From: an uncultured virus (IMG/VR IMGVR_UViG_3300020576_004096)
Lineage: Duplodnaviria; Heunggongvirae; Uroviricota; Caudoviricetes
IMG/VR virus record: IMGVR_UViG_3300020576_004096
DNA length: 64,000 nucleotides
Reading direction: 5' to 3' (one strand)
This document shows positions 1 to 64,000 of this stretch, in pieces; position 1 is the first letter of the stretch; each line of letters opens with the position of its first letter. The notes under the pieces were generated by a model, which was given only the letters and a program-made list of their open reading frames with translations, made no database searches and was not told the origin of the DNA. The position numbers were made by a program, and so were the translations under genes.

Positions 1-29
1 ACCTGATTCCTGAAGATAGGAAGCGCCGC

Positions 30-326
30 TTGCTTGAGCAGATTCAGCAAGAAACCAATAAGCATACTATTGGAAATGAAGACCTGGAAAAGATGGCTGG
101 AAGAAAATCAGGTCAACCTGAGGAATATGTTTCTCACTCACAAATCGTCGTCTCCAAGATTGAGAACTTCCAAACTTTCGTGGAAGAATGGAGAGAGCAT
201 TTTGTTCAGACGATGAAGCCTAAGCATCTACCGAAGCATTGGAACATAAAGCGAGATTTACATGGTCGAAAGAGAAGTAAACGAAGGTCAACGCGAAACA
301 GCGAAAACCGCCCCAATGCGAATTGA
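30..326 (+). CDS. hypothetical protein (may begin before the window)
   Basis: ORF track; co-oriented with neighbours. Confidence 0.5.
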   Translation: MLEQIQQETNKHTIGNEDLEKMAGRKSGQPEEYVSHSQIVVSKIENFQTFVEEWREHFVQTMKPKHLPKHWNIKRDLHGRKRSKRRSTRNSENRPNAN

Positions 327-672
327 AGCGATTTTGCCGAAGCTTTTTTGTGTTTTCACTTCGTTTCTTGGTTGCCTAGTATTGCTTGTTGCTCCGTTCT
401 ACGTTCCGCTTGTGAACCTGCTCGGAGCGATGGCTGTAGGAGTGGGGTCCGCTGTTCTTTCTGCTTTCATGGCCTTTGTTGCTGTTAGCGGGTTTGGCTA
501 CGCAACAAAGTTGACTGCAATGAAAGGATCTTCGCTCTCTTACTCCTTGACAGTCTACATGGTTTCAATGTTCTCTCTCTTGTTGTCGCTGGTGAGTTTT
601 TGTAGGCTCGCCGTTTGGGTTTTTGGTCATTTTTTTGGTATGAAGATCGATTGGACCTTCATACCGGCATAA
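262..672 (+). CDS. membrane protein, 3-4 TM segments (true start probably 316)
   Basis: hydrophobic stretches. Confidence 0.6.
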   Translation: MVEREVNEGQRETAKTAPMRIEAILPKLFCVFTSFLGCLVLLVAPFYVPLVNLLGAMAVGVGSAVLSAFMAFVAVSGFGYATKLTAMKGSSLSYSLTVYMVSMFSLLLSLVSFCRLAVWVFGHFFGMKIDWTFIPA

Positions 673-683
673 GGAGTTTTTGA

Positions 684-989
684 ATGGATACGAACAGTTC
701 ATCGTCTACGCCCCCGTCAAACATCTTGACTGCAACTGGCAGCCCTGGCAATCAGCCCCAGCCGCCTTCGCAGTCGTTCGGAAGCAGCACTTTCCGCCGC
801 ATTCTGCTTCTGCTCGCAATCGCTGGAATCTTGGGCGGAGGATACATCTGGTATACCTCTCGTCCTGAGCCGGTCACGCCGACCCCTCAGGCAAAGGCCC
901 CAGGCAACCGCAACAACGCTCAGCCTGCCGCAACGCCAGCGCCGTCAACAACGCCGACGACTGGTACGACAACGCCTAGCTCGAACTGA
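684..989 (+). CDS. single-TM protein with Pro/Thr-rich tail
   Basis: AAGGAG SD upstream; TM ILLLLAIAGILGGGYIWY. Confidence 0.7.
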   Translation: MDTNSSSSTPPSNILTATGSPGNQPQPPSQSFGSSTFRRILLLLAIAGILGGGYIWYTSRPEPVTPTPQAKAPGNRNNAQPAATPAPSTTPTTGTTTPSSN

Positions 990-997
990 TAGAAAAC

Positions 998-1025
998 ACT
1001 CCCCGGCAAATGCTGGGGAGTTTTT
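998..1025 (+). terminator. intrinsic terminator
   Basis: ACTCCCCGGCA-AA-TGCTGGGGAGT followed by T run. Confidence 0.7.
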
Positions 1026-1046
1026 CCGCGCAAAGAGAACCTAGAG

Positions 1047-1310
1047 ATGACAACCCCTTTCAGAACAGCATTCTACGGAGCGCTTTTGGCGACTCCGTTT
1101 TATCTGTTTTTCACAGCGTTGGCTTACTACCTCAACCTGTCAATTCTTTTCAAAGTCCTCTTCGTTTTCGTTTGCATTGACGCCTTTTTCATTATGTTCT
1201 GCGGAGTAGTAATGCTCTCGCAAAAAGCGTTCATAAAACGCAGTAAAGACGTTTATGCTGACTGTATCCATCACCAAGTCTCCGAATATCAAGAAGAACA
1301 AAGATTATGA
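1047..1310 (+). CDS. small membrane protein
   Basis: two hydrophobic segments. Confidence 0.55.
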   Translation: MTTPFRTAFYGALLATPFYLFFTALAYYLNLSILFKVLFVFVCIDAFFIMFCGVVMLSQKAFIKRSKDVYADCIHHQVSEYQEEQRL

Positions 1311-1722
1311 CTTGATAACATTCGGAAAGAACCAACTCCATCACTACGGGACGTTGTGTAGACTACTCGAAACTCCAGAAGACTTCAACCCGTCCCTGTT
1401 CGCCATAACAAGAAAAGATAAGAAGCCAATATGTTTGGCTTCTATAACAAAGAACATGCAGAGAAAAGGCATGTGCGATGCTGAACCGTCGCAACCCCTT
1501 AGCTCTGTGTTTTCATTCCAGTTCCCAAACTTCGAGATCATGGCTTATACAAGTCCTGACGAACGAAGAAAAGGAATCGGAAAAAAGACAATCAAGCTCC
1601 TGCTCAAGGCCGCAAAAGTCTCGGCTGACGATGTTATCTATGTATATTCGCAATCAATGGCGAATATGCTCGGAAAACTCGGCTATTGGAATGTAACAAA
1701 CCTACATGAATACACGCCTTGA
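1255..1722 (+). CDS. GNAT-like acetyltransferase fold protein (start uncertain)
   Basis: YTSPDERRKGIGK resembles acetyl-CoA motif A (R/QxxGxG). Confidence 0.45.
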   Translation: MLTVSITKSPNIKKNKDYDLITFGKNQLHHYGTLCRLLETPEDFNPSLFAITRKDKKPICLASITKNMQRKGMCDAEPSQPLSSVFSFQFPNFEIMAYTSPDERRKGIGKKTIKLLLKAAKVSADDVIYVYSQSMANMLGKLGYWNVTNLHEYTP

Positions 1723-2038
1723 AATAGAAATACCGCAAGAGATATCCTTTACTGAAATAAAGGCGCTTGGCGTATTTGGCGACGTATTCAGGTTTGAAAT
1801 ACGAGACGCAGCAAATCATAATCATGTTCACTTCAAAAAGGAACATTTCACTTCTAACAAAGAAGAAGCGGTCTTGGAGCTAAAAAGAGAACTCGATCAA
1901 AGAGAACTCTTCCTAGTGAAAGTTATGAAGGGTATAATCCTCACAGGGGACGAACCCTCAGAAATGATTCCCGAATCCTGGTACATTGTTTATGCTCAAA
2001 AGTACCCAACCATCGACCTTGCCGACCTCCCCTTCTGA
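1706..2038 (+). CDS. hypothetical protein
   Basis: ORF overlapping upstream stop. Confidence 0.6.
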   Translation: MNTRLEIEIPQEISFTEIKALGVFGDVFRFEIRDAANHNHVHFKKEHFTSNKEEAVLELKRELDQRELFLVKVMKGIILTGDEPSEMIPESWYIVYAQKYPTIDLADLPF

Positions 2039-2264
2039 ACTAAACTTTTCAAGGTTCGTTCGTAACGTCGCCATCGTCACTCTCATGTTTTTTGTGCCTT
2101 CAGTCATTCTGCTGGTAGTTATTACCCAGAAGAACTTTGGCGCAGAAGAAGCTATGAAGATGGCTGCGCTCCACGCTGTACTAACAACTATGTCGTTTGC
2201 GCTTGTGGTCCCGGTGGGCTACAAGTTCTACTCGCTCGCAAAGAGCAAGAACTGAGGTATTTAC

Positions 2265-2459
2265 ATGATGCGTTACATTTGTGAAGGAAACGATCTATAC
2301 AAGAATGACGCTAACAAGACCTGGGTTGCATGGTTCAAGTACGCAGAAGATTGTCAAGCAATCGCTGACTCCCTGAATGCAGCAGAACCTACCGCCGAAG
2401 CCGAAGAAGTTTATGAAGAACTCTCAGAACTCTCAGAACTCGAACCTGCTCTCTGCTAA
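2265..2459 (+). CDS. small acidic hypothetical protein
   Basis: GAGGT SD upstream. Confidence 0.6.
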   Translation: MMRYICEGNDLYKNDANKTWVAWFKYAEDCQAIADSLNAAEPTAEAEEVYEELSELSELEPALC

Positions 2460-2648
2460 AAGAGCAGCATGGATTCTGCTGTTCCTCGAACCAGCGCTCG
2501 TGTTGTATGTACTCTTCATGACATATGGAGTATATACCTGGGACAGCAAATATAACTCAACAGACAAAGGTATTATGATTGCGGCGTCAATTGTAATACT
2601 CGTATGCTGCGTCCCTAGCTTCATACGCTCAATCAAAATAATCCGCTC

Positions 2649-3056
2649 ATGATCATCATCTCAGTATCATCTCAACACGAAGAACCCTGGTTTCTTTTCG
2701 CGCAAAAGAAAGAACCGCTCCAAGATGGTTTCTATCAATGCGACCTGAGAGACCAGTTCTTTATCGTTGAAACAATCTACACTAAGAACGCCAGCAAAGG
2801 CTACTACCAGAACTTCAAGACGATCAATATAACAAGAGGAACTATATCAGACGGATTGCCGCCTCATCTTGAAAGTTCTCCTAACTCTCATGTTCGTAGA
2901 CTGTCAGGAAACGTAGAGGTGAAAGTTGAAATTCCTGCTCCAACTGCTCGTAACGTTCCTGCTAATCCTCACCCCAATCCTGCTCTTTCAGCTTTGGGAA
3001 TATCTGCGCCTCCGCAAACAGAGGCAATACCACAAAGCGCAACTCCAGGAACTTGA
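2649..3056 (+). CDS. hypothetical protein
   Basis: ATGA overlap with upstream membrane ORF. Confidence 0.55.
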   Translation: MIIISVSSQHEEPWFLFAQKKEPLQDGFYQCDLRDQFFIVETIYTKNASKGYYQNFKTINITRGTISDGLPPHLESSPNSHVRRLSGNVEVKVEIPAPTARNVPANPHPNPALSALGISAPPQTEAIPQSATPGT

Positions 3057-3136
3057 CCGACTCGGTAAGGCCGCTGTCGAAGAAGCAAAGAAAAACAAGA
3101 CAATCTAGTGGTTTTCTCAGAGCCTAGGATTCAATC

Positions 3137-4402
3137 ATGAGCGATACTCCCCTTATTCAGCAAATCGTTGAGCAAGACCTGATCAACAAGAAATATGTTG
3201 AGCCAGAAAAGACCGCATATAAGGTCTCTGGTAAAAAGAAGAAGAAACTCAAGAAGGCTCGTAAGGAAGGCAATGAAAAACTTGCCAAAGAAATCGCTCT
3301 CAGGTTTGTTGAGGCTTCGAGATACCCGCTCGACACAAACTCCATCTCGACCTGCCAAATTAAGTCCTTTGAAGGTAGCTATAGCGGCGAAGGCTACTCG
3401 CAAGCAATGGGCTTCTCTGTCCCCGGCGACATCCCCGGCTCCAAAGTTCTCTCCATCGACCGGCTCCATGTCGCCCTCTCCAACGTTCAAAGCGCCATCT
3501 CAAGAGTTACCAAACTCGACGCTATCTTTAACTTCAATCATAAGGACGCTGTAAGCTGGTCGCTCGCGCCTTACTACGAACAAATTCTCGCGGAAATCGA
3601 AAGTCTCCCCAGAATAACCCTCACCGAGTTCTTCGAGAACTATAACACCCGCTCCTGCTACATCCTTAAGATGGGTAGAGTCCAAGAATGCCTCGACCCG
3701 CAGTTCTTAGAGCTTTGCAGAAAGCTCCACGCCAAGATCTTTACAACCAGCCAGTCCTTTGCGAATACCGTTGGCTTCTTGTCAGCCGTTGTTCGCCAAA
3801 TCGCTGTTCGTAAGGTCGCCCTGCCCGAAAACCTCAAGAAGGCCCTCGAAGAAGTTAACAAACACTTCCTCTTCTTTGCAGTCGTACCAGGCAGAGTCTT
3901 CTACGCCGGTCATAAGGCCTCGTTCGTATCCTCAAGAGTCGTACAGGCAAACAATACAAAGCGGCTCGTTCTCCATAACGAAAAGTCCTACGCCTTTAAG
4001 AAGAGCGGCAAGGCAAGTTATTACTACTTCAGAGGCAGAGATTGTCCTGAATGGGTTGTGACTTGTAAGGCTAAGGATATGGAGAAGCGCAAAACCGCCT
4101 TCTTCCGCTTGAACGTCGAACAGCGCAGAGTTATCCTCGAAAGACTTGGCCCAAAGTCTATCGTTCGTACTCTTGGCGCAAAGACCATCGACACGCAGGG
4201 AGATTATAAGCTCCTCGAAGTCGAAATCCCAGTTTGGAACGGATGGTCAAGCTCCAGAAGAGCTTGTAAGTTCCTCCAAATGAAGAACCCCTCAATGGAC
4301 GATTACCACCTTGAGGGCGTTGATAACAGTTGCAATACCGTTGAAGACGCTATTAAGTGGCGCAATCACGGAGCAACGACATTGCCCCTCGCTTTGACCT
4401 AA
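3137..4402 (+). CDS. protein with C-terminal DUF6745-like domain
   Basis: C-terminal FLQMKNPS...HLEGV...TVEDAIKWR pattern. Confidence 0.6.
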   Translation: MSDTPLIQQIVEQDLINKKYVEPEKTAYKVSGKKKKKLKKARKEGNEKLAKEIALRFVEASRYPLDTNSISTCQIKSFEGSYSGEGYSQAMGFSVPGDIPGSKVLSIDRLHVALSNVQSAISRVTKLDAIFNFNHKDAVSWSLAPYYEQILAEIESLPRITLTEFFENYNTRSCYILKMGRVQECLDPQFLELCRKLHAKIFTTSQSFANTVGFLSAVVRQIAVRKVALPENLKKALEEVNKHFLFFAVVPGRVFYAGHKASFVSSRVVQANNTKRLVLHNEKSYAFKKSGKASYYYFRGRDCPEWVVTCKAKDMEKRKTAFFRLNVEQRRVILERLGPKSIVRTLGAKTIDTQGDYKLLEVEIPVWNGWSSSRRACKFLQMKNPSMDDYHLEGVDNSCNTVEDAIKWRNHGATTLPLALT

Positions 4403-4436
4403 TAACGGGTCAAGGCATAACCAAAGGAGTTTAGTT

Positions 4437-4805
4437 ATGGCCGCGAAGAAAAAGTCCGCAACCAAAGCCGCAAAACCCGCCAGCAACGAGGTTTACTACC
4501 AGCAGGGAGACGTTCTGCTCTTCAAGATTGACGAGCTTCCCTCCAAGCTGACCCCTCATCACGAACCCGTTGTTGCTTATGGCGAAGTCACCGGACACTC
4601 CCACAAGCTCAAGGGTAAGGCTACCGTCCTCAAGTCCAAGCCTAAGAAGGGCGAAGAAGAGGAAACCTACGTCGATGTCCAGGAAGACTCGACTATCGAG
4701 CATGAGGAACACAAGCCCATCAAGATTCCCAAGGGCAAGTACCGCTCCAAGATTGTTCGCGAAAGAAACCACCTGCTCAGCCGTACCGAGTACGTCCGAG
4801 ACTAA
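4437..4805 (+). CDS. conserved phage protein (QGDV...GEVTGHSH...HEEH family), often next to DUF6745-like genes
   Basis: motifs YQQGDVLL, GEVTGHSH, HEEHKPI; AAGGAG SD. Confidence 0.7.
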   Translation: MAAKKKSATKAAKPASNEVYYQQGDVLLFKIDELPSKLTPHHEPVVAYGEVTGHSHKLKGKATVLKSKPKKGEEEETYVDVQEDSTIEHEEHKPIKIPKGKYRSKIVRERNHLLSRTEYVRD

Positions 4806-4979
4806 ACTTTCACAGCAAAACTGGCTTTCGCAGTCGGCCCCTCTCTCCTCAAGGCCCTGCTTGCTCTAAAGGCAGGTATGGGCCTTTTATGTTGGCAATA
4901 GTCGAACTTGTCCTTGGCCTCTTAGAGTTCTTATGCGAACTCATACCCCTGTTTTCGCGCAAAAACAAAAGTTAGAACA

Positions 4980-5177
4980 ATGAACAACCTCACACCAAAG
5001 CAAATGCAAGAACTCGACCAGGCAACAGCAAGATATGTTGACCTGATTCTCCCATCCCTCAAAAGACTCTATGACGGCCTCATAGAATCAGGTATCCCAA
5101 AGGAAGTCGCTTCCCAAGTCCTATCAAAAACAACATCTGACCTGTTCCTGTCATTCCTTGGAATTAAGAGAGAATAA
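4980..5177 (+). CDS. hypothetical protein
   Basis: ORF track. Confidence 0.55.
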   Translation: MNNLTPKQMQELDQATARYVDLILPSLKRLYDGLIESGIPKEVASQVLSKTTSDLFLSFLGIKRE

Positions 5178-5183
5178 CACAAT

Positions 5184-5402
5184 ATGGACACCATCCTGAC
5201 AATCCTCAAGTTCATTGCCATTAGTATTGGAGTCCTCATCGCTCTGCCTATTATCGTTGTCCTCCTGGGAGTCGCTGTCTCAATACTCGGCGCTGTCATT
5301 GAAGTATGCGGAATCGTTTTCCTCTTCTTCGTCGCAGCCGCCGCTAGCTTCTTTAATGCCTTCCTCGAAGCATTCTTTACTCCCAAAAACCCCAGAAACT
5401 AA
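5184..5402 (+). CDS. small membrane protein
   Basis: hydrophobic throughout. Confidence 0.55.
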   Translation: MDTILTILKFIAISIGVLIALPIIVVLLGVAVSILGAVIEVCGIVFLFFVAAAASFFNAFLEAFFTPKNPRN

Positions 5403-5417
5403 GAAAGTTCCGCGCAT

Positions 5418-5939
5418 ATGCCAAAACTTAGAAGAGCCTTCCATGCCCCTGAAACACTCATAGTCGCTTCTATCGTCTGCCTCCTGCTCGGTATCCTCAT
5501 ACCAGCAATCTTCAAAGCAAAAGAAGCTGCTAGCAAAATTTCCGCGCAAAATCAAAAGTCTTCACAGAACCAGAAGCAGCAACTCTCAAAAGAAGAAAAG
5601 GATAGACTCTTCCAAGAACAAATCCAAATCGGAAAGCAAAAGGCTGAACAACGTCGAGCAGAAATGCTCGCTAAAGAAGCTCAAGAAGAAAATGAACGCC
5701 TCGCAGCTATAGAAAAAGAAAAACAACAACAGGAAATCTTGCAAAAAGAATACCTCTCCCAAATACAACCCCTCAACTTCGTAGTCACACCCTGGCAATA
5801 TAACAGAGAACAAGAGTTCTCTGTCTTCGTTCTCTATGATATCACTAATAAAGTAGAATATCTTGTCGTTAAGACCGGACTCGGAACCCCTAACCCGTCA
5901 ATCTCCATAACCCCAAGATATAAAAACACAAATCCCTAA
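5418..5939 (+). CDS. protein with degenerate prepilin-type N-terminus and coiled coil
   Basis: RRAFHAPETLIVASIVCLLLGILIPAIFKAKEAA resembles planctomycete RxGFTLIELLVV...LLPAVxxAREAA. Confidence 0.6.
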   Translation: MPKLRRAFHAPETLIVASIVCLLLGILIPAIFKAKEAASKISAQNQKSSQNQKQQLSKEEKDRLFQEQIQIGKQKAEQRRAEMLAKEAQEENERLAAIEKEKQQQEILQKEYLSQIQPLNFVVTPWQYNREQEFSVFVLYDITNKVEYLVVKTGLGTPNPSISITPRYKNTNP

Positions 5940-6019
5940 TTTTCCGCGCCAAATATCAAATCTTCACAACAAGAAGACCAGTACCAACAAAACCAGCAAC
6001 ACTAGCAACGGAGCCAACT

Positions 6020-6457
6020 ATGCAGAACCCCAAAGAACCCAAGGTCATCATCGAAAGAGATTTCATCACAGTTAGAAATAACCTCATAGAAGAACTACGA
6101 CATGAACTCTATATGGCTGTCCCAACATCCGTAGTCCCAGTAGACCAAATACTCGAAGCTGTTATTGAATACGACTTTTTTGGACCTAGTATCTCCTTAG
6201 AGTTCGTTAAGCACTGGTTCCTGTTCAGAAGAAAAACAGTCATCGCTACCGTTGACTTCGTTCCAGACGTATCCACCCCAAATGTTATAGCAGACGAAAC
6301 CAAAACAGGTATGCTCGTTGCTAAATGTTACAATAAAGACTTTGAGTTCCTTATCACCAAAGTTCTTATGGATATCTCCACAAAGTTCAACCTCTCACAA
6401 CCTGTTCTTAAGAGAAAAGGCTATGATACCTATGCCATAGAACCTCCTACAGAATAA
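6020..6457 (+). CDS. hypothetical protein
   Basis: GGAG SD. Confidence 0.65.
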   Translation: MQNPKEPKVIIERDFITVRNNLIEELRHELYMAVPTSVVPVDQILEAVIEYDFFGPSISLEFVKHWFLFRRKTVIATVDFVPDVSTPNVIADETKTGMLVAKCYNKDFEFLITKVLMDISTKFNLSQPVLKRKGYDTYAIEPPTE

Positions 6458-6548
6458 CTTTTGATACTTCTTCGAAACCTTCGAAAATCTCACACTAGCA
6501 AATCTTGTACTAAAGTCAGGGTAAAGCTAAAACAAAGGACGAGCAGTA

Positions 6549-6950
6549 ATGAATAATCTCTACAAGGTTCTGGTCATAACAACATTGTTGTACTTGACAA
6601 TCATTGTCGCTGAAACAGCTATCAGCGGCTTCAACTTTGTAACATTGCTCATAGCCTTTATTGGCTGGATTCCTCTCCTCGTTATTACCCTTGTAAATGA
6701 ACAACAAATCTACCTCAATAGCTTGTTCAAACAAGACATCTCCTATGGCATCGAAAAAGATAAAGAACTCGTCAAACAGATTGAAATAAGCTACCCGCCC
6801 CTTCATGCTTTTGTTCCTGTATTCTCTCAACGTCCTGCAAGTCTTGATAAAGAGAAGAGCAGTACAGACGAGAAAGAGAAGAATGAGAGCATACAGACGC
6901 TAGAAAGCCTATATGGAGATAATAGCGTTCATAAGAATGAGGAGAAGTAG
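6549..6950 (+). CDS. membrane protein
   Basis: two N-terminal TM segments. Confidence 0.6.
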   Translation: MNNLYKVLVITTLLYLTIIVAETAISGFNFVTLLIAFIGWIPLLVITLVNEQQIYLNSLFKQDISYGIEKDKELVKQIEISYPPLHAFVPVFSQRPASLDKEKSSTDEKEKNESIQTLESLYGDNSVHKNEEK

Positions 6951-7135
6951 AAGAAAGCCCTCTGGTGAAGAAAGAATGAGGATTGTAGTAGAAAGAGTTA
7001 GAGGATTGCCCCACTTTGCCCCACTTTGATGTACTTCTATGGGACATGCTCCCACAACCTGTTCATTAGCGCGTTTAAGTTCTTCCAACTAATGATTAAC
7101 ATTCACAAAATATAAACTACAATCTTATAAGTTCT

Positions 7136-7204
7136 GACACTGAAACTCATAACACTGATTTGCTAACACTGAAATGGACCACTGCGCAATGTTTCTAACA
7201 CTGA
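7136..7204. repeat. four short direct repeats of ACACTGA next to an AT-rich tract
   Basis: ACACTGA at 7137, 7152, 7166, 7198. Confidence 0.5.
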
Positions 7205-7648
7205 ATCTCGCTCTTCAAGTTCCGCCCACTGCGCCAGCAATTCAGTACGCCTTCATATGGCTAACTATGAGCGTTGTTACAACCTTCCTCATTGAGAATA
7301 ACCTCAACCGTCCATGCTCTACCAGAGATTATCTCCTGAGCTTCTTCCTCTGGCCGCTTTTACTATTCTTATTTTGTTTAGCCGTACTCTTTGACGCCAT
7401 AGGACGTTTGAGGGTTTGGCTATGCAAAAAAACGTATGGAGGACGATTTTCTTGGCTATTTTGTCGTCGTCGTTAAAGACAATCACCCTCCACAGCGTAC
7501 TGTGAAGGGTGATTGCAACATGCTTCATTCCAACCAGAACGGAGAAGAACTGGAGGAAGAAGCTAGTCTCTATGTGGCCCCAACAGCCCCATGCTTCTCC
7601 GAAGGGCAGGAAAGAGGGCAAAGGGCGGGTGGTGGCCTCTAATGGGAG

Positions 7649-8371
7649 ATGCCGACAAAGTTTAGTCCTAGGGGAGCGGTTAGGAGTTTGGCTATGCGAG
7701 TAAGACGTTTGGAAGTGGAATGGAACGGCGGCAAGGCGACGGTAGACTTGCGGGGCGAGTCTGGTAGTCCATTACCTATTGTTGGGATAGTAGGCGGGAA
7801 CGGCTCAGGGAAGAGCATGCTTCAGAAAATGGCATTGCGGCTATTTCGCAACGCCATGTATCCTGATACGAGTTTTGCGGACTGGGCTGCTGTGAGCGGG
7901 TATGGGGAACTGGAGTATGGGGGCGCAATAGCTACTGGTGTTGTAAAGCAGGGCAAAATAGTGCAAAGTTTGGTATTTCCTGATACGGTCTTGAAGGAGC
8001 GTCAGGTGTTGGGCGGGTTATTGGGGTACAACTCAGCATTATGCATGAGGTCATTTATTAGTGGTAGTGCTTTGGATTCAGGGGGATTTGGGGTAGAGAT
8101 GGTACGGTCTGTGTTGACTGATTTGTACAAGGGGGAGATAAGGAACTCTGTTATCTGGGTTGATTCGTTTGATGTCGGGTTGGATGATTCTTGTGCGCGG
8201 GAATTTTTGAAGGTTCTAGTTAAGAAGAGTTTGGAGAGGGACAATCAGTTGATTGTTAGCACTGCGCGGCGAGAGCTACTTTCTGGTATTGGCGAGGACG
8301 CTATCCGTCAACTCAGCGCTGGCACGAATGTTGTCGAGAAGATTCTCAAGACTCTCAAGACTCTCCGGTGA
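7649..8371 (+). CDS. ABC/AAA-type P-loop ATPase (start probably 7694)
   Basis: Walker A GGNGSGKS; Walker B-like VIWVDSFDVGLD; QLIVST. Confidence 0.7.
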   Translation: MPTKFSPRGAVRSLAMRVRRLEVEWNGGKATVDLRGESGSPLPIVGIVGGNGSGKSMLQKMALRLFRNAMYPDTSFADWAAVSGYGELEYGGAIATGVVKQGKIVQSLVFPDTVLKERQVLGGLLGYNSALCMRSFISGSALDSGGFGVEMVRSVLTDLYKGEIRNSVIWVDSFDVGLDDSCAREFLKVLVKKSLERDNQLIVSTARRELLSGIGEDAIRQLSAGTNVVEKILKTLKTLR

Positions 8372-8437
8372 ATTATATTCTTCTTAAGAAGAATATAATT
8401 AGAGACGAGCCACTGCGCAACCGTTTCTACCACTGAT

Positions 8438-9178
8438 TTAAGAAAACTTATAAGCGGAATCTTGGAGGGCAGTGAGTTCTCTGAGGTAAGTATCTTTATC
8501 AGTATGATAAGTGAACTTGAGGCCTGTGTTAAGTCTGAGTAGATTTTCGATAAGGCGGGCTGTACGGTTGGAGCCTTCTTTGAAAGGTTTGATACAAGCG
8601 AAGGAGAGGGAGGTGAGGTGGATCTGTCTTTCTAGGTCTTCCCAATGTTCTTTTTCCATGAGGATGGGCGCTTCGATACCTTCCTTGTACTTGTGATAAG
8701 TTTTAGAATAATTTGAGAAGAGGGAGGATAGGAGGGGTTTGATCTGGTCGGGAGGGGGCATAAGGCGATGACCGAGGGCTTTAGGTTCTTGGCGGTAGTT
8801 ACCAAGTTCTTCGGGTAGGGGGTAATCGATCTGGTTAAGGAGTTCTTGACCTTTGCGCGAAAAATCGTGGAGTAGGTTTTTATGAAGTTGTCTGACCCAG
8901 GGGAATAGCTTATCAAAACTTGCAGGAGTTATTAATTCTGGTTTTGGGATAAGCTCAGGATTTTTGGCAAGGTTGAATATAAGGTGGAGGCATCGCATTT
9001 GACCAGATACGGCTGCGTCTGCTCTTGTCGGTATAAGAAGATGCGCTTGAATCTGGTCATACTTGTGATTGATTTTTTCAAAAGAATTAGAATGCATGAT
9101 AAAGTTAACTTTATCATCTTCAGAGATTTCAGGGTAATATCTCTGGTCAAAGTCTGTCATAGGAATAAGTTCTTCCAT
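8438..9178 (-). CDS. Fic/Doc family protein with degenerate active-site motif
   Basis: IKPFKEGSNRTARL vs canonical HPFxDGNGRxxR; upstream GNYR motif. Confidence 0.7.
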   Translation of the reverse strand: MEELIPMTDFDQRYYPEISEDDKVNFIMHSNSFEKINHKYDQIQAHLLIPTRADAAVSGQMRCLHLIFNLAKNPELIPKPELITPASFDKLFPWVRQLHKNLLHDFSRKGQELLNQIDYPLPEELGNYRQEPKALGHRLMPPPDQIKPLLSSLFSNYSKTYHKYKEGIEAPILMEKEHWEDLERQIHLTSLSFACIKPFKEGSNRTARLIENLLRLNTGLKFTYHTDKDTYLRELTALQDSAYKFS

Positions 9179-9474
9179 AAATACCTGCCTTTCGGGATTT
9201 GTAGCGAATCGCTGACACGTTTATCGGAATGGTTATGAGTGAGGGGTTGGGGTTGGAATGGTTATGAGTGAGAAAGCGGGCTGAATCAGCGGCTGCTTGG
9301 AAGTGGAGAAGGGCAATCGAAAAAACCGCATTGGGGCGCTGCTAGGGGGCATTTCGGTATTTTGGTAGGCTATGTCGAACGCTTTTGCATGTGCAGGTGG
9401 AAAAGGCGGAGCCTAGAATCTGTAGAACGAGGGAGCGAGAGCTACGACGGCTGACAGTCAACTGGAGTTTCGTA

Positions 9475-10173
9475 ATGCCAAGAAAGAATAAGCAACTATA
9501 CATGGATGTAGCCGGTCATGCCAACACGCCTCTTTCAACCCGAAAAGCTGTTGTGAGTGGTCGAGGAGGGGAGTCCAGGGTTCCTCGCAAGTATCATCTG
9601 AAGGCGGACAAGCTCATTGAGATTCGTCGTCAGATGCAGGAAGCCGGTCATTTCATTTCGCCGTATGGCGCAAATCGTCTCTACAGCTTTATCATCGACT
9701 CTCTTATTGCATTAGGAACAGGTAAGCCGCATCCTGTTTCTGTTGTTTACAAGAAGTTCCAGGAGATTGCTTCGAAGCCTGAGACGACGAAGGCTGGCAA
9801 GACTGCATGGCAGCGATTTGCGGAGCGTCCATGTCGCAACGCTGAGACTGGGCGAGACGATTTCACTCGCTTCCTTCAGAACATTGAGGTTCTTCAGCGT
9901 TTGGGCGGCAATCATCCGTATGGCTTCAAGCTGGCGCAGGTTGGAGCTTGCATTGACATTGTTGTTGACGCAACTCGCCAGGTGAAGGTTCAGTTGCGAA
10001 CTGGCATTGCTGACGGCGACCCTGTTCAGCCCTTGAACACGAATCGCAAGCGCAAGTACACGAAGACTGTTGACAGCATTCCTGCTGGCTTGATTATCAA
10101 CGAGCTTGAGCAGACTTCGGCTACGGAGGCGGAAGAGTTCGAAGACAGCGACGAGATTGAGGTCGAAGACTGA
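9475..10173 (+). CDS. hypothetical protein, acidic C-terminus
   Basis: GGAG SD before ATG 9475. Confidence 0.7.
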   Translation: MPRKNKQLYMDVAGHANTPLSTRKAVVSGRGGESRVPRKYHLKADKLIEIRRQMQEAGHFISPYGANRLYSFIIDSLIALGTGKPHPVSVVYKKFQEIASKPETTKAGKTAWQRFAERPCRNAETGRDDFTRFLQNIEVLQRLGGNHPYGFKLAQVGACIDIVVDATRQVKVQLRTGIADGDPVQPLNTNRKRKYTKTVDSIPAGLIINELEQTSATEAEEFEDSDEIEVED

Positions 10174-10346
10174 GTTTCGACTATCGAGATAGCTAGATAC
10201 CCGTGGAGAGGCGTCTCAGTTTGTTGCTGGGACGCCTTTCTATTTGTATGGTATGTATTGGGGTAGGACTAAACTTTTGGCCCAAGGGCGATAGGCAATA
10301 AGGCTGCTGGCACGTTAGGCGGCTGTTCTACGGACAGAACTGAGAA

Positions 10347-11417
10347 TTGAGGAACTGTATGGCTCGGTCGAGTGAAGGCTTGCCTCCTGATCAGGTGGAG
10401 CATTACAGCAATGAACAGCGTATCAATCTTTTGCTTCATCAGGGTACTGACAATGATGCAATCTTGTACAACTTGTGTCGTTTGAAGCATAACCTGCCTG
10501 CGATTGTTCGTGATGATGATCGTTTGAAGGTTGCGAACAAGTTTGGGGTTGTGTCGCCGAAGCATGACCCTATGTTTCGTCAGCGGCTGATGGAGCAGAT
10601 CCGCAAATGCAAGCATCGTTATCTTCTTGAATGTCAAGACATCAACGACCACCATCATCACAAGGAGGGTGACGGCAAAGCTCGCCATGTGAGCAAGATT
10701 GTTCCAACTCATAGTCCTCGCTTCAGTCTTGGGCTGAAGGGCGTTGACGATGTTCTTGGTTATGACCCTGTAAGTGGAACAAGCGGCATGCCTCGGGGAG
10801 CGACCTTGGTATTTGGAGCGCCGAAGGGGATGGGGAAGACTCGTCTTTCTGTTCAGATTGCTGCTGCTGTTGGTCACCCTGACTATCCGGCTGATGAGGA
10901 GAAGGAGCTTGATGGGGTTCTCTTCATTCAGAACGAGGAGAAGGTGGAGGTCTTTCTTGGGCGCAACGGAAAGTTGTGGACCAAGAATCACAAGATTTTG
11001 ATTTCAGACTCTGACGACCTGAATCAGCATGAGCAATTGGTTCATGATCATCGGCCTCGGTTGGTGATTATTGATTCGGTTCAGGATACTCGTCAGGCTC
11101 GTTTTTCTTCTGGCATTCCGATGATTTTGAGCAGGTACAAAGCTTGGGCATCGTCATTGGGTACGGCTTTCTGGTTGATTTCGCATGTCAATCAGAAGGG
11201 TACATTGAAGGGTGGCTCATACATTGGTCACAAGGTTGACATTGAGATGATTGCTCGTCGCAACAAGTTTGATCCTGCTGAGTTCATTATTGCTTGTGAT
11301 GAGAAGAACAGGTATGGGGCTACGGGTAAGCGGGCGGTCTTTCGTCATATTTCTGATGGGATTATTTCCGTCCCGCATGTTGGAGATTTGACTCGATTTG
11401 GCTACAAGGAGGAGTAG
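10347..11417 (+). CDS. RadA/Sms-like RecA-family ATPase lacking the Lon-like C-terminal domain
   Basis: Walker A GAPKGMGKT, Walker B VIIDSVQ, SHVNQKG, KNRYG (RadA KNRFG motif). Confidence 0.75.
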   Translation: MRNCMARSSEGLPPDQVEHYSNEQRINLLLHQGTDNDAILYNLCRLKHNLPAIVRDDDRLKVANKFGVVSPKHDPMFRQRLMEQIRKCKHRYLLECQDINDHHHHKEGDGKARHVSKIVPTHSPRFSLGLKGVDDVLGYDPVSGTSGMPRGATLVFGAPKGMGKTRLSVQIAAAVGHPDYPADEEKELDGVLFIQNEEKVEVFLGRNGKLWTKNHKILISDSDDLNQHEQLVHDHRPRLVIIDSVQDTRQARFSSGIPMILSRYKAWASSLGTAFWLISHVNQKGTLKGGSYIGHKVDIEMIARRNKFDPAEFIIACDEKNRYGATGKRAVFRHISDGIISVPHVGDLTRFGYKEE

Positions 11418-11773
11418 GAAGCCAGAACTAAACTTTTGGCGACCTTGAAAATGGGGTAAGAGAGGCTTTGCATGCCTAACTGTTTGCAAACCTTAGAGAG
11501 AAAGTTTGGAGGGAACTAAACTTTTGCGCGAAAATTGAGGTTTGCAAGGTTGACTCGTATAAAGGTACGAGTTAGAGTAAGGAACAGAACGCCGTCCAGG
11601 ACTAAACTTTCTTGGGAAAAACAGAAAGGGCGTAAGAAGAGGTTGGTTGAGGCAAAACAGACGCCTAGAACTAAACTTCTTTCGGATTCTTGAAGACAGA
11701 GACAACTGAGGGCGACGAAAAGTAGTAGTCGGTTCTTGGAAGTCAATGAAAGCCATAAGTAGGAGTAATACAA

Positions 11774-12286
11774 ATGGCGAAGGGCAACACTCAGAACGGC
11801 GGAACGGTTTCTCTGGCGGACGCGCAGGCGCAGGTCGAGGCGGCTCAGGCTGCCTTGGAGACGGCGCGGCAGTCTTCGCTCAACTCTCTTCAGGCTCGCC
11901 TGACGGAGATTGATGCGGAGCGGGCGACGGTGGCGGCTCAGATCAAGGAGTTGGGCGGCAAGGTTGGCAAGGCCACTCGCAAGTCCAGCGGGTCTCGCGC
12001 CTCCAACGACGTTTCGCTCATCACGGCGGTCGCGACGGCTCTCAGCACCTCGAAGAAGCCCCTTTCGACCACCGAGGTCTGCGAGGCGGTCAAGGCTGGC
12101 GGTTACAAGACCACCGCCGAGAACTACCCCACGATGGTCGCGCAGTCCCTCAGCAAGCTGGCGAACCTCCGCATGGGCAACTCGCCTGTCGTCGTCCGCC
12201 CCGAGCGCGGCCAGTACCGCGCCGGCAGCGGCATGACCCGCTACCTCGCCAACCCCGACAACGCGACGGTCATCGACGGCGAGTAA
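11774..12286 (+). CDS. coiled-coil plus winged-helix DNA-binding (nucleoid-associated-like) protein
   Basis: AGGAG SD; C-terminal EAVKAGGYKTT...VAQSL...RPERGQY; followed by terminator. Confidence 0.6.
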   Translation: MAKGNTQNGGTVSLADAQAQVEAAQAALETARQSSLNSLQARLTEIDAERATVAAQIKELGGKVGKATRKSSGSRASNDVSLITAVATALSTSKKPLSTTEVCEAVKAGGYKTTAENYPTMVAQSLSKLANLRMGNSPVVVRPERGQYRAGSGMTRYLANPDNATVIDGE

Positions 12287-12310
12287 TCCAACAACGTCCG
12301 TCGTCCCTTC

Positions 12311-12341
12311 AAGCCCCTGCTCTACGGAGTGGGGGCTTTTT
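12311..12341 (+). terminator. intrinsic terminator
   Basis: AAGCCCCTGCTC...GAGTGGGGGCTT + T run. Confidence 0.75.
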
Positions 12342-12422
12342 CTTTTTCCCTTGGTAATCGAGAACTAAACTTTCCGAATAGGGTTGAAAGGCGTAAGCTT
12401 CACCAACGGAGATACCGAGCCA

Positions 12423-14063
12423 ATGCCTAACGTTACGGTTCCCAAGTCGTTCTTCGTCAAAGAGCGCCGCATGTATTCGAACTGGCAGTTCGCTTTTTGG
12501 CGCGAACTTTTTCAGAACTCGACGGACGCCAAGGCTTCTCGCATTGACGTTGAAATTGTTAAGAAGGACAACGGAATCATTGGAGTTTCCTTCGACGACA
12601 ACGGCACCGGCATGAGCCGAGAGGTCTTGGAAAACGTCTATTTCAGCCTTGGTTCAACGACCAAGACGGGCGGCTCAACGGTTGGCGGCTTTGGCCGAGC
12701 CAGGCTGTTGACTTGCTTCTCCATGAAGAACTACACGATTCATACCCAGGACAACTTGGTTCAGGGCGAGGGCGGTTCTTACGACATCGCAACGGTTGAT
12801 TTGCGTCATGGCTGCTTGCTTCGAGTTGAAATCGAGGACGAAAGCTATGACCGCTTGTACGGCGAGCTTGATAACTACCTCCGTAGCAGCCAGATGTACT
12901 GCGACGTTTATGTTAATGGCGTTCGCTTCGGTCATTGGTGTCACCGCCGTCAGCTTACTCGTCAACTTCTTGTTCATAACGCTCCTTTTGCGAACGTTTA
13001 TGTTAACAAGTCGGCTGCAAATCATCGGCTGCTTGTACGAGTCTCTGGCGCGATCATGTACAGTCAGTCGATTGGGGCCAAGGCTCAAGTCATCGTTGAG
13101 GTTGAGCCGAGCTTGAGCCGAGAGGTTTTGACGGCAAATCGAGACGGCATGCACTCGATGTACTCTTCTGTTCTTGAGGCATTTGTGCAGGAGCTTGCCG
13201 TTGATACGGTTTCGGCTCTGAAGCCTCGGTTCAAGAAGAAGGACGCCACGATCAAGGGTCGCGGGCTTATCTTCTCGGTCTCGCCGAAGGCTGGAACTAA
13301 ACTTCCGAAGAGGGAGATTGAGCCTGGCGCTGAAGTCAAGGTTCTGGCGGCGGCTCGCGCTTCGGGTTCGGTTTATACAAGGCCTGTTGAGGGCGAGGAG
13401 CCTGTTCGTCGGTCTGCGATTTTGGATACGACAACGGTTCGCGCTGCGGAAATCATTGGCGGGGTTTTGGGCGGCGGCGAGATGCTTGACCGTCTTATGA
13501 ATACTCCCGCTGTTGAAACGATTCCGAGCCGAGTCGGTAAGAAGTATCACAGCGGTTTGCCTGACATCTTCATGGACGACGATACGGAGAACGAGAAGAT
13601 TCGGAAGGTCATTGATCTTTACAATCCTGAGAACTGGATTGTTGCTGCTCAGGGCGACACAACTTATAACAAGGGCTTTACCATGTACAAGCTCTTGATG
13701 TTGTGGAAGGTTGCCTGTCAGTATGCGATTGACGCCATGATGAAGAAGCATGAGTCGATTGCGCAGGTTGTTTGGGGGATTGGTTGGACGTTCTCGGATA
13801 CTGCTACTGCGAAGCACATGGCTGTTGACGGCGGTTCAGCGTTGCTGTTGAACCCTGTTGATAAGGACGGCAAGCTTCGGTACGGTCTGCGGGACCAAAA
13901 GGACCAGAAGAAGCTCATGGCCTTGGCAAAGCATGAGGTTGCGCATACGATTCATGGTTGGCACAATGAGGAGTTTGCCTCTCTGCTTACTGACATTGAC
14001 GAGTATTTTGACGAACGGGAGGTCTATCGGGCGATGCGGGAAATGTTGGACAGCCTCAACTAG
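12423..14063 (+). CDS. GHKL (HATPase_c) ATPase fused to a C-terminal HEXXH zincin-like domain
   Basis: RELFQNSTDA, DDNGTGM, GGFGRA; C-terminal KHEVAH...HNEEF. Confidence 0.75.
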   Translation: MPNVTVPKSFFVKERRMYSNWQFAFWRELFQNSTDAKASRIDVEIVKKDNGIIGVSFDDNGTGMSREVLENVYFSLGSTTKTGGSTVGGFGRARLLTCFSMKNYTIHTQDNLVQGEGGSYDIATVDLRHGCLLRVEIEDESYDRLYGELDNYLRSSQMYCDVYVNGVRFGHWCHRRQLTRQLLVHNAPFANVYVNKSAANHRLLVRVSGAIMYSQSIGAKAQVIVEVEPSLSREVLTANRDGMHSMYSSVLEAFVQELAVDTVSALKPRFKKKDATIKGRGLIFSVSPKAGTKLPKREIEPGAEVKVLAAARASGSVYTRPVEGEEPVRRSAILDTTTVRAAEIIGGVLGGGEMLDRLMNTPAVETIPSRVGKKYHSGLPDIFMDDDTENEKIRKVIDLYNPENWIVAAQGDTTYNKGFTMYKLLMLWKVACQYAIDAMMKKHESIAQVVWGIGWTFSDTATAKHMAVDGGSALLLNPVDKDGKLRYGLRDQKDQKKLMALAKHEVAHTIHGWHNEEFASLLTDIDEYFDEREVYRAMREMLDSLN

Positions 14064-14252
14064 AAGTGACAAGTTTTCCACAACTAATCCCGACTGCAAA
14101 AATCTTCAGAACCTTAGCCCTATCTTGCTTTTACAGACGTTTTCATGTACGATATCTTCGTTGCCTCGGCGTTGGCGGCGAAAGAGAACCTTGATTTCCT
14201 GACAATGGGCTAGACGGACTTAGCTCATTCGCTGATCAGAAAAGGATTGCTT

Positions 14253-14813
14253 ATGCCTTTAATCAGCCCAAAAGACGAGAGCCTTCTGGAACCTCTTGCA
14301 GAAGAGTTGACCAGGAGGCTATCGTCGAATACCGACTTAACGGTTGACCGCTTCAAACTGCGGGAGTTTATCTTTTCCCGCGCAAAGCGTGAAATCTTGG
14401 ACCAGCATCCTGATTGGGCCGAGAGCGGAAAGCTTCAACCTGGAGCGCTGATGCGTCAGTCGCAGGTCAATGCTGTCATTGATTTGCAAAACTTGACTCC
14501 TGAGATGTTTGAGGAGATTACCGAATTTTTCAATGAACCGACTGAGCCGGTCATTGAAGTTCCTTCTCCAATTGTTTTCCAGCCCAAGCTCAAGGAGAAG
14601 CAGGTTCTCCGAGAGGTTGACCAGAGGGTTGGTCCATTCGGAAAGACCCGCTTGCACCTGGCGGTTGACGCGCAAAACTTTGATGAAGTCAAGCGACTTG
14701 TTGAAGTTGAAGGCGCAAGCGTCCATGTAAAGGACAATGCAGGAAAGACTCCTTGGGACCGCGCTAACCTCGCAGATTTCACAGAAATCGCCACATATTT
14801 GGCGAACTTCTGA
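14253..14813 (+). CDS. ankyrin-repeat-containing protein
   Basis: GKTRLHLAV...VKRLV...GASVHVKDNAGKTPWD. Confidence 0.7.
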   Translation: MPLISPKDESLLEPLAEELTRRLSSNTDLTVDRFKLREFIFSRAKREILDQHPDWAESGKLQPGALMRQSQVNAVIDLQNLTPEMFEEITEFFNEPTEPVIEVPSPIVFQPKLKEKQVLREVDQRVGPFGKTRLHLAVDAQNFDEVKRLVEVEGASVHVKDNAGKTPWDRANLADFTEIATYLANF

Positions 14814-14960
14814 ATCCGAGACCGAACAGGGGTCGTATAACAGAGAAGACTTCCTACATTTGCCGTAGATTGAGTCCTTTTCACTTGCAAATCATTGCAA
14901 CCTCATGTACAAGGTTCATAGTATCTCTGAGAGAACGGGAACTCTCAAGAACGAAACGCC

Positions 14961-15527
14961 ATGATAACCATGAGTCCAGTCCGTCCAGGGGAATCGTTTA
15001 TGGAAACTGAGCGACCCAAGAATCATCAAACTGATTCTGGCGCTCTCCATTTTGAGCTTGTTTGCGATAAGAAAGATGTATACGAACATCTTATCGCCTT
15101 GCGACAGCAAGCCCAGGACAGAGCGACCAGGGTAAGTCCCATTCACCGCCTTTACGGAAAGGAGTGTTTGGTCGAAGGGGCCGACGACCCCCTTCTCGAT
15201 GCAAAGCTCTTAGCCCAAGGCATAATGCTTCACAATAACAAGATTGTGATTGTGAATCCGCAAAGCATTGCTGTCTTTGCAGTTGAGCTTAGCAACGGGG
15301 CCTTTGTCTACTTTGGCTTTACAACTTACCCGCCAACCATCAACCTTGACGGGAAGGAAATCCGGGTTCCTCGTAGCGGCAAAGCTGTTTGGTCAGGTCT
15401 TTTGTTCATGAATGAGGATTTAGGTCACGATTCGTACAAAGAGTTATACGACCTTGTTCAGTTTCTCGAAGACAGAGGCGTTCAGGTAGATATGAACGAG
15501 AAGCTCGCCTCTCTGGAATACGTCTAA
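14961..15527 (+). CDS. hypothetical protein
   Basis: ORF track. Confidence 0.6.
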   Translation: MITMSPVRPGESFMETERPKNHQTDSGALHFELVCDKKDVYEHLIALRQQAQDRATRVSPIHRLYGKECLVEGADDPLLDAKLLAQGIMLHNNKIVIVNPQSIAVFAVELSNGAFVYFGFTTYPPTINLDGKEIRVPRSGKAVWSGLLFMNEDLGHDSYKELYDLVQFLEDRGVQVDMNEKLASLEYV

Positions 15528-15588
15528 GTCTTCGAGAAGCCACAGTTTGGCTTGCCAAGACTAAACTTTCTGCTACGATATGTAGCAT

Positions 15589-16044
15589 ATGAAAGTCGAT
15601 TTGCCGAAGCAAGCTGAGAGCGAGAAGGTGCTTTGTCACCTCTCGGACGACTGGAAAAGTCGCAAGGCAGAGAGTCCCCGCAGTAAGGGTGAGACTCTAA
15701 GCTACCGTCATGGGGTTGCCGCAACGCCGAACTCATGGACGTTGACGGAATACCGGGGCGACCTTGCGTTCAACCAAGTTTACGCAACATCATTTGCGGA
15801 CCTGGCTCCGTCGTTCAGAACGATTGCTGCTGTTGATCCTATCGAGGGCATGAAGCGAGTTATTGCTTCCCTTGAAAAGATTACCGGCAAGAAGATTGCG
15901 CTTTCCAATAGCGGCGCAGGAGAAATTGAAAAGGCTATTGAAATGGGGCGACAAGTTGACGCTTTCTTCGAGGTTGACTACGCTATCCATGACAAGGTTC
16001 GAGAGCGCATCTTTGGCGACGGCGGAACAGAAGACGAATCATGA
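15589..16044 (+). CDS. hypothetical protein
   Basis: ACTAAACTT 20 nt before ATG. Confidence 0.7.
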   Translation: MKVDLPKQAESEKVLCHLSDDWKSRKAESPRSKGETLSYRHGVAATPNSWTLTEYRGDLAFNQVYATSFADLAPSFRTIAAVDPIEGMKRVIASLEKITGKKIALSNSGAGEIEKAIEMGRQVDAFFEVDYAIHDKVRERIFGDGGTEDES

Positions 16045-16490
16045 AGATTAGCCAGTACATCAAGACCATCGAGGTTGCTGACCCTGACAATCCTGGTCAG
16101 GTTATTCATCTCGATATCCATAAGGTGGACGGCGGTTTCATTGGCGTTGACGCTTCTTTCACGGAAGAGGTCGCTAACTATATCGCAAACCCTTATCAGG
16201 ATTGCGAGCTTGTGAAGTTGACCGATTCTTTGGGTAACGACGAAGAGATTGACCCTCCGCTGGAAGAAGACGAGCTTGTTGGTTTCTTGCGCATTTTGGT
16301 GGCGATTGACCGAACCTCTCAGCTTTTGGACGAAAAGCAGCGAGAGCTTCTTCTGAGCGGCATTGCAAAGAGAGCCGGACTAACGCTTGATCGATTGAGC
16401 GTTCTGTTTGGTCTTGCAAAGCAGTGTTTGGACGGAGCGGCGTTGTATCAGTTCCAGAAAGTTTTGAGAGATGAATCCAAGCCTGAATGA
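16041..16490 (+). CDS. hypothetical protein
   Basis: ATGA coupling. Confidence 0.65.
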   Translation: MKISQYIKTIEVADPDNPGQVIHLDIHKVDGGFIGVDASFTEEVANYIANPYQDCELVKLTDSLGNDEEIDPPLEEDELVGFLRILVAIDRTSQLLDEKQRELLLSGIAKRAGLTLDRLSVLFGLAKQCLDGAALYQFQKVLRDESKPE

Positions 16491-17139
16491 TATTGTGATT
16501 ATTGGCGACGTTCATGGGAAGTGGCCCATGCTTAAGAACGTCTGCGATAAGTACGCGAAGAAGACGGTTCTTGGTCTTGGCGACGTTGGTATTGGCTTTG
16601 TTGGAAGCCGAGAGCCGAAGCTGCCTGAGAACTTTCGTTTCTTCCGCGGAAATCATGACAATCCAGCAGTTTGCAGAGCGCATCCGCAGTATGCTGTCGA
16701 GTACGGCATGTGGAACGGTCTGTACATTGTTGCTGGCGCTGACTCTGTTGATAAGAAGTGGAGAAAAGAGGGCATTGATTGGTGGCCTGACGAGCAGCTT
16801 GGTCGAGAGGTCATGGAGCTTGCGCTTGAGGATTATATCAAGACCAAGCCTGATATCCTGATTTGCCATGAGGCTCCTTTCAGGATTCATCAGATTGCCA
16901 AGGCTGCTTCTTGCACTTATGACCGCAACAACGAGGGTTGGGGCGAGCCAAAGGGAAATTCCACAGCTTTCTTGCTTGATTCGATGATTCAGGCTCATAT
17001 GCCTAAGATGCTCGTACATGGGCATTGGCATAATCCTCTCATCTATAAGCAGTGGGGCTGCGTCTTTATCTCCTTGGGAGAGCTTGAGGCGCTGGATTTG
17101 GAAGCGGCGCTGGCGTACTACAAAATCAAGCTGAGCTAG
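16471..17139 (+). CDS. calcineurin-like metallophosphoesterase
   Basis: GDVHG, GDVG, RGNHD, HEAP, HGHWH motifs. Confidence 0.85.
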   Translation: MNPSLNDIVIIGDVHGKWPMLKNVCDKYAKKTVLGLGDVGIGFVGSREPKLPENFRFFRGNHDNPAVCRAHPQYAVEYGMWNGLYIVAGADSVDKKWRKEGIDWWPDEQLGREVMELALEDYIKTKPDILICHEAPFRIHQIAKAASCTYDRNNEGWGEPKGNSTAFLLDSMIQAHMPKMLVHGHWHNPLIYKQWGCVFISLGELEALDLEAALAYYKIKLS

Positions 17140-17176
17140 AGTTCACAAAATTCTTTGGTGGAAATTGAAGGAGTTT

Positions 17177-17205
17177 TTGACTTCTAGCCGAAAAGAGAGT
17201 ATCAT
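17177..17205 (+). promoter_or_regulatory. sigma70-type promoter for Leu leader/tRNA-Leu cluster
   Basis: TTGACT-17 nt-TATCAT. Confidence 0.65.
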
Positions 17206-17263
17206 GATTACCATGAAGACCAACTTCGTCAGCTTGTTATGCGGCCTCCTACTCCTTACCTAA
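17204..17263 (+). CDS. Leu-rich attenuator leader peptide MITMKTNFVSLLCGLLLLT (alternative start 17213)
   Basis: six Leu codons TTG TTA CTC CTA CTC CTT just before the stop and the antiterminator. Confidence 0.8.
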   Translation: MITMKTNFVSLLCGLLLLT

Positions 17264-17325
17264 AGGGATGGAAGTCGTTGCGCAATCGCACATCGAACCC
17301 CATCCCTAAAAAGATGGGGTTTTTT
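17264..17325 (+). terminator. attenuator: antiterminator AGGGATGG and terminator AACCCCATC/GATGGGGTT-TTTT
   Basis: 17264-17271 complementary to 17300-17307, overlapping the terminator 5' arm. Confidence 0.8.
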
Positions 17326-17335
17326 CGTTAATATC

Positions 17336-17409
17336 GCTCATGTATCCCAACTGGCAGAGGAGCAATCCTGAGAAGGTTGTTGTTGGAGGTTCGAATCCTC
17401 TCATGAGCA
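17336..17409 (+). tRNA. tRNA-Leu(GAG), short variable loop
   Basis: cloverleaf; loop CTGAGAA. Confidence 0.85.
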
Positions 17410-17413
17410 TTTA

Positions 17414-17497
17414 GGCCTTGTGGCGGAATTGGCAGACGCGCTACCTTGAGGTGGTAGTTTCCGTAAGGAAGTGCAGGTTCGAGTCCTGTCAAGGCCA
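17414..17497 (+). tRNA. tRNA-Leu(GAG)
   Basis: cloverleaf with long variable arm; loop TTGAGGT. Confidence 0.92.
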
Positions 17498-17515
17498 TTT
17501 GATAACTGAATATGC

Positions 17516-17597
17516 GGCCCTGTGGCGAAATTGGCAGATGCGTCAGACTTAGGATCTGGTGCCGAAAGGCGTGGAGGTTCGAATCCTCTCAGGGTCA
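17516..17597 (+). tRNA. tRNA-Leu(TAG)
   Basis: loop CTTAGGA; long variable arm. Confidence 0.92.
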
Positions 17598-17610
17598 TTT
17601 TAGATTACAG

Positions 17611-17694
17611 GCCCCTGTGGCGGAACTGGCAGACGCGCTTGACTCAAAATCAAGTTCTCGCAAGGGAGTGGAGGTTCAAGTCCTCTCAGGGGCA
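17611..17694 (+). tRNA. tRNA-Leu(CAA)
   Basis: loop CTCAAAA; long variable arm. Confidence 0.92.
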
Positions 17695-17699
17695 TTCTC

Positions 17700-17776
17700 G
17701 TCCAAGTAGCACAATTTTGGCAGATGCAGCTACCTCAAACGTAGTACGGTGATGGGTTCGAATCCCTCCTTGGACA
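17700..17776 (+). tRNA. tRNA-Leu(CAA), short variable loop
   Basis: loop CTCAAAC. Confidence 0.8.
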
Positions 17777-17800
17777 TTCTCGCTCCTAACGGAGAAGCTC

Positions 17801-17876
17801 GCTCTTGTAGCCCAACCTTGGCAGAGGCGCTAGACTCAGAATCTAGATGTTGCTGGTTCGAATCCAGTCAAGAGCA
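17801..17876 (+). tRNA. tRNA-Leu(CAG), short variable loop
   Basis: loop CTCAGAA. Confidence 0.88.
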
Positions 17877-17892
17877 TTCAGAACTAAACTTC

Positions 17893-17966
17893 GGCTCCAT
17901 AGCACAATCGGCAGATGCAGTTGATTTAAGGTCAAAGGGTTGAGAGTTCGAATCTCTCTGGAGCTA
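17893..17966 (+). tRNA. tRNA-Leu(TAA), short variable loop
   Basis: loop TTTAAGG. Confidence 0.8.
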
Positions 17967-17968
17967 TT

Positions 17969-18388
17969 ATGACAGCGCTTGCTTCTTCTCGTTCTCATAC
18001 TCTTAAGCTAGCAACCGCTGTTCAAAGCGAAGCGGACCTCCGTAAGGAAAAAACTCTTTCTGGATTTCAACTGATAAAGTCCGCGAGGAGGCCCGATTTG
18101 GACCTTATTGCGGACGCTTTTTCTTTTGCGCAAGACAGTCCTCTTCAATACAAGGTCATTGACCTGATTGCGATTTATCGAAGCGTTCTGGAAATGAGAG
18201 ACGATATTCACTCTTCCAGAGTCTCTACCTGCGATAAGTTCCTGGACGAGGTAGAGAAGTGTCTCAATCACTTCTTGGACCATAAGACTTTGCCTGAGCG
18301 CAAAATGACTGTTTCTCAAATCATTGGCCCCGTGGCGAAACTGGCAGACGCAACGGACTTAAAATCCGTAGCCCGTAAAAAGGCGTAG
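17969..18388 (+). CDS. hypothetical protein between tRNA genes; 3' end reads into tRNA-Leu(TAA)
   Basis: ORF track. Confidence 0.45.
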   Translation: MTALASSRSHTLKLATAVQSEADLRKEKTLSGFQLIKSARRPDLDLIADAFSFAQDSPLQYKVIDLIAIYRSVLEMRDDIHSSRVSTCDKFLDEVEKCLNHFLDHKTLPERKMTVSQIIGPVAKLADATDLKSVARKKA

Positions 18389-18411
18389 GGGTTCAAATCC
18401 CCTCGGGGCCA
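18326..18411 (+). tRNA. tRNA-Leu(TAA)
   Basis: loop CTTAAAA; long variable arm. Confidence 0.92.
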
Positions 18412-18462
18412 TTTCACTTGCAACAAGTCCAAGACTAAACTTTCGGCATAGAGTTCTAGACT

Positions 18463-19677
18463 ATGGAAAGCCGCCAAGGTATTTCACAAGCCCAAGCCCT
18501 CAAGCTCATTGAGCTTGCCCAAAAGAGCGGAAGGCCTTGCAACGTCAAGCTCATCAACAAAGAGATAAGGGGAAAGCCCAATAGGGCCATCCTCAAGAGG
18601 GTCTTGAACAGTCACAAAGTCATTGTTCGGCCTTTCAAGCATGGACATGACGAAGAAGAGTTGCTCTCCAATGTCTTCTTTTGGAAGAGCGGTTGCGATT
18701 TTGACATTTCGGAGGCCGAGAACATGCCGACTTCTACCGATTTTCGGAAGCCGCTGGGGGAACGACTTTCCATCCCAACGAGCGTTGTACCCAATGGCGC
18801 GCCTGCTGGTGAGTTTGTTATCTTCAGCGCGAAGATGAAATCAGTCTGGGGCGGACATGAAAGGCGTTGGACGCAGAACTTCAACCTCGCTAACAAGTGG
18901 AGGGACCACGGCGACGGCATGAGGGCCATTGGGAAAATCAACAAGGTTCCCATGCAAGACGACGCTGTTCTCTTGCCAATCAACGAAGCCCATGACGCTC
19001 TCCTTGAGGTTTTGACGGCTCCTCAGTCAGCCGCTCAGTCGTCTCCTTCTCCAACCCTTCCGTTCAAACCGCAGACACCTCCAATGACACCTCCAACCGT
19101 CGTTCAGCCTCCTCGCCCCACTGCGCCGGCCCTTTCTGCTTCTCTTCTTTCGGTCGCGAGACCGCAGCCCGTCATGCCCGTCAATCTTGGCGAAGACGAC
19201 GATTTTATCGACGTTGACGCCTTCTTGGGCAAGGACGACGCTTCTTTGAAGCTCGCCGAGGAAGAGCGGAAGAAGGCCATCTACGAGTACGGCCTCGCAA
19301 AGAAGGCTGTCGAGGAAGCTCAGAAGACCGTTTACGCAGCCAAGCAGAAGATTGCGGAGCTTGACGAGCGGGTGCAAACCCTGGGCGGCTCTTCGGTTCT
19401 GAAGGGCAACAAGGAGAAGAAGCCAAGGGGGAAGCGCCTTCGTCTGTTCCCCAACATCAAGGAGATTCTCACGACGCATTCTCGTCTTGACCTCTCTGGT
19501 GTTTATGACAGGCTTCTCCCCTCATTCCCTAAGCTTGACCGTAATAAGCTCAGTAAGAACCTGACGAACTACAAGATTCGAGGTCTTGTTGAACGAGACG
19601 ACAACGGAGGTTGGGCGCTGACTGCTCTTGGTCGCAGCAATGCTGATGACAACGACGAAGGCGACGACGAGAACTAA
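18463..19677 (+). CDS. multi-domain protein: Pro-rich linker, coiled coil, C-terminal winged-helix-like region
   Basis: ACTAAACTT 20 nt before ATG; GLVER...GGWALTALG ending. Confidence 0.7.
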   Translation: MESRQGISQAQALKLIELAQKSGRPCNVKLINKEIRGKPNRAILKRVLNSHKVIVRPFKHGHDEEELLSNVFFWKSGCDFDISEAENMPTSTDFRKPLGERLSIPTSVVPNGAPAGEFVIFSAKMKSVWGGHERRWTQNFNLANKWRDHGDGMRAIGKINKVPMQDDAVLLPINEAHDALLEVLTAPQSAAQSSPSPTLPFKPQTPPMTPPTVVQPPRPTAPALSASLLSVARPQPVMPVNLGEDDDFIDVDAFLGKDDASLKLAEEERKKAIYEYGLAKKAVEEAQKTVYAAKQKIAELDERVQTLGGSSVLKGNKEKKPRGKRLRLFPNIKEILTTHSRLDLSGVYDRLLPSFPKLDRNKLSKNLTNYKIRGLVERDDNGGWALTALGRSNADDNDEGDDEN

Positions 19678-19725
19678 ACTTTCCAAAGAGGGTGGCTCTC
19701 TGTTGAATCAGCCGATAATGGAAGT

Positions 19726-19818
19726 GCGGCAGGCTCCCATGTACGTTTGGTAGGCGTTAGTCGATTTGAAAACGACTAAAACAAAAGGGGCAAGCGGGTT
19801 TCAAGCCCGCCTGCCGCA
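19726..19818 (+). ncRNA. tRNA-like RNA (acceptor stem and T-arm, non-canonical middle)
   Basis: GCGGCAG/CTGCCGC-A; GCGGG-TTTCAAG-CCCGC. Confidence 0.5.
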
Positions 19819-19823
19819 TTCAA

Positions 19824-20240
19824 ATGAGAATCTTGTTTCTTGATGACATGAAAAGCAGGCGAGACGCATTTCGCCAAAACTCAATTGGCTGCGTTGTTGA
19901 CTTTGCTATCACTGCGCAAGAAGCAATTGATCTTCTGAAAAAGAACGAGTATGACGCGATCTATCTTGATCACGATCTTGAAGAAGAACATTACCAATCG
20001 AACAAAGACGATCATGAGGATGGTCGTTTTGTTGCGCGTCATTTGAAAGATATGACGCAGCATCATGGTAAGATTGTGATCATTCATAGCTTGAATCCTG
20101 TTGGCAGGGCAAACATGAAGTCCATTTTGGACGTTCATTTTGATGTTTGGATGCCAGAGAATGTTAAGGTTTCAGAGCTTTGGAAAGTTGAAGTTGCAAC
20201 ACTGATTGGCGCAATTCACAAATTCAATAATCAGAATTGA
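19824..20240 (+). CDS. cyclic-phosphate-processing receiver-domain protein
   Basis: ILFLDD..R, IYLDHDL, IIHSLNPVG motifs. Confidence 0.7.
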   Translation: MRILFLDDMKSRRDAFRQNSIGCVVDFAITAQEAIDLLKKNEYDAIYLDHDLEEEHYQSNKDDHEDGRFVARHLKDMTQHHGKIVIIHSLNPVGRANMKSILDVHFDVWMPENVKVSELWKVEVATLIGAIHKFNNQN

Positions 20241-20311
20241 AAAGGATTCCAGAACTTCTTCTTGTAATACTTTCTTGTCGATAGACACGATAGTAGAAAA
20301 GGAGAAAGTTC

Positions 20312-20608
20312 ATGAACTCACAGGAATTCTTGGCAAGCGCAGAAATCGGAAGCATTGTACAGGTTGTCTGGAGAGGCGCAACGTTTGATCCAGACGCTGT
20401 TCTAAAACCAGGCGAAGCTTCTAATGGCCTAAGCAAAGTATATACTTGCGGCTTTGTTGCTTTTATAGGGCAAAACAAAGAGTTTGTCACTGTTGGCATT
20501 GATTCAATGTTTGAAGCTGGAAATAAAGAACCCAGCTTTAGATCGTTGATTACTATTCCAGTAGCTACGATTGAAAGCGCAGAGATTTACGGAAAAGTTT
20601 CACAATAA
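20312..20608 (+). CDS. hypothetical protein
   Basis: AAGGAG SD. Confidence 0.65.
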   Translation: MNSQEFLASAEIGSIVQVVWRGATFDPDAVLKPGEASNGLSKVYTCGFVAFIGQNKEFVTVGIDSMFEAGNKEPSFRSLITIPVATIESAEIYGKVSQ

Positions 20609-20748
20609 AGAAGGAATTCATAACGCATAATCGTTATGGGTGAGAATCGGGGTCTTAATCGCATTTAGGCAGTTTCCAAAAATGGCCTAGTTTCCGTAAG
20701 CGGAAAATGACGGATTTTAGGAAACTACAGAAAAGCGTGAAAAGATTG

Positions 20749-20777
20749 TTGACTTTTGCGAAAAAAGCCGATACAGT
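20749..20777 (+). promoter_or_regulatory. sigma70-type promoter for Ile/Val/His/Trp leader
   Basis: TTGACT-17 nt-TACAGT. Confidence 0.55.
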
Positions 20778-20818
20778 AGAATACGGAGTTCTCTCGAATA
20801 GAGAGTGGATTGAAACAA

Positions 20819-20884
20819 ATGAACAGCATAGTCGTACATCAGGTGATTTGGCATGTCATTACCTCAAGGGGTAAGGACTGTTAA
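20819..20884 (+). CDS. attenuator leader peptide MNSIVVHQVIWHVITSRGKDC
   Basis: 10 of codons 4-14 are Ile/Val/His/Trp; contains the antiterminator segment. Confidence 0.8.
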   Translation: MNSIVVHQVIWHVITSRGKDC

Positions 20885-20913
20885 CTACTTGATGTACGTT
20901 AGCAGGTTTTCCG

Positions 20914-20945
20914 AACCCCTTGAGCAGAAGCTTGAGGGGTTTTTT
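20914..20945 (+). terminator. attenuator terminator AACCCCTTGAGC-AGAA-GCTTGAGGGGTT-TTTT
   Basis: 5' arm 20915-20924 is the exact complement of CTCAAGGGGT 20863-20872. Confidence 0.85.
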
Positions 20946-20978
20946 CTTTGACAATTGAATATTTTCAGGTACAAAGTT

Positions 20979-21049
20979 ACGCCGTTGGTCTAGTGGCTGG
21001 GCCTTGGATTCCAAATCCAACGACGCGGGTTCGATTCCCCCACGGCGTG
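20979..21049 (+). tRNA. tRNA-Trp(CCA)
   Basis: loop TTCCAAA. Confidence 0.85.
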
Positions 21050-21123
21050 TTGACTTGATTGTGAAAAGTAAAAAGATACGATACATCTTCTGAGCGCTTA
21101 CTTTTACCACTTGGAGCAAATCC

Positions 21124-21423
21124 ATGTCCGACTCCCCCAAAGCTGTCAGAAATCGTCGTCCGCTTCAGAAGCCAGTATTTATTCTTCAACCTTTTGATTC
21201 TGCAAATCCTGAGCATATGAAGGGTAACATCACTATTACCCTGAATAAGGCTCTGGCTCTTGAGCTTACCAGGTTCATCAAAGAAAGCGAACTTGGCGAA
21301 AACGAGGGGCATATCTACGCAATGCAGGGTCACATCAGTCGTTGGTTCAAGCAGCGTTCGGATGAAATCAAGAAGCAGAAAGAAACGAAAACTGAAGAAG
21401 TTCAGCCGGAAGGTCAGAACTAA
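21124..21423 (+). CDS. hypothetical protein
   Basis: GGAG SD; stop inside ACTAAACTT. Confidence 0.65.
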   Translation: MSDSPKAVRNRRPLQKPVFILQPFDSANPEHMKGNITITLNKALALELTRFIKESELGENEGHIYAMQGHISRWFKQRSDEIKKQKETKTEEVQPEGQN

Positions 21424-21435
21424 ACTTCAGAGCAT

Positions 21436-21508
21436 GGGCGCATAACTCAATGGCTAGAGTGCCACCTTTACACGGTGGAAGTTGTCGGTTCGAGTCCGGC
21501 TGTGCCTA
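21436..21508 (+). tRNA. tRNA-Val(TAC)
   Basis: loop TTTACAC. Confidence 0.92.
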
Positions 21509-21597
21509 CTTTAGAAAACTCAGGTTAGCTAAACCTGCTCAAAAATGAGTACCCGCTAGTTTTGACTTGTAAAATCAAGGAGTTCTAGCAGCTTTAT

Positions 21598-21672
21598 GGT
21601 GGTCGTAGCTCAACTGGTTAGAGCATCTGGTTGTGATCCAGAGGGTTACGGGTTCGAGTCCCGCCGATCACC
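21598..21672 (+). tRNA. tRNA-His(GTG) with encoded G-1
   Basis: loop TTGTGAT; G-1:C73. Confidence 0.92.
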
Positions 21673-21751
21673 CTTGTCAGAAATCTTTGGAATAAAGAAG
21701 GATTCTTCTAACACCTCACAGTAATCACACTTGAGGTATAAGGAGAATCAA

Positions 21752-22201
21752 ATGAATACCAAAGACATTGGAGATAAATCTGAGGCTATAATCTTCTGCG
21801 AATTGGTAAAAAGAGGTTTTACAGTTCTAAAACCTTGGGGAGATAACAGGAAATACGATTTCGTAGTTGATATAGGTAAAGGAGATTTTCAAAGAATACA
21901 GAGTAAAACTGGTTACATAGAAAATGGAGTAATCAGATTCACTCCAAGATCAGTAACCACAGAAAACGGAAAAACAAAAACGGTTTCTTACTCAAAAGAT
22001 GACATAGATTTTTTTATGGTCTATTGCAGAGATAATGATAAAATATACTGCATTAGCATAGAAGATTGCCCTAAGGATACCTGCTTTCTAAGATTGGAAC
22101 CATCTAAAAATGGGCAAACAAAAGGAATCAGGATGGCAAGCAACTTTGAGTTGGATAAAAAGATAACGGCCCTTAGCTCACATGGTAGAGCGAACGCCTG
22201 A
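21752..22201 (+). CDS. PD-(D/E)XK homing-type endonuclease
   Basis: GDKSE...PWGDNRKYDFVVD...RIQSK; AT-rich; inside tRNA cluster. Confidence 0.8.
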   Translation: MNTKDIGDKSEAIIFCELVKRGFTVLKPWGDNRKYDFVVDIGKGDFQRIQSKTGYIENGVIRFTPRSVTTENGKTKTVSYSKDDIDFFMVYCRDNDKIYCISIEDCPKDTCFLRLEPSKNGQTKGIRMASNFELDKKITALSSHGRANA

Positions 22202-22239
22202 TAAGCGTTAGGTTGAGGATTCGAGCGCCTCAGGGCCGA
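22167..22239 (+). tRNA. tRNA-Ile(GAT)
   Basis: loop CTGATAA; one T-stem mismatch. Confidence 0.8.
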
Positions 22240-22289
22240 TTTGATAAGGGAGGGGTCGGGATTTCAATATTCCCCAGTCCTATTTTGTT

Positions 22290-22377
22290 TGGAGCGTGGG
22301 CCGAGATGGATAGGCAACCGACTGATAATCGGTGAGGCGTAACAACGCTAACGCAGGTTCGATTCCTGTCGCTCCAA
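22290..22377 (+). tRNA. tRNA-Ile(GAT) with long variable arm
   Basis: loop CTGATAA; variable hairpin GCGT-AACA-ACGC. Confidence 0.75.
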
Positions 22378-22384
22378 CTTTACT

Positions 22385-22457
22385 GGTCGATTAGCTCAAT
22401 GGCTAGAGCATTGTCTTGACGTGACAGAGGTTACAGGTTCGAGTCCTGTATCGACCA
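22385..22457 (+). tRNA. tRNA-Val(GAC)
   Basis: loop TTGACGT. Confidence 0.92.
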
Positions 22458-22492
22458 CTTAGAACTAAACTTCTTGAGGGAAAAACAAACGC

Positions 22493-22774
22493 ATGGCGAT
22501 TGACGCGAACCTTAAATCGAGACTGCCCAAAATGGTTTTGTCTCATTTGAAGAATGCTTCGGGAGGCATAAAGCTTACCGAGCTTGTCGCAAAAATCGTC
22601 TCGGAACTTCTTGAAAGAAAGGAAGTTCTGCCTGACGATTTCGTTGAGCAGTTTGAAGTTTTGCTGGAATCCATGTCGTCATACGGAGTTCATATCCTGA
22701 ACTACGACTGGGATATGGGTGGAGACGGTCACGGGCCTTACAGAAACAAAGTCTTCGTCTATACGAAGTGGTAG
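22493..22774 (+). CDS. hypothetical protein
   Basis: ACTAAACTT 20 nt before ATG. Confidence 0.7.
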   Translation: MAIDANLKSRLPKMVLSHLKNASGGIKLTELVAKIVSELLERKEVLPDDFVEQFEVLLESMSSYGVHILNYDWDMGGDGHGPYRNKVFVYTKW

Positions 22775-22781
22775 GAGGTAT

Positions 22782-23699
22782 ATGCGCAAAGACATGGCAA
22801 AGGTCTTGGTCGAACGCCCCCGAAGGGGTGGTTGCGGCAAGGAGCGGATTCGTCAGAACCGCCATTTGACTCGTCAGGTTTGTAAGGACATTCCGTTCGA
22901 AGAAGATTGGGATACTCCTGATTTTCGCGGAATGAAGAGAGTTCACACCTCGAAGCCCAACTCCTACGACGACAAGAAGCAGTTGAACGAAAATCTCAAC
23001 CCGCTTCGTCGTTTCCTGAATTCTCGCATTGGTCAGCCTTGGGACAAGGTTTACAGCGAGATCATGAGCGGCCTCAATCTGAAGAACGCTGTCCAGTACC
23101 ATGTTTGGCAGCACTTGATTAGCTTCGGCGAAGTCCAGACCAAGACTTACATGGAAGGTAACACTGTCATGGCTGCTGGGGTCATTGGCCCTCAGACCAT
23201 GACGACTTCTTATGGTCGCGAAGAGTTCTACGTTGATCCCCGAGACGGGACACTGCGCAAGACGAAGCGCGAAAGCTCAAAATACCGTCGAGACAAACTC
23301 CCGAGCAACAACAGCTACTACGACTCGAAGAAGCCTTTGCTTCAGTACCACAAGATCGGTGAGGTTTGGTACGAGTTCAAGTTTCGTGAGGCGACGGCTG
23401 AAGAAAAGAAGCAGAAGTCGTTTGGCGAAATGTGCCGAGACTTCAGCAACTTGACCATGAAGTGGGAATGGAAGTGGCATCCCCTGAGCAGCAACAAGTT
23501 CGTCAGCCAAATCATTGACGGTAAGAAGATTGAGCCTCATCACTACTACTGTCATGACCGCCTTTGGTCGGTTTGCCAATCGCTCTTCGGCGGCGCTTAT
23601 TTGCCGACCGAGAAGCGGCAAGTCTCCTCGAAGGAGGTTCGCAAGGTTGAGGAACTGATGGCGGAGCGAAATCGCAAGCTTTCTCGTAAGGCTGTGTAA
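22782..23699 (+). CDS. conserved hypothetical basic protein
   Basis: AGGAGG SD; LNENLNPLRRFL..RIGQPWDKVYSEI motif. Confidence 0.75.
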   Translation: MRKDMAKVLVERPRRGGCGKERIRQNRHLTRQVCKDIPFEEDWDTPDFRGMKRVHTSKPNSYDDKKQLNENLNPLRRFLNSRIGQPWDKVYSEIMSGLNLKNAVQYHVWQHLISFGEVQTKTYMEGNTVMAAGVIGPQTMTTSYGREEFYVDPRDGTLRKTKRESSKYRRDKLPSNNSYYDSKKPLLQYHKIGEVWYEFKFREATAEEKKQKSFGEMCRDFSNLTMKWEWKWHPLSSNKFVSQIIDGKKIEPHHYYCHDRLWSVCQSLFGGAYLPTEKRQVSSKEVRKVEELMAERNRKLSRKAV

Positions 23700-23794
23700 T
23701 GTGAAGACGGCGGAACTAAACTTCCGTTAGTCGAGAAAGAGTTGGCGGGCGATTAGCTCAGCGGTAGAGCAGGATGAAAAGAAGTTAGACATTA

Positions 23795-23867
23795 CGGCTG
23801 GTGCGCTGAAAGGTTAAGCGCCCAACTCATAATTGGGGATATGCAGGTTCGAGCCCTGTCCAGCCGA
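23795..23867 (+). tRNA. tRNA with CAT anticodon (Met or Ile2)
   Basis: loop CTCATAA. Confidence 0.85.
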
Positions 23868-23870
23868 TTC

Positions 23871-23944
23871 GGGCGGTTAACTTAGCGGCCTAAAGTAGAA
23901 GACTCATAATCTTCCTATCGTGAGTTCAAATCTCACACCGCCCA
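23871..23944 (+). tRNA. tRNA with CAT anticodon (Ile2 or Met)
   Basis: loop CTCATAA. Confidence 0.85.
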
Positions 23945-23945
23945 T

Positions 23946-24452
23946 TCATTTCATATTGAAGTATTTACCGTTTTTCTTTGCAATTTCATCTTCAATTTCC
24001 TGATGACAATTGTGACAATAAAGGTCGCATTTTTCTGCTTCTTTTAGAACTGCTTCCCAACCAAGACCTCTTATTGATCTCATTTCAAGAGCAAACTGCT
24101 TGGTGGACGGGTCTCTGTGATGAAAAGTCAAAGCTCGTAAGCATTTGTTATAGCCACAAGACTTACAACATCCTCCTTTCATGTCTACGAGCTTTTGTTT
24201 CCTGTCATAACCACTTTTCCAAACATAAAGTCTATTCTTTTCTTTTGCCTCTTCTGTCCATGTTGAATATTCTTTTACTTTATGACCTTCTTGGCCTCTG
24301 AGCGAAAGCCTTGACGGATCATCTGGTTTAGTATTGTGACAACCAAAAGGAGAACATTCTAGACAGAATTTTCTATTTTGAAGATTCCTTCTTTTGCCTT
24401 CGATTATCACTGTTTTGGGCATTTCTTTTTGGCATTTGAAACAAGTTTTCAT
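23946..24452 (-). CDS. HNH endonuclease (Cys-rich)
   Basis: CCKSCGY...LTFHHRDP...CDLYCHNCHQE. Confidence 0.85.
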   Translation of the reverse strand: MKTCFKCQKEMPKTVIIEGKRRNLQNRKFCLECSPFGCHNTKPDDPSRLSLRGQEGHKVKEYSTWTEEAKEKNRLYVWKSGYDRKQKLVDMKGGCCKSCGYNKCLRALTFHHRDPSTKQFALEMRSIRGLGWEAVLKEAEKCDLYCHNCHQEIEDEIAKKNGKYFNMK

Positions 24453-24566
24453 GTTGTACTCCTATATCTGAGCGGTATATGCTCTATCTCAGATTCAGGA
24501 ATACAAAGATGTAGTGAGGAATCCCTCTTTTGGCGGAACTAAACTTTCCGCGCAAAAGAAAAAGCC

Positions 24567-25154
24567 ATGACCATTTCTGCTCATGACATCTCGACCGCTG
24601 CTGAGAAGACTCGCCTTGAGCGGATTTCTCGCAAGCGACATCTCACCCCTGAGGAAGCTGCGAAGTACGACAAGGTTCGCAAGGATGTCAAGAAAGACCT
24701 CCCCGAACTGTTCGCTCGCAACAAAATCTCTGAGAAAGACCTCCCCGAACTGTTCGCTCGCAACGAAATCTCTGAGAAGGTGAGGCAGCGCCTTGGTCTT
24801 GAGACGCTGGCCACTCGCAACAGAGACAGCCTCGACTTTCATGACATCTCTGTGTCTGCTATCAAAGATGTCATTAGCATGGTCTTTGAGGCTGGTCGTC
24901 AGTTCGAGGCCAAGCAGAACCGCCGCAATCGTCCTGGCAAGCGTTACAGGCTGTTGCATGTCTATGGCAGCACTGACCCTTTGCTCGTTGGTAAGTCTCA
25001 CAATGACTATAACAGCTTGTTGAAGGCAGCCAGGAAGTTCATCAAGAGCGACGACTACACTGAAGGGGAGGACGGCCTCTTCTATGTTGTTACCACTGGT
25101 AACGCTGTTCGAGTTTCTCCTTTTGACAGCAGCGACCTTGAAGACGAGGACTAA
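24567..25154 (+). CDS. DUF6900-like protein with internal 14-aa duplication
   Basis: LGLETLATRNRDSLDFHDISV motif. Confidence 0.7.
   Translation: MTISAHDISTAAEKTRLERISRKRHLTPEEAAKYDKVRKDVKKDLPELFARNKISEKDLPELFARNEISEKVRQRLGLETLATRNRDSLDFHDISVSAIKDVISMVFEAGRQFEAKQNRRNRPGKRYRLLHVYGSTDPLLVGKSHNDYNSLLKAARKFIKSDDYTEGEDGLFYVVTTGNAVRVSPFDSSDLEDED
24691..24774 (+). repeat. 42-bp tandem duplication (one mismatch)
   Basis: AGAAAGACCTCCCCGAACTGTTCGCTCGCAAC(A/G)AAATCTCTG x2. Confidence 0.95.
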
Positions 25155-25178
25155 ACTTTCGGAGCAAAGAGAAGGAAC

Positions 25179-25355
25179 ATGAAGGACGACAGCTTTTGGA
25201 TTGTTGTGGAAGACGGGAAACCTTTGGCGAGTGGAATCCGTTGTGATCTTGGCAAGGGCCAAGCCAAAGAACTCCGAAAAGAGAAGGAAGAGCAGACGGG
25301 TCGCAAATGGAAGACGCTGAAAACGACGAAGAAAGAAATTGCGACGGCTGCTTGA
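25179..25355 (+). CDS. 58-aa hypothetical protein (below ORF-track cutoff)
   Basis: ACTAAACTT 20 nt before ATG; MKDDSFWIVVEDG... Confidence 0.65.
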   Translation: MKDDSFWIVVEDGKPLASGIRCDLGKGQAKELRKEKEEQTGRKWKTLKTTKKEIATAA

Positions 25356-25661
25356 AAGCACTTGTATCGAGACTTGAAAACTTGACGGCCAATAAAGTCT
25401 CGACTACAATATGGCTCATGTCCCTTGGACCTCCGCGACGAGGCTTGCAAGGGCGACTCACTGCGAAGGAAACGACGCACTGAGTTTTAGTAGAGATGGC
25501 TGGGTCTTTCGGGTTTACAATCCCCCTTTTCTCCAGCGTCTCTATGAAGGTCAACCGCCGACCTACAGGATTGGTAAAAGATTGCGGGCCAACCGGCTTC
25601 TACGGACGCTGGACCTGGCAGCCCTCTGATGCGAAAGCAAAAAGAGTGGCTTTCAAAATAC

Positions 25662-25754
25662 GGGCGAGTAGCTCAGAGAAGAAGAGGAGTCACATCCTCG
25701 AAGGAGCGGCGAGCGCAAGCTCGCAGGTCGTTGGTTCGAATCCAACCTTGCCCA
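25662..25754 (+). ncRNA. tRNA-like RNA with GCAA tetraloop in place of anticodon loop
   Basis: GGGCGAG/CTTGCCC-A; GTTGG-TTCGAAT-CCAAC; GCGAGC-GCAA-GCTCGC. Confidence 0.65.
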
Positions 25755-25762
25755 CTTTCTCC

Positions 25763-26410
25763 TTGACAAGTGAATATGGTAAGCGGTGACTGAAAATCTA
25801 ACGCCTATCTCCAGGCGTAAGGTACTGGACTCATTGGTGGTTCAGGTACAAGTAAGTCGTTTCGGTGTAGTGCAGAAGGAAAGTGGGTATCCGGCAAAGG
25901 CCAATAGGAAAACCACTGGGGCGCTAAGTCCTGACTGGCCATAATCAATTTTGACCAGGGGAGCAGGATTGCAGGTAATCATACCTGTCTCGGAGAGGCC
26001 TGATTCGAAGCAGGTCTCTATGATGAGTCGCATAATAACACTGGGATGGACGAAAGTTCAGAAGCTCGTAACTTCTGCCGCTTACCATGTTCACTTGTTG
26101 AAAAACTAAATAGGGTTGCATTGAACTTCTCCGTAGTAAATTGGCATGACCCTAGTTGATGCAAACGGCAACCAACTCCTGTAAGGGTTGGATTGCATTT
26201 AGACGGAAGCTTTGATCTCTTGGAAAGATAAATGTAGTCGGAAGAAATTACAGACTATGGGGTAAGGCCCCCAAAGCGTTAGCAACGGAAATGAGAGGAA
26301 AACCTACTCTCAACCCCAGCCGTAAGGTATGGATAACCAGCTAGCGCATCCGACGAAAAGAGGGAGCAACCGTTACTGAGGTTCTGTTTGATCGACAGTT
26401 CCTCGGTTTC
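25763..26410 (+). ncRNA. candidate large structured ncRNA (GOLLD-class context)
   Basis: about 650 nt without a credible ORF between tRNA genes; 24-bp long-range stem 25763-25786/26078-26101. Confidence 0.55.
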
Positions 26411-26417
26411 AAAAGAT

Positions 26418-26492
26418 TGCAGAGGAGTGAAACGGATTATCATCCGTGGCTCATAACCACTGGGATAGTGGGTTCGACTCCCACCTCTGCTA
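26418..26492 (+). tRNA. tRNA-Met(CAT), initiator-like
   Basis: loop CTCATAA; unpaired 1:72. Confidence 0.75.
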
Positions 26493-26566
26493 TTAGAGGT
26501 TTAGTCTCCTCTATAATCAAACGACTAACTTTGCGTACTGGGACTGATCATCCCGGGAAAAAGTGA

Positions 26567-26636
26567 AGCCTTGTGTTGCCTGTGGAAGGCCTCCGCATCC
26601 AACGGAAGACTACGGGTTCGAATCCCGTCAAGGATG
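26567..26636 (+). ncRNA. degenerate tRNA or tRNA-like element
   Basis: ACGGG-TTCGAAT-CCCGT T-arm; loop CATCCAA lacks U33. Confidence 0.45.
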
Positions 26637-26939
26637 TTTCAGCAGAGCTATGTTGGTATGAGGCTCGCGCAAGCAAGACCTGCACCCAACCTCTAGTAGA
26701 GCAAGAACTGAGCGGCTAGTACCTGGATGCGCGCCCTTGGGCTTGAAACCCGCTCTCTGTTGATTTCGCCGTCAGGGTCACCGCAAGGGAAGCTCTGGCG
26801 GCGATTTTCTTTTAAGCACTGATTATTGGTCAAATCCACTTGGAACTAAACTTTCGCCCAAAAGAGCTTAGCTAACTTGCTCGTTTCTTCCATGCTCTCA
26901 ACATGGGGCGAACAAAAGGCACTGATTTGGAGATTTCAC

Positions 26940-27656
26940 ATGATTCGCAGTTCTTTTATGTCGGTTCTCGCTCTTGTCGCCTGTTGCGCCACTGCGCTTG
27001 GGCAGGTCGCTCAGCGCGCTGATATCGCTGAGGACAAGGACAATCCCTGCTCCAATCTCGGCAATCCGCCCAAGGTTGGTCAGTGTTGGGACTGCTTCCA
27101 GTCCTTGCTCGCCGACTGTGACAAGCAGAACCCCGAGGGAACTCGCCGTTCCGCCTGCTATACCGGCGCGAACAACTTCTTCACCTGGTGTCTGGGTCGG
27201 GTTGGTAACGTCGCCAATCCTCGCCAGCCTCGCAGTCAAGGCATGAACATGGAGCGGGGTATGGGCTTTACCTATGACATCGCCTTTACCGCCCCGGTCG
27301 ATCCGAACCTCGTTGTGGTTTACGTTCGCGACATGGAGAACGGCGAGCCGCGCCAGCAGCAGGTCAACGCTTTCGTCTTCGCCAACGACGACGGCAGCCT
27401 GAGCGTGTTTTTCGATAACAACAATCTCGGGCTGGAGGACGACAAGGTGGTTGGTATTGTCACCGCCGTCCGCAACGTCAATGGCGGCACCGCCGCCGCT
27501 TACGCTGACGCCTACAATATCATCACCCCTGGGGATTTGGACGGTGATGGGGTTTTTGACGCTCTCGACCTGTCGAAGGCTTGGGACTCCTATGCGACGG
27601 GCGAGATGAGCTACGAGCAGTTCATCGAGTACCTCAGCAAGTTCAACGCTCGCTAA
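26940..27656 (+). CDS. secreted Cys-rich protein with C-terminal dockerin/EF-hand-like repeat
   Basis: signal peptide MIRSSFMSVLALVACCATALG; PGDLDGDGVFDALDL. Confidence 0.7.
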   Translation: MIRSSFMSVLALVACCATALGQVAQRADIAEDKDNPCSNLGNPPKVGQCWDCFQSLLADCDKQNPEGTRRSACYTGANNFFTWCLGRVGNVANPRQPRSQGMNMERGMGFTYDIAFTAPVDPNLVVVYVRDMENGEPRQQQVNAFVFANDDGSLSVFFDNNNLGLEDDKVVGIVTAVRNVNGGTAAAYADAYNIITPGDLDGDGVFDALDLSKAWDSYATGEMSYEQFIEYLSKFNAR

Positions 27657-27685
27657 GCAGCGGCGAACAACCCGAACGCAAATAG

Positions 27686-27712
27686 AACTCGGTCCTTCGG
27701 GGCCGAGTTTTT
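27686..27712 (+). terminator. intrinsic terminator
   Basis: AACTCGGTCC-TTCG-GGGCCGAGTT + T run. Confidence 0.8.
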
Positions 27713-27868
27713 CGTTTCAACAGGTTATCCACAATTCTGTGATTTTGTCTGGGTCTACAATACGGTCATGGGGACAGGGGAGGCAGGACTAAACTTTCGG
27801 AGGTAAACCGAAAGCCATGAGGGTTGCGAAGTAGCGGCCCCAAAGAGTCTCGAAACGGAGAAATAGCA

Positions 27869-28414
27869 ATGAGCGGTACGAAGACGGCGGACAAGAAGAG
27901 CAACAGCAACAAGGCGCAGAACAAGGCATCGAAGGCTCCGAAGGCGGCTGCGGCTCCTGTCGAGGTCGAGCCGAAGGGCGCGGCTGTCGAGGGTCAGGCG
28001 GCTCCTGCGGCTGACGCTGCGGTTGACGTTCAGGCGACCAAGCGGGTCAAGAAGAACGCCACGCAGACGCGCATCGACCCCAACAACGTCGAGAGCGGTC
28101 GGCAGTTCCTCAAGGAGTTCTATGAGCAGTGCGCTGCTCATCCGCCTCGCAAGGGCTACGACCAGCATTGGAACTCGGAGGGCTTCATTCACAGCGGCCC
28201 TGCGACTCGCCTCCCCAACGGCGGCGCGGCCAACATGGTCACCCTCATCGGCGACATTCTTGCCAAGCGCGAGGCGGCGGGCGACAAGGACGCCGGCGCG
28301 TACCTTGACTACTGCATCAACTTCCTGACGACTCACCGCGACGCTCTCCGCGAGCAGCGCGAGGCCGAGATTCTCGCTCAGGCTGAGGCAATCAAGGCGA
28401 AGAAGAACGCCTAA
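27869..28414 (+). CDS. hypothetical Ala/Lys-rich protein
   Basis: GGAG SD; terminator follows. Confidence 0.75.
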   Translation: MSGTKTADKKSNSNKAQNKASKAPKAAAAPVEVEPKGAAVEGQAAPAADAAVDVQATKRVKKNATQTRIDPNNVESGRQFLKEFYEQCAAHPPRKGYDQHWNSEGFIHSGPATRLPNGGAANMVTLIGDILAKREAAGDKDAGAYLDYCINFLTTHRDALREQREAEILAQAEAIKAKKNA

Positions 28415-28510
28415 TCAGCGTTTGGCATCCAAAACTCCCTCTCTCGTCATTGTTGACGGAGGGGGAGTTTTTCATTTGAGAACTAAACTTTCCGCGAAAG
28501 ATAAAAGGCT

Positions 28511-28702
28511 ATGGCAAAGCCCAAGAAAAAAGACCTGGTCAAAACCCTCAAGAAAATCTCCAGGGAAACCCAACTGGCGAGGGAGAAGATGATTGGTCGT
28601 CCGAGGGCAAAGACCTTTGGCGGCAAGCCTTCTACCAAAGAAGAGCGCAGAGAGACAAAAAAGAGTCTCCGTAGGCTTGACAGCAGTGAAGGAATAGGGT
28701 AA
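28511..28702 (+). CDS. small basic protein
   Basis: ACTAAACTT 20 nt before ATG. Confidence 0.7.
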   Translation: MAKPKKKDLVKTLKKISRETQLAREKMIGRPRAKTFGGKPSTKEERRETKKSLRRLDSSEGIG

Positions 28703-28829
28703 AGTAATCCATCGTCCTCCAAGAACTAAACTTTCTTGGAGAAAATGAAGAGCAGAACAGTTGAGCCGAAATGTTAGTAGGCTCGCAAACCAAAGCCTCA
28801 ATATGAGGCGAACAGAAGGTAGCAGAAAC

Positions 28830-29291
28830 ATGAGCGACGGCAACACCAACGGCAATTCCACCCCCACCTCTGGCGCGACCGCCCCGGCGAAGCAGCGCGA
28901 GAGCCGCAACAACCACGCTGCGGCTGAGAGCAATCGCATCACCGATGCGACGACCGCTCAGGCGTACTGCGACGCGGTTCGTTCGGCGACCGCCTCTGAC
29001 AAGCCCTCGTCGATGTTCAACGGTTCGGGCTTCGTTACGCCGACCATCCTCGACAACCAGGACACCGACAACCTCGTTCGTATGGGCGCGAGCATCAACG
29101 ACGCTCTGGCGCGGCGCGTTGCTCAGGACGGCCCGGCGGGTCAGGCGGCCCAGACCGGCCTCAACATCCTCTCCGACCACGCTCGCAACGCTGCGGAGAT
29201 TCAGGAAAACGCTCGCAACGAGCGCATTCTCCGCGAGGCCGAGGCCATCCGCGCCCGTCAGCGCAGCAAGACCCCCAGCGGCAACCGCTAA
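28830..29291 (+). CDS. hypothetical protein; C-terminus (ILREAEAIRA) resembles that of 27869-28414 (ILAQAEAIKA)
   Basis: ORF track; terminator follows. Confidence 0.7.
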   Translation: MSDGNTNGNSTPTSGATAPAKQRESRNNHAAAESNRITDATTAQAYCDAVRSATASDKPSSMFNGSGFVTPTILDNQDTDNLVRMGASINDALARRVAQDGPAGQAAQTGLNILSDHARNAAEIQENARNERILREAEAIRARQRSKTPSGNR

Positions 29292-29438
29292 TCGGTTCGC
29301 CGACAACTTCTCCGAAGGAAAGGGCCGTCGCTATCAAGCGGCGGTCCTTTTTCATTGCTTGCTGAAAGCAAGAGATTCTTCGGTTTTACCGAAGCCACAA
29401 AAATCAAGAACTAAACTTTCTGCTATAATCCATTCATT

Positions 29439-29846
29439 ATGGGAAACCCAAACGCAAACAGCCTTGAAGAGTCCGCCTCAACTCCTGTCGCCGAACCTGC
29501 CAAGGGCGAGGTAACTTGCTCAAACCCTCATTGTCGTTACCATGACACGCAAAGCGTTGGTCATTGCAGCGATTGCGGTATTCTGCCAACAATCAAGGTA
29601 CGTCTTGGTATCGCATTGCCAGACGGAACCTGGACGGAAAAGGCTGTTGAGTTTGAGATTGACCCTGAATGGGAGAACAATCCCAACGGAGATTTGTTGC
29701 GAGATTTGGCCTTCAATCATTGGTGCCATAACTTCGCCAACAACGGACCAACATCCAAAACCCAGTATGAGAAGGCAGAAGCAGCCGCAAAGGTTTCCAT
29801 TGAAATTGCTGGTTGCTTCATTCTTGGTTGGGAATGGAAGGACTAA
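29439..29846 (+). CDS. hypothetical protein with CxxxxC...CxxC zinc ribbon
   Basis: ACTAAACTT 20 nt before ATG. Confidence 0.7.
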   Translation: MGNPNANSLEESASTPVAEPAKGEVTCSNPHCRYHDTQSVGHCSDCGILPTIKVRLGIALPDGTWTEKAVEFEIDPEWENNPNGDLLRDLAFNHWCHNFANNGPTSKTQYEKAEAAAKVSIEIAGCFILGWEWKD

Positions 29847-30214
29847 CCATACTGCAATGGCTCTTTGACCTGTTCAAGCCCAAAGCCACCGCGCCAACGC
29901 CTCCGAAGCCTCCGAAGCCTCCGAAGCCTCCAAAGGCTCCTCGACCGGGAAACCTCTCGATTTCGGCAGATCAATCTGTCGTTTCAGGCGACTCATCGTT
30001 CGTCTATAAGAGGAACGGCAAGGCTGTTTACGAGGAGCGCAACGGCAAGGTCATTACTGGAACGCCCGCTGACAAGGCTGAGGGCGAAAAGGTTGCCGCT
30101 GACATTTCTGCGTCAACAAACCAAATGATCGACAACATGCAAAAGGATATGGACCGCATGTTCGACGACATGAAGAAGACCTTTGGACCTGGCTTCCCCT
30201 TTAACAAGCCGTAA
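29813..30214 (+). CDS. hypothetical protein with PKP repeats (start uncertain)
   Basis: ORF track; ends at motif. Confidence 0.6.
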   Translation: MLHSWLGMEGLTILQWLFDLFKPKATAPTPPKPPKPPKPPKAPRPGNLSISADQSVVSGDSSFVYKRNGKAVYEERNGKVITGTPADKAEGEKVAADISASTNQMIDNMQKDMDRMFDDMKKTFGPGFPFNKP

Positions 30215-30242
30215 CTAAACTTTCCGCGCCGAAGGAAAGATT

Positions 30243-30800
30243 ATGAACAACCTCGCCCAAGAGATTCTCAGAGATGCCAGCCGTCGCCTCGACGACACGA
30301 ACCACGAAGGAGCGACTCTCGATCTTGGTCAGCAAGATGCGATTATGAACGCCATTAACAAGGCGATGGAAGGCAAGATTCTTGCTCTTTCGTCAGACCT
30401 TACTGGCGTTTACAACGCTCTTGACTACGCCTGCGCCTTTATCAAGGCAGGCCGAAAGGAAATGGACGAAGAGGCGCGAGCGCAACTCTTGAACGCAATG
30501 GAGCAAATCAGCCGCTACGCAACGGGCGAGCCTGAGTCCGCTGCGGACCTGACGGAAGAAAGCAACGACCCTCGCTCTCATGCGCCCGTCACCTTCAAGG
30601 TTGACGACGTTCCCATTCGAGTCGGCCAAGACATGAGAGCCGAGTACGAAGACAAGGAAGAAGGACGAACGCTCATTGTTACTCTCACCCATGAGGGTAT
30701 CATCATGGACGTTTGGAATGTTGGAGATACGGAGGCCGCTCATACCTCCTCGATTATGTATAACGAACAGATTGAGGAGATGTTGAATGAGCAAGACTGA
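30243..30800 (+). CDS. hypothetical protein
   Basis: ACTAAACTT 20 nt before ATG. Confidence 0.75.
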   Translation: MNNLAQEILRDASRRLDDTNHEGATLDLGQQDAIMNAINKAMEGKILALSSDLTGVYNALDYACAFIKAGRKEMDEEARAQLLNAMEQISRYATGEPESAADLTEESNDPRSHAPVTFKVDDVPIRVGQDMRAEYEDKEEGRTLIVTLTHEGIIMDVWNVGDTEAAHTSSIMYNEQIEEMLNEQD

Positions 30801-30999
30801 GCCAAAGAAGATTCTTGCCGAAGCCGAGATGAAGGCTCAAGTTGAAAAAGCGATTTCCGTCTACAGCGCAAGCGACAGAAGCGCTAGAAATCTCTATCTT
30901 CTTATTGATGTTTTGAATGACATTCACAATAACGCTTGTCCTTCTGGTCAAGAAATGACTTGGATGCTTTCTTGGGTTGCAAACTTTCCTGATAACTAA
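30787..30999 (+). CDS. hypothetical protein
   Basis: GAGGAG SD; stop inside motif. Confidence 0.65.
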   Translation: MSKTEPKKILAEAEMKAQVEKAISVYSASDRSARNLYLLIDVLNDIHNNACPSGQEMTWMLSWVANFPDN

Positions 31000-31006
31000 A
31001 CTTTTA

Positions 31007-31079
<73 letters not shown>

Positions 31080-31271
31080 TTTATGGGAAAAACTCAAAGA
31101 TCAAAAAGACAAAACAAGACGGTTACTATGTATAACCCGTCAAAATCAGGAACATATCGTCCTACTCGCAAGTTTCATATCAACAAAGCAATTCCTACAA
31201 AGCAGTTCAAAGAAGAGTTGGATGTCAAAGAAAAGTCTCAGAACTAAACTTCCTGCGCAATGGGGAAAGTC

Positions 31272-31589
31272 ATGGCAAAGGCGCAAATCCAACGCAAAGC
31301 AGCGATTGTCAAGGCTCCGAGGCCGCAGGCCCCTGGCAATGCGGTCACGACCTACCCCGACTCTGACCGCTACAAGTTCGGTTTTGGAGTCGCAAGTTCC
31401 AGCAGCACTCGAATCTACAAGATTTCGTTTGACGCTGCGAGCGGCGCGCTCTACTGGGTTTGTTCTTGCGCGGGAAACCTCTGCCACGGTCGCTGCAAGC
31501 ATCTCAGGGCTTGTGGCTTGAAGGGTCGAGCGGACATGCCGAAGGCTGAGGGGATTGCTTTCGCGAAGAAACACGGTTTTCTGGCATAG
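31272..31589 (+). CDS. SWIM zinc-finger protein
   Basis: WVCSC...RCKHL; motif 20 nt before ATG. Confidence 0.7.
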   Translation: MAKAQIQRKAAIVKAPRPQAPGNAVTTYPDSDRYKFGFGVASSSSTRIYKISFDAASGALYWVCSCAGNLCHGRCKHLRACGLKGRADMPKAEGIAFAKKHGFLA

Positions 31590-31699
31590 AATGGTGAATC
31601 AGGTGGCAGTTGGCGCAGAGAACGTCACATTTCTTGGCTTCTGCCAATAATGTTTCATAAGCATAGGACTAAACTTTCTGAAAGGAAGGCCTTAGTAAG

Positions 31700-31924
31700 A
31701 TGAATGCTTCACCAGTAAATCAGCAGAGTAATGGAGGAGGTTGTTTGGGGCCGATTGTGTTTGGTTTAGTGATTGTTGTGGCCCTTTTTGGAGCCTTCAC
31801 TAAAATGCCTCTCTCTTTCCAAAAAACAATTGAACATCTCTTTGAGGGTTGTTTGACTGGAGTTTGCCCCTTTATCGCGATTGTAATTATCTTTTCTATG
31901 ATTTTTGGCAGTTCTAAGGAATAG
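31700..31924 (+). CDS. small two-TM protein
   Basis: hydrophobic segments. Confidence 0.6.
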   Translation: MNASPVNQQSNGGGCLGPIVFGLVIVVALFGAFTKMPLSFQKTIEHLFEGCLTGVCPFIAIVIIFSMIFGSSKE

Positions 31925-31941
31925 CGACGGCTGCATTACGC

Positions 31942-32184
31942 ATGACGATTGCAAGCATCTCCGAGCCTGCGGCCTTCAAGGGCGGCGGTACGGCAAGCAA
32001 ATCGACTTCGCAAAGAGGCACGGGTTTTTGGGATAACATCATGGTCCAGATTGGTGAAAGCAACATCCCCATTTTTGTATTGCTGCTCGCTTTTGTTGGC
32101 GCATGGCATATGCTGGGGATTCCGCCAGTCATCAAGTGGCGATGGTTCAAGAGAACCAGGCCTACGAACCAGTCGCAGGACTAA
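31942..32184 (+). CDS. small membrane protein
   Basis: stop inside motif. Confidence 0.5.
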   Translation: MTIASISEPAAFKGGGTASKSTSQRGTGFWDNIMVQIGESNIPIFVLLLAFVGAWHMLGIPPVIKWRWFKRTRPTNQSQD

Positions 32185-32208
32185 ACTTTCTCGCCTAGAC
32201 TGAGAGGC

Positions 32209-32607
32209 ATGATTACCGTTCCCATCGACGACTTGGAAGGACTCCTCGCAGCGTTGGAAGGATTCTTTGGCCCCGAAGTCTTTGTTGAGGTTCATAACAG
32301 CGAGCAGCGAATCCGCTCTCTTGCTGTTCATGGAACCGCCCTCAAGACCGTTATTAACAAGCAGCGGTCGGAAGAGGCAGCAGCCAAGTCCATCTACGAG
32401 GCGACCGAGGCCCAGTTGGACGAGGTGGACAAGGAAAATCTCCAAGAAATGCTCGACAACGACGTTCATGATTGCGTCAGCGAAGAAGGTTCGGATACCA
32501 ACAACGCTGGACGGGACGAGCAGATTCTTCTGCTTGTGAGAGAACTCGGCGAAACGGAAGTCCGTCGCAGGCTCCGAGAAGGGTTCGAGGGACGGCTTAA
32601 TGTCTGA
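32209..32607 (+). CDS. acidic hypothetical protein
   Basis: motif 20 nt before ATG. Confidence 0.7.
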   Translation: MITVPIDDLEGLLAALEGFFGPEVFVEVHNSEQRIRSLAVHGTALKTVINKQRSEEAAAKSIYEATEAQLDEVDKENLQEMLDNDVHDCVSEEGSDTNNAGRDEQILLLVRELGETEVRRRLREGFEGRLNV

Positions 32608-32893
32608 CAAGAAAAATCTCATTACCGGCCAACTCTTCTTCCGAGATACGCTCAAGGAGTCGCGTGGTCCTGCTGGTCCTGGACGCAAGCTCATGATTAT
32701 TGTCGGAGTTGTTGCGGTTCCCGAGGGCATGGACCTCAAGGGCGAACATCAGTATGTCGTCAGCGGCGCAATGCTTACCGACGAGATCCTCCGTCTTGGC
32801 GTTTACACGAAGAGCGGCGTCATTGACAGAACGGAAGAGGCGGCTGGCTACTCGGCTGGTCAGTTGTTGACGCAGGGTATTTGGCAATGTTGA
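32600..32893 (+). CDS. hypothetical protein
   Basis: overlaps upstream stop. Confidence 0.6.
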   Translation: MSDKKNLITGQLFFRDTLKESRGPAGPGRKLMIIVGVVAVPEGMDLKGEHQYVVSGAMLTDEILRLGVYTKSGVIDRTEEAAGYSAGQLLTQGIWQC

Positions 32894-33079
32894 GCGGCTG
32901 GACCATTGAGAGAGTCTCTGAAGATTTGAAGACGAAGAACAGTCTTCTTCTGAAGGGGATTCTCTTTTTGGGCAGCAGAACTAAACTTCACGACTTCTTC
33001 CAAGACCTCAGAAGGAAGGGCTATTCCGTTGAGCGGACGGACGCTGGCGGAGATCCGACTTGGAAGGTGGAGAAACGAA

Positions 33080-33274
33080 ATGGCTAGCGTTGCTGGACCG
33101 AACTCAACGAATCCGATTCTGGAAATCCTCAAGGCCAATGGCATTGACCCTGACATGCAGGTGAGCCGAGACGACGGTACTCAGCGGTCTGCTTTTGCGA
33201 TTCTTGAAGCAGCGGTTGGCGCAGCCCTTGATGAGATTGAGGAAACGGAACCTGGTCAAAAGGACGAGGACTAA
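33080..33274 (+). CDS. small acidic protein
   Basis: GGAG SD; stop inside motif. Confidence 0.6.
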   Translation: MASVAGPNSTNPILEILKANGIDPDMQVSRDDGTQRSAFAILEAAVGAALDEIEETEPGQKDED

Positions 33275-34075
33275 ACTTCTTGCGCGGAAATGACATGGCA
33301 AAGGGCAAATCCAACGCAAAGCGACGTTGACAATGCTGAGCGGTTAGACCATTGAAGACTAAGAACAGTCTTCTGAAAGTACCAAGATTGGCATGAGCGT
33401 GTAAGGGTGTTCCTGTCGCACTAGATTAGTAGTTTCTGGAAAGGAGAATGTAATGATTGGCTGGGATTTTGAAAACGTGTATGTCGGAAACGGGCCAGTT
33501 AGCACCTGGATGTTGTCCTCAGAGCTTGCGAGCCACGGTATCCGTGCTATTGGGTGGAACGAGGAAAGTGGTGGCGTGTGGGTTGGTGATGTCAACCGAA
33601 CAGGGGGGTATTCTGGTGGGACTGGAATCTTTGCAGTTGGAGACTTGAATGGGTACTCAGCGATGGTGTTGGTATTCAGTCGCCCAGTTAGGCTGGAGGT
33701 GGACATTGCCGGAAGTTCGTTGAATGCCCCTTCGTTTTCGCTGGCTGGGTATTTTGGACAGCAGGAAGTCTACGCTGGTTCCTGGGTGGCCTCTGACGGA
33801 CCTCGACCGTCTACCCGCCTCGAAGTTGGAGAGGTGACTTCCGTTCGTCTTGAAACGAGGCAGTCCGTCATTGGGGTGCCGATTGATGCCTACCGAGAGG
33901 TTCCGTCTCCTGGCGCTGCCGCAATCTTGCTTGTCGCCGCACTCGTAATCAAGAGGCGACGGTAATAGCCATCCCCGCTGGCGCAGCCCTTGATGAGATT
34001 GAGGAAACGGAACCTGGTCAAAAGGACGAGGACTAAACTTCTTGCGCGGAAATAAATGACATGGCAAAGGGCAAA
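33217..34075 (+). repeat. about 95-bp direct repeats (33217-33309, 33979-34075) flanking the PEP-CTERM gene
   Basis: identical except for a 4-nt indel. Confidence 0.95.
33453..33965 (+). CDS. PEP-CTERM-like sorting-domain protein
   Basis: C-terminus VPSPGAAAILLVAALVIKRRR; AAGGAG SD. Confidence 0.75.
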   Translation: MIGWDFENVYVGNGPVSTWMLSSELASHGIRAIGWNEESGGVWVGDVNRTGGYSGGTGIFAVGDLNGYSAMVLVFSRPVRLEVDIAGSSLNAPSFSLAGYFGQQEVYAGSWVASDGPRPSTRLEVGEVTSVRLETRQSVIGVPIDAYREVPSPGAAAILLVAALVIKRRR

Positions 34076-34369
34076 AGAAGCAAAGTTTGGGATAGCGATT
34101 ATGCGCCTTACGGCCATGCCGAGAAGAAGGGAAATCCCACAGAATGGCGAGAGGCCTACAACGCTCGCATGATGGGCGAGGAAGAGGCTGTTGCTGTTCT
34201 TGACAAGGACAATCCCTACAATGTTTTGGGCTTGCAGCAAGGCGCAGACGCAGCGGCGGTCAAGACTGCATGGCGGCAGTTCGCCATGAAGAATCACCCT
34301 GACCACGGCGGCAACGAAACCACTTTCAAGAAGGGCCTTGCGGCCTACTCGCTGCTCGCCGGGAAGTGA
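34061..34369 (+). CDS. J-domain (DnaJ-like) protein
   Basis: NPYNVLGL...VKTAWRQFAMKNHPDHGG. Confidence 0.85.
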   Translation: MAKGKRSKVWDSDYAPYGHAEKKGNPTEWREAYNARMMGEEEAVAVLDKDNPYNVLGLQQGADAAAVKTAWRQFAMKNHPDHGGNETTFKKGLAAYSLLAGK

Positions 34370-34372
34370 CGC

Positions 34373-34846
34373 ATGAATCCTCCAGCAACCAACGGCATTA
34401 CCGCTTCCGCAATCCAAGCCCATTTTGACGCCAATGACCGTTTTGGCATGGTTGGCTTTATGGGCAGAGTTGGGTTCTCAAAGTTTATGACTCGCCTTGA
34501 GCATGAACATTACGACCCAAAGGACGAAGCGTTAAACGAGCGATATCAGATGTTCTTGATTTCTCATCAAGGACTTACGTTCGTTGTTATTTCAATTCCG
34601 CTTGAAGATCGCCATCTTGCCGAGAAGATCGCGACCGAGTGTGATTTGCGCTTTGCTGACGGAGTTCCCGTCGTCTTTGGCGGCGAGGGCAATCCTTCTT
34701 TCCCGATTCAGCACAAGAACCTCTGGTCCTGCGAGAACCTCCCCAATAGCGGAGTCTACTCTGGGAAGAAGGAGGAACTTGAAGCCGAGGAGCAGCGTTG
34801 GCTCAACGACTTCTGGACAAAGAAGGAGGCTGAACTTGGCGGCTAA
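34373..34846 (+). CDS. hypothetical protein
   Basis: ORF track. Confidence 0.65.
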   Translation: MNPPATNGITASAIQAHFDANDRFGMVGFMGRVGFSKFMTRLEHEHYDPKDEALNERYQMFLISHQGLTFVVISIPLEDRHLAEKIATECDLRFADGVPVVFGGEGNPSFPIQHKNLWSCENLPNSGVYSGKKEELEAEEQRWLNDFWTKKEAELGG

Positions 34847-35117
34847 GAAGATCCAAACACTTCATAAGGACGGTTACAAGTTTGACTTTTGGCTTGAGGG
34901 CAAGGGTCGAGCGGCTGAAGTCTGCTGCAACGCTTACGCTTCCCTTAAGGGACCGAGCGGCCAAATCATTCGCTACCACGACACTCCCTGCCTTGAATGG
35001 AGCTTCCCCAAGGTGCCAGGGAACAATATTGTTGGTAATGCAGCAATCTACTTGGACCAGGCGTTGATGTACGCCAAGAACCCTACGAACTAAACTTTCC
35101 CCGTGAGGAAGAAACTC

Positions 35118-35624
35118 ATGCCAAAGACAAAAACCACCGTCGCAAAAGCCACCAAAGAGGCCGATAAGCCTCAAGAAAACCTTTGCAAGTGCTATGTCAG
35201 CAGCAAAACTGCTGGCGAACTTGATGGTTCTGGACAAGGCTCTGGGGAGTCCTTCTGGATCAACAAAATCAGTTCAAAGAAGGCTGAGGTTCGGAACAAC
35301 TGCCTTTGTGGACTTTGCACCGGCGATATTATTGAAATCACCGAGCATGGTCCTTCTGGCTGGAACAACGAGGTTGTTAAGGTAATTGAGCGCAAGGCTG
35401 AGTTGTATGGCCTCCAATACACCTTTGAGGGGATTGACCAGATGAAGGGCAAGTTCCCGAAGAATGTCCAAGAGTTCATCTGGAAGATTGAGAACAAGGG
35501 TTGTCGGGTCGAGGGTGTTGTTAAGGGTGTTGCAACTGTGAGCCGCCCCAATACCATGACCGAAGAAGCCTTCTTTAAGCTGCTCAACAGCGGTCCCATG
35601 ACTTTCACTCAGATGAAGGGTTGA
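35118..35624 (+). CDS. hypothetical protein
   Basis: motif 20 nt before ATG. Confidence 0.7.
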   Translation: MPKTKTTVAKATKEADKPQENLCKCYVSSKTAGELDGSGQGSGESFWINKISSKKAEVRNNCLCGLCTGDIIEITEHGPSGWNNEVVKVIERKAELYGLQYTFEGIDQMKGKFPKNVQEFIWKIENKGCRVEGVVKGVATVSRPNTMTEEAFFKLLNSGPMTFTQMKG

Positions 35625-35625
35625 G

Positions 35626-36102
35626 TTATCCCGAATTTTCATGCTTAATGCGATGGCAATTTGCGCAAAGAAGTTCGCAAAGCATTAGTTCGGACTTTAA
35701 CTCTGGAAGATCATCAAGAGATTTGTATTCTTTTTTCTTGATTTTTTGATTTATGTAACCAGAAATACCAAAGTTTTTCTTTCCAGTATTATGATGAAAT
35801 TCATAAACTGATAAATACTTTGTTTTCAATCCGCAACATTTACATTCACCTCCAAGATGGTCAACACAAAGTTGCTTGACCTTTTTTTGCATTTCTGAAT
35901 GAATCGCAAGTATTCGTTTTAATTCCAATTCAGAAATTGGATTTTCTTTATGGTATTTTTTAGCAGCAGCGCGACTGCAATCCCTGCAAGAATGAGTGTA
36001 ATATCTTTTTCCTTTTTTGTTCCAACGAAAGCCATGAAATTTGTCTAAGTGACAAATTTTGCATGTTTTTAGAATGTCAACAGGTTTGGGTGGTCTTTTC
36101 AT
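35626..36102 (-). CDS. HNH endonuclease (Cys-rich)
   Basis: GGECKCCG...YEFHH...CELLCANCHRIKH; AT-rich. Confidence 0.85.
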   Translation of the reverse strand: MKRPPKPVDILKTCKICHLDKFHGFRWNKKGKRYYTHSCRDCSRAAAKKYHKENPISELELKRILAIHSEMQKKVKQLCVDHLGGECKCCGLKTKYLSVYEFHHNTGKKNFGISGYINQKIKKKEYKSLDDLPELKSELMLCELLCANCHRIKHENSG

Positions 36103-36212
36103 ATCTACTGGTTCAATTAGTTTTCCACAAATCCTTCTGAAAGTGGAAAAATAGTTGAAACTCTGTGGAAAACTCGAAGACGAAAAAGCCGCGAGATTTT
36201 TGAGTCAACGGC

Positions 36213-36241
36213 TTGACGAGGGAGGGGGAGTCGGTTATACT
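36213..36241 (+). promoter_or_regulatory. sigma70-type promoter
   Basis: TTGACG-17 nt-TATACT. Confidence 0.7.
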
Positions 36242-36247
36242 TATCTC

Positions 36248-36831
36248 GTCAATCCAACGTCGTCCGCAACCAAGGGCCGAAAGGTTACAGAAACGGACGG
36301 AAGTTTGGTGAGATACCTTAGCGTTGAAGAAATCTCGACGATAAGGTAGGACCAACGGGACGTACTAGCAGCGAACAGAACTAAGGGTTGGACCACTCGC
36401 TGTTAGGACTCGACGGAGGCAAATAAGAAGGAAGTTCTAGAAGCCAACTTCTACCTTCTTAGAAAGCCGACTCGTAGGTTCGACATTAGCCCGCTCTGAC
36501 CAAAGGGATGGTATCCCGATAAAGTTGGAGTTTGACAAGTAAATAGGTACAGCGGCTCTCCTCATCAACGCACCGAGGCGCAGGAGAGAACCCAAGCGAA
36601 AGCAAGGGTGAGTTTGGAGGGACGGCCTAAACATGCCGTAACTCAAAATCCTAGAACTGAATGAACCTTGTTCTTCAATAAAAGGTTCTGGGATAATCAG
36701 ACCCCGCAGAGCGACGGCTCACGAACAGCCAGATTGATACGGCTCGGAACGCAAGGAACGCTGGCTGCGTAGTAATAAGTACCAAAAGGGCTTACCCCGA
36801 AGAGGAATTAACCGTTCCTTTTCGGGGTTTT
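36248..36831 (+). ncRNA. candidate large structured ncRNA (about 580 nt)
   Basis: own promoter and terminator (36794-36831); many hairpins; no credible ORF. Confidence 0.6.
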
Positions 36832-36896
36832 CATTTAAGGACTAAACTTTCCTCACATGGCTGTTATCTTGCCCAAGCCTCTAGCGGAGCCGAGCC

Positions 36897-37697
36897 ATGC
36901 CCAAGAACGCCCCCATTCTCGAATCGCTTAACCTTCTTCTTCCTGTTCGGGCCTCTTGCGCCTGTCATGGGGAGAATGTTCCCATCAACATGATTTTCAT
37001 TCCTGTCACTGACGAGGACGGGTTCTACGAGGGCTGGGGTCATGGCAGCGAAGACGCTGACACCGATATCTGCGCTGACTGCGAAGAACTTGGAGTTCTC
37101 GAAGACGCTTTTGAGTTTGTCTTCCTTGACTGCGAAGGACTCGAAAATGCGGTCTTCGCACTGCGCATGAACCTCCGGCTGATTGAGACACTGACTCGAT
37201 TGATTCAGGAATACAACGAGGAACGACTGACGGGCGAGAAAGTTCATTTGGCGATTGACGCTCCTTGCGATTGCGCCAATGAGTTCCGCATTTTCCGTCT
37301 TGGACAGCAGAGCGATAATAACGACTTTGCTAACAATGACTGGGACTTTGATAAGCCTCCGTTTCTTGAAGTTAATAAGGCTGTCATTGTCAGTAAGAAG
37401 GGCGCAAGGTTCTCTTGCGACGTTTCCACGCCTGGCAACGACCGTAAGAATCTTGGAACGATTGTTACGCGCTGGTTCAGCCTTGAAGACCTTGCGATTA
37501 TCAATGGCTGGCTTGTTTCTCGCGGCGGCGGGGAGGACCGTAAGGTTGTCAAGCATAAGGTTGCTGACGACTATGAGGACGGCGAGTGCCCTGACTGCCA
37601 GAAGGAAATCCCCAAGAACGCCAAGTACGGCGACGGCTGTACCGGCTGCGGTCATATCTTCAATCCCGTTGCGGAGAACGACGACGATGCCGAATGA
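36897..37697 (+). CDS. acidic Cys-rich protein with C-terminal zinc ribbon
   Basis: CPDC...CTGCGH; GGAG SD. Confidence 0.7.
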   Translation: MPKNAPILESLNLLLPVRASCACHGENVPINMIFIPVTDEDGFYEGWGHGSEDADTDICADCEELGVLEDAFEFVFLDCEGLENAVFALRMNLRLIETLTRLIQEYNEERLTGEKVHLAIDAPCDCANEFRIFRLGQQSDNNDFANNDWDFDKPPFLEVNKAVIVSKKGARFSCDVSTPGNDRKNLGTIVTRWFSLEDLAIINGWLVSRGGGEDRKVVKHKVADDYEDGECPDCQKEIPKNAKYGDGCTGCGHIFNPVAENDDDAE

Positions 37698-38024
37698 TAC
37701 AAGGGAGGCAACTTCCGCCCGAACCAATCACTCGCTTGACAGAATTCTGCTTGCGAAAGATTTCTCTACGACAATCGAGGTTTACAGGGACGATAAGGAC
37801 GGCCAACTTAAGATTGCCGCTTCTTACAACATCCCTGGTAACTCTCCGTCTATCAACGAGATCGACATTCGGGATCTTCCGCTCGACGACGTTCGGGAAA
37901 TCATGAGAGTCGCCATTGAGCGCATGATTGCAGAAGTCTGCGAGGGCGTAATCATGGAACTGAGAAGCGACCGTAGAACGCTCTTCTTTGTCTGAACTAA
38001 ACTTTCCGCGGAAAGGGAAAGTTC

Positions 38025-38642
38025 ATGTCAACCCGCAAGCAGCCCATCAAGACCATCGCCGAACTCATCAAGTTTCTTGGTCAGACGTACCCGCTTGACG
38101 GGGCAATCGACGTTCAAACGCTTGAAGACGGCGACGGTCCTTTGACCTTCAGCGCAACTCTCTGCGAGCCGAAGCCTGAACCCGAAACAACGGGCGGCTA
38201 CAACGACAACGACTTCATCAACATCATTGCGGACCCCGCTTCTTGGTCGAACTTCAAGCAACTCTTCAACAACGCTTCTGTCATTGTCGGCGACTTTGAC
38301 GAGCATGGTGAGGTTTTGCAGTCGAACGCTGACGGCATGTACGACGAAACCACCACTGTTGAGCAGTTGCGAGGCGCAATCCACCTCATCAGTCCTGGTT
38401 CTATCAATCAGGGCGATTATTTGCCCTGGCTCTCCACTGAGCAGCAGCAGCGTTTGGAGTTTGTTGCTGCTGAAATCATCGCCTGGGGCGACGGTCAGAA
38501 CATTCGGGACATTGAGTATGGGAAGGCGGAAGCCGAAACCATGACGCCCCGAGAGCGACTTGACCAGTTGAAGGATGATAACGACTGGCGTTGCAAGAGG
38601 TTGGGCTTCAACCCCGAGACCGGCGAAGTCTTCAAGGACTAA
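38025..38642 (+). CDS. hypothetical protein
   Basis: motif 20 nt before ATG; stop in next motif. Confidence 0.75.
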   Translation: MSTRKQPIKTIAELIKFLGQTYPLDGAIDVQTLEDGDGPLTFSATLCEPKPEPETTGGYNDNDFINIIADPASWSNFKQLFNNASVIVGDFDEHGEVLQSNADGMYDETTTVEQLRGAIHLISPGSINQGDYLPWLSTEQQQRLEFVAAEIIAWGDGQNIRDIEYGKAEAETMTPRERLDQLKDDNDWRCKRLGFNPETGEVFKD

Positions 38643-38690
38643 ACTTCTTTGCGTTGGATTTTGTGGTTTCTCTTTGCCTAGAATAATGGC

Positions 38691-39236
38691 ATGGATACGA
38701 CCCAATCGACTCAATCACTTGGAATGCCGTGGACAAAGAGAGGCTTGGGCTACGTTTTTGTCTTCAAGGCCATACCTGTCCCTGAGGGGCAGAAGCTCAT
38801 TGACGCAGAAACCCAAGAGCCGAACAGAGAAATCTTTGACGAGATGATTCCTGTTCTCGTTTCTTCGCCGCCTATTTTCCAAATCATCTTCTACAAGGAA
38901 GACGAGCGGATTCAGATCAACGACATTTACAAGTGCGTTCTTCAGGGGTATCAAGATACCTCGGACAACGCTGACTTAAATGAGAAGTTGGGTCTTGTTT
39001 TGGACTCCCTCCGTAATATGGGGACGGCCAACAAGCACATGCAGCAGCAAGCCCCGCCTGGGATTCCTGCTATCTTGGCTTCTTTCTTGAATGGCATTCT
39101 TGAAGAAGGCTCTTTAGGTATTGGTTCGGTTGTCAACACTGAAAGCCATCTCTGCTTCTTGAAGCTCGACAGGATTCCTGCCATATTCCTGCCTTCCTCC
39201 GAAACTAAACTTTCGGAGCAAGACAAGAAGGCATGA
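38691..39236 (+). CDS. hypothetical protein
   Basis: ORF track. Confidence 0.65.
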   Translation: MDTTQSTQSLGMPWTKRGLGYVFVFKAIPVPEGQKLIDAETQEPNREIFDEMIPVLVSSPPIFQIIFYKEDERIQINDIYKCVLQGYQDTSDNADLNEKLGLVLDSLRNMGTANKHMQQQAPPGIPAILASFLNGILEEGSLGIGSVVNTESHLCFLKLDRIPAIFLPSSETKLSEQDKKA

Positions 39237-39511
39237 GCAAGCCAACTGTCCATACCGCCCAAGAAGCCATCCGCCAAATCCAAGAAGCAATGGACCAAAT
39301 GGACATTGACGACTTGGCGCAACTCCTGAGCCAGGTCGTCGAAACCAACGGTCCCGTCATTGTCGTCCATGACGGCAACGAGGGTGCTACCCCCGAAATG
39401 GTTGGGGCGGACCAAACCATCGCCTGCTCCTCTGTCTACGAGGACGGAGAGGCAATTGGCGAACTGGCTGACGACGGAACCATTAACGAGAACGAAGACG
39501 ACGAGGACTAA
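39233..39511 (+). CDS. acidic hypothetical protein
   Basis: motif 20 nt before ATG. Confidence 0.7.
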   Translation: MSKPTVHTAQEAIRQIQEAMDQMDIDDLAQLLSQVVETNGPVIVVHDGNEGATPEMVGADQTIACSSVYEDGEAIGELADDGTINENEDDED

Positions 39512-39535
39512 ACTTCTTGCGCAAAGGAGTTTGGT

Positions 39536-39886
39536 ATGAAAGCTGTCAAGTTCAATCTTCCCAGCGGCCAACGCCATCCCGCTCTTCAGGTCTATCACGA
39601 GATTGCCTTTAACAAACTCCTCTCTTGCGAGTGCGAGTTGGTTGACGGCGACGGAGTTGAAGACGGCGAAAGCCACTTCAAGAACAACAACAGTACCCTT
39701 GTTATTGCTCTTCCCGAACTGAATGACGCCTCCAATAAGGACAACGCTCAAATTCATGATTGGGTTGATGGTTTCACGGACTTGCTTATGCAAGCTGTTG
39801 CCGAACTGAAGCCTGACGAGTTTGAGATTCAGCCGCTCGAAGGCATGAAGGGTTACAGCAGAATCGCTCGCTTCTGGTGGGACTAA
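39536..39886 (+). CDS. hypothetical protein
   Basis: motif 20 nt before ATG. Confidence 0.7.
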   Translation: MKAVKFNLPSGQRHPALQVYHEIAFNKLLSCECELVDGDGVEDGESHFKNNNSTLVIALPELNDASNKDNAQIHDWVDGFTDLLMQAVAELKPDEFEIQPLEGMKGYSRIARFWWD

Positions 39887-40047
39887 ACTTCCCGAGAGAA
39901 GCATAAAGGTCTAGCGTGCAGAGCCTCCCGAGCAGGAGCCTCGTCCCGGCGTTACAGGGGAAATGCAAAAGGCTTAGGGAATGGCGGCAGGATACGTCCT
40001 GCCGTCTTCTCTTTAAGAACTAAACTTTCTGGTTGAAAGAGTAAGGT

Positions 40048-40683
40048 ATGCCGACCACCTTTGACAAACTTGCCAAGAAGTCTCCCAAGTTCGGAGTCTC
40101 CCTTGTTAAGAGGGAAGACTTCAACAAGCATGAAGAAGAGGCGGCAGCGCAGCAAGAAGCCAGGGCCTCCACTGGCATGAGTCGAACACTGCGCATTACC
40201 TATGCCCTCCGCCGAGACCAGGCGTTGAAGGCGCAAGGAGCCATGTTCTTCTTTTCTCTTAAGGCGGTTGACGACTACCTTAAGAATAACGCTCGACCCA
40301 AGTTCAACATTTGTAAGAAGTGTCTTGTTGAAATGACAAGGCTCAAGTCTTGCGAGGGAGACCCCGAGGGGATTCGTCACGACTCGAAGTGTCCCAAATG
40401 CGGCGACGTTTATGGCTGTACGAAGGCTCATCAGTTTCTTCTGAGAACGAAGTACGGCAGCAGCAATCCCTCTTGGAAGCCTCTTGTTAGCGGCGATCCG
40501 CCGTCTTTCAATCTGTCTTCTAACTGGATTCGTTCAACCATCAACCTCATGCGCAACAGTAAGGACGCAGGACCGAAGGTTCTTGAACTCCTTATTTCCA
40601 TTGACAATCAACTCGATCAGCAGGCGAAGGATTGGCGCGAAGAGCGCAAGGCGGCTATCGAATCTGGGGAGATTGCAGGATGA
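40048..40683 (+). CDS. hypothetical protein with two CxxC pairs
   Basis: motif 20 nt before ATG. Confidence 0.7.
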   Translation: MPTTFDKLAKKSPKFGVSLVKREDFNKHEEEAAAQQEARASTGMSRTLRITYALRRDQALKAQGAMFFFSLKAVDDYLKNNARPKFNICKKCLVEMTRLKSCEGDPEGIRHDSKCPKCGDVYGCTKAHQFLLRTKYGSSNPSWKPLVSGDPPSFNLSSNWIRSTINLMRNSKDAGPKVLELLISIDNQLDQQAKDWREERKAAIESGEIAG

Positions 40684-40976
40684 ACAAGAAGAATCAAATC
40701 CCTGAGGAATATCTTCGAGGCTGGGAAGATTACTTGAGGGAAACGCATAGCCTCTCCGTAAACTCCCCGATTACTGAGTTTCAAGTCATCAAGTGGGGAA
40801 CCTACGGTAAGAGCGGGCGAGAGCCTCTGCGTTGGATTCCGCTTTGCGAACTCTCGAACTCTCACCTTGAGGCCATTCTGGCGACCCAACCTCAAGTTCC
40901 GCCTTGGATGCGCTGGGTTATGATGGACATTCTTAAGACTCGATACGCCAACGGCGACACTGCGCCTGAGAACTAA
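40680..40976 (+). CDS. hypothetical protein (WGTYGK...HLEAIL motif)
   Basis: ATGA coupling. Confidence 0.65.
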   Translation: MNKKNQIPEEYLRGWEDYLRETHSLSVNSPITEFQVIKWGTYGKSGREPLRWIPLCELSNSHLEAILATQPQVPPWMRWVMMDILKTRYANGDTAPEN

Positions 40977-41000
40977 ACTTCTTACGAGAAGAGGGAGAGC

Positions 41001-41309
41001 ATGGGAAAAGCAACCAAGAAGAAGCCGCTCCAACAAGGTGATTTGGTTATCACCGTTGGCCTTCTGTTCCCCAATCACCACCGAGGCGGCGCACCCCGCC
41101 AGTTTGATTTGGTCTGCGACCCCGACACCATGACTGTCTCTCTTGAAGAAGACTTGGTTCCGCTGACCGAACAACTCGACCCCAACGAGGACAAGACGAA
41201 GGCCGCCCGAGCCGTCTGCGAGGCTCTCGAAAAAGAGGGCATCAACATGAACGGCATGGAGTTCCACATCGGTAATCTTCTTACGGCGGTCATTGAAGCA
41301 ACGCCGTAA
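41001..41309 (+). CDS. hypothetical protein
   Basis: motif 20 nt before ATG. Confidence 0.7.
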   Translation: MGKATKKKPLQQGDLVITVGLLFPNHHRGGAPRQFDLVCDPDTMTVSLEEDLVPLTEQLDPNEDKTKAARAVCEALEKEGINMNGMEFHIGNLLTAVIEATP

Positions 41310-41337
41310 CTAAACTTTCCGCGCAAAGGAAACCGCT

Positions 41338-41682
41338 ATGCCGACAGACAAACTCCCAACCAATGCGCAGCGGGAAACGATTGACGCAGCCACCTGCGAC
41401 TACTTCAATAGGTTTCTCGCCATGAAGAAGGGCAGTCCCGACCATAAGAGGGACCGACAGATTGCCTCTCACACTGTTCTCCTTTCTGACACCTACTCCG
41501 TTGACTTCAACTTGGTCAACGGAGACAACGAAGCCGGTCCCTATCTCGACGTTGTTCTCTTCGACGACGGCGAGGAGGTTCAGACGCTTCCGCCTGAGCG
41601 CACCCAACTTGAGGGAACCTACAAGTTCTACGACTCGGTTGAGAAGCGCGACCTGACGCTCATCATTCAGCGAGGGAACTAA
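41338..41682 (+). CDS. hypothetical protein
   Basis: motif 20 nt before ATG. Confidence 0.7.
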   Translation: MPTDKLPTNAQRETIDAATCDYFNRFLAMKKGSPDHKRDRQIASHTVLLSDTYSVDFNLVNGDNEAGPYLDVVLFDDGEEVQTLPPERTQLEGTYKFYDSVEKRDLTLIIQRGN

Positions 41683-41685
41683 ACT

Positions 41686-41892
41686 ATGCCCCGCTTCTCT
41701 GTTAGCGTTAAGGAACTCCGAGAGATTGATACGGAGTTTGAGGTTGAAGCGGTTGACAAAGATGCTGCCAAAAAGATGGGCGAGCATTACGAACAGCACA
41801 TCAATCGAGGCAAGATGGGAGTTCTTGGCGAAGACATGGTTACAAACCATTCTCGCGAAGTTACTTCTGTTGAAGAAATCAAGGACCAATAA
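41686..41892 (+). CDS. small protein (VEAxDxxxA-type)
   Basis: similar pattern in 41894 and 42682 ORFs. Confidence 0.65.
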   Translation: MPRFSVSVKELREIDTEFEVEAVDKDAAKKMGEHYEQHINRGKMGVLGEDMVTNHSREVTSVEEIKDQ

Positions 41893-41893
41893 A

Positions 41894-42268
41894 ATGCAGA
41901 TGTTCCGAGTTGTTCGTCCTGTCATGCTCATGGAGTGCGTTCTTGTTCGAGCAAAGGACAAGGCGGACGCTGCTCGTAAGGTTGTCAAAGGCGAGGGCCT
42001 CCGCTTTTACGAGCAAGGTCGAGAGCCTGCGCAAAAAATGGAGAACATGCAGATTGAGCCTGAAGAGGGCTTGAACCCTGGCGAGGGAGAAAAGGTCTTC
42101 GTCATTACGAAGCAAGAAGACCACCGTTCTCGTACACTGATTGTGGCGAAGGACGGCGAAGCGGCTCTCGAAAAAGTCAAGGAGGGCGAGGGTTTTGAAC
42201 TTGACGGCACTGAATACGTCGATACTGGCGACTCGAACGATTGGGGTTCGGAAGAGTTGCAGGACTAA
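41894..42268 (+). CDS. hypothetical protein with two VxAKDxxxA repeats
   Basis: internal repeat; stop in motif. Confidence 0.65.
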   Translation: MQMFRVVRPVMLMECVLVRAKDKADAARKVVKGEGLRFYEQGREPAQKMENMQIEPEEGLNPGEGEKVFVITKQEDHRSRTLIVAKDGEAALEKVKEGEGFELDGTEYVDTGDSNDWGSEELQD

Positions 42269-42294
42269 ACTTTCTACCATAGGGTTATAGGCAT

Positions 42295-42657
42295 ATGGAA
42301 CGTAAAACCGCAAACGTCATTGCCGAAAAAGCCCTCGAAGCCATCAAGGAAGCCTTTGCAAAGGATACTGGTCTGAGACACCTGACCGTCCTTGACGCAG
42401 GAGGCAGCGTTGGCCCAGGCGCATGTACCATCAAGTTCTCGTTTGTTGACTCAAACGCCAAGCCGACTTCTTTGCTTGGCGGAGAAGTGACGGACAGCGT
42501 TGTTTCGCTTGGAGCCGCTGGCTCTGGGACGAAAATCATGTTCCGAGGCAAGCGGTATACCGTTGTCAAGGCTGCTCGCAAGTTCTATAACGCTGTTGAC
42601 GAAAGCGGTAAGGCTTGGCGAGTTCCCTTTGTTGGTTCAACGCTCGCAAAGGACTAA
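42295..42657 (+). CDS. hypothetical protein
   Basis: between motifs. Confidence 0.7.
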   Translation: MERKTANVIAEKALEAIKEAFAKDTGLRHLTVLDAGGSVGPGACTIKFSFVDSNAKPTSLLGGEVTDSVVSLGAAGSGTKIMFRGKRYTVVKAARKFYNAVDESGKAWRVPFVGSTLAKD

Positions 42658-42681
42658 ACTTTGCGCAAAAAAGGCAAGGAT

Positions 42682-42915
42682 ATGAAGCAGTTCCTTGTCA
42701 AGCTTGAGATTCCTGCAACAATCACTAAGACCCTTACGGTTGAGGCTGAGGACGAGAAGCAGGCCGAAGAAAGAGCAATGGGCTTCCTCAATGAGATTGG
42801 CGAGGAACACATTCTCAACAGCGAAGAGGAAAGCAATTTCTCCGACGAGGATTATGAGAATCGCCGAGTCACTGAGGTGAATGAACTCAACGAAAAGGGT
42901 TTGCCCAAGAACTAA
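42682..42915 (+). CDS. small acidic protein
   Basis: motif 20 nt before ATG. Confidence 0.7.
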   Translation: MKQFLVKLEIPATITKTLTVEAEDEKQAEERAMGFLNEIGEEHILNSEEESNFSDEDYENRRVTEVNELNEKGLPKN

Positions 42916-42972
42916 ACTTCCGGACGAAAACGGAAGACTGTCAGAAGGTTTCAACCATCAAGGAGAACGCAG

Positions 42973-43500
42973 ATGCCGACCAAAGCCAAGAAGAACAAGA
43001 ACGCCAAGAAGAACGCCAAGAAGACGGCGAAGCCGCAGAACAAGAAGGTGGCTATCAACGCCAAGAAGAACGGCAAGACCGTCACCTTCCAGGCGAAGCC
43101 GAAGACGGACCCGTTTGGGAAGCGTTCTCTTCCCGCCTTCAAGTCTGACGGCTCCCCTGTTGGGAAGGTCAACGTCGAGACCGGCGTTCGTCCTGCCCCT
43201 GTCGCAGCGGCTCCCGCTCCGCAAGTCCCCAACCGCCCGCATCCCATGATGGTTTGCGCTTGCGGCGACCCGAACTGTCGGAACAGCCGTCCGCAGCCCC
43301 AGCAGCCCCAGCCGCAGCAGCGGAACCCCAACGAGATTCCCCCTTTCATTCGCCAGTTGGCGGAAGACCTGGGGACGCAGATGGGGGCGCAGCATGTCAT
43401 GGTTGTCGGCATCCCCCTCAACCCTGCCAATCCTCGCACTGAGCCGCCGTCCCAAGCCGAGTTCGAGGGACTTCTCCGAGCAATCTTGGGAGGGAACTAA
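42973..43500 (+). CDS. Lys-rich N-terminus, Pro/Gln-rich hypothetical protein
   Basis: AAGGAG SD; stop in motif. Confidence 0.7.
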   Translation: MPTKAKKNKNAKKNAKKTAKPQNKKVAINAKKNGKTVTFQAKPKTDPFGKRSLPAFKSDGSPVGKVNVETGVRPAPVAAAPAPQVPNRPHPMMVCACGDPNCRNSRPQPQQPQPQQRNPNEIPPFIRQLAEDLGTQMGAQHVMVVGIPLNPANPRTEPPSQAEFEGLLRAILGGN

Positions 43501-43524
43501 ACTTCCCAAGCGCAAGCCAACGTT

Positions 43525-43664
43525 GCCGACATAGCTCAACTGGTTAGAGCAACAGCGTCTCCCGAGCATGGAGCTATAGCGTAGCTCTGAGCAAAGGATG
43601 ACCGAGCCGAACGCTACGGCGGGAAAAGCTGAGGTTGGAGGTTCGAGTCCTCTTGTCGGCACCA
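43525..43664 (+). ncRNA. tRNA scaffold with about 70-nt structured insert replacing the anticodon loop; encoded CCA
   Basis: GCCGACA/TGTCGGC-ACCA, canonical D- and T-arms. Confidence 0.75.
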
Positions 43665-43836
43665 CCCTATTCTCCAGTTCCTTCGGCCCTCTTGGGCGGG
43701 TCGAAGTTGAGCAAGCCCCCGACCCTTCGGCAAGGTCGGGGGTTTCTTTGTTGCTGCAACGAAATGGTTATGAGTGAGTTTTTGTGGCAACCCGCTGCCT
43801 AAGATTCGCTTTGGTCAAATCCAAAGGAGTAAGAAC

Positions 43837-44169
43837 ATGAAAGTTGCAGTAACGAAAAAGCACATCAAAGACGGCACCGCTGGGGACGGCAATGAATGCG
43901 CTGTTGCCCTGGCCATTCAGGACGCTCTCAAGGCGCAGGGTGTCCGAAATGCTGACGTTCAGGTTGGCTCTGAGGATATTGTGGTTTCTTTCAGCATGAC
44001 GCCCAACAAGGCCACCGCTGGCTTTATCGAGGCGTTCGACATGACCGAGGAGCCTGATCCTTCCAACTACGACGACGGCGAAGACAGCAAGGAATACAAG
44101 GCGGACAAGAAGGAATACGACAAGACTCGCGCCAAGGTCAAGCCTTTCGAGTTTGAACTGAAGAACTGA
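43837..44169 (+). CDS. hypothetical protein
   Basis: AAGGAG SD. Confidence 0.7.
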   Translation: MKVAVTKKHIKDGTAGDGNECAVALAIQDALKAQGVRNADVQVGSEDIVVSFSMTPNKATAGFIEAFDMTEEPDPSNYDDGEDSKEYKADKKEYDKTRAKVKPFEFELKN

Positions 44170-44284
44170 TCGTCTTCTCTCGCTCTCTCCTCCGACCCGC
44201 CAGGCTGTCTGTTGCTTGGCGGGTTTTTCTTCGCGAACTAAACTTTTCTTGCGCCTCTGATAGATAAGAACGGAGAAGAACTCT

Positions 44285-44668
44285 ATGGCTTGCAGAAGCG
44301 AATACATGAACGCCAATCAACTCGAAATCGAACTCAGCCAAGTTCTCATGTTGACGCATGAACTTGATACGGGTAAGCCCGTTAAGGCTGATTCAAGCGA
44401 TTGGCAAGGCTATAAGAAGGGTGTTTACGGGAGTTCAGACCTTAAGAAGAGGACTGACGAAGCCACCGCCAATCTTTGCAGCCGTCTGAAGAAGATTCCT
44501 GATGTTTCAAAGTATTCTCTTGAATTGCAGACTTGGTGGCGCGACCATCAAGCTGCTGATAGAAAGAGGGAAGCAAAGGAAAAGGCGGATGCGAAGAAAG
44601 CCGCTCTTCGAGCCTCTGGTCTCAGCAAGTTGACCGCCGAAGAGCGCAAGGCCCTCGGTCTGAACTAA
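44285..44668 (+). CDS. hypothetical protein
   Basis: GGAG SD; WWRDHQ..D motif. Confidence 0.7.
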   Translation: MACRSEYMNANQLEIELSQVLMLTHELDTGKPVKADSSDWQGYKKGVYGSSDLKKRTDEATANLCSRLKKIPDVSKYSLELQTWWRDHQAADRKREAKEKADAKKAALRASGLSKLTAEERKALGLN

Positions 44669-44692
44669 ACTTTCAGACAGTCGCTCTATTAC

Positions 44693-45076
44693 ATGAGCAA
44701 CGCAAAGTGGGCCAACAACGAACTTCAGTTTGCTCGCCTTATCGCTGAGATTGAGGCGGCTGGCGGCTTCACAGAGCAGTTGGTCCAAGACCTCTGCACT
44801 TCAATGGACTTGGAGAAAAACCAAGTTACCGAACTCATTGACCGAGCGCAGAAACATTGGGACAATGCCAAGGACATGCCGACTATTGAAGAACTCCACG
44901 CCGAAGGAGATATGACCGACAAGTATCCTGCCGGTCGTAATAATGAGGACGAGGAACAGATTTGGGAGTGGAAGGACCGAACTTTCAGCGTCTACATTTC
45001 GAGCGGCGAAGGAGAGGTTCCGCCTGGCGCAGTTGTGAGTGAAATCTTCGACAACGAAGATGAGGACGAGGACTAA
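44693..45076 (+). CDS. hypothetical protein
   Basis: motif 20 nt before ATG. Confidence 0.7.
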   Translation: MSNAKWANNELQFARLIAEIEAAGGFTEQLVQDLCTSMDLEKNQVTELIDRAQKHWDNAKDMPTIEELHAEGDMTDKYPAGRNNEDEEQIWEWKDRTFSVYISSGEGEVPPGAVVSEIFDNEDEDED

Positions 45077-45100
45077 ACTTTAGACGAAAACGAGAAAGCC

Positions 45101-45499
45101 ATGAGCCACAGAGACACCATGCGTCAGATTTCCGCCCTTGGAAACTCGATCAAGTTGAATCGCTTGATTGAGGAGAAGTTCAACGGCGATGCTCAGGTGA
45201 TTGAGCGAGAAATGTCTGCGTCGGCGGAGCGGGTAAAGACGAGAGGGGCTGAATTCAACGCCATGATGGAGGGCGGCGTCACTGCTCAGTTGGCCGCTTT
45301 TCGTAAGGCGGTTGGTGAAGAGATGTGGACAACCATCGCCAACAATCCCAGCATTGTTGAGCTTCTTCGAGCCTGGCTGGGAGAAGAACAGCGTAAGATG
45401 GCTCAGATTCTTGTTGACGAGTTCAAGACGCTGCTTCCTGACGGTCATGACATGACGGACCAGGAAATTCTTGAGGCTGTCACTGCGCATCAGCAGTAA
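45101..45499 (+). CDS. hypothetical protein
   Basis: motif 20 nt before ATG. Confidence 0.7.
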   Translation: MSHRDTMRQISALGNSIKLNRLIEEKFNGDAQVIEREMSASAERVKTRGAEFNAMMEGGVTAQLAAFRKAVGEEMWTTIANNPSIVELLRAWLGEEQRKMAQILVDEFKTLLPDGHDMTDQEILEAVTAHQQ

Positions 45500-45502
45500 G
45501 GA

Positions 45503-45973
45503 ATGGAAATGTCTGCGGAAATCAAGGAAATCACCATTGAGCAAGGCAAGGCGATTCTTGCTGAATACCGGAAACTGAAGAAGCGACCGGCTCTTACGCC
45601 CCACTGCGCTCATGGAAAGCATCCCTTTGGTAGCGGGATTCTTGGTTGGGATTTCGCCTGCGAAGACGGCAACGTTTTGCGCGCTCCTCCGACTTTGATT
45701 CCTTGGGTTCCGCATGAGCGAGCCACTTGGCCTTTCCGCTACATGACAACGAAGAAGCCGATTACGCTGAAGATTTGGAATCAGCGACGACCTGGTGAAC
45801 CCGAGTACACCAACAAGGATCTTCCCGTTGGAACAAGGGTCAAGATCGTCATGGCTTCTCGATTTGGTCATGTTGGTATTACCGACGATTTGACCGCTGA
45901 AACAGACTACCACTATGGCATCAAGATCGAGGATCTCGATCAGGAATGCGAGAACTTCGGCAACGAGCCGTAA
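45503..45973 (+). CDS. hypothetical protein
   Basis: ORF track. Confidence 0.7.
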   Translation: MEMSAEIKEITIEQGKAILAEYRKLKKRPALTPHCAHGKHPFGSGILGWDFACEDGNVLRAPPTLIPWVPHERATWPFRYMTTKKPITLKIWNQRRPGEPEYTNKDLPVGTRVKIVMASRFGHVGITDDLTAETDYHYGIKIEDLDQECENFGNEP

Positions 45974-46001
45974 CTAAACTTCCTGCCAAAGAAGGAAAGC
46001 C

Positions 46002-46370
46002 ATGTTCAACCTCATTCGCCGTTTCCTGAACCGCAACAAGCCCAACCGGGGGCAAGCTCCTGAGTTCTTCGAGGTTCCTTACCTCCAAGATGGAGATGTA
46101 TCGTCCGCTGTTCTGCTGACACCGGACATGATTCGGTCCATTTGCAGCGTTCGAGTTTGCGGGGACTACGCAAATCCCCAACTCAGAACCGTCTACTTCG
46201 ACGTTCGCAACAGCAAGGGCGAGATGTTCCCCATCATCCAGTATTCCAAGCGAACGCCCGAGGAGGCAAGGCAACTTGCCGCCAACGTCACCAGCGCAAT
46301 GAGGGACTGGTGCAACCACAAGCCCATCGTCGTTGTTATTGATACCAGGTCTTTCAACAAGGCGGCGTAA
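46002..46370 (+). CDS. hypothetical protein
   Basis: motif 20 nt before ATG. Confidence 0.7.
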   Translation: MFNLIRRFLNRNKPNRGQAPEFFEVPYLQDGDVSSAVLLTPDMIRSICSVRVCGDYANPQLRTVYFDVRNSKGEMFPIIQYSKRTPEEARQLAANVTSAMRDWCNHKPIVVVIDTRSFNKAA

Positions 46371-46398
46371 CTAAACTTCCTGCGAAGCCTTGTTGGGC

Positions 46399-46683
46399 AT
46401 GAAGACCAAAGACCCATTCATCGCGACCGCTCCCACTCCGAAGGGCCTCGTTCAGTTCTGGGTCGAAAGGCCCACCCATCTTCGGATTGGCAAGCGAACA
46501 GCCCTCTCTTATCTCAAGCAAAGGCTTGGGGACAAGATTGGCGCAGCGGTCTACAAGAATGGTTTCTTTCTTGTTGATACGCCTGAGGATGCAGCCCAAT
46601 GCGTTGCTGAGATGAAGAACGTTCGAGATAGTTCTGTCAGCCAGTACGTCTTTGGCGCAAGGGCTTTCTCCGCGCAGGACTAA
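46399..46683 (+). CDS. hypothetical protein
   Basis: motif 20 nt before ATG. Confidence 0.65.
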   Translation: MKTKDPFIATAPTPKGLVQFWVERPTHLRIGKRTALSYLKQRLGDKIGAAVYKNGFFLVDTPEDAAQCVAEMKNVRDSSVSQYVFGARAFSAQD

Positions 46684-46725
46684 ACTTTCGCGAGAGAACA
46701 GTTGGGTACGAAAGGAATCTAGCCC

Positions 46726-47112
46726 ATGAAACTGCTGACCAAAGAAATCATCCAGAAGATGCCTCCTCTTGGCACCACTGCGCAGAAGTCTTCTGAGGAA
46801 ATCCCCGTTATCTGCAAGTTCTTTCTGCCCGAAGGTCGCTGGACCTGGTTCATTTGCGAGGGCAGTCTGACGACCGAAGACGGAACAGAGAAGGCTCTCA
46901 AGGACTGCTCGGACGCTGAACTCAACGACCCCAAGAACGACATCATCTTCTTTGGCTACTGTTGGAGCGGTCTTGGGAGCGATTGCGACGAACTCGGAAA
47001 TGTCTCTTTCAACGAACTCAAGTCGGTGAAGACCAAGCGGTTTAAGCTTCCGATTGAGAGGGATTTGCATTTCCCCGTTGGCGGTCACATGGTTTCGGAA
47101 TTCATGAAGTAA
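46726..47112 (+). CDS. DUF2958-like protein
   Basis: KFFLPEGRWTWF...FFG...ELGNVSFNEL...IERDLHF. Confidence 0.8.
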   Translation: MKLLTKEIIQKMPPLGTTAQKSSEEIPVICKFFLPEGRWTWFICEGSLTTEDGTEKALKDCSDAELNDPKNDIIFFGYCWSGLGSDCDELGNVSFNELKSVKTKRFKLPIERDLHFPVGGHMVSEFMK

Positions 47113-47117
47113 AGAGC

Positions 47118-47263
47118 GGGCGTATAGCTCAACCCGGTAGAGCAACTGGGACCAAGCGGCGGAACCATCGTAGATTCTTCTTGTTGACTCGCGAGCGGCA
47201 AGGAGCGGAGGTGGGAAAGTCGAGACACCCGGTAGGTTGGTCGTTCAAATCGACCTGCGCCCT
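47118..47263 (+). ncRNA. tRNA scaffold with about 75-nt extended stem replacing the anticodon loop
   Basis: GGGCGTA/TGCGCCC; TAGCTCAACCCGGTAGAGC; GGTCG-TTCAAAT-CGACC. Confidence 0.7.
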
Positions 47264-47594
47264 TTGGAACTAAACTTCCTGCGTTCTTCTTAAAGGCATA
47301 CTAGAAGGGAATTGGCCCTTCTAAGAATGGAGTCTGCCATGTTGAAGAATCGCAAGAAGCGCAAGAACCGTCAGAGCAAGGCCCGCCCGCCGTTTGGCCC
47401 TGGCTACAGGGGCCTCGCCCTCGCCATCTGCGGAGGGGACGCCAATCTCGCCCGCCGTTGGTTCGGAATCTGAACACCATAGTCCTGAGGCGGCAGCAAT
47501 GCCGCTTTGGGACTTTAACAACTCGTAATCGTTATGGGTGAACGTCCTGAGGGCTTTGCTTCGACTAAACTTTCTCAGAGAACAGAAAGTTACC

Positions 47595-47822
47595 ATGAGC
47601 CTCTTTCATAAAGCCCTCCAACGTCCTGCAAACTTTCGCCATTTGTCCTCCGAAGAACGCTGGACGATTGACAGCAACCTGGGCGTCCTCGATTGGGACG
47701 GCAACTGCGACCATCAGCGGGACGGCATGTGTCCTGATTGCCGTCGCATTTGGGAGGAGAAGTTCGACCTTGAGATTAAGAAGGTTGGAACTAAACTTCC
47801 GCGCAAGAAGAAAAAGGCATGA
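47595..47822 (+). CDS. small Cys-containing protein
   Basis: follows motif. Confidence 0.6.
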   Translation: MSLFHKALQRPANFRHLSSEERWTIDSNLGVLDWDGNCDHQRDGMCPDCRRIWEEKFDLEIKKVGTKLPRKKKKA

Positions 47823-48253
47823 ACCTCACCGCCGCAAACGTCAACAAGATCCTCAAGGACTGTCTCTTTACGGATGAAGAACTCAAGGCTTGTAATGGCA
47901 AGCCTGAGAATTTCGTCATGGCTGAGGGAGTCATGATGAGGGTTGGATTCCATCCCGAACGGCTCAAGTCTCACCAAGCCGAAGTTGCGGCCATGCTGTC
48001 TGAACTTCCGTCCGAGTTCATGCACGACAACCCTTCTGGCGGTTGGTCGTTCCTTCAAGCCTGCATGACCAAGAGCGGCGAGCAATGGGGCGAACACCGC
48101 AACATTGACGAACTGCTGCTTCTGGGCTACGGCTTGAACATGGTCAAATACCTTCTGCCTCGCGAGTTTTGGAAGGTTCTCCCCGGTCAAGTGCCGTACT
48201 TCACCGTCAACGTCAACGGCTTCCCCAAAGAGGAACCCGCAAAGCAGGACTAA
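47819..48253 (+). CDS. conserved phage hypothetical protein (GGWSFLQAC...GEQWGEH)
   Basis: motif 20 nt before ATG. Confidence 0.75.
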   Translation: MNLTAANVNKILKDCLFTDEELKACNGKPENFVMAEGVMMRVGFHPERLKSHQAEVAAMLSELPSEFMHDNPSGGWSFLQACMTKSGEQWGEHRNIDELLLLGYGLNMVKYLLPREFWKVLPGQVPYFTVNVNGFPKEEPAKQD

Positions 48254-48277
48254 ACTTCCTGCAACGAAGTAAAGAAC

Positions 48278-48460
48278 ATGAGCCGAGCAAGCAAAGAAGC
48301 CAAGAGAGCAAGGGAAGCGGCGCAGCGGGCTAAGAACCCCACCGTTCATGTCAAACTCCCGATTTGGCTGAGAGGTACGCTCGAAGTTCAAAACGCCGAA
48401 AAGCCGGGCCGAATCGTTTCGCGTCCGTCTTACAAACATCCACCAAGATTGGAGGTCTGA
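48278..48460 (+). CDS. small basic protein
   Basis: motif 20 nt before ATG. Confidence 0.6.
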   Translation: MSRASKEAKRAREAAQRAKNPTVHVKLPIWLRGTLEVQNAEKPGRIVSRPSYKHPPRLEV

Positions 48461-48463
48461 TAC

Positions 48464-48934
48464 ATGAGTCTTCGCAAGGGTTTCACTGTGATCGAGTTGA
48501 TCGTCGTCGTCATTATCTTGTTGGTTTTGGGGACCATCATCCTCTCAACCGTTGGCAAGCCTGGTCGGCTTGTTGGCGGAATCAACAGCAACTACAGCAA
48601 CGGCACCCGAGTCGGCAAGGTCATCAAGTTCGGCGAGAAGACGAACTTCTACGGCGGCTACAAGTCCTGGGAGGGCGCGCTCCAGATGAGCGAGTTCGGC
48701 TTGCAGAGCCAGAACCAAGTCAACTCGACCGTCAGCGGCAACGTCTGGGAGTTCAGCATCCCCGAGAAGGAGGCGACGAAGGAACTGACGGACAAGATTC
48801 TCCTCGCGCTGAAGGAACAGCGGCCCATCTCCTTGACGTACTACCAGTATTGGAGCCGACCGGCGACCATCTCGACCGAGTACGTCATCACGGCTGCGGA
48901 GTTCCCCGAAGACGCCCGCAAACCCGAGAAGTGA
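48464..48934 (+). CDS. prepilin-type N-terminal cleavage/methylation domain protein
   Basis: MSLRKGFTVIELIVVVIILLVLG; GGAGG SD. Confidence 0.8.
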   Translation: MSLRKGFTVIELIVVVIILLVLGTIILSTVGKPGRLVGGINSNYSNGTRVGKVIKFGEKTNFYGGYKSWEGALQMSEFGLQSQNQVNSTVSGNVWEFSIPEKEATKELTDKILLALKEQRPISLTYYQYWSRPATISTEYVITAAEFPEDARKPEK

Positions 48935-49007
48935 ACTAAACTTCTCAAACTCAACTGAACAGCGAAGCGGCTTCCAAAGAGGCCGCTAACGCATTAGGAG
49001 TCTTTCA

Positions 49008-49205
49008 ATGCCTTGCATGTGCGGAGATACCCATTGTCGTTCTTGCGGTCCCGCTCAAGGCAACAACCGCTGCGAAGCCTGCGGCGCATGGGACGACGAC
49101 GGAGGCTGCAAAGACCCTGAAGCCTGTAAGAAGCGGCTGAAGGAAATCGAAGCCGAGTACGCTCGCCTGGCTGCTGCTGAAGAGGAAGCCGAAAGGTCGA
49201 ACTAA
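49008..49205 (+). CDS. small Cys-rich protein
   Basis: AGGAG SD; 8 Cys. Confidence 0.65.
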   Translation: MPCMCGDTHCRSCGPAQGNNRCEACGAWDDDGGCKDPEACKKRLKEIEAEYARLAAAEEEAERSN

Positions 49206-49229
49206 ACTTCCGCGCCAGAAAGAAATTCC

Positions 49230-49763
49230 ATGAACAGCATTGACGAACTCGAAAAGCGGCACGAAATTGAGGCTGCTGGTAAAAAGATGATTGAGAAGCT
49301 CAATGCTGTCTTTCTTCTTGCGGGGATTGACGTAAAGAGCTTCCATCAGCTTCCCAACGGCTATTGCGGCGACCAATGCGAACTTTGCCGCCGTCAACCT
49401 TGGGGCCTCGCCGAAACCAAGTACGGCCTTATCAAGATTGGCTGGCGCAAACGAGTCATCAGCATCGAATGGCCGAAAGAGGTTGACGTTCATGGCAAGA
49501 ACGTCAAATCCAACGAAGAAGCATGGATTACGGACTGGGAGAACGGCGTTCATGCTTATAGTTGGGGCAAGGCGGTTGATTATTTGGAGAAGTTCGTCGA
49601 ACTTGCCAATCAAGCCGCTTGGAAACGAGAAGCAGACGCTCGTTTGACGACTGACGAACTGGAAGAATATGAGCGACTCATGGACGCTCATAAGACCAAT
49701 CCTGGTCCCTTCCCTCCTCGTTTGCAAAGCCTCTACGACAAGCGGGCTGGCAAACAGAACTAA
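49230..49763 (+). CDS. hypothetical protein (GxIKIGWRKRVI motif)
   Basis: motif 20 nt before ATG. Confidence 0.75.
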   Translation: MNSIDELEKRHEIEAAGKKMIEKLNAVFLLAGIDVKSFHQLPNGYCGDQCELCRRQPWGLAETKYGLIKIGWRKRVISIEWPKEVDVHGKNVKSNEEAWITDWENGVHAYSWGKAVDYLEKFVELANQAAWKREADARLTTDELEEYERLMDAHKTNPGPFPPRLQSLYDKRAGKQN

Positions 49764-49787
49764 ACTTCTGCGAGAGAAGATTCTGGT

Positions 49788-50210
49788 ATGACAACGCCGC
49801 CCAAGCATTACAAGCTCGTCGCAACGAACGGACACTGCGCCATTCTTGCTCAAATCATCGGAACCGAGCCGACTGGCGAAGAAATCCCAAGTTTCTTTGC
49901 CGCCTTCATGCTGACGAAGGACTGCAAGCCCGCAATCTCCTTTGCGGAGTGCGATTGCATGGTTCGAGTCTCGAAGGACTGCAAGTACGACGATTCACTC
50001 CTCGGCTTCTGCAAAGGCTACAGCCAAGCGGCTCAAGAGCGGCGCGGAGGAATGTCTCCTCAAGACTGGACCCACAAGCAGACCATCTACGCCCAGAACG
50101 TCGAGGAACTGCGTTGGGACAGCCCCGAACTGAAGCGGCTGAGGGCTTGGCCGAAGCGTCCCGAAGACACCAACGAGCCTTTTGAGTTGGTTCCTGTCAA
50201 GCGGAACTAA
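49788..50210 (+). CDS. hypothetical protein
   Basis: motif 20 nt before ATG. Confidence 0.7.
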   Translation: MTTPPKHYKLVATNGHCAILAQIIGTEPTGEEIPSFFAAFMLTKDCKPAISFAECDCMVRVSKDCKYDDSLLGFCKGYSQAAQERRGGMSPQDWTHKQTIYAQNVEELRWDSPELKRLRAWPKRPEDTNEPFELVPVKRN

Positions 50211-50234
50211 ACTTCTCTAGCAAGGCAGAATGTC

Positions 50235-50591
50235 ATGGGATACAACAGCGGCCTCATCATTCTCAACGACGCTCTCCATGTCATCAAGGACAATCCCTTG
50301 CAGTTTACCGAGGGCGTTGTTCGAGCCATTCAGTCGGCTCCCATGAGTTACCATCGCGGCGCGAGTCGAATTGACGTTGCCGTTCAAGGTCATGTCAACG
50401 CTGCCTCCCTCTTTCATATGGCGCATGCCGACGAGCATCAAGTCTATGTTGTTGGGGGCAACACTGCACTTGTCGTCCCTGGCGGCTTTACTCGTATCGG
50501 CGGCTACCAAGACCCCAAGGAAACCAACCTCGCTCTTATCAAGCAAATGGCTGACGTTGCTGGCTATCGGCTTGTTAAGAAGCGGAACTAA
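50235..50591 (+). CDS. hypothetical protein
   Basis: motif 20 nt before ATG. Confidence 0.7.
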   Translation: MGYNSGLIILNDALHVIKDNPLQFTEGVVRAIQSAPMSYHRGASRIDVAVQGHVNAASLFHMAHADEHQVYVVGGNTALVVPGGFTRIGGYQDPKETNLALIKQMADVAGYRLVKKRN

Positions 50592-50615
50592 ACTTTCGCG
50601 CAAAGGGCGAAGGTT

Positions 50616-50891
50616 ATGCCAAAGCCCCTTTCAACCGAAGGTCAAGCCGTCGATTCCTTCCTCAATGAAGGAACAGAAACCCTCTCCTATCTTTACGAGC
50701 GTTGGCAAGACGAGCGAGAGTACGAGAACATCAACGACTACGCCAAGCCTCTCACTGCGCTGGCGACCAAGCATGGTCTCAAAATTGAGAAGATGAACAA
50801 GAGACCGTTTGGTTGCGATGTCAGCATCAACAATCGCAAGTTCCGAGTCGATGTCACGGCTCGCAGCATGGGATGGAAGGAAATCCGCTAA
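50616..50891 (+). CDS. hypothetical protein (RWQDEREYE motif)
   Basis: motif 20 nt before ATG. Confidence 0.7.
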   Translation: MPKPLSTEGQAVDSFLNEGTETLSYLYERWQDEREYENINDYAKPLTALATKHGLKIEKMNKRPFGCDVSINNRKFRVDVTARSMGWKEIR

Positions 50892-50956
50892 CGCTTTGCG
50901 CTATCGAAATGGTTGATTGACGACGGAACTAAACTTTCAACACTGCGCTGATAGGC

Positions 50957-51211
50957 ATGGGAAATCCAAATGCCAACAGCCTTGAAGCGTCCGCAACCGA
51001 ACAGAAGCCTGAGACTCTCGCTCCTCATGGGGCGATTGAAGTCAACAAGCATGACCTCAGCGAAGACGGCAAGCATTGTCTTGTCACACTGCGCAAGCCT
51101 GGGGAGAATGGTTTGACCATGACCAACGAGGAAGCCGATTCCTTCTGCAAGTGGTGGGCTGCGAATCGAACCTCCTCGGAATACATCCTCAAGTCGATTA
51201 CGATTGCTTGA
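50957..51211 (+). CDS. hypothetical protein
   Basis: motif 20 nt before ATG. Confidence 0.7.
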   Translation: MGNPNANSLEASATEQKPETLAPHGAIEVNKHDLSEDGKHCLVTLRKPGENGLTMTNEEADSFCKWWAANRTSSEYILKSITIA

Positions 51212-51257
51212 TTCCAACACTGCGCGGAACTAAACTTCCTGCGCAATGAACAAAGCC

Positions 51258-51758
51258 ATGAGCAATCCCATTCCCATGAACAACGACAAGCACACTCTCG
51301 GCAAGGCAGTTCTGAGCGGCAGGCTCAATGCCATCATCCGTCGCATGGACCGCGCCCGAGACGCTTACAAGACCTCTCACAAGACAACGAAGGACGCTGA
51401 GACCGGCAAGACCTCTCTCACCATCTTTCAAGAGGACATGGCAGCGGCGCAGGCTGAACTCGAAGCCTTGTTTCGCGACTTGAACGAAAACCTCGCCGAA
51501 GAAACAACGCTGGGCCGCGAATACAACAAGGAAACCTTTGACGCTGCACTGCGCGTCGCTCGCGGCAAGGTCTTGCAGCGGTTCAGTAACTTCCCGATTG
51601 CCGCCGCACTGCTTGAGTGTTTCCTCATGTACCTCGAAACCCAACTCGACCTCGGCGCGCATTTCCTCAACCTCCGCAAAGTGGCGAACGTCGAAGACCG
51701 AGCCAAGAGCGGAAACCAGTTCTACAACCTTGACGGCGACCCCAAGAGCAAGGGCTGA
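51258..51758 (+). CDS. hypothetical protein
   Basis: motif 20 nt before ATG 51258. Confidence 0.7.
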   Translation: MSNPIPMNNDKHTLGKAVLSGRLNAIIRRMDRARDAYKTSHKTTKDAETGKTSLTIFQEDMAAAQAELEALFRDLNENLAEETTLGREYNKETFDAALRVARGKVLQRFSNFPIAAALLECFLMYLETQLDLGAHFLNLRKVANVEDRAKSGNQFYNLDGDPKSKG

Positions 51759-52484
51759 GAACTAAACTTCCTCGGCAACTCCAAAGAGCATGGATTGGTA
51801 GAACCAACAGGAAACCAACCGGCAGGTTGGGTGTATGGTTGGGAGCCTAGATACCCCTTGTTGGTAGGTCAAGCCAACTGGTCGGAACCCGAACGAGACT
51901 CGGGAGGTAGGTATACCCGGGCGGCCCTAAACAAGCCGCCCTTATGTTTGCGCCCTTCGTAATCGTTATGAGTGAAATGATCGGATCGACCCTCGATGAT
52001 CTTCCCATCTATTAATTGGTCACTTAAGCCACACAACCGCACACAATTTGCCTAAAAGTGACCTAACGACTGCTGGATTTAGTGGAAACCGGGTCAGGGT
52101 TCCCAGGGTTTCGTCAAATCCAGAGCGGGCTGCCCAGGGTTCCGAGACCCCGCAACGGGCTGCCTCAAGGCGGAGCCGCTCTGAAGCCCCTAACGAAGAT
52201 GTAACAGCGGGCTGAAACGGCAGAACTAAACTTCCAAACCCATACAACCGCCAACCAAACCCAACCGCCTAGCGCAATCCGTTAGGGAAAGATTCGTATA
52301 CCAACAGTATACAGCAGGCAGAAATCGTTATGAGTGATACAGGTTCAGCGAGCAGCCCGATTGCGAACCCGAGCAGGTAGCGAGAACTAAACTTTGCGCG
52401 CAGAATCAATCCTCAACAACGGAAACAACCGCCGAGTAGGACTAAACTTCCGTTGGAGAACTGAGAAGCAGAAAGGAAAGCCCC

Positions 52485-53213
52485 ATGAAACTGATTACTC
52501 GCAACGAACTCCGAACTCTCCTCCTCGCCCAAACGGGCGCAACCATCGTTTCGCTCGTTTCGGTTGTCGAGCCGGACCTGCGGGCGAAGGACGACAACGG
52601 CAACGCAAACCCCTTCATGGCGGGCCGCAAACTCGCCGATGGGTTCACCATCGCCAAGACGAACAAGGCGACGGGCCGAATCGACACGGACTACAACCGC
52701 GAAGTCGAGAACCAACTGCGCAAGGAAATCATCGAGGAGCGCATGGCGGCGAACATGCCCCCGCTTCCGACCAACGAACTCGAAGCCGAAATCGAGGCGC
52801 GCTTCCGCAAGGGCGAATCTTGGCATCGCCCCATCATGGCGGCGAACGGGCGGCCTACTCCGCTCTCCGTCAACAAGAAGGACGGACCCAACGACGACGG
52901 CGCGGCCTATCTCCGCATCATCATCAGCGCAGAAGGGGACAGCGAATTCCTCAAGTATGAGGACGGCACAACGGTTCCGAGCGAGAACGTCATCCCCTTC
53001 AATCAGAAGAAGAAGCCCTACGCCAATCAGGGGACGAAGCAGCCGCGCCAGATTCGGACCTACGGCTTGGAGAACATCGTCGAGTTTACCATGAACGGCG
53101 AACGCTACCGAGTCGCGGACAACTTCCTCTCCCGCCCCGAGGCAATGAGGCACCGAATTTGGGATATCGCCGAGCAGTACCTCAACGGCGAGCGCAGCAT
53201 GGCGAAGGTCTGA
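52485..53213 (+). CDS. hypothetical phage protein
   Basis: AAGGA SD downstream of motif. Confidence 0.75.
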   Translation: MKLITRNELRTLLLAQTGATIVSLVSVVEPDLRAKDDNGNANPFMAGRKLADGFTIAKTNKATGRIDTDYNREVENQLRKEIIEERMAANMPPLPTNELEAEIEARFRKGESWHRPIMAANGRPTPLSVNKKDGPNDDGAAYLRIIISAEGDSEFLKYEDGTTVPSENVIPFNQKKKPYANQGTKQPRQIRTYGLENIVEFTMNGERYRVADNFLSRPEAMRHRIWDIAEQYLNGERSMAKV

Positions 53214-53417
53214 AACTAAACTTTCATACCTGCCAATCCAACAAACTTTCATGGGCGACCAACGCCGAACGGGGACCAAACCGTATCGGCGTTCGGTCTT
53301 TGGTAAAGCGAAATGGTTATGAGTGAACATTCTGAGCCGTCGCCGAACTCAGAGCAAGTGAAAGAATCAGGACTAAACTATCGGCGCAACTCTGATTGTT
53401 GAAAGGAAGCCCAACCC

Positions 53418-53816
53418 ATGAAAGCGCAGAACTCCGAACATTACATTCCGATTGGTCTTGACGACGCAGCGAGCAACGCAGCAACGGCGGTCGAAGAAGC
53501 GACCGATATCCGAGTCAAGGTCAAGAACGACCCGAGAACTCGCGGACAGAGGGACCATGTTGTTTTGCTTTGGAACGACGACGAACATACCGAAGTGTTC
53601 GTTATGGCGATCCTCATGGAAGTCTGCAAAATGACGCAAGAACAAGCGTTTGAGACTGCCATGAAAGTCCATAACGAGGGCAAGGCCCCCGTTTGGCGCG
53701 GCTTGCTCGAACCTTGCGAACTGAAGCGCGAACAAATCGCAACCTTCCGAGACAAGTTTATCGTTGAGAATGGAGGCCCCAACCTTCCCCTCAACGTCAC
53801 CGTCGCGGAAGCGTAA
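53418..53816 (+). CDS. clpS: ATP-dependent Clp protease adaptor ClpS
   Basis: VVLLWNDDEHT..FV...VHNEGKA.V...E.CELK. Confidence 0.85.
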   Translation: MKAQNSEHYIPIGLDDAASNAATAVEEATDIRVKVKNDPRTRGQRDHVVLLWNDDEHTEVFVMAILMEVCKMTQEQAFETAMKVHNEGKAPVWRGLLEPCELKREQIATFRDKFIVENGGPNLPLNVTVAEA

Positions 53817-53955
53817 CTAAACTTCCAGAACAATGAACTTTCATGGGCGAGAGCGTTGAGCGAACTGCGGCGGTTCGCTCCGCTCTCTTTAACCTTTGAT
53901 AATCGTTATGAGTGAACCAGTCGCCGACTAAACTTCCGCGCAAAAATTCAAGAGT

Positions 53956-54147
53956 ATGAACAACAACCCTCCCAATCCCATGCGTCCCATGCCTCAAGGC
54001 CCCCAGAACGTCCACAGCGTTACCCTCAACGGTCAAACCAAGACCGTCACCGGGGCGTTCAGCAGCGACCACGCCGCTCGCCAGGCGTTTGGGAGCAACT
54101 GGAACCGGGCGACCGTCCAGACGACCCAAACGAAGAAGTGGATGTAA
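53956..54147 (+). CDS. small hypothetical protein
   Basis: motif 20 nt before ATG. Confidence 0.65.
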   Translation: MNNNPPNPMRPMPQGPQNVHSVTLNGQTKTVTGAFSSDHAARQAFGSNWNRATVQTTQTKKWM

Positions 54148-54182
54148 GGCAGAACTAAACTTCCCAACAGAAGGGGAAGAAC

Positions 54183-54530
54183 ATGCCGAACGTCAAGAAG
54201 AACTACCCGAAACTCGCCGATATGAAGGCCGCTAACCCCGGTTTCTTCAACAAGGCCAACAAGTCTTTCTTTGGCGACCAGAAACATCGGGCGTATCATG
54301 GCTACCTCATTGTTGAGGGAACAACGCCGCACAGCGACGGCAGCAAGAGCAAGCGCATTGCCGTCTATCGGTTCGCTCCCGAACTGAACAAGGACGACCC
54401 ATTCTTTCACGTTACTCTCGCCGAGGACTCTCGCAACGTCGATAGGGTTAAGGAACTCATCAGCGAGTACGAGAAGAATGAGTGGCCGACGAAGGCCGCC
54501 CGAATCGCAGCGGAAGTTAAGAAGGCGTAA
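54183..54530 (+). CDS. hypothetical protein
   Basis: motif 20 nt before ATG. Confidence 0.7.
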   Translation: MPNVKKNYPKLADMKAANPGFFNKANKSFFGDQKHRAYHGYLIVEGTTPHSDGSKSKRIAVYRFAPELNKDDPFFHVTLAEDSRNVDRVKELISEYEKNEWPTKAARIAAEVKKA

Positions 54531-54561
54531 CTAAACTTTCGCGCCAAGAGAGAAACGTACC

Positions 54562-54906
54562 ATGAAAGACGCAAAGGGCAACAAGGTCGGTATCGGAACT
54601 CTCCTCTACGCCAATCTCGGAGACTACGGCCCCTGCGCTCGAATTTGCGACTTCAAGACAGACCCATTCGGAAGGGGTTACGATTGCGCTTATCTCGAAT
54701 GGGGAACAACAATCACCGACGAGTTTGGGAACAAGACGTTTATCCCAATCTATAGCAAGCCGCAACCAATCAGCCTTGAAAGCCTTAAGAACTCCTATTG
54801 GAGCGCAACGAGGACTTTCTGGCAAGAACTCGCCCAACCGCTTCGCAAGTGGTGGTACGAATTCCGCGCCGAACTCAAGAAGGCATTGGCAACTTACAAG
54901 GACTGA
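54562..54906 (+). CDS. hypothetical protein
   Basis: follows motif. Confidence 0.7.
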   Translation: MKDAKGNKVGIGTLLYANLGDYGPCARICDFKTDPFGRGYDCAYLEWGTTITDEFGNKTFIPIYSKPQPISLESLKNSYWSATRTFWQELAQPLRKWWYEFRAELKKALATYKD

Positions 54907-54910
54907 ACTC

Positions 54911-55132
54911 ATGGCAGCAACACCAATCAATCAGAAGCAGCCAGGCGACTCGGGCTACGTTTACTTCTACAACAGCCAACGAATCGAACTCTACGCCAAG
55001 AACGCAGCAGACGCAAAGGACAAGGCGGTGGCGTACTTCAAGCCGCCCAAGAGCAAACGCCATATGGTTCATGGCATGATTGCCGAGGACAAGGACGGCA
55101 ACGCCGTCGTCCATTCGACCGCTTCAATCTGA
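54911..55132 (+). CDS. small hypothetical protein
   Basis: AAGGA SD. Confidence 0.65.
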   Translation: MAATPINQKQPGDSGYVYFYNSQRIELYAKNAADAKDKAVAYFKPPKSKRHMVHGMIAEDKDGNAVVHSTASI

Positions 55133-55261
55133 AGAACTAAACTTCAGAACCAGCCCAAACTTCAATCGGTTTCGGTTGTTCAATTCCGAAACTAAACTTT
55201 CGGCGCAGAACAGATAGGCATGAAGGGAATGAACCCTTCGCCTAACTGAAAGGACCGAATC

Positions 55262-55615
55262 ATGCCTCTCGACCGCAACCAACTCGCCAAACTCATGCAG
55301 AACCCCGCCCAAGCCCTCATGGAAGCGCAGCAAGCCGAAATCGCGGCAATGGCGGGCGGCAACGTCCCCGTCCAACTCCCCGGCATGACGCTCAAGGACA
55401 TCGAGGACGAACTTCGCAAGCGCGCCGCCGCGGCCGAACAATTGGGCGACCGAACCATCGTTCGGACGACCGAATCCCTCATCGCCATGAATCGCCAATG
55501 GATGGCGGGCGTTGCGGGCGGCATGGTTGCCCTCCAGAACCAAGTCAACGAACTTCGAGCCGCCAACGCCAACGGCGGCAACGTCATCGAGGTCAAGCCC
55601 AAGAAGAAGAAGTAA
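55262..55615 (+). CDS. helical hypothetical protein
   Basis: AAGGA SD. Confidence 0.7.
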   Translation: MPLDRNQLAKLMQNPAQALMEAQQAEIAAMAGGNVPVQLPGMTLKDIEDELRKRAAAAEQLGDRTIVRTTESLIAMNRQWMAGVAGGMVALQNQVNELRAANANGGNVIEVKPKKKK

Positions 55616-55851
55616 TCCTCCAGCCGCCAAGCAGGGAGCCGACAATCGGTAATCCCCCAATAAGGGCCGCAAGGCCCTTTGGCGGTTTAAGAACTAAACT
55701 TTCTGAACCATGCCGAGACGTAAGGGACGAGCAATCCGCCAGCCGCAAGGTTGGCTCTCGGGCCAACGCAGCGTAATCGTTATGAGTGAATCAGGTTCGC
55801 CGAGGAACCAGGTCTATGCGAAACTAAACTTCCCAAACATTAAGAACTAAC

Positions 55852-56073
55852 ATGCTCGACCCCTTCGCCGCTACCGTTGAACATGGCAAAGTCATCATCG
55901 CCAACATCGAGGCGAATCTCCGAAGGAATCGCCAGCCCAAGCCGAAGCGTCCAACTCCCCAAACGCCCTACAAGGGTTCATGGGCGCACAGCGAACAACT
56001 CCGCAAAGAGCGAGGCGAGCCGCTCAAGACTCCGCCAGCGTTTGACAGCGGTTGGGTTACGCTTAAGTCGTAA
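55852..56073 (+). CDS. small hypothetical protein
   Basis: motif 20 nt before ATG. Confidence 0.65.
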   Translation: MLDPFAATVEHGKVIIANIEANLRRNRQPKPKRPTPQTPYKGSWAHSEQLRKERGEPLKTPPAFDSGWVTLKS

Positions 56074-56101
56074 CTAAACTTCCGCGCAAAGAGGGATTGG
56101 T

Positions 56102-56260
56102 ATGCCGCTCAACAGAGAACAATACAGTAACCTTTGGGACGAGGGCTACAACGCTTTCTTTGATAAGAAGCCCTCAACGTCCTGCCTTTACGCCGAAGGG
56201 TCCGAAGAGCGCAAGGCATGGATGGAAGGTTTCAACTACGCCGAGGAAACGCAGAAGTAA
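56102..56260 (+). CDS. Rmf/CrpP-fold small protein (52 aa, below ORF-track cutoff)
   Basis: EGYNA...SCLY...RKAWMEGF matches the RMF pattern RGYxA...CPY...RxxWxxGW. Confidence 0.6.
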   Translation: MPLNREQYSNLWDEGYNAFFDKKPSTSCLYAEGSEERKAWMEGFNYAEETQK

Positions 56261-56289
56261 ACTAAACTTCCGCGCAAAGAGGGATTGGT

Positions 56290-56517
56290 ATGCCGCAAGA
56301 CAATCAAAAGCCCAAACTCTCCGACGATGACCTTGTATGGTCAATGGTTGTGTTCATGGAAGAACACGGAGGCGAGCGCATGCTCAAAGCAACCGCAATG
56401 GCTTGCAAACTCATCTCCGAGAAAGCCAAGACCGAACTCGACGGAACTTCCGCTCAAGTTTGGGAAGAAGCACGCAAGAGAGTCGCTTCCGCCGCTCAAT
56501 ACTTGGAGGAGAACTAA
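56290..56517 (+). CDS. small hypothetical protein
   Basis: motif 20 nt before ATG. Confidence 0.7.
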   Translation: MPQDNQKPKLSDDDLVWSMVVFMEEHGGERMLKATAMACKLISEKAKTELDGTSAQVWEEARKRVASAAQYLEEN

Positions 56518-56541
56518 ACTTCCTGCCTACCCTTGTTAGGC

Positions 56542-56730
56542 ATGGAAGCAATCCAAACAAGAACTTGCGAGGATTGCAGAGAACCCTTTGAGGTACTCGA
56601 CCCAACATGCAAGGCCGAAGTCCGTTGCATTACTTGTCAAGTTTTGTTTCGCTTGACGGGTAAGACCGCTCATCAGCGGTATATCGAGGAACTTAAGAAG
56701 CAACAGGAGGAAGCCCATGCCTCTGTCTGA
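56542..56730 (+). CDS. small zinc-ribbon protein
   Basis: CEDC...CITC; motif 20 nt before ATG. Confidence 0.65.
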   Translation: MEAIQTRTCEDCREPFEVLDPTCKAEVRCITCQVLFRLTGKTAHQRYIEELKKQQEEAHASV

Positions 56731-57025
56731 ACAAGAAGCCGCCAAAATCCGAGTCGAATCGAAGCGCGCCAGCAAGGGAATGGGAAACCTCATTCTCCCC
56801 ATCCTCCGAGAGCCGCCCTTCCCAACTTCCCTCAAGGCGGGCGACATCGTTGGATTCCGCTACATTGTCGCAGGAGGCGAGCGTCCCCTCTACTTCAATG
56901 ACAACGGTTGGGAAGTCGTTGGGTTCGCCCATGACCCCAAGACGAGCCGCCAGAACCTTGTGGTGGTTCATAAGGAGGACCGAACCATCAACATCGAACT
57001 GAAGGACATCACTTCGCGGAACTAA
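56717..57025 (+). CDS. hypothetical protein
   Basis: AGGAGG SD. Confidence 0.7.
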   Translation: MPLSEQEAAKIRVESKRASKGMGNLILPILREPPFPTSLKAGDIVGFRYIVAGGERPLYFNDNGWEVVGFAHDPKTSRQNLVVVHKEDRTINIELKDITSRN

Positions 57026-57049
57026 ACTTCCTGCCATGACCTAAATAGC

Positions 57050-57295
57050 ATGGCAAACTTCTCCCTCATCAACATCCGCAAAGAGAGCAGCGACGGAACA
57101 ATCATCGAGGGAGAGTGGATTCAGAACGCCGTCGCCTGTACGCTCGAAGAAGCAACCCAACGAGCCATCGGTTACGAGCGCAAAGTCTGGGGCGTTCAAA
57201 CCCATGTTGGAGTCGTCGCAGAAGTCCCCTCATCAACGCCGCAAGGAGTTTGGGCAAACCTCAAGAGACTCGACCAGAGCCGTAGGTATTCGTAA
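57050..57295 (+). CDS. hypothetical protein
   Basis: motif 20 nt before ATG. Confidence 0.7.
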   Translation: MANFSLINIRKESSDGTIIEGEWIQNAVACTLEEATQRAIGYERKVWGVQTHVGVVAEVPSSTPQGVWANLKRLDQSRRYS

Positions 57296-57481
57296 CTAAA
57301 CTTTCCGCGCAAAAGGGAAAGTCAACGGAAAAAGCAAGGTTGCCGCGAGACTGGCGGCAGCAGCGGACGGGAGTTAGTCGCCCGAGCCGCACTTGTTACT
57401 TAACAACGCCTAATCGTTATGAGTGAACGCCCGCTGCCTTACGAACGCCGAAACTAAACTTCTCTCTTAAATAACAAGAGC

Positions 57482-57781
57482 ATGGCAAAGCAGAAGACCG
57501 AATTCTACCAGCACAAGGCCGAGACTTGGGACGCCAAGACTTGCGAGAAGAAGGCCAAGCATGTCGCTAAGGACGGTCTTGGAACGCCTTACCCTTTCAA
57601 GGGCTACATCGGCTCCTCCACCTCAATCCCTCCCAAGTACGGCGCAATCCGCTACAACGGCGGATGCGTCAGAGAGGGAGAGTGGTATCAGGGCGAATTC
57701 TTCCCGCTTCCCAACGTCGCCGAAGGGTTCGTGATTCAGCAAGTCCCGAACTGGGGCTACCGAATCGTCAAGGAGTCTTAA
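57482..57781 (+). CDS. hypothetical protein
   Basis: motif 20 nt before ATG. Confidence 0.7.
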   Translation: MAKQKTEFYQHKAETWDAKTCEKKAKHVAKDGLGTPYPFKGYIGSSTSIPPKYGAIRYNGGCVREGEWYQGEFFPLPNVAEGFVIQQVPNWGYRIVKES

Positions 57782-57819
57782 GAACCGAGAACTAAACTTC
57801 TCGCGAAAGAGAGAAAGCC

Positions 57820-58047
57820 ATGAGCAACGCAACCAAGCCCAAGTCCAAGAAGTCCAAGCCCCGCAAGTCAGCCAACGTCCAACTCGGTGTTTACATCGAC
57901 GTTGGGGATATCGTCCGAGTCGCTGGACCCGACAAGGCCCAGAAGATGGTGGACAAGATTCTCCGCTTCGTCGGCAACGACAAGACCCGAGTGAACATCC
58001 CCAAGAAACTCCGCAAGACCCTCGCAACCGTCGCCGGGAAGAACTAA
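57820..58047 (+). CDS. small basic protein
   Basis: motif 20 nt before ATG. Confidence 0.7.
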   Translation: MSNATKPKSKKSKPRKSANVQLGVYIDVGDIVRVAGPDKAQKMVDKILRFVGNDKTRVNIPKKLRKTLATVAGKN

Positions 58048-58372
58048 ACTTCCCAACCTTACCAGTTAGGTAAGAAAGGACTCTTACCCATGAAAATCAG
58101 CGAAATGTCATTCGGTCAATTGATGGACGCCTTTGAGGTCGCCAAGATGGAGGGTGACGCCGAACTCATGTTGACCCTTTGGAATGAACTCAGCAACCGC
58201 CGAGGAGCCAGAGCCGCATGAAGTATCAGACCGACGCAGACCGCGACGCCCAAGCCATCCAGAACTGGGCCGAACAGCAAGAGAAGAAGCACAACCGCAA
58301 GGAGAGGCAGCGGAAGAAGAAACGGGGGAACTAAACTTCCTGCCGTCGCTTGTAAGGAAGAAAGGACAGCCC

Positions 58373-58666
58373 ATGAAAACCGCTCGCAAGCCATTCCGAA
58401 CCTTCCTCAAGAACAGCAAGACCCACAGCCTCGAATTCGTCATCTCCCTCGTTCAGCGCATCAACCCCGAACTCTCCTACGACGACGCCAAGGCCGTCGC
58501 CCTCAAGGTCCACAACAACGGCAAGGCCCTCGTCGCCAAGGGCAGCAGAGAGGCTTGCCGCAAGGCCGCTCGAATCGTCCGAGAGGCGGGAGAGGACGCA
58601 GCGGCCCTCCGCTACCTCAGCCTCAAAGGGCAAGGCCCCATGAAGACGACCATCGACCGTAACTAA
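58373..58666 (+). CDS. divergent ClpS-like protein
   Basis: FLKNSKTHSLEFVI...VALKVHNNGKALV..GSREAC. Confidence 0.7.
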   Translation: MKTARKPFRTFLKNSKTHSLEFVISLVQRINPELSYDDAKAVALKVHNNGKALVAKGSREACRKAARIVREAGEDAAALRYLSLKGQGPMKTTIDRN

Positions 58667-59013
58667 ACTTCGGTCGCAAAGAACAACAGAGTCAGACAAC
58701 GGAACGAAGGGTCTTAACAAAGGAGCGAGCCATGAAGAACTAAACTCCCACCACCAAAGACTCACACAGATTTGATTGTCTCAGCAACCCCCAGCCATGT
58801 TGGTTGGGGTTTGCTATTTAATAATGGCGCAGTGGAAGACTCCTCACTCATAACGATTTAATTTTGTTGGAAAGGATACCCCACCCCCCAGCCCGCCCCT
58901 TCTCTAATCTAAAAGATACCTAGTTTGCGGAGGTAGCCTAAGGCATGCGCAGCTACGGAAAGACTCTTTGCCGATAATATACCTGAAAGCTTTGGGGTAT
59001 ACGAGGGATAATT

Positions 59014-59331
59014 ATGACAAACAAAGAGAAGAATAGAATTAAAAACGCAAAGAGTAAAGAGTATAGGACTTCATACAAGAAAAAGATTTATCAACAATGT
59101 AGAGAATACTGTTGGGAGTATAAAAGAACTCATCCATGTATGCATTGCGGAGAAAAGCATCCTGCATGTTTATCTTTTCATCATAGAGATCCATCAACAA
59201 AGGACGGAGATGTTACATACCTCTGTAAGTATGGAATGAAAAGAGTTTTAGCAGAAATTGCCAAATGCGATATACTCTGTCATAACTGTCATGCCAAGGT
59301 TCATTATAATGAAGGGCATGCCGTCACTTAA
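59014..59331 (+). CDS. HNH endonuclease
   Basis: CMHCGE...LSFHHRDP...CDILCHNCHAKVH. Confidence 0.85.
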   Translation: MTNKEKNRIKNAKSKEYRTSYKKKIYQQCREYCWEYKRTHPCMHCGEKHPACLSFHHRDPSTKDGDVTYLCKYGMKRVLAEIAKCDILCHNCHAKVHYNEGHAVT

Positions 59332-59572
59332 AATTCAGGAATAAAAGGATACCTTATCTCGCTCACCCGTAGAGTAAATTTCTAAAGGGTATACCGTCAC
59401 TTAAAATTCGCGCAAGAAGGATACCTTGGATTGCTCCCCGCTAATTGTTCTGTATATCCCGCCTCTTGCTCCTCTAGTCGCATTCTTCAAACCAAACATC
59501 TAATAAAATTTCGCGCAACGAAAGGATACCTCATTGTTCGATAGTATCTATGAGAAGAGAGGAAAACGAACA

Positions 59573-59962
59573 ATGAAGAATATACAAACAAAATCTTATA
59601 AGAAAGCAATGCATGATCAGGAATGGAACTATAAAGGCCATACCTGCAAGATTGATATTGACGTTGAAAGAGACCATAGAGGCGTTCCAGAGGTTGCTAA
59701 AGCTTATCATACCGTTATAACTCCTGAAGGCAAAACGCTTTATCCTGATATAAGCCCATACGATACGGATCAAACAACTGTTAACATGTGGATTGACGCA
59801 GGTTATCCTCCTCGTCCTGGCGGTAGCAATCATGACAAGAAGAGCTTACAAGCTTTGTTAGCTCAGAAAGGTCAAGTCGGACACAGGGGTATACTTCCTC
59901 CAAAAGACAATAACATTACTTGGCTAACGAATCAAGAGCCGCTTGGAGGTAACAATGTCTAA
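59573..59962 (+). CDS. hypothetical protein
   Basis: GAGG SD. Confidence 0.65.
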   Translation: MKNIQTKSYKKAMHDQEWNYKGHTCKIDIDVERDHRGVPEVAKAYHTVITPEGKTLYPDISPYDTDQTTVNMWIDAGYPPRPGGSNHDKKSLQALLAQKGQVGHRGILPPKDNNITWLTNQEPLGGNNV

Positions 59963-60552
59963 CTGGTATGAAATGGCAAAGTTTGCGGACGGTCAATGGA
60001 CTGGTCTCAGAACCGACGAATTGCAAAATGATAAATCAATTGTTGATCAAGCTTGGGATCTATATCAAAAAGGCGTATCTCTATCAAAAAGGCGTATCTC
60101 TTCAGCAAATATCAAGACAAATGAATATCGGTCCCAATATTCTAAGAAACTTTTTATCCAAAAGAAAAGGGTTTCAACCAGAACGGTTTGGTCCTGGAAA
60201 TAATGCGTATAACGGCCCCGCCCTAGACGAAAATAAAGGAAAGAAAGCTGCTGATCTTTACAGAAAGGGCTATACCATCAATCAAATTGCTGCTCATTTT
60301 AATGTAGCTAATCAAACCCTTCTTCCATATCTTATGAAAGCTCTCAATCCAAATGAGCGAGCAGAAATAAGAGAAAAGTTCTTATCTAGAAAAGACTCTA
60401 ACTTCAAGAAAATAGTTGATAAGATTATAGGTTTCAAAAACAAAAATCCAAACCTATCGTCTTCTCAAATATCAAAACTATTAGGTATAGAAGTTCATAA
60501 TGTAAAGCGTATTGTTGAAATGTTTTATGACGGGCAACAGGAAGCGGCATGA
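59955..60552 (+). pseudogene. multi-HTH protein frameshifted by a 19-bp tandem duplication
   Basis: TATCAAAAAGGCGTATCTC at 60063 and 60082; LYQKGVSL in both frames; HTH-like GYTINQIAAHFNVANQTL. Confidence 0.7.
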
Positions 60553-61175
60553 AAATCATAGTTTCTGAAAACTATAAAATGAATCTACTACCTATCCCTG
60601 GTAGTAGATTTTTTCGTTATCGTTGCGACCATTGTGGCGATGTAATGAGAGCAAAAGAATCTGATATAGAAAAAGCAAGAAAAGATCGCATTCCTATATA
60701 CTGTCTAAAATGCAAACCAACAGGAATACCTGGAAAGAGTCTAACCAAAGACCTTAATACACTTGAAGAAGATCCAGACGCTTTTAAGAAAAACCTAGAA
60801 TCAAACTCTCATGAACATGGTTTGGTAAAATTTGCAGGCTTTGATACTGGGCATTGGCAAACCAAAAGCTTCAGAGACTCGCTATCCTTATTGCCAGTTC
60901 AAGTTCAACAGCTAGCCTCTCAAAAATATCAAACGCTTCTTTCCAATCCTCAACAAGTTGGCATTAAGCCATTACCCGAAAATAGGGGAAAGCTAGAAGT
61001 TTGGTCTGCTCAGGTTGGCGGTCGTTACAGAGCATTAGCTGTTAAGTTTCAATCTCAGTTTATATGGTATTGGATCGGCTCTCACGAAGAGTACAATAAG
61101 CTCAAGAGCATGCCTCCAAACTCTCAAGTCATGAACTTCGTTCAAAAGATTATGAGGGAAGGACGGTCCTCATGA
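60549..61175 (+). CDS. zinc ribbon plus C-terminal RelE/ParE-like domain protein
   Basis: VWSAQVGGRYRALAV...WYWIGSHEEYNKL. Confidence 0.65.
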   Translation: MKIIVSENYKMNLLPIPGSRFFRYRCDHCGDVMRAKESDIEKARKDRIPIYCLKCKPTGIPGKSLTKDLNTLEEDPDAFKKNLESNSHEHGLVKFAGFDTGHWQTKSFRDSLSLLPVQVQQLASQKYQTLLSNPQQVGIKPLPENRGKLEVWSAQVGGRYRALAVKFQSQFIWYWIGSHEEYNKLKSMPPNSQVMNFVQKIMREGRSS

Positions 61176-62065
61176 GTTGGTACGACCTTGCTAAGTTTGC
61201 AGACAGGCTCACCTTGCCTCCCGGCAGGAGTCCCGAAGAAAGACCGGCGCTACAGAAGAACGACGTAGTAAGGGTCTTTCATGGTTTTAGGGATTTAGAG
61301 GACGCCATAGCCGCATGTCGCTACGGCTTATCTGGAAAGTCAAGAGTTGGTAGGGTTTACTCATATGAAGCCGACAACAATCCTACAGGGTTATTTGTAA
61401 CAACAGACCCAAAGAAAGCTTCGGAGTTTGGAGCTTGGATAGTTGAGTTTCATGCGAACATGAACGAGCTTGAGGCTCCCGTTTGGCCAGGCGGTTCTTA
61501 TACCGTTCAAGGGCAGATGGCTGAATACTTTGGCAACAGCAAAGCAAAAAGAGAAGAAGAAAGAGTTCGAGCAAGGCAACGAGCGGTAGACCGCAACATT
61601 CCGCCCATCTCTCAGAGCGAAAGACCAGAGCTTGCAAATACTCTTTTAGGATTTGGCGAGAGCCAAGCTTTATTCGTTGGACACTTGAATCCAAACCGTA
61701 TTATCAGAGTATGGCTAAGAGACAACCGTAACGGTCAGTTATCCAATGTATCAAGACAACAGTTCTTAGCGAACAACAAGGGTTACGAGTTCAAGGGCAA
61801 CAGCAATCATGAATCAACCTTGGCAGCAAGAAGAGTGTTTAGGGTAGACGAGGAGTTTGACCCTAACAAGTTTGTACAGAGCTTTGTTGATAGGTATGGC
61901 GGAAGATGGACCTTTGACGAAGCGAAGAAAGCTTTGATAAGAGGTTTTGGTAATAAGAGTGTACAAGTTATGAAGAGCGAGCTATATAGGTATGTATGGC
62001 CTAAACAGTTACCCGCAGCTTTGAGATGGCTTGGCAGAGAGTACAAGAATCGCAATGTGGTATAA
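61172..62065 (+). CDS. hypothetical protein, possible ADP-ribosyltransferase-like fold
   Basis: VRVFHG...GLFVTTD...ASEFG. Confidence 0.5.
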   Translation: MSWYDLAKFADRLTLPPGRSPEERPALQKNDVVRVFHGFRDLEDAIAACRYGLSGKSRVGRVYSYEADNNPTGLFVTTDPKKASEFGAWIVEFHANMNELEAPVWPGGSYTVQGQMAEYFGNSKAKREEERVRARQRAVDRNIPPISQSERPELANTLLGFGESQALFVGHLNPNRIIRVWLRDNRNGQLSNVSRQQFLANNKGYEFKGNSNHESTLAARRVFRVDEEFDPNKFVQSFVDRYGGRWTFDEAKKALIRGFGNKSVQVMKSELYRYVWPKQLPAALRWLGREYKNRNVV

Positions 62066-62363
62066 ATTCGCGCAAAATAGAAGAACAGGGTTTAAGGTCG
62101 TTGGCTTTGCCAACGGCAAGGCTTATTCTCTAGCCAACCGCAACCTCCAATACAACCTTACCATTGGCAGCGTCGTTGGCGATACTTTCTTAGGAACGAC
62201 AGAACAGTTCGTTATAGACTATTACAGTAATATGACGGACGGGCAAGAGCTTTTGCTCACCTATTCGTATGAAGAAGCTGATATAATATCAGGAGGCGAT
62301 TCTGCGAATGGCGGCGAGGTAAGGGTAAGCAAGGCAAGACTTGAAAGCGTCAGACCTCTTTAG
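62055..62363 (+). CDS. hypothetical protein
   Basis: starts MWYKFAQ. Confidence 0.65.
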   Translation: MWYKFAQNRRTGFKVVGFANGKAYSLANRNLQYNLTIGSVVGDTFLGTTEQFVIDYYSNMTDGQELLLTYSYEEADIISGGDSANGGEVRVSKARLESVRPL

Positions 62364-63462
62364 GCGGCTCGAACAATAGATTTCGCGCAACAGGAGGAAG
62401 CCCAACTTGGTTGGGTTTTTGTGTTATTGGTTTGAGCGGAGCCGTTGGAGGAGTCTTTGGCGGCAACTGTAACCCAACCTCTCGAAGGTCTAAGTCCCAT
62501 TCCTCAAACTCGGTAGCATTACTAAGAAGGTCCATTGCTCGACGAATCTCGCCCTTTGAGTCTTGGGTAACGTCAGCTATATAATCGAGCATGTCTCCGG
62601 TTTGGTGAGCGGAGTTGATAACAATATTGATTGTAGCGAGGGCTTGACCGATAGGTTGGTTCTCAACGCTCTTGAGCATGCTATAGGCATTCTCTATTCT
62701 TTGTCTTGTTTGGTCTATACCTTGGGGCTTCCAGAAGCCGTACCAAATAGGGAAGCATAAGAACTGAGCAAACTCTATACATATTTCCTCAAGGTCATAC
62801 ATTTGGGAAGCGGCCTCAAGGAATCCTGCCAAATCGTCGCCGTGCCAGGTGCTAAGATATTCGGAGAACGGCATTTCTTCGTAGCGTTGTTTGATTTCAG
62901 CTTGTATTTGTTCCTCGTCTATTTCTTCTTGGTTTCTATTAGCTTCGTAAAAAGCGTTTTCGGTATCAGCTTCAATAAGCTCATACTTTGCGGTTTCAAA
63001 GAGTTTATGAAGAACAGGAGCTTGGCCGTTCTTAACAGGTTCGTCGAGTCGGTGTAGCTCTGGAGAAATGTTAAACTTCTTTCTTAGTCTTTGCATATCG
63101 CATTCGCTCTCGATCATTTCGGCGAGGGATTGCGGGGAATCTCCGTTTATTTCAAACCATTCTTTAGCTCTTTTGGTTGCCCAAGTTCGAGGGGTAAGGA
63201 GGGCGTGACCCGAAAGCCAGTTTTCAAAGACTGGAACGAGTATATCCACAAAGTCTGCGATAACGGTTCTTGCGGAGTTTTCTATTTGTTTGAGGATATT
63301 TTCAAGTCTCTTTGGGTAGCCGTTGAAGTTATGGTGTTGTAAGTATTGGTACTTATAAGTAAGTTCATAGAGGGCATAGAGCATGCTTGATATGGAGTCT
63401 CTGTTATATTGGACGTTCCATATAGGCGTTGTTGCAAACTTTGCTCTAGAGTACCAGTTCAT
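62350..63462 (-). CDS. hypothetical helical protein
   Basis: 370-aa ORF starting MNWYSRAKFA. Confidence 0.8.
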   Translation of the reverse strand: MNWYSRAKFATTPIWNVQYNRDSISSMLYALYELTYKYQYLQHHNFNGYPKRLENILKQIENSARTVIADFVDILVPVFENWLSGHALLTPRTWATKRAKEWFEINGDSPQSLAEMIESECDMQRLRKKFNISPELHRLDEPVKNGQAPVLHKLFETAKYELIEADTENAFYEANRNQEEIDEEQIQAEIKQRYEEMPFSEYLSTWHGDDLAGFLEAASQMYDLEEICIEFAQFLCFPIWYGFWKPQGIDQTRQRIENAYSMLKSVENQPIGQALATINIVINSAHQTGDMLDYIADVTQDSKGEIRRAMDLLSNATEFEEWDLDLREVGLQLPPKTPPTAPLKPITQKPNQVGLPPVARNLLFEPPKEV

Positions 63463-63544
63463 ACCACTATGTATCGAGAAAGTATGCTCTAATCCTTGAT
63501 TGTTGAGAAAGGAAAGGCTGTTTATATTTCGATACTATAGTATC

Positions 63545-64000
63545 ATGTGGTATAAAGCCGCTAACGAGACCTTTGTAACTTTGTATCATGGCACCAGCCG
63601 TGAGAACTATCTTTTAATGAATAGGACTGGCGTTTTGAGGAAATCGGACGTACCGAACCTTACAACGAGCAAAGAGTTAGCGAAGGCGTTTGGGAAGCAG
63701 TTCTTTGAGGGCGACGAAACAGTAATCCTTTCTTTTGTACTTCCGCGAAATTTAATAGAAGGTCGGGTTGGTACGGTAGTAACGACGGTTGGCGACATTC
63801 CAATGAGATACTGCAAGGGCGTTGAGAAGTTTGACAGCATGGACGCTTCGATAGGAAAGCCAGCGGACATAAGGCATGGGTTAGAGGTTGGTCAGCAGGT
63901 TGGGGGATGGACAGCGGAGCAAGAGCGTATGGCGGCGGAGAAGCTTAGGGAGTTGGAGAGGAATCCAAAGGCTTATATACCGGCATGGATGAGGAACGAC
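63545..64000 (+). CDS. partial ORF (runs off the window), ART-like YHGT motif
   Basis: MWYKAANETFVTLYHGTS...NLTTSKELAKAFG. Confidence 0.6.
   Translation, partial: MWYKAANETFVTLYHGTSRENYLLMNRTGVLRKSDVPNLTTSKELAKAFGKQFFEGDETVILSFVLPRNLIEGRVGTVVTTVGDIPMRYCKGVEKFDSMDASIGKPADIRHGLEVGQQVGGWTAEQERMAAEKLRELERNPKAYIPAWMRND

Follow-up and report, generated by a model that had tools for sequence, protein, structure and literature searches.

A short sequence block recurs dozens of times in the 64-kb stretch of phage DNA analysed here (the window), and in many copies a start codon follows at one fixed distance. This raises the question of whether the block is a promoter, where transcription would then begin and what would read it, or whether it acts on RNA or in recombination. 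An earlier note on this DNA had proposed a phage promoter starting at motif+29 and giving mostly leaderless mRNAs. The window is part of a clade of ~500-kb tailed phages, and the host is probably a member of the Planctomycetota. Among the matches listed in searches of open-access main texts, no paper describes this clade or the motif, and none presents ACTAAACTT as a phage promoter; Planctomycete promoters and phages are barely studied, and no paper on them appeared there.

Copies and placement of the block

The repeat is real: ACTAAACTT occurs in 85 exact copies on the plus strand of the window and once on the minus strand, whereas shuffled sequences contained a mean of 0.45 and a maximum of 3. 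The fuller block is R-ACTAAACTT-Y, with a 5′ purine and a 3′ pyrimidine in 85/85 copies each. Only three one-mismatch copies were found on the plus strand (41678, 53372 and 58739), each changed at the last base, and within one genome the N positions of the TANNNT contained in the block do not vary. The motif search thus gave an array of 85 exact and 3 near RACTAAACTTY copies at 2039..58747 (+). Two copies (2039 and 4801) precede the start at 10268 given in the earlier note, and the claim that all copies lie on the plus strand fails for one at 7658..7666 (−), which lacks an ATG at +29 and is kept in the relative G001.

Along the array the density climbs from 1 to 12 copies per 4 kb and ends abruptly at 58747. 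The genes are small and uncharacterised, with a GC content of ~50%. The block triplet at −27..−25 reads as a stop codon in each of the three block variants; it terminates the upstream gene in 29/88 copies, and in 34/88 no upstream gene end lies nearby. Almost every small gene is preceded by a copy of its own, which often provides the stop of the previous gene, so that the copies would double as cassette borders in gene gain and loss. Joints of gene gain or loss among relatives often lie near copies (30214, 31240/31241, 40969 and 40012; no control count). In G002, 63 of 64 plus-strand ACTAAACTT copies fall within 140-327 kb, away from the regions that encode the virion and the DNA polymerase.

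Start codon register and spacer composition

An ATG begins at +29, counted from the motif start, in 43/85 copies and at +28 or +30 in none (background 1.3% per offset; p ~1e-57 for the excess at +29). This bears out the earlier estimate of about 40, and the eight sites cited for it were all verified. The frames opened by these ATGs have at least 52 codons in 40/43 cases and just 3-9 codons in three. As had been noted, the spacer ends in a pyrimidine (C/T before the ATG in 43/43) and often carries no Shine-Dalgarno (SD) sequence: a match of at least 5 nt at usable spacing is present in only 7/43 ATG spacers and one of at least 4 nt in 13/43. Exact anti-SD matches of at least 5 nt are not significantly commoner there than in the other spacers (7/43 vs 3/45, p 0.19); by duplex energy, pairing with the anti-SD is commoner in pre-ATG spacers (23/43 vs 12/45). 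The typical leaderless unit at 24536..24569 (+) consists of the block (24538-24546), a 20-nt spacer that is GC-rich and then A-rich and ends in a pyrimidine, and the ATG at 24567; its spacing is identical in G001, G005 and G002.

TANNNT occurs at any one offset of the spacer, including 6-8 nt before the start where a sigma70 −10 box would lie, in at most 3/86 cases. No positional signal for a −35 or an extended TG appears between −45 and −4 relative to the block, and TTGACA-like −35 sequences are at chance level in a consensus scan. The claim that no −10 box is visible therefore stands, but the region −13..−4 is not featureless: it is A-rich and preceded by a GC-rich stretch, with a weak GC signal at −17..−14. 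A hairpin or cruciform element was considered and rejected (chimera test 1-20/200 in the window, 124-148/200 in G002). An N4-type covarying inverted repeat was marginal in the chimera test in the window and absent in G002, and there is no internal hairpin. Visual inspection showed integron-like GTTRRRY sequences in a few spacers, with neither a complementary partner nor an integrase.

Evidence for a proposed transcription start at +29

Copies without an ATG keep the same register. A Y/R step at +28/+29 is found in 27/45 of them in the window and in 29/63 and 10/14 in two further sets, against a background of 18%. Where an SD-led gene follows, position +29 is a purine in 7/7, 11/14 and 3/3 cases in three sets. 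Four such sites cited before (46679, 52441, 58043 and 58330) were verified, 58330 having A/A instead of Y/R at +28/+29. In the typical leadered unit at 52439..52487 (+), the block and 20 nt are followed by C/A at +28/+29, AGAAAGGA and an ATG at +44, and this layout is kept before the orthologous gene in G002, G007 and L186.

Four orthologue pairs differ by an SD leader inserted after +28. The genes at 35089..35120 (+) and 39204 are leaderless in the window and SD-led in G002 (in the former from +29 with the ATG at +44, in the latter with the ATG at +42); the switch at 44237 runs in the reverse direction, with a leader in the window and none in G007; at 42264 the ATG lies at +31 in the window and at +45 in L181.

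At 43496..43661 (+) a tRNA-like RNA whose anticodon arm carries a long insert begins at exactly +29 from the block; Rfam places its 5′ end at 43525, as the earlier note had read it, and likewise in G002, where the RNA is conserved. Three other tRNAs, which the earlier note had not mentioned, begin upstream of +29, so that this position falls inside them: a tRNA-Leu at +10 (17883..17966, +), a tRNA-Lys at +12 (31007) and a tRNA-Val at +17 (21436), the first two arrangements being retained in G002.

At 44194..44245 (+) a GC hairpin with a T run lies directly 5′ of a copy, and the same is seen before the copies at 10268, 12364, 28482, 36841 and 40019. Strong terminator-like hairpins end just upstream of 6/88 copies versus 7/600 random sites, and in G002 of 9/92 versus 13/600; these controls are random sites and not gene ends, and at a loose threshold the excess disappears (8/88 vs 8/150). 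RNA contigs give even coverage over 25-29 of 30 bins; being assembled contigs, they cannot show starts.

Because of the Y/R steps in non-ATG copies, the SD leaders beginning at +29, the orthologue switches and the copies behind terminators, a promoter with its start at motif+29 is the best fit, and the sequence patterns suggest that transcription begins there. The proposal of the earlier note is upheld in this respect, whereas leaderless genes make up about half of the copies and not most.

Conservation among relatives

The register of 29 nt is maintained among relatives, although the spacer sequence turns over and the block is altered throughout a genome. The ATG is kept at +29 in 12/15 orthologous pairs with G002 and in 9/9 with G007, and the spacers of orthologous pairs share just 2-15 of 20 bases. 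With the variant RCTAAACTT of G002, ATG stands at +29 in 29/93 copies; with GGCTAGACTT of G007, also present in L181-183 and L189, in 22/36; and with WCACTRAY of L186, a single 3.3-kb contig with 9 sites, in 5/9. A scan for more L186-type phages gave 17 loci, none of which has repeated fixed spacing. In G007 the block change is concerted at all orthologous loci. Among possible hosts, the block matched 17/301 genomes from the phylum to which a Lentisphaerae MAG belongs, which is not above control, and 0/5 other MAGs.

Search for the reader

The earlier note had called for a phage RNA polymerase (RNAP) or a specificity factor. The RNAP beta and beta-prime families PF00562 and PF00623 matched 0/5 records and 14/14 controls; PF00940 also matched 0/5 records, but its control matched nowhere either. 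A 98%-complete relative contains no detectable RNAP match, and no catalytic DxDGD-type motif was found. As this relative has no recognisable RNAP, the reader is probably the host core enzyme together with a phage specificity factor, which leaves the second half of the earlier demand, although a very divergent phage RNAP may still be encoded.

Pfam and PHROGs scans of the G002 frames, most of which have no family, gave no match for an activator contacting the element and sigma region 4. MotA and AsiA had no match, and no HTH-WYL activator was found, only a weak WYL/Sm-like fold lacking an HTH. The sigma54 DNA-binding domain PF04552 matched 0/5 records, and tblastn against plasmids and phages returned distant sigmas only, or nothing. 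A FliA-like phage sigma is 58-68% conserved in the clade, with the recognition helix SESRISQMH, identical in TAAACT and TAGACT genomes, and a TATACT promoter at 8/8 loci. In the 98%-complete relative this sigma fits a second promoter class better: GNCGATA, at −15..−8, stands alone before other genes with an ATG peak at +15. This leaderless signal is clear only in G002 and weak in the fetched parts of G007-G009.

Four candidate readers were rejected. A divergent 302-aa sigma has just one homologue and does not occur in the syntenic gap of G005; the HTH gene at 59968-60552 of the window has no tblastn match in G002; in a 1008-aa protein the sigma3-like repeats are absent from 4/4 homologues, and Atlas leads stayed below 0.8. 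The fourth, a 242-aa protein, is encoded by the array gene with the widest conservation (52485..53213, +); its model (pLDDT 92) predicts an Sm/Hfq/WYL-like barrel with insertions at weak fold scores (Z 5-6), with no PDB match in Foldseek and no HTH.

Proposed mechanism and alternative explanations

We consider it likely that the block is the single element by which a jumbo-phage promoter, active before replication (early or middle), is recognised, with transcription starting at +29 and about half of the copies being leaderless. A protein would bind RRCTAAACTTY as double-stranded DNA at about −31..−20 and fix the host RNAP at a set distance, and the A-rich region −13..−4 would melt without a consensus −10 box. 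RNA would begin at the purine of the Y/R step, 29 nt past the first A of the block. In about half of the copies this purine would be the A of the ATG, giving a leaderless mRNA; in the remaining copies an SD leader of 13-19 nt, or else a tRNA or small RNA, would begin there. By analogy with PafBC and MotA, the reader is probably a phage-encoded adaptor replacing the sigma-4/−35 contact, at a position one half to one helical turn nearer the start. Observations that count against this promoter include the three tRNAs that begin upstream of +29, the higher anti-SD duplex pairing of the pre-ATG spacers, the loss of the terminator excess at a loose threshold, and the failure of both phage sigmas and of a sigma54 domain as candidates for the reader.

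That TAAACT/TAGACT is itself an ordinary sigma70 −10 box (TANNNT) with a GC-rich discriminator, a start at +14..+16 and a ~14-nt leader, is improbable. The two main variants match TANNNT, differing at a position that tolerates change, the block is followed by GCGC and then A-rich sequence, Y/R steps occur at +12, +14 and +16 in 18-23/43 units, and no new factor would be needed. The phage does have a canonical promoter, TTGACT-17-TATCAT at 17177..17263 (+), conserved in G002, with an ATG 7 nt downstream of the −10 box; as a control it demonstrates the presence of canonical promoters as well as leaderless starts in this phage, and host sigma therefore reads TANNNT here. Nevertheless, the L186 variant lacks TANNNT, the N positions are invariant within a genome, neither −35 nor TG is present, and the invariant leader length, the Y/R at +28/+29 of non-ATG copies and the SD leaders after +28 would be left unexplained. 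Similarly low is the probability of an RNA ruler, in which a phage nuclease or RNA-binding protein would bind ACUAAACUU on long transcripts and cut, or load ribosomes, at a Y^R step 20 nt further 3′, yielding leaderless monocistrons. It would account for fixed distance and Y/R without a sigma, for the strict strand bias and for the stop codon in all block variants, and the most conserved array gene has the Sm/Hfq/WYL-like predicted fold; yet copies sit directly behind strong terminators, many have no upstream gene end nearby, and the tRNAs starting at +10 and +12 would not survive cleavage at +29.

Use of the block as a −35 element by the FliA-like phage sigma is very unlikely, despite the resemblance of CTAAA to FliA TCTAAAG and the conservation of this sigma with its own promoter. 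The P. aeruginosa −35 element TCTAAAG spans −36..−30, 7 nt further from the start than the block (PMC12784957). No Y/R peak is seen at +35..+37, a start at +36 would leave out the ATG, CGATA occurs at canonical distance in one G002 site and near it in one window site, the helix is unchanged where the block changes, and the other FliA half, GNCGATA, is used alone. This sigma could use the block only in a compressed, non-canonical geometry. Least credible of all is a recombination site, integron-like or a homogenised repeat, with no role in expression. The joints near copies, the concerted change in G007 and the stop codon within the block would suit it, but the inverted repeat does not exceed composition, Pfam scans found no integrase family, and Y/R and SD placement are signatures of expression.

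Significance and comparison with known systems

If the start is set to the base from −25 alone, this would be a different way to position bacterial RNAP and open DNA, since the known sigma70-family users of −26/−30 elements (PafBC, MotA) still require a −10 box. A broader reading is tentative and rather doubtful: a −10-less class of bacterial promoter in which the element near −25 would serve host RNAP as a TATA-box-like ruler, read by a phage factor of a new family whose specificity switched between lineages (TAAACT, TAGACT, CACTGA) with all copies following, in Planctomycete jumbo phages with three promoter classes and largely leaderless mRNA. The natural block variants form a series of specificities with which the reader could be sought. 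As candidate promoters for Planctomycetes, the units are compact and orthogonal. Were a rival true, an RNA ruler, or an SD-less leader of fixed length, would also be unusual.

The distinction from sigma70, sigma54 and sigma28 promoters drawn in the earlier note holds. No TANNNT or −35 accompanies the block, and TAAA-N15-GCCGATAA, the FliA promoter, occurs at canonical distance at one site in G002. The sigma54 consensus at −24/−12 is TGGCAC-N-TTGC; an upstream element near −25 and weak GC at −17..−14 recall it, but there is no TGGCAC or fixed TTGC and no sigma54 domain in the phage.

With FliA/sigma28 the phage shares the CTAAA similarity, a FliA/WhiG-like sigma and GNCGATA sites, but the block lies 7 nt too near the start and has no GCCGATAA partner (PMC12784957). 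One phage-specific conserved block is also the rule for the phiEco32 gp36 promoter (AATGTA at −11.5, PMC12276001) and for AR9, which has its own RNA polymerases and whose element stands 6 nt ahead of the start (PMC5312081); both of these blocks are part of the melted region, whereas the present one is 20 nt upstream of the start. PeSL cassettes of RB49/phi1 combine consensus sigma70 −35/−10 boxes with a stem-loop and an SD (PMC2839356). As in those cassettes, a repeated promoter would stand before ORFans of a plastic region, start at the upstream stop and mark gene gain and loss (breakpoints without a control count); unlike PeSL, the block is non-canonical, half of the units are leaderless, and a terminator-like hairpin lies upstream in a minority (6-8/88).

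The closest known geometries are the T4 MotA box and the PafBC −26 element, both of which keep a −10 box. As in sigma adaptation, the block would lie between −35 and −10 (−31..−20 if the start is +29), here with no canonical −10 retained. The MotA box is centred at −30, tolerates changes and needs an excellent TATAAT, whereas the block is centred near −25, is invariant and has no −10; like T4 with MotA/AsiA, a phage without an RNAP would redirect the host enzyme by its own upstream box in dozens of copies (PMC2988021). Mycobacterial PafBC contacts its element at −28..−23 and keeps a canonical −10; here there is no −10 box and no HTH-WYL activator was found, but as with PafBC an element would take the place of the −35 box, probably with host core enzyme and housekeeping sigma, and this is the closest positional match (PMC8635444).

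Copies of the element and distance to start codons

The block ACTAAACTT occurs in 85 copies on the + strand of the window and in one copy on the − strand, with 0.45 expected from shuffles; the count of roughly 85 in the earlier note therefore stands, and its placement of all copies on the + strand does not. The full element is R-ACTAAACTT-Y in 85/85 + strand copies, and only three one-mismatch versions occur on this strand, each differing at the last base. An ATG is located 29 nt after the first A of the block (+29) in 43/85 copies and never at +28 or +30, which bears out the about 40 cases first noticed, and 40 of these 43 ATGs open frames of at least 52 codons. The base directly before the ATG is C or T in 43/43 cases, as had been described for the spacer end, compared with 30/58 for the remaining long frames that begin with ATG in the window. 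Most genes of the array (2039..58747) are missing a family assignment, and 20 tRNA matches were found among them. A tandem duplication at 33216-33979, with 75 nt of shared sequence across two motif copies (33270, 34032), is missing in relatives from the metatranscriptomes X1, X2 and X4. Two ClpS-like adaptors (53418-53816 and 58184-58666), a DnaJ-domain protein (34061-34369) and a pilin-like protein (48464-48934), all under motif control, are candidates for host takeover.

Conservation in related phages

Viral contigs were scanned with the motif pattern, and repeated matches were obtained in four records. The 98% complete relative G002 (494 kb) is collinear with the window at a protein identity of about 35-80% and represents a tailed jumbo phage, since it codes for terminase, portal, major head protein, DnaE, gyrase and RtcB. 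Its + strand copies of ACTAAACTT lie at 140-327 kb in 63/64 cases, are densest in a small-gene island of 50% GC inside the 40%-GC genome and are almost missing from the virion and DNA-polymerase regions; about 28 copies of GCTAAACTT are distributed likewise. The record G008 extends the right end of the window and carries the same motif. The related genome G007, nearer to the window than G002 in a flanking gene (85% vs 68%), has no CTAAACT in its array and carries 36 copies of TAGACTT, most of them in the form GGCTAGACTTTC; 22 of the 36 have their ATG at +29, and four metagenome contigs show the same pattern. In the more distant contig L186 (43% identity to the window in a shared gene) the block is WCACTRAY; ATG lies at +29 in 5/9 sites, and 2 further sites show Y/R at +28/+29 ahead of a downstream gene. 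Orthologous genes keep the ATG at +29 in 12/15 pairs with G002, 9/10 with G005 and 9/9 with G007, while the number of bases their spacers share falls to 2-7 out of 20 in the lowest cases. Because the register is kept while the spacer diverges, the fixed 29-nt spacing is best read as a physical ruler and not as a copied cassette.

Among the best 120 matches of the phage sigma, the named cellular homologues belong only to Sedimentisphaerales and Phycisphaerae, and pilin-like phage genes match DUF1559; on these grounds the host would be a member of the Planctomycetota. A literature search at the level of search results did not retrieve a description of the element.

Probable transcription start and proposed promoter anatomy

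Position +29 is probably the transcription start, as suggested by several features. Copies without ATG show pyrimidine/purine at +28/+29 in 27/45 cases in the window (88 sites, three near matches included, for this and the stop-codon count), 29/63 in G002 and 10/14 in G007, against a background of 18%. A purine at +29 precedes SD-led genes in 7/7, 11/14 and 3/3 cases, respectively, as the earlier note had stated for the window, and the SD starts 0-10 nt past it; in four pairs of orthologues, the two genes are set apart by an SD leader positioned after +28. A tRNA-like RNA starts at +29 both in the window (43525-43661), where this had been noticed, and in G002 (317530). Strong terminator-like hairpins are located just upstream of 6/88 copies vs 7/600 random sites in the window and 9/92 vs 13/600 in G002, with no significant excess at a looser threshold. 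Further leaderless-looking promoter classes of the phage point in the same direction. Three tRNAs starting at +10, +12 and +17 count against a start at +29; as they begin before it, they must arise by upstream read-through. The tRNA-like RNA itself (137 nt plus CCA) carries a long, structured insertion in its anticodon arm; Rfam detected it, ARAGORN did not, and it is conserved in G002.

With +1 placed at motif+29, the block spans -31..-20, followed by a GC-rich stretch at -20..-14 (59-66% GC) and an A-rich stretch at -13..-4 (47-51% A), with weak preferences for R at -13..-11 and for W or A at -7..-5, and Y at -1 and R at +1. TANNNT was not found in the spacer, and no signal was seen upstream of the block. 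The triplet at -27..-25 is TAA, TAG or TGA across the three block variants and terminates the preceding gene as its stop codon in 29/88 (window), 22/92 (G002), 7/36 (G007) and 1/9 (L186) sites; it may be a constraint from overlap and not a function, since both triplet changes are A-to-G transitions. Several gene gain/loss joints between relatives appear to coincide with block copies.

Taken together, the observation of the earlier note is confirmed, and its reading of the block as a promoter giving many leaderless mRNAs is quite likely correct. A -10 box with a fixed leader is an improbable alternative. Spacers before ATG are somewhat SD-like (23/43 by energy, yet 7/43 by 5-nt match, in line with the remark that an SD is often missing), which would suit this alternative as well as an additional role of the spacers on read-through transcripts. 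The Y/R excess in non-ATG copies speaks against the -10 alternative. An RNA ruler is just as improbable. A FliA-like sigma reading the block in an odd geometry is considerably less probable, for CTAAA is similar to the FliA -35 but lies 7 nt too near the start, the block has no paired CGATA, and the sigma recognition helix is identical in genomes whose block differs. Least probable is a pure recombination site.

Candidate readers of the element

A phage RNAP, proposed earlier as a possible reader, finds no support: multisubunit RNA polymerase families were detected in 0 of 5 records with positive controls, and a search for an RNA polymerase catalytic motif retrieved none; the T7-type family PF00940 also gave 0 of 5, but its control gave no match either. 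No sigma54 domain was found. The Pfam scans took in 453 references to G002 frames, with 556 frames called. The suggested search for sigma-like factors did yield two in G002, one divergent and one FliA/WhiG-like, but neither fits well as reader. The divergent sigma is missing from the syntenic gap in the relative G005, although G005 has the motif. The FliA/WhiG-like sigma, with its unchanged helix, is clade-wide, has TATACT upstream in 8/8 loci and more likely reads GNCGATA than the block. Since no multisubunit RNA polymerase family was found and neither sigma fits well, host core with an adaptor protein would transcribe the block promoters. The most conserved array protein, a Sm/WYL-like barrel at low scores, is a lead only; a host factor is possible. 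In the search for host use, which covered genomes of the phylum of a Lentisphaerae MAG, the motif was not enriched. An orphan sigma-like protein of G002 (246033-246941), which has a region 2 like that of FliA and seemingly two HTH units, forms one cluster only in the protein database.

Other promoter classes and repeats

Other phage promoter classes look leaderless under known geometry. A sigma70-type promoter at 17177 (TTGAC-17-TANNNT, ATG 7 nt after) is conserved in G002. This promoter precedes a leaderless Leu-rich peptide of 16 codons (17177-17325; 15 codons in G002, 296928-297010), followed by a hairpin and T run immediately before eight tRNA-Leu genes (17336-18412), an arrangement that looks like leucine-sensing attenuation. 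For GNCGATA (256 sites), true starts peak at +15 (n=8), and no other offset has more than 3; sites in G002 such as 138231, 177774, 192179 and 439500 have no -35 box and ATG at +13..+16. The motif matches the FliA -10, given as (-15)GCCGATAA(-8) for P. aeruginosa fliC in an excerpt of PMC12784957, and is likely the target of the clade-wide FliA-like sigma.

A second repeat, AATCGTTATGAGTG, is intergenic near the array end (51961, 52323, 53901, 55775, 57412 on the + strand, 58858 on the − strand), is also repeated in G007 and is a candidate operator or origin iteron. Repeats GTCACTTAAAATT...AAGGATACC at 58872-59535, with a conserved TGGCGCAGTGGAAG element immediately ahead, lie where the array breaks off sharply on its right side, occur also in G007 and G008 and are a candidate origin, terminus or small RNA. 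Outside the array, many unrelated proteins share the N-terminus M-x(0-2)-W-[YF]-K/R (61172, 62350-63462 on the − strand, 63547; 16 frames in G002), a possible capsid-targeting or injection signal.

Comparison with known systems

The PafBC element at -28..-23 is able to replace the -35 box (PMC8635444) and MotA replaces it at -30 (PMC2988021); both keep a -10 box, whereas none is seen in the proposed block promoters. GcrA boxes are placed at -20 or -30 in an excerpt of PMC9976885. The single elements of phiEco32 and AR9 lie inside the melted region according to passages of PMC12276001 and PMC5312081, in contrast to the block, which would lie at -31..-20. The gain/loss joints at block copies resemble PeSL cassettes as outlined in part of PMC2839356, but the array departs from PeSL in a defining feature. 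Likewise, the block would work in the manner of sigma adaptation but differs from it in a defining feature.

Follow-up and report, generated by a model that had tools for sequence, protein, structure and literature searches.

In enterobacteria, the leu operon is preceded by the leuL attenuator (Rfam Leu_leader), which consists of a short reading frame with a Leu run including a rare codon, the alternative hairpins 1:2, 2:3 and 3:4, and a stop codon so positioned that the antiterminator is blocked when a ribosome terminates there. All of these elements were found in front of a group of tRNA-Leu genes in the DNA analyzed here, a stretch of 64,000 nucleotides from an uncultured huge phage of the Caudoviricetes (referred to as the window). 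The output is different, since leuL controls leucine biosynthesis and the genes downstream of the phage leader are eight tRNA-Leu genes, not biosynthesis or synthetase genes as found behind the curated amino-acid leaders. Moreover, the element described here belongs to a phage, is predicted to be leaderless and contains five types of Leu codons, whereas leuL uses one repeated rare codon. No sequence similarity to leuL was detected and the Leu_leader covariance model gave no match at E ≤ 10. For a second leader in the window, the matches to His_leader and to the PyrR site were weak (15–26 bits compared to cut-offs of 49–54), and neither of the two leaders was explained by any Rfam family.

The leader peptide of pheM-pheST controls a tRNA synthetase operon and is therefore similar in that the attenuator acts on part of the machinery for decoding, not on amino-acid synthesis. 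However, a protein-coding operon is regulated there, while tRNAs would be the output here, so that the sensor reads its own product. The multivalent leaders ilvL/ivbL and thrL resemble the second leader and the leaders of other phages described below in their mixed codon runs, which point to control by any of the listed amino acids. Their amino-acid set is given by a shared biosynthetic pathway, in contrast to the present leaders, in which it is fixed by the tRNAs of the cluster. T-box riboswitches also sense the tRNA status via a choice between terminator and antiterminator, but bind the uncharged tRNA directly and do not need a ribosome. The ordinary tRNA operon E. coli pheV has a sigma-70 promoter ahead of the tRNA as well, although this promoter is located directly before the tRNA, without a leader frame or an upstream terminator. 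An attenuator that had been considered for the E. coli tRNA-Phe genes was not borne out for pheV. Little has been described so far on how phages control the dozens of tRNA genes they carry. In the literature searched, no attenuator was found described ahead of tRNA genes, in agreement with a preliminary description of this locus.

Anatomy of the Leu leader

The coordinates of both leaders and their tRNA genes are listed in Table 1. The promoter with a 17-nt spacer that had been claimed upstream of the tRNA-Leu genes is present and has the highest score among 9 promoter-like sites between 14 and 24 kb. Since this number corresponds to the chance level (8.0 ± 2.5 in shuffled sequences), it is conservation among relatives that carries the promoter call; all four distinct variants of the leader retain the promoter with part of its spacer.

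Table 1. Predicted features of the two leaders and the adjoining tRNA genes in the window.
Feature	Position	Strand	Details
Sigma-70-type promoter, Leu leader	17177..17205	+	−35 at 17177-17182, −10 at 17200-17205; 10/12 consensus positions
Leu-leader reading frame	17213..17263	+	16 codons and stop; six Leu codons at 17234-17239 and 17246-17257
Hairpin 1:2 (protector/pause)	17241..17278	+	Leu-codon stretch 17241-17257 pairs with 17264-17278; minimum-energy fold
Antiterminator 2:3	17264..17307	+	17264-17271 pairs with 17300-17307 (terminator 5′ arm and loop)
Intrinsic terminator, Leu leader	17295..17325	+	10-bp stem 17295-17322, 8-nt loop, six T
Seven tRNA-Leu genes	17336..17966	+	Anticodons GAG, GAG, TAG, CAA, CAA, CAG, TAA
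Eighth tRNA-Leu gene (TAA)	18325..18412	+	About 360 nt apart from the other seven
Second-leader promoter	20749..20777	+	9/12 positions; same promoter family as Leu leader; conserved in relatives
Second-leader frame	20819..20884	+	21 codons and stop; Ile ×3, Val ×4, His ×2, Trp ×1 within an 11-codon run
Second-leader antiterminator	20863..20924	+	20863-20872 (inside the frame) pairs with 20915-20924
Second-leader intrinsic terminator	20913..20948	+	13 pairs, followed by a T run
tRNA cluster Trp, Val(TAC), His, Ile, Ile, Val(GAC)	20978..22458	+	Interrupted by two protein frames in the window

The short Leu-rich reading frame was confirmed with respect to its six Leu codons of five types, CTG being the only type missing, whereas its start had to be revised to the conserved ATG at position 17213. 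Counted from the first ATG, the frame would comprise positions 17204-17263; this ATG overlaps the −10 hexamer and is, for that reason, probably not transcribed. The ATG at 17213 is located 7 nt past the −10 hexamer (6–7 nt in all four variants), from which a leaderless mRNA is predicted, with translation from a leaderless start. No Shine-Dalgarno sequence was found upstream of this ATG in the window. A longer frame starting at a TTG within the −35 hexamer was rejected; this TTG shares the frame in the window and the relative G002, whereas in G001 and L002 it runs into a stop and lies out of frame. No residue of the peptide is more enriched than Leu (6 of 15, p = 9e-4), and the codons TTA and CTA are the two rarest Leu codons of the phage.

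The claimed pairing partners were recovered at each level. The antiterminator strand abuts the stop codon and forms eight perfect pairs with the terminator region (duplex energy −16.2 kcal/mol), a value that was equalled in 0 and 4 of 2,000 dinucleotide shuffles in two tests. The protector pairing of the Leu codons appears in the minimum-energy fold as hairpin 1:2. The terminator ends 10 nt ahead of the first tRNA and is present in all variants. In total, the leader folds better than all of 200 shuffled sequences (z = −2.9). The upstream phosphoesterase gene ends at position 17139, and the terminator of the Leu leader is the only one after it.

All eight tRNA-Leu genes and their anticodons agree between ARAGORN and Rfam. 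The cluster consists exclusively of tRNA-Leu genes as claimed, but is not contiguous, the eighth gene being separated from the others.

Conservation and covariation in relatives

Four distinct sequences of the Leu leader, belonging to two deep lineages, were found: that of the window, G001/L001, L002 and G002/L003, the last being identical to the leaders of L004, L038 and L039. A group of two and a group of four Leu codons, followed by one further codon, the stop codon and the terminator, are kept in all variants together with the promoter and the ATG. The most distant variant is that of the 494-kb relative G002, in which 7 of the 14 codons after the start are Leu codons and the non-Leu residues differ. 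Compared to the window, it shows an in-frame indel of 3 nt, two synonymous Leu changes and a different stop codon. The preliminary description had considered that homologous loci might lose the Leu codons and keep the terminator; the opposite was observed: the Leu codons persist, and what varies is the remaining residues, the stop codon and the sequence of the terminator.

Since the diverged terminators were misaligned in the alignments, covariation was assessed by hand and with duplex tests. In the 494-kb relative, both terminator arms are rewritten and the stretch at the stop codon is altered to match, resulting in 9 pairs including one G-U. Hairpin 1:2 likewise recurs there with changed bases. 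Matched changes between relatives were also found in the second leader, comprising the antiterminator strand and both terminator arms; its antiterminator forms 10 perfect pairs in the window and 9 in the 494-kb relative, with matched changes on both strands. A conserved Leu-rich leader and terminator with covariation had been proposed as a check; both are conserved, and the antiterminator co-varies with the terminator.

The searches for relatives covered several collections. A promoter-pattern search of viral contigs yielded 13 loci, of which 8 (L019, L020, L024-L028 and L030) are unrelated chance matches or other promoters. With a pattern of the first tRNA, no records were obtained beyond those already found, and with a tRNA-Val pattern one record already found and one chance match (L087). 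No relative with more than 34% identity was detected in the genome collection. The metagenome search resulted in 47 loci, four of which (L038, L039, L041 and L043) were scanned for tRNAs, the remainder being at most 40% identical or too short. The more distant relative L041 has one leader of this design, which is richest in His, yet no tRNA-His was found in its 20 kb of sequence; relatives of its phosphoesterase show just 34–38% identity and are without tRNAs. In G002, the tRNA-Glu cluster is preceded by a promoter of the same family and a frame of 17 codons, but lacks a terminator. The terminator upstream of the G002 tRNA-Ala was rejected as an attenuator, as it belongs to a protein gene. All four read runs consist of contigs, and the higher summed depth over the bins of leader and tRNAs is not usable. 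RNA-library contigs with the G001-type leader also include DNA upstream of the promoter and are thus uninformative on transcript starts and ends.

Leader codons match the downstream tRNAs

The second leader of the window (20749-20948) precedes tRNAs for Trp, Val, His, Ile, Ile and Val. Of the 20 residues of its peptide, 10 belong to this set (p = 1.7e-4). A GGAG sequence is located 9–10 nt from the start in two of three 5′-UTR types.

In two unrelated huge phages (LR756501 and LR756511), four analogous leaders were identified before matching tRNA clusters. These are rich in Leu before tRNA-Leu, in Ser, Leu and Tyr before tRNAs for the same three amino acids, and in Ser, Lys, His, Phe and Trp or in Gln, Ile and Met, each preceding a matching cluster. 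The paralogous leaders of LR756501 have nearly the same terminator and different codon runs (Leu versus Gln/Ile/Met), each corresponding to its own cluster. For eight of nine leaders, the downstream cluster includes a tRNA for the single most enriched residue. The codon diversity is high, with 4–6 types for Leu and 5–6 for Ser.

In the window and the parts of G002, 132 small frames lie ahead of tRNA clusters; these leaders are the four richest in cognate codons. Of 115 tRNA cluster starts in four genomes, 8 are preceded by a small frame rich in cognate codons with a terminator after it. When the tRNA sets were permuted, the mean was 1.25 and the maximum 5, and none of 500 permutations attained 8. 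Across the window, the parts of G002 and L041, just 2 of 59 cluster starts have such a leader. Runs of Leu, Ile and Val occur in small membrane peptides, too.

The antiterminator was examined by comparing the complement of the terminator 5′ arm with 2,000 dinucleotide shuffles per leader. The observed duplex was attained in 4 (window) and 23 (G002) shuffles for the Leu leader, in 34 (window) and 142 (G002) for the second leader, in 60 for L041 and in 18, 15 and 9 for the leaders of LR756501. For the LR756511 leader, the complement was not significant (1,670 of 2,000) and no clean switch was seen in the folding. In eight of the nine leaders, the antiterminator strand falls within the final 35 nt of the frame, spans the stop codon or, for the Leu leader of the window, follows it directly.

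Proposed switch and alternative explanations

For modeling of the switch, the ribosome footprint was masked in transcripts cut before the terminator 3′ arm, and the fraction of the 5′ arm that was sequestered was determined. Cut transcripts were chosen since equilibrium folding of the full-length leader favours the terminator in most states. For the Leu leader of the window, a ribosome positioned on the Leu codons gave a fraction of 0.71 and one on the stop codon 0.21; in G002, the values were 0.91 and 0.18. Thus, in these folding models, for which a check had been suggested, a ribosome at the stop codon frees the terminator 5′ arm and a ribosome on the Leu codons does not. Similar decreases with the ribosome on the stop codon were obtained for the second leader of the window (from 0.77 to 0.33) and the Leu leader of LR756501 (from 0.79 to 0.32–0.34). 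In the second leader of G002, sequestration returned to 0.67 at the stop codon, and L041 showed no switch in this model (0.79–0.88 throughout). At equilibrium, the terminator probability of the full-length Leu leader of G002 was 0.84–0.89 when the ribosome occupied the last three Leu codons, and that of both second leaders 0.81–0.98 at every codon. As the terminator prevails over the antiterminator at equilibrium in several full-length models, the switch requires a kinetic argument, as in trpL.

It is quite probable that the Leu leader is a ribosome-mediated transcription attenuator with tRNA as its output. This interpretation, already put forward in the preliminary description, is supported by the homologous loci, the covariation, the masked folding, the recurrence with other amino acids and the permutation test; the comparative tests capable of refuting it all favoured it. 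Sequence and comparison show the anatomy, its conservation, the covariation and the agreement of leader codons with downstream tRNAs, whereas we infer where transcription starts, that the leader is translated and that it responds to a shortage of tRNA. The host RNA polymerase would start at the ATG at 17213 or one base earlier, giving a leaderless mRNA on which a ribosome would load upon emergence and translate the 16 codons, including the Leu codons TTA and CTA. If Leu is decoded fast, the ribosome would reach the stop codon and cover 17264-17271, which could then not pair with 17300-17307; the terminator hairpin (17295-17322) would form and transcription would stop short of the tRNA genes. 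If any of the Leu-tRNAs needed is scarce, the ribosome would stall on the Leu codons, hairpin 1:2 would open, and the freed strand could pair with the terminator 5′ arm, so that the polymerase would continue into the tRNA-Leu array. Because the tRNA-Leu produced would relieve the stall, the loop may act as a homeostat for Leu-decoding capacity. The second attenuator would act likewise on its own cluster via the mixed run of Ile, Val, His and Trp codons. Starvation or an attack by anticodon nucleases might be the trigger. Starvation for the amino acid would trip the switch though extra tRNA gives no help.

Alternatively, the element could be an untranslated leader or small RNA, with an early promoter, a short structured RNA and a partly leaky terminator, in which the tRNAs come from read-through that is constitutive, and the frame with its Leu codons arises as a by-product of pairing between a pyrimidine-rich and a purine-rich strand. 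The lack of a Shine-Dalgarno sequence in the Leu leader of the window would fit this explanation, as would the use of the Leu-codon stretch as a strand of hairpin 1:2, which RNA structure alone could conserve, and terminators right before tRNAs are also found without a leader, for example that of the protein gene before the G002 tRNA-Ala. We regard it as unlikely, since ATG, frame and stop survive an in-frame indel and changed non-Leu residues, the residue content of the leaders follows the downstream tRNAs, one pyrimidine-rich strand cannot account for runs of Ser, His, Lys, Gln and Trp, and three of the second-leader and foreign variants carry a Shine-Dalgarno-like sequence at 8–10 nt. The non-random adjacency to matching tRNAs makes it very unlikely that the frames are genes for small hydrophobic peptides with their own terminators merely adjoining tRNA clusters. 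Leu, Ile and Val are hydrophobic and the Leu leader resembles a fragment of a signal or membrane peptide, but several leaders are polar, residues other than the regulatory ones are poorly conserved, and a terminator complement at the stop codon would be needless for a peptide gene.

If uncharged tRNA were sensed directly by the RNA, as in a T-box, with the leader remaining untranslated, the biological logic would be similar. Such a mechanism is highly improbable given that neither leader matched a T-box or any other Rfam family at E ≤ 10, with the best matches far under the gathering scores, and that the leaders, at just about 110–160 nt, have many kinds of cognate codons in place of one specifier. 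Equally little probability is assigned to a terminator belonging to the phosphoesterase gene together with a promoter arising by chance. The number of promoter-like sites at the chance level (9 versus 8.0 expected) and the lack of any other terminator after this gene are in line with this view; on the other hand, the promoter with part of its spacer is conserved in all variants, the second leader and the G002 tRNA-Glu cluster start with a promoter of this family, and in L002 an insertion of about 120 nt separates the gene from an intact unit of promoter, leader and terminator.

With regard to the attenuator interpretation, it appears somewhat likelier than the contrary that huge phages possess a modular family of leader peptides, with a separate codon sampler for each tRNA cluster that switches on the matching tRNAs when decoding of exactly those codons falters. 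Such modules would serve as a homeostat for the tRNA supply and as a detector of host tRNA depletion, e.g., by anticodon nucleases or phage-induced tRNA turnover, and would evolve by swaps of the codon run with the terminator switch kept. If true, an attenuator that yields the tRNA it senses would be the first case of an autoregulatory circuit described for tRNA genes. It would explain how phages with 60–70 tRNAs avoid wasteful expression and would bring the tRNA arrays of phages into today's discussion of defence that targets tRNAs and of counter-defence. A direct test is possible, as each leader predicts the controlling codons for its cluster, and the modules could find use as compact sensors that report decoding capacity for particular codons.

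A phage-wide gene-start motif (17883) was found directly upstream of the seventh tRNA-Leu, and a promoter-like motif sits between the second-leader terminator and tRNA-Trp, so that part of each cluster in the window may escape control by its attenuator. In the relative L013 and a near-identical strain (run X4), an insertion of about 500 nt is located at or after the second terminator, before tRNA-Trp.

Leucine leader and tRNA-Leu array

The window derives from a very large phage. The records closest to it are viral contigs between 57 and 506 kb in length, including a 494-kb relative rated 98% complete with 72 tRNA matches. Its genes are located on the plus strand nearly throughout. The preliminary description had reported a promoter, a frame with six Leu codons of five types, an 8-nt complement, a terminator and eight tRNA-Leu genes, all of which were found to be present (Table). 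The number of promoter-like matches within 14-24 kb was not above chance (9 compared with 8.0 +/- 2.5 in shuffled sequences).

Table. Leader and tRNA features in the window.
Feature	Position	Strand	Remark
Sigma-70-type promoter	17177-17205	+	10 of 12 positions matched, best match within 14-24 kb
Leu leader frame	ATG 17213, stop 17261-17263	+	16 codons
Leu leader terminator	stem 17295-17322	+	followed by six T
Eight tRNA-Leu genes	first begins at 17336	+	
Second leader frame	20819-20884	+	21 codons
Second leader terminator	20913-20942	+	followed by a T run

CTG is the only Leu codon type missing from the leader frame, and the two rarest Leu codons of the phage (TTA 5.4% and CTA 3.5% of 739 Leu codons) both occur in it. 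The chance of at least five types among six Leu codons was 0.098. The 8 nt following the stop codon (17264-17271) are a perfect complement of 17300-17307, which is part of the 5′ arm and loop of the terminator. The leader fold was stronger than that of all 200 shuffled sequences (z = −2.9), and in its minimum-energy structure the Leu-codon stretch 17241-17257 is paired with 17264-17278, in agreement with the protector pairing proposed earlier. The plus-strand frame with its six Leu codons could be confirmed, but not its original start, since the −10 hexamer extends into the ATG at 17204, which is probably absent from the transcript; the conserved ATG is that at 17213, which is not preceded by a Shine-Dalgarno sequence.

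A phage-wide gene-start motif was found directly 5′ of the seventh tRNA-Leu and an open frame ahead of the eighth, and judged by this arrangement both may be expressed independently of the leader. Bacterial tRNA-Leu are expected to carry a long variable arm. Four of the eight genes (17336-17409, 17700-17776, 17801-17876 and 17893-17966) have a short variable loop of 4-6 nt while retaining the Leu-type D arm and A73, and such tRNA-Leu also occur in relatives and in the huge phage LR756501.

For the identification of related loci, the phosphoesterase gene ending at 17139 was used as anchor. Among the viral contigs, 4 of 12 anchor-related loci were 82-93% identical, each with a tRNA-Leu array following the gene; no such array was found behind the remaining eight (24-36% identical). 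Further loci came from the metagenome scan: two copies of the 494-kb type, a truncated contig, and L041, a more distant relative with 56% identity in the anchor protein. The search of related phages suggested in the preliminary description recovered the Leu-rich frame, terminator and tRNA-Leu array together with terminator covariation. Four distinct Leu leader sequences from two deep lineages were obtained. Promoter and terminator are retained in every one, as are the Leu codons, followed by a single further codon and a stop codon. The ATG lies 6 or 7 nt past the −10 hexamer in all of these sequences. Since, at this constant distance, transcription would be expected to start at the A of the ATG, the mRNA is predicted to be leaderless. 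An alternative, longer frame with its start within the −35 hexamer is uninterrupted in two of the four variants but closed in the others, and is therefore not the conserved frame.

In the 494-kb relative most non-Leu positions of the peptide are changed, the frame is one codon shorter (3-nt indel) and ends in a different stop codon. It contains seven Leu in the 14 codons following the start, with synonymous changes at two Leu codons compared to the window. The terminator arms differ in sequence and the stretch at the stop codon is altered alongside, so that this stretch and the 5′ arm can again form nine pairs (one G-U). The retained Leu codons and the antiterminator strand (the leader stretch able to pair with the 5′ arm) re-matched to a changed terminator support the attenuator reading of the preliminary description. 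In the nearest relative (L001, 5907-6522), approximately 580 nt separate the 5′ half of the second tRNA-Leu from an intact tRNA-Leu(GAG). Its array is split by several further gaps of 400-600 nt, which may be introns or inserted genes.

Second leader and leaders in other huge phages

The second leader (20749-20948) is headed by a promoter of the same kind. Within its frame, 20863-20872 (10 nt) is a perfect complement of the terminator 5′ arm (20915-20924), and a run of 11 codons specifies, apart from one Gln, only Ile, Val, His and Trp. The downstream tRNAs Trp, Val, His, Ile, Ile and Val form a series which is nearly contiguous in the 494-kb relative. Four distinct variants were found; there is no sequence relationship between their 5′ untranslated regions, and in two of three types GGAG lies 9-10 nt ahead of the ATG. 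The frame is maintained; one Val codon differs synonymously, and several residues beyond the run are replaced. Both terminator arms and the antiterminator strand have jointly lost one base pair in the 494-kb relative.

One relative and a near-identical strain carry insertions of about 500 nt at or after this terminator. In the strain, 517 nt interrupt the terminator loop (window 20923-20928). In the relative (L013, 7445-7940), approximately 500 nt with a minus-strand frame lie between the intact leader and terminator and tRNA-Trp, followed by a second partial terminator. The inserts look like a mobile gene targeting the terminator. A PD-(D/E)XK endonuclease gene (window 21743-22201) separates tRNA-His from tRNA-Ile and is absent there in the 494-kb relative. 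The protein encoded at 19824-20240 has a cyclic-phosphate-processing receiver domain and is possibly linked to RNA repair.

In the 20-codon frame of L041, His, Ile, Val and Thr are abundant and Trp occurs once. The frame end adjoins an 8-bp complement of a terminator located 7 nt ahead of tRNA-Val, Ile, Val and Met. His is its most enriched residue, but no tRNA-His was found within the 20 kb covered, and its sequence match to the attenuator pattern is only partial.

Phage-database matches to the window were restricted to tRNAs, and two of the matching records (LR756501.1 and LR756511.1) were inspected upstream of tRNA-Leu genes. In LR756501.1, the 22 codons of the Leu leader frame include seven for Leu, among which all six types are represented. 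The frame ends in a stretch identical to the 3′ arm of the terminator and therefore complementary to the 5′ arm; one tRNA detected by Rfam only and five tRNA-Leu follow. The 26-codon leader of LR756511.1 contains eight Ser (all six types), five Leu and two Tyr codons. It has a Shine-Dalgarno-like sequence and a strong terminator after the frame, followed by four Ser, one Leu, two Tyr and four Leu tRNAs. Two further leaders of LR756501.1 resulted from a systematic scan. One has a run of 14 codons solely for Ser, Lys, His, Phe and Trp ahead of tRNAs Trp, His, His, Phe, Lys and Ser. The other has five Gln, four Ile and one Met besides the start ahead of a Met/Gln/Ile cluster, and its terminator is almost identical to that of the Leu leader. 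Paralogous switches that differ in their codon runs would be the pattern expected of a modular attenuator family. Between the Gln/Ile/Met terminator and the first called tRNA (L110, reverse strand, approximately 1925-2187), there are two stretches resembling tRNAs, one of them bearing a long insertion, which are called by neither ARAGORN nor Rfam.

Codon matching and predicted switching

The most enriched residue, scored per leader against the composition of the phage itself, is carried by the downstream tRNAs in eight of nine leaders, the exception being L041. For the window and the tRNA-rich parts of the 494-kb relative, 132 small ATG frames in the 250 nt preceding tRNA clusters were compared, and both leaders of both phages occupied the top four places in cognate-codon richness (p = 5e-5 to 1e-3). 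With ATG, GTG and TTG starts, the same leaders head 468 frames at 59 cluster starts. In four genomes, with L041 left out, 115 cluster starts and 1205 small frames were analyzed, and 8 starts had a frame rich in cognate codons (p < 3e-3) with a terminator behind it. Permutation of the tRNA sets within genomes gave a mean of 1.25 and a maximum of 5, and none of 500 permutations reached 8. Most tRNA clusters in these phages have no such leader.

The complement of the terminator 5′ arm was compared with 2000 dinucleotide shuffles for each of the nine leaders and was stronger than most shuffles in eight. The observed complement was reached by 4 (window Leu), 23 (494-kb relative Leu), 34 (window second leader), 142 (494-kb relative second leader), 60 (L041) and 18, 15 and 9 shuffles (LR756501 leaders). 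In the LR756511 leader it was reached by 1670 of 2000 and is not significant. In the eight leaders, the antiterminator strand falls within the final 35 nt of the frame, spans the stop codon or, for the window Leu leader, directly follows it.

Transcripts ending just before the terminator 3′ arm were folded with the ribosome footprint masked codon by codon, and the fraction of the 5′ arm engaged in other pairings was determined. For the window Leu leader, for which the preliminary description had proposed this check, the fraction decreased from 0.71 with the ribosome on the regulatory codons to 0.21 further on or at the stop, as its reading implies. The corresponding values were 0.91 and 0.18 for the Leu leader of the 494-kb relative, 0.77 and 0.33 for the window second leader and 0.79 and 0.32-0.34 for the LR756501 Leu leader. 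In the second leader of the 494-kb relative the fraction was back at 0.67 at the stop. In masked folding, the ribosome position made no difference for L041, and LR756511 gave no clear switch. In full-length leader RNAs at equilibrium the terminator is mostly favoured, and the choice would have to be kinetic, by analogy to the classical trp leader. RNA-library contigs with the leader also span DNA upstream of the promoter and are uninformative on RNA ends.

Proposed mechanism and further elements

An undelayed ribosome would reach the stop and cover the antiterminator strand, the terminator would form and no tRNA would be made. A ribosome waiting for scarce Leu-tRNA would leave the strand available for pairing with the 5′ arm, allowing the polymerase to continue into the tRNA genes, whose products would relieve the stall. 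With varied Leu codon types, shortage of any isoacceptor could open the whole array. The natural trigger may be host tRNA loss during infection, host anticodon nucleases or the codon demand of the phage itself. The finding is considered real and its interpretation as an attenuator supported; as far as the sequences indicate, the design extends to the second window element and to other huge phages.

Leader-peptide attenuators of amino-acid operons include leuL, the multivalent ilvL/ivbL and thrL, trpL and hisL. The phage leaders share their design, but precede tRNA genes instead of biosynthetic or synthetase genes. The ordinary tRNA gene pheV of E. coli has its promoter directly before the tRNA without a leader, unlike the window array. 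Neither window leader is a member of a curated RNA family (Rfam). In the full-text literature outside subscription journals, no leader-peptide attenuator ahead of tRNA genes was found to be described, consistent with the preliminary description. PMC3082878 mentions a tRNA operon in another context, and PMC3890552 points out leader peptides ahead of amino-acid genes in Corynebacterium. The novelty would be a known attenuation mechanism with tRNA genes as the regulated genes.

The early promoters (window 17177 and 20749; upstream region of 225790 in the 494-kb relative) have common spacer bases beside the −10 hexamer. The tRNA-Glu cluster of the 494-kb relative has the same promoter and a 17-codon frame, but no terminator. 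A recurrent motif starting with a −35-like hexamer (window 20946-20975 and 25761-25780; LR756511 locus L102, 2796-2815) was found after terminators or tRNAs and before tRNAs in the window, relatives and LR756511; it may represent another promoter class, which would bypass the attenuator. A 9-11-nt motif occurs window-wide in approximately 90 copies on the plus strand and one on the minus strand (e.g., 2039, 12364, 17883, 18434, 21419 and 30995), usually right after the previous stop codon and 20-30 nt ahead of the next ATG, and also directly 5′ of tRNAs (Leu 17893, Val 21436, Lys 31007). By its placement, it is probably a phage-specific promoter or RNA-processing signal.

Downstream of a sigma-70-like promoter at 25382 lies a stretch of about 1 kb in which no gene is convincing, and a 94-nt tRNA of unclear anticodon was called by ARAGORN at 25662-25755. 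The 20th tRNA (43525-43661; 137 nt with an insertion) was found by Rfam and missed by ARAGORN. A tRNA with the anticodon CTA, which reads TAG, is located in the 494-kb relative (206506-206579) and in LR756511 (locus L103), which hints at amber suppression or recoding.

Follow-up and report, generated by a model that had tools for sequence, protein, structure and literature searches.

The window, a 64-kb stretch of DNA from a huge uncultured phage, carries two short leader units, each followed by a set of tRNA genes whose anticodons correspond to the codons of the leader (Table 1). We propose that both units act on tRNA genes as ribosome-mediated (leader-peptide) transcription attenuators, a reading to which we give a probability of about three in four. 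Slow decoding of the leader codons is probably the main condition under which the phage makes these tRNAs.

Results

Anatomy of the two leader units

The first line of evidence is the architecture of the Ile/Val/His/Trp unit. The antiterminator strand CTCAAGGGGT lies within the leader and matches at every base the reverse complement of ACCCCTTGAG, the 5' arm of the terminator (20915-20924), and the resulting duplex (-18.8 kcal/mol) was equalled in only 1 of 1000 shuffles. The protector is formed by CGTACATCAGGTG (20833-20845) and TACTTGATGTACG (20886-20898), which make 13 pairs, two of them G-U. Downstream of it a strong terminator, likewise of 13 pairs, spans 20913-20942, with a T-run behind the stem. 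Folded as a whole, the unit reaches -65.4 kcal/mol (z -6.83), a stability attained by none of 200 shuffled sequences. A clear Shine-Dalgarno sequence is absent from the leader. Ten of the 11 consecutive codons of its control region encode Ile, Val, His or Trp, and CAG (Gln) is the single codon there without a tRNA in the cluster. When all stop-free 11-codon windows in the six frames of the 64 kb were searched (n = 87,541), at least nine of 11 Ile/Val/His/Trp codons were found in just three overlapping windows, all within this leader. Judged by the rarity of the codon run and by the shuffles of the terminator-arm complement, the arrangement is beyond chance. An earlier note, made from the window alone, had placed the promoter, leader, codons 4-14, antiterminator, protector and terminator of this unit, and its coordinates were reproduced to the base.

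The same note had referred to a Leu locus, and a second unit of the same build was indeed found before the Leu cluster. Leu accounts for six of the eight codons in its control run; Leu-rich runs are not rare in themselves, occurring in 20 windows at approximately 12 places in the six-frame search of the 64 kb. The mRNA is probably leaderless, because the ATG lies 7 nt past the -10 element; in the Leu leaders of L003 and L004, TATAGT is found 6 nt upstream of the ATG. The Leu antiterminator duplex (-15.5 kcal/mol) was matched by 4 of 1000 shuffles and the stability of the whole unit (z -3.66) by 1 of 200, and an equivalent of the protector is present in weaker form. The first tRNA-Leu begins 14 nt past the end of the terminator, with no promoter-like element in the gap.

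Table 1. Features of the Leu unit, the Ile/Val/His/Trp unit and the genes behind them, in window coordinates.
Feature	Position	Strand	Details
Leu-leader promoter	17177..17205	+	TTGACT-17-TATCAT
Leu leader ORF	17213..17263	+	MKTNFVSLLCGLLLLT; Leu codons TTG TTA CTC CTA CTC CTT
Leu antiterminator strand	17264..17271	+	AGGGATGG; pairs with 17300-17307 (terminator arm and loop)
Leu-locus intrinsic terminator	17295..17322	+	10 pairs and T-run
Eight tRNA-Leu genes	17336..18412	+	GAG x2, TAG, CAA x2, CAG, TAA x2
Ile/Val/His/Trp-leader promoter, sigma-70-like	20749..20777	+	TTGACT 20749-20754, 17-nt spacer, TACAGT 20772-20777
Ile/Val/His/Trp leader ORF	20819..20884	+	MNSIVVHQVIWHVITSRGKDC; 21 codons and stop; ATG 20819, TAA 20882-20884
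Control codons 4-14	20828-20860	+	ATA GTC GTA CAT CAG GTG ATT TGG CAT GTC ATT
Protector (anti-antiterminator) hairpin	20833..20898	+	Minimum-energy fold; antiterminator strand inside
Antiterminator strand	20863..20872	+	Leader codons 15-18
Intrinsic terminator	20913..20945	+	13-pair stem, AGAA loop, T-run
Conserved 14-nt box	20948..20961	+	TTGACAATTGAATA; between terminator and tRNA-Trp; no assigned role
tRNA-Trp	20978..21050	+	CCA
99-aa ORF	21124..21423	+	No assigned function; Shine-Dalgarno-like GGAG; same place in L024, L027
tRNA-Val	21436..21509	+	TAC; ACTAAACTT upstream at 21419
tRNA-His	21599..21673	+	GTG
PD-(D/E)XK endonuclease gene	21752..22201	+	Within cluster; PF11645, E 7.6e-39
tRNA-Ile	22167..22239	+	GAT
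tRNA-Ile	22290..22378	+	GAT; long variable arm, 89 nt; also in L001, L024, L025, L026
tRNA-Val	22385..22458	+	GAC
305-aa protein	22782..23699	+	No assigned function; conserved marker of tRNA region
Two CAT-anticodon tRNAs	23795..23944	+	23795-23867 and 23871-23944; Met or Ile2 type

The tRNA genes and their correspondence to the leaders

The tRNAs that the earlier note had listed behind the second leader (Trp-CCA, Val-TAC, His-GTG, two Ile-GAT, Val-GAC and two with CAT) are exactly those found. The 3' end of the PD-(D/E)XK endonuclease gene overlaps the first tRNA-Ile; the 305-aa protein gave no match in Pfam, PHROG and fold searches, and the two CAT tRNAs have no similar tRNA among annotated phage tRNAs. 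The suggested grouping of tRNA genes behind a putative sensing leader covers 14 of the 20 tRNA-like genes of the window, which lie directly behind one; four have no preceding leader (25662, 26419, 31007 and 43525), and the second leader lies a long way upstream of the two CAT tRNAs (23795 and 23871).

The predicted agreement between leader codons and anticodons extends to related phages: the Ile, Val, His and Trp types of leader codon and of cluster tRNA match in both directions in six of six contigs. In L028 a Trp codon is missing from the leader (MNSIVVHHVIIINSSLEDN) and tRNA-Trp from the cluster, and the non-matching eighth codon of the leaders varies between Gln, Glu and His. At the level of individual codons, the five different Leu codons of the Leu leader (TTG, TTA, CTC, CTA and CTT) map onto the anticodons CAA, TAA, GAG and TAG, and the Ile/Val/His/Trp leader contains three different Val codons. 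The codons TTA, CTA, ATA and GTA, all used in the leaders, occur 0, 1, 3 and 9 times, respectively, among the 4,858 codons of 40 confident phage genes. Cluster anticodons TAA, TAG and TAC read TTA, CTA and GTA; ATA would need an Ile2-type CAT tRNA, for which the cluster possibly holds a candidate.

Conservation and covariation

The Ile/Val/His/Trp unit is kept in four further phage lineages, in which the protein encoded next to it is just 44-48% identical, and five distinct versions of the leader are present in related huge phages whose marker proteins are 44-89% identical; the three known Leu leader sequences are nearly identical. The reading frame is open in all five Ile/Val/His/Trp versions, with the same residue classes, and in the three Leu versions. 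Between the window and L025 the DNA of the leader ORF is 93% identical, as against 54-68% for the promoter, 5' UTR, terminator spacer and upstream gene, and this higher conservation of the ORF than of its flanks includes synonymous sites. Hexamer pairs equivalent to the -35/-10 elements of the window promoter are found in L003, L004, L025 and L024. The protector hairpin recurs in the predicted folds of L025, L003 and L028; that of L024 is a different pairing.

Compensating changes are seen for both of the alternative helices. The terminator stem has double-sided changes at five positions among the relatives, and the antiterminator strand has compensating changes in L025 and L024, the L024 antiterminator being weaker, with two mismatches. 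Two positions of the terminator arm covary three ways: at position 7 a U to G change is accompanied by a G/A to C change in the terminator partner and an A to C change in the antiterminator partner, and at position 9, where A becomes G, the partners have changed to match. The terminator of L028 is unrelated in sequence, and an 11-pair antiterminator matches it. Eight leaders were analysed, and in each of them only 1-18 of 1000 shuffles gave as good a complement to the terminator arm as the strand upstream of it. In the Ile/Val/His/Trp leaders 9-20 nt separate this strand from the stop codon downstream; in the Leu leaders it coincides with the stop or comes immediately after. L003 and a variant strain from a DNA run carry an HNH endonuclease gene inserted at the terminator; what then stands before tRNA-Trp is half of a terminator, a relic that lacks an antiterminator.

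Folding as a function of ribosome position

Folding was simulated with a 29-nt ribosome footprint and with the terminator 3' arm not yet made. When codons 2-12 occupy the A site, 8-11 bases of the terminator 5' arm are predicted to pair with the antiterminator (10-11 in the window, 7-9 in both L003 and L025, 9 in L028); with the ribosome at the late codons or stop, the pairs remaining fall to 5 in the window, 2 in L003, 1-6 in L025 and 0-1 in the Leu leaders. In the full-length equilibrium fold, the Leu leaders and L028 lack the terminator when the ribosome is on the control codons; the Ile/Val/His/Trp leader of the window retains it at every codon but TGG, and therefore the model depends on co-transcriptional kinetics. 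With neither a ribosome nor the 3' arm, the antiterminator is the lowest-energy fold, and therefore termination without translation is not guaranteed.

Discussion

A model for tRNA attenuation

The reading of the unit as a codon-matched attenuator is supported, each prediction that it made at the level of sequence having held. From the features described above we infer leader translation, kinetic coupling, a read-through response and feedback, as follows. A host-type RNA polymerase would initiate at the TTGACT promoter, with a ribosome close behind translating the short leader. A ribosome that reaches the stop codon would cover the antiterminator strand of either unit, allowing the terminator to form, and transcription would stop upstream of the first tRNA. 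If no ribosome is present, the protector hairpin would sequester the antiterminator strand and termination would likewise follow. When matching charged tRNA is scarce, the ribosome would instead stall on the Ile/Val/His/Trp (or Leu) codons, covering the 5' strand of the protector and leaving the antiterminator strand free to pair with the emerging 5' arm of the terminator, so that polymerase would enter the tRNA genes. Because read-through would yield the set of tRNAs that relieves the stall, the circuit would be a negative feedback on decoding capacity, and since nearly all the codon families read by the cluster anticodons are represented in the leaders, the feedback would work isoacceptor by isoacceptor.

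More tentatively, and at slightly less than even odds, the leaders may serve as test strips, a codon-by-codon sensor of decoding capacity in which depletion of any single host tRNA switches the replacement tRNAs on and recovery switches them off. Each leader would then sample nearly all isoacceptor families behind it, even for codons that the phage hardly uses. Codon-usage mismatch, host shut-off or tRNA-cleaving anti-phage defences could each bring about such depletion, and the units would together represent a self-regulating counter-defence and translation-homeostasis circuit, in which each operon gathers the tRNA genes that its leader monitors.

Other explanations of the leader units

It is conceivable, although unlikely, that the units are real attenuators reporting amino-acid starvation, which time expression of the 99-aa, 93-aa and 305-aa ORFs while the tRNAs are passengers and there is no feedback on tRNA supply. 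Charged tRNA is the signal for classical leader attenuators, which cannot separate lack of an amino acid from lack of its tRNA, and there are conserved protein genes inside the cluster. However, directly behind the Leu unit come seven tRNA-Leu genes and an ORF that overlaps the eighth, with nothing more, and most of the downstream protein genes have a ACTAAACTT motif of their own. The diversity of the five Leu and three Val codons, some of which are avoided by phage genes, suits the sensing of isoacceptors more than that of an amino acid as such, and the starvation explanation does not account for loss of the Trp codon tracking loss of the tRNA-Trp gene.

We consider it similarly improbable that the attenuator is minor, with the TTGACAAGTGAATA-type box and ACTAAACTT acting as internal signals for most tRNA expression and the leader providing a low early level or insulation from transcription that arrives from upstream. 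The conserved box lies between the terminator and the first tRNA in the window, L003, L024, L025 and L028, and it has 19 copies in the window and related loci, with overlapping or duplicate loci each counted, and one more in the unrelated L022. The motif ACTAAACTT, the gene-start motif of the phage, has copies at 21419, 22464 and 23715 within the Ile/Val/His/Trp cluster, as the earlier note had observed, and precedes tRNA-Val(TAC), tRNA-Leu(TAA) at 17893, tRNA-Lys and the tRNA at 43525; the box and the three copies could independently drive or process cluster transcripts. The weak bypass promoter that the note had raised, TTGACA-16-TACAAA, is present at 20948-20975, but its TTGACA is better read as part of the box, the -10 partner of which is not conserved (TACAAA, TATTTT, TGAAAT, CACTGC or TCCCGT), and a start 7 nt past that -10 would fall inside tRNA-Trp. 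Moreover, the box copy at 25763 is transcribed and not a promoter, because it forms one strand of a 25-pair RNA helix, and those ACTAAACTT copies that have the sigma-70-like promoters at 11550 and 28677 approximately 20 nt upstream are in RNA. Neither the Leu unit nor L004 has a box between terminator and tRNA, and the near-perfect conservation of the leader argues for strong selection on it.

That the arrangement is a coincidence, with a constitutive promoter, an ordinary terminator and a spurious short ORF in a hairpin-rich 5' region that is not translated, is very improbable. In this region the number of hexamer pairs resembling promoters (13) does not exceed the chance expectation (11.8 +/- 3.2). 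At gathering score the window has no match to the Rfam leader families (Leu, His, Thr and Trp) or to the T-box; between 17100 and 21000, Rfam up to E = 5 yielded only a PyrR-site row at chance level (E 1.5; 25.8 bits, the cut-off being 54). Chance would nevertheless have to explain a unique codon run, a frame that is more conserved than its flanks and stays open with the same residue classes in five versions, covarying changes in both helices, and a second unit with the same logic. Least credible of all is that the ORFs encode small hydrophobic peptides acting in trans, with the terminator merely ending their mRNA: the peptide sequence is conserved, and an attenuator leader peptide that acts in trans is known from Sinorhizobium (PMC7298713), but neither the covarying antiterminator complement nor the match to the downstream tRNAs would be explained, and in L028 the C-terminal third of the leader has been freely replaced, complementarity to the new terminator alone being kept.

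Comparison with known attenuators

Both phage units share with the leader-peptide attenuators a promoter and short ORF, a cluster of regulatory codons, an intrinsic terminator, an antiterminator that is exclusive with the terminator and can be masked by a ribosome at the stop codon, and a protector, weaker in the Leu unit, whose 5' strand is made of control codons. They depart from the classical arrangement in that the downstream genes are tRNAs and small unassigned ORFs, not biosynthesis or synthetase genes, and our literature search found no published case of a leader-peptide attenuator gating phage tRNA genes. The enterobacterial ilvGMEDA, ilvBN and thr leaders have mixed regulatory codons for several amino acids and control the enzymes that make them; as in the phage units, protector, antiterminator and terminator helices exclude one another and the position of the leading ribosome decides between them. 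In contrast, the phage unit is viral, the genes behind the terminator are tRNAs that read the leader codons, and the set of Ile, Val, His and Trp codons follows a tRNA cluster rather than a metabolic pathway. The leader of the leu operon, leuL, likewise places consecutive Leu codons ahead of an intrinsic terminator but repeats one or two rare ones, whereas the phage Leu leader has five different ones and an mRNA that is probably leaderless.

The T-box likewise reports tRNA status through a choice between terminator and antiterminator in transcription attenuation, but it binds uncharged tRNA directly via a specifier codon and needs no translation, whereas the phage control region is a predicted translated ORF. 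In the pheST attenuator, the pheM leader senses the cognate charged tRNA to control phenylalanyl-tRNA synthetase, and here too leader-peptide attenuation acts on a component of the translation machinery. The pheST product is a synthetase protein, with no direct loop from codon to anticodon; having tRNAs as the regulated genes is the respect in which the phage units differ from the classical members of the class.

Two candidate attenuators in a tRNA-rich phage region

The window has a G+C content of 50%, carries nearly all of its genes on the + strand and looks like part of a huge uncultured phage. The completeness of two related IMG/VR contigs (57 and 75 kb) is estimated at 11% and 15%, and contigs of 465 and 495 kb carry homologues of one window protein. 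Most window proteins have no family; a DNA search returned no close relative among known phages, and by protein the sole match to a known phage was one of 27%, to Myxococcus phage Mx1. Part of the stretch is contained in 20 public runs, mostly from wastewater or activated sludge, and those compared here, all as contigs, comprise two metatranscriptomic runs, one doubtful RNA run and one DNA run. ARAGORN detects 19 tRNA genes in the window and Rfam 20.

The earlier note had read a multivalent attenuator in the sequence ahead of the Trp/Val/His/Ile tRNAs and had joined it with the Leu locus into one codon-matched system. The elements of such a unit are present at both places, in the same build (see table). 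The promoter, leader frame, 13-pair protector helix and 13-pair terminator with its T-run all lie where they had been placed, and the proposed antiterminator strand, CTCAAGGGGT, is indeed the exact complement of ACCCCTTGAG in the terminator. The transcript 20784-20950 folds into the protector hairpin and the terminator at -65.4 kcal/mol (z -6.83; 0/200 shuffles as stable). The spacing of the Leu leader ATG from the -10 box suggests that its mRNA is probably leaderless.

Positions of the leader units, tRNA genes and neighboring elements, in the window unless a relative is named
Feature	Position	Remark
Metallophosphoesterase gene	16471-17139	immediately 5' of Leu leader
Leu-unit promoter	17177-17205	TTGACT-17-TATCAT
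Leu leader	17213-17263	MKTNFVSLLCGLLLLT; ATG 7 nt 3' of -10 box
Leu-unit terminator	17295-17322	14 nt 5' of first tRNA-Leu
tRNA-Leu, eight genes	17336-18412	
Cyclic-phosphate-processing receiver domain protein	19824-20240	PF20274, E 2e-16; between both tRNA clusters
Ile/Val/His/Trp-unit promoter	20749-20777	TTGACT-17-TACAGT
Ile/Val/His/Trp leader	20819-20884	ATG 20819 to TAA 20884; MNSIVVHQVIWHVITSRGKDC
Protector helix	20833-20845 with 20886-20898	13 pairs
Antiterminator strand	20863-20872	CTCAAGGGGT
Its complement in the terminator	20915-20924	ACCCCTTGAG
Ile/Val/His/Trp-unit terminator	20913-20942	13 pairs and T-run
14-nt box	20948-20961, 25763-25776	also L001-L004, L023-L028
tRNA Trp, Val, His, Ile, Ile, Val	20978-22458	
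Endonuclease genes	21752-22201 (+), 23946-24452 (-)	
Endonuclease genes, relatives	L003 12428-12886 (-); L024 8034-8537, 9318-10000	
305-aa protein	22782-23699	
CAT tRNAs, two genes	23795-23944	
Scattered tRNAs, four genes	25662, 26419, 31007, 43525	
Structured RNA	25763-26107	~340 nt

Chance is a poor explanation for the Ile/Val/His/Trp leader. The six frames of the 64 kb yield 87,541 stop-free windows of 11 codons, and just three of these, overlapping one another inside this leader, contain at least nine Ile, Val, His or Trp codons. Leu-rich runs are not rare per se (20 windows at about a dozen places), and position and architecture therefore have to carry the argument for the Leu unit. The region shows no excess of promoter-like hexamer pairs (13, with 11.8 +/- 3.2 expected); the pattern TTGAC-N16-18-TAnnnT occurs at only seven sites on the + strand of the whole window, two of which belong to these leaders. 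An upstream strand as complementary to the terminator 5' arm was equalled in 1/1000 shuffled upstream regions for the window, in 2, 18, 17 and 2 per 1000 for four relatives, and in 4, 8 and 3 per 1000 for three Leu leaders.

Conservation and covariation in related contigs

Relatives were sought with the 305-aa protein encoded in the tRNA region, which retrieved two close IMG/VR contigs (loci L001/L004 and L002/L003); a search with an alignment of its homologues added more distant metagenome contigs. These include a 464,748-nt contig (L023/L024, 47% identical; viewed in L024 with 10-kb flanks), L025 (48%) and L028 (44%). The cluster order common to all relatives is Leu, then Trp/Val/His/Ile/Val, then the CAT tRNAs, the tRNA-His of L024 being detected by Rfam only. 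The leader is found in every contig that extends far enough upstream except the 40%-identity relative L027, which shows none in the 1,033 nt ahead of its first tRNA; L026 begins within the cluster and is uninformative on this point, and L025 starts exactly at the T-run of its Leu terminator. The leader of L004 is identical to that of the window, and the others read MNSIVVHQVIWHVITSRGSDC (L003), MNSIVVHQVIWHVITSRGKGC (L025), MNVIVHEVIWHIVTRGGKDC (L024) and MNSIVVHHVIIINSSLEDN (L028).

Between the window and L025, DNA identity is 93% in the leader ORF and 54-68% in the promoter, 5' UTR, terminator-bearing spacer and upstream gene. Identity so far above that of the flanks points to selection on the leader nucleotides, synonymous sites included, and such constraint should be expected where the same nucleotides serve as codons and in RNA structure.

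Base pairs were tabulated for each sequence, indexed on the terminator 5' arm, and the MAFFT alignments A2 and A3 were not used for column-wise counts, as they place the 3' arm off by one column in L003 and L025. Double-sided changes occur at terminator positions 7-11 among five sequences, for example U-G or U-A to G-C, G-C to A-U and A-U to G-C. The antiterminator follows: U to G at arm position 7 of L025 is accompanied by A to C in the antiterminator partner, and A to G at position 9 of L024 by U to C. Two pairs of the L024 antiterminator are broken. In L028 the terminator sequence is unrelated and the 3' third of the leader ORF has been rewritten to match it, such that 11 pairs are possible with the new arm and loop (-15.0 kcal/mol, 2/1000 shuffles as good). 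The two alternative helices are thus preserved while their sequences change, which is the strongest evidence for a real switch.

Leader codons, anticodons and ribosome position

The amino acid types of the control codons are those of the tRNAs past the terminator, the same set in 6/6 contigs. L028 has neither a Trp codon nor a tRNA-Trp, its cluster beginning with Val-TAC; the joint loss amounts to one evolutionary event and is thus suggestive, not decisive. The non-matching control codon varies (CAG in the window, GAG in L024, CAC in L028). The correspondence extends to individual anticodons. Codons TTG, TTA, CTC/CTT and CTA of the Leu leader face anticodons CAA, TAA, GAG and TAG, with CAG the only anticodon lacking a cognate codon there, and GTC, GTA/GTG, CAT, ATT and TGG of the second leader face GAC, TAC, GTG, GAT and CCA. 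The ATA codon, which opens the control codons of all five leader versions, would need an Ile2-type CAT tRNA. Two CAT tRNAs, of either Met or Ile2 identity, sit 2.9 kb downstream; their ARAGORN structures, which do not distinguish Met from Ile2, are without initiator features. No similar tRNA was found among annotated phage tRNAs.

In 40 confident, motif-led phage genes (4,858 codons) A-ending codons are almost wholly avoided: TTA is used 0 times, CTA once, ATA 3 and GTA 9 times, and AAA 72 times against 308 for AAG. The phage tRNAs nonetheless include anticodons TAA, TAG, TAC and TTT, and TTA, CTA, ATA and GTA all occur in the leaders. Phage codon usage is therefore not what the leaders follow; they appear, we infer, to be written to sample isoacceptors.

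Folds were computed with 29 nt blocked around each A-site codon. With the terminator 3' arm absent and the ribosome at codons 2-12, the window antiterminator pairs with 10-11 of the arm's 12 bases and those of L003, L025 and L028 with 7-9; with the ribosome at later codons or the stop, pairing is five arm bases in the window, two in L003 and one to six in L025. The Leu leaders go from six to 0-1 arm bases, and L024 gives a less clear picture. When full-length transcripts are folded to equilibrium, stalls at codons 7-13 in the Leu leaders and 3-11 in L028 abolish the terminator. The Ile/Val/His/Trp leader of the window loses its terminator at equilibrium solely for a stall on TGG, and the unit must consequently work kinetically, as the trp attenuator does.

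A conserved box, a gene-start motif and endonuclease genes within the cluster

The weak promoter that had been suspected of bypassing the terminator has a TTGACA, and this hexamer is part of the conserved 14-nt box. Relatives do not conserve its -10 partner, transcription starting 7 nt past that partner would begin inside tRNA-Trp, and at 25763 the box forms one strand of a 25-pair RNA helix; for these reasons we do not read it as a bypass promoter. The box, TTGACAAGTGAATA with variants TTGAAAACAGAATA and TTGGCAAGTGAATA, recurs in several phage lineages 7-19 nt ahead of tRNAs and other RNAs. In the window it precedes tRNA-Trp, and in L004 it follows a different tRNA-Trp. In L026 it separates the 5' fragment of one tRNA from an intact one, as though it bounded a tRNA cassette that can be exchanged. 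The structured RNA of ~340 nt enclosed at the second copy, between a tRNA-like gene (25662-25755) and tRNA-Met 26419, is closed by pairing of the box region with its complement at about 26082-26107 (-132.9 kcal/mol, z -5.96, 0/100 shuffles as stable); it matches nothing in Rfam and is likewise conserved in L001, L002, L025 and L026.

A second suspected source of bypass transcription was the motif ACTAAACTT, of which the earlier note had seen copies inside the cluster; there are three. The window holds 85 copies on the + strand (e.g. 21419, 24538, 28482 and 30214) and one on the - strand, with the extended consensus RGR-ACTAAACTT-YC. An ATG follows at exactly 20 nt in 37/85 copies, the TAA of the motif ends an open frame of 50 codons or more in 40/85, and five tRNAs are preceded by it. 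The motif is absent from L024-L028, and L025 has 14 copies of GGCTAGACTTTC in its place. It is a gene-start signal particular to its lineage, whether as a promoter or at the RNA level, and two sigma-70-like promoters ~20 nt upstream of copies speak for a motif in the RNA. Stems of at least two pairs around it are commoner than at random places (34/85 against 692/5000), but 35/85 copies are without any flanking pair and we rejected the motif as a hairpin loop.

The cluster is not a clean tRNA operon, as it also contains ORFs of 99, 93 and 305 aa, the first with a Shine-Dalgarno-like sequence, and a gene for a PD-(D/E)XK endonuclease, with an HNH endonuclease gene on the opposite strand directly past its end. 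An HNH gene has inserted at the attenuator terminator in L003 and in a variant from one DNA run, where the 517-nt insert lies in the terminator loop (20923/20928). In these variants the terminator is rebuilt 5' of the insert and a relic half is left before tRNA-Trp. Homing-type endonuclease genes (PD-(D/E)XK, HNH) are dispersed in the tRNA clusters, and tRNA content varies among close relatives. Homologues of the 305-aa protein number 262 at E <= 0.001, and in phages where it is just 28-42% identical it again adjoins tRNA genes (L005, L007, L020, L031). It belongs to no Pfam or PHROG family, and its model (mean pLDDT 74.8) has no PDB fold match at E <= 0.001.

Several tRNA genes are unusual. 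The tRNA with Ile anticodon GAT at 22290-22378 (89 nt) has a long variable arm, conserved in L001, L024, L025 and L026, and its L024 counterpart scores best in Rfam as a weak tRNA-Sec-like match; PMC4300185 describes leucine charged onto nematode tRNAs that combine an Ile anticodon with a long variable arm. The 5' half of a tRNA, comprising acceptor and D arm, lies at 23744-23794, severed by the insertion carrying the CAT tRNA at 23795. One RNA-library contig runs on at 23765 into an intact CAT anticodon arm, which indicates an uninterrupted gene in some strains. A 137-nt tRNA at 43525-43661, preceded by ACTAAACTT and with an insertion past the anticodon region, is detected by Rfam (47.5 bits) and not by ARAGORN; 26567-26636 is a weak tRNA-like match below the cut-off (24.3 bits). 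The metallophosphoesterase and PF20274 genes may provide an RNA-repair context for the tRNA region.

Comparison with known attenuators

How phage tRNA genes are regulated and why they are carried are open questions of the field; PMC10264068 and PMC11555353 put forward codon compensation and the replacement of tRNAs destroyed by host defences. The reading of the two units as codon-matched attenuators controlling tRNA genes, proposed in the earlier note, is supported by anatomy, statistics, conservation and covariation, and from it we infer the regulatory response and feedback. An attenuator with sensor codons equal to the anticodons under its control would give the first described case in which decoding speed feeds back directly on the transcription of tRNA genes, and the phage would be measuring the supply of individual isoacceptors. 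The 200-nt element would make the question testable in a reporter or cell-free system, and the signature of a short ORF, a terminator and a matching tRNA set could be searched for in genomes of viruses and plasmids to locate tRNA operons under regulation.

A degenerate 21-nt leader pattern matched 12 loci in genome_contigs and eight in viral_contigs, the true homologues being the two known IMG/VR contigs and the other 18 loci chance matches within unrelated sequence. Terminators at most 150 nt before a tRNA were also sought, in 103 sequences (1.16 Mb); the hits outside the clade were L020 (Thr), L031/L032 (Gln) and L051 (Leu), and all of them lack a matching leader. The phage units are not sequence members of the Rfam leader families or the T-box family. 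We found no account of leader-peptide attenuation of tRNA genes in the full texts searched, which take in few subscription journals, and an older report may exist. The mechanism of the phage units would be that of the classical ribosome-mediated attenuators. The units come closest to the multivalent ilv and thr leaders and, as regards genes of translation, to the pheST attenuator. They differ from these in their target, which is the tRNA genes that decode the sensor codons, and in that they are found in a virus.
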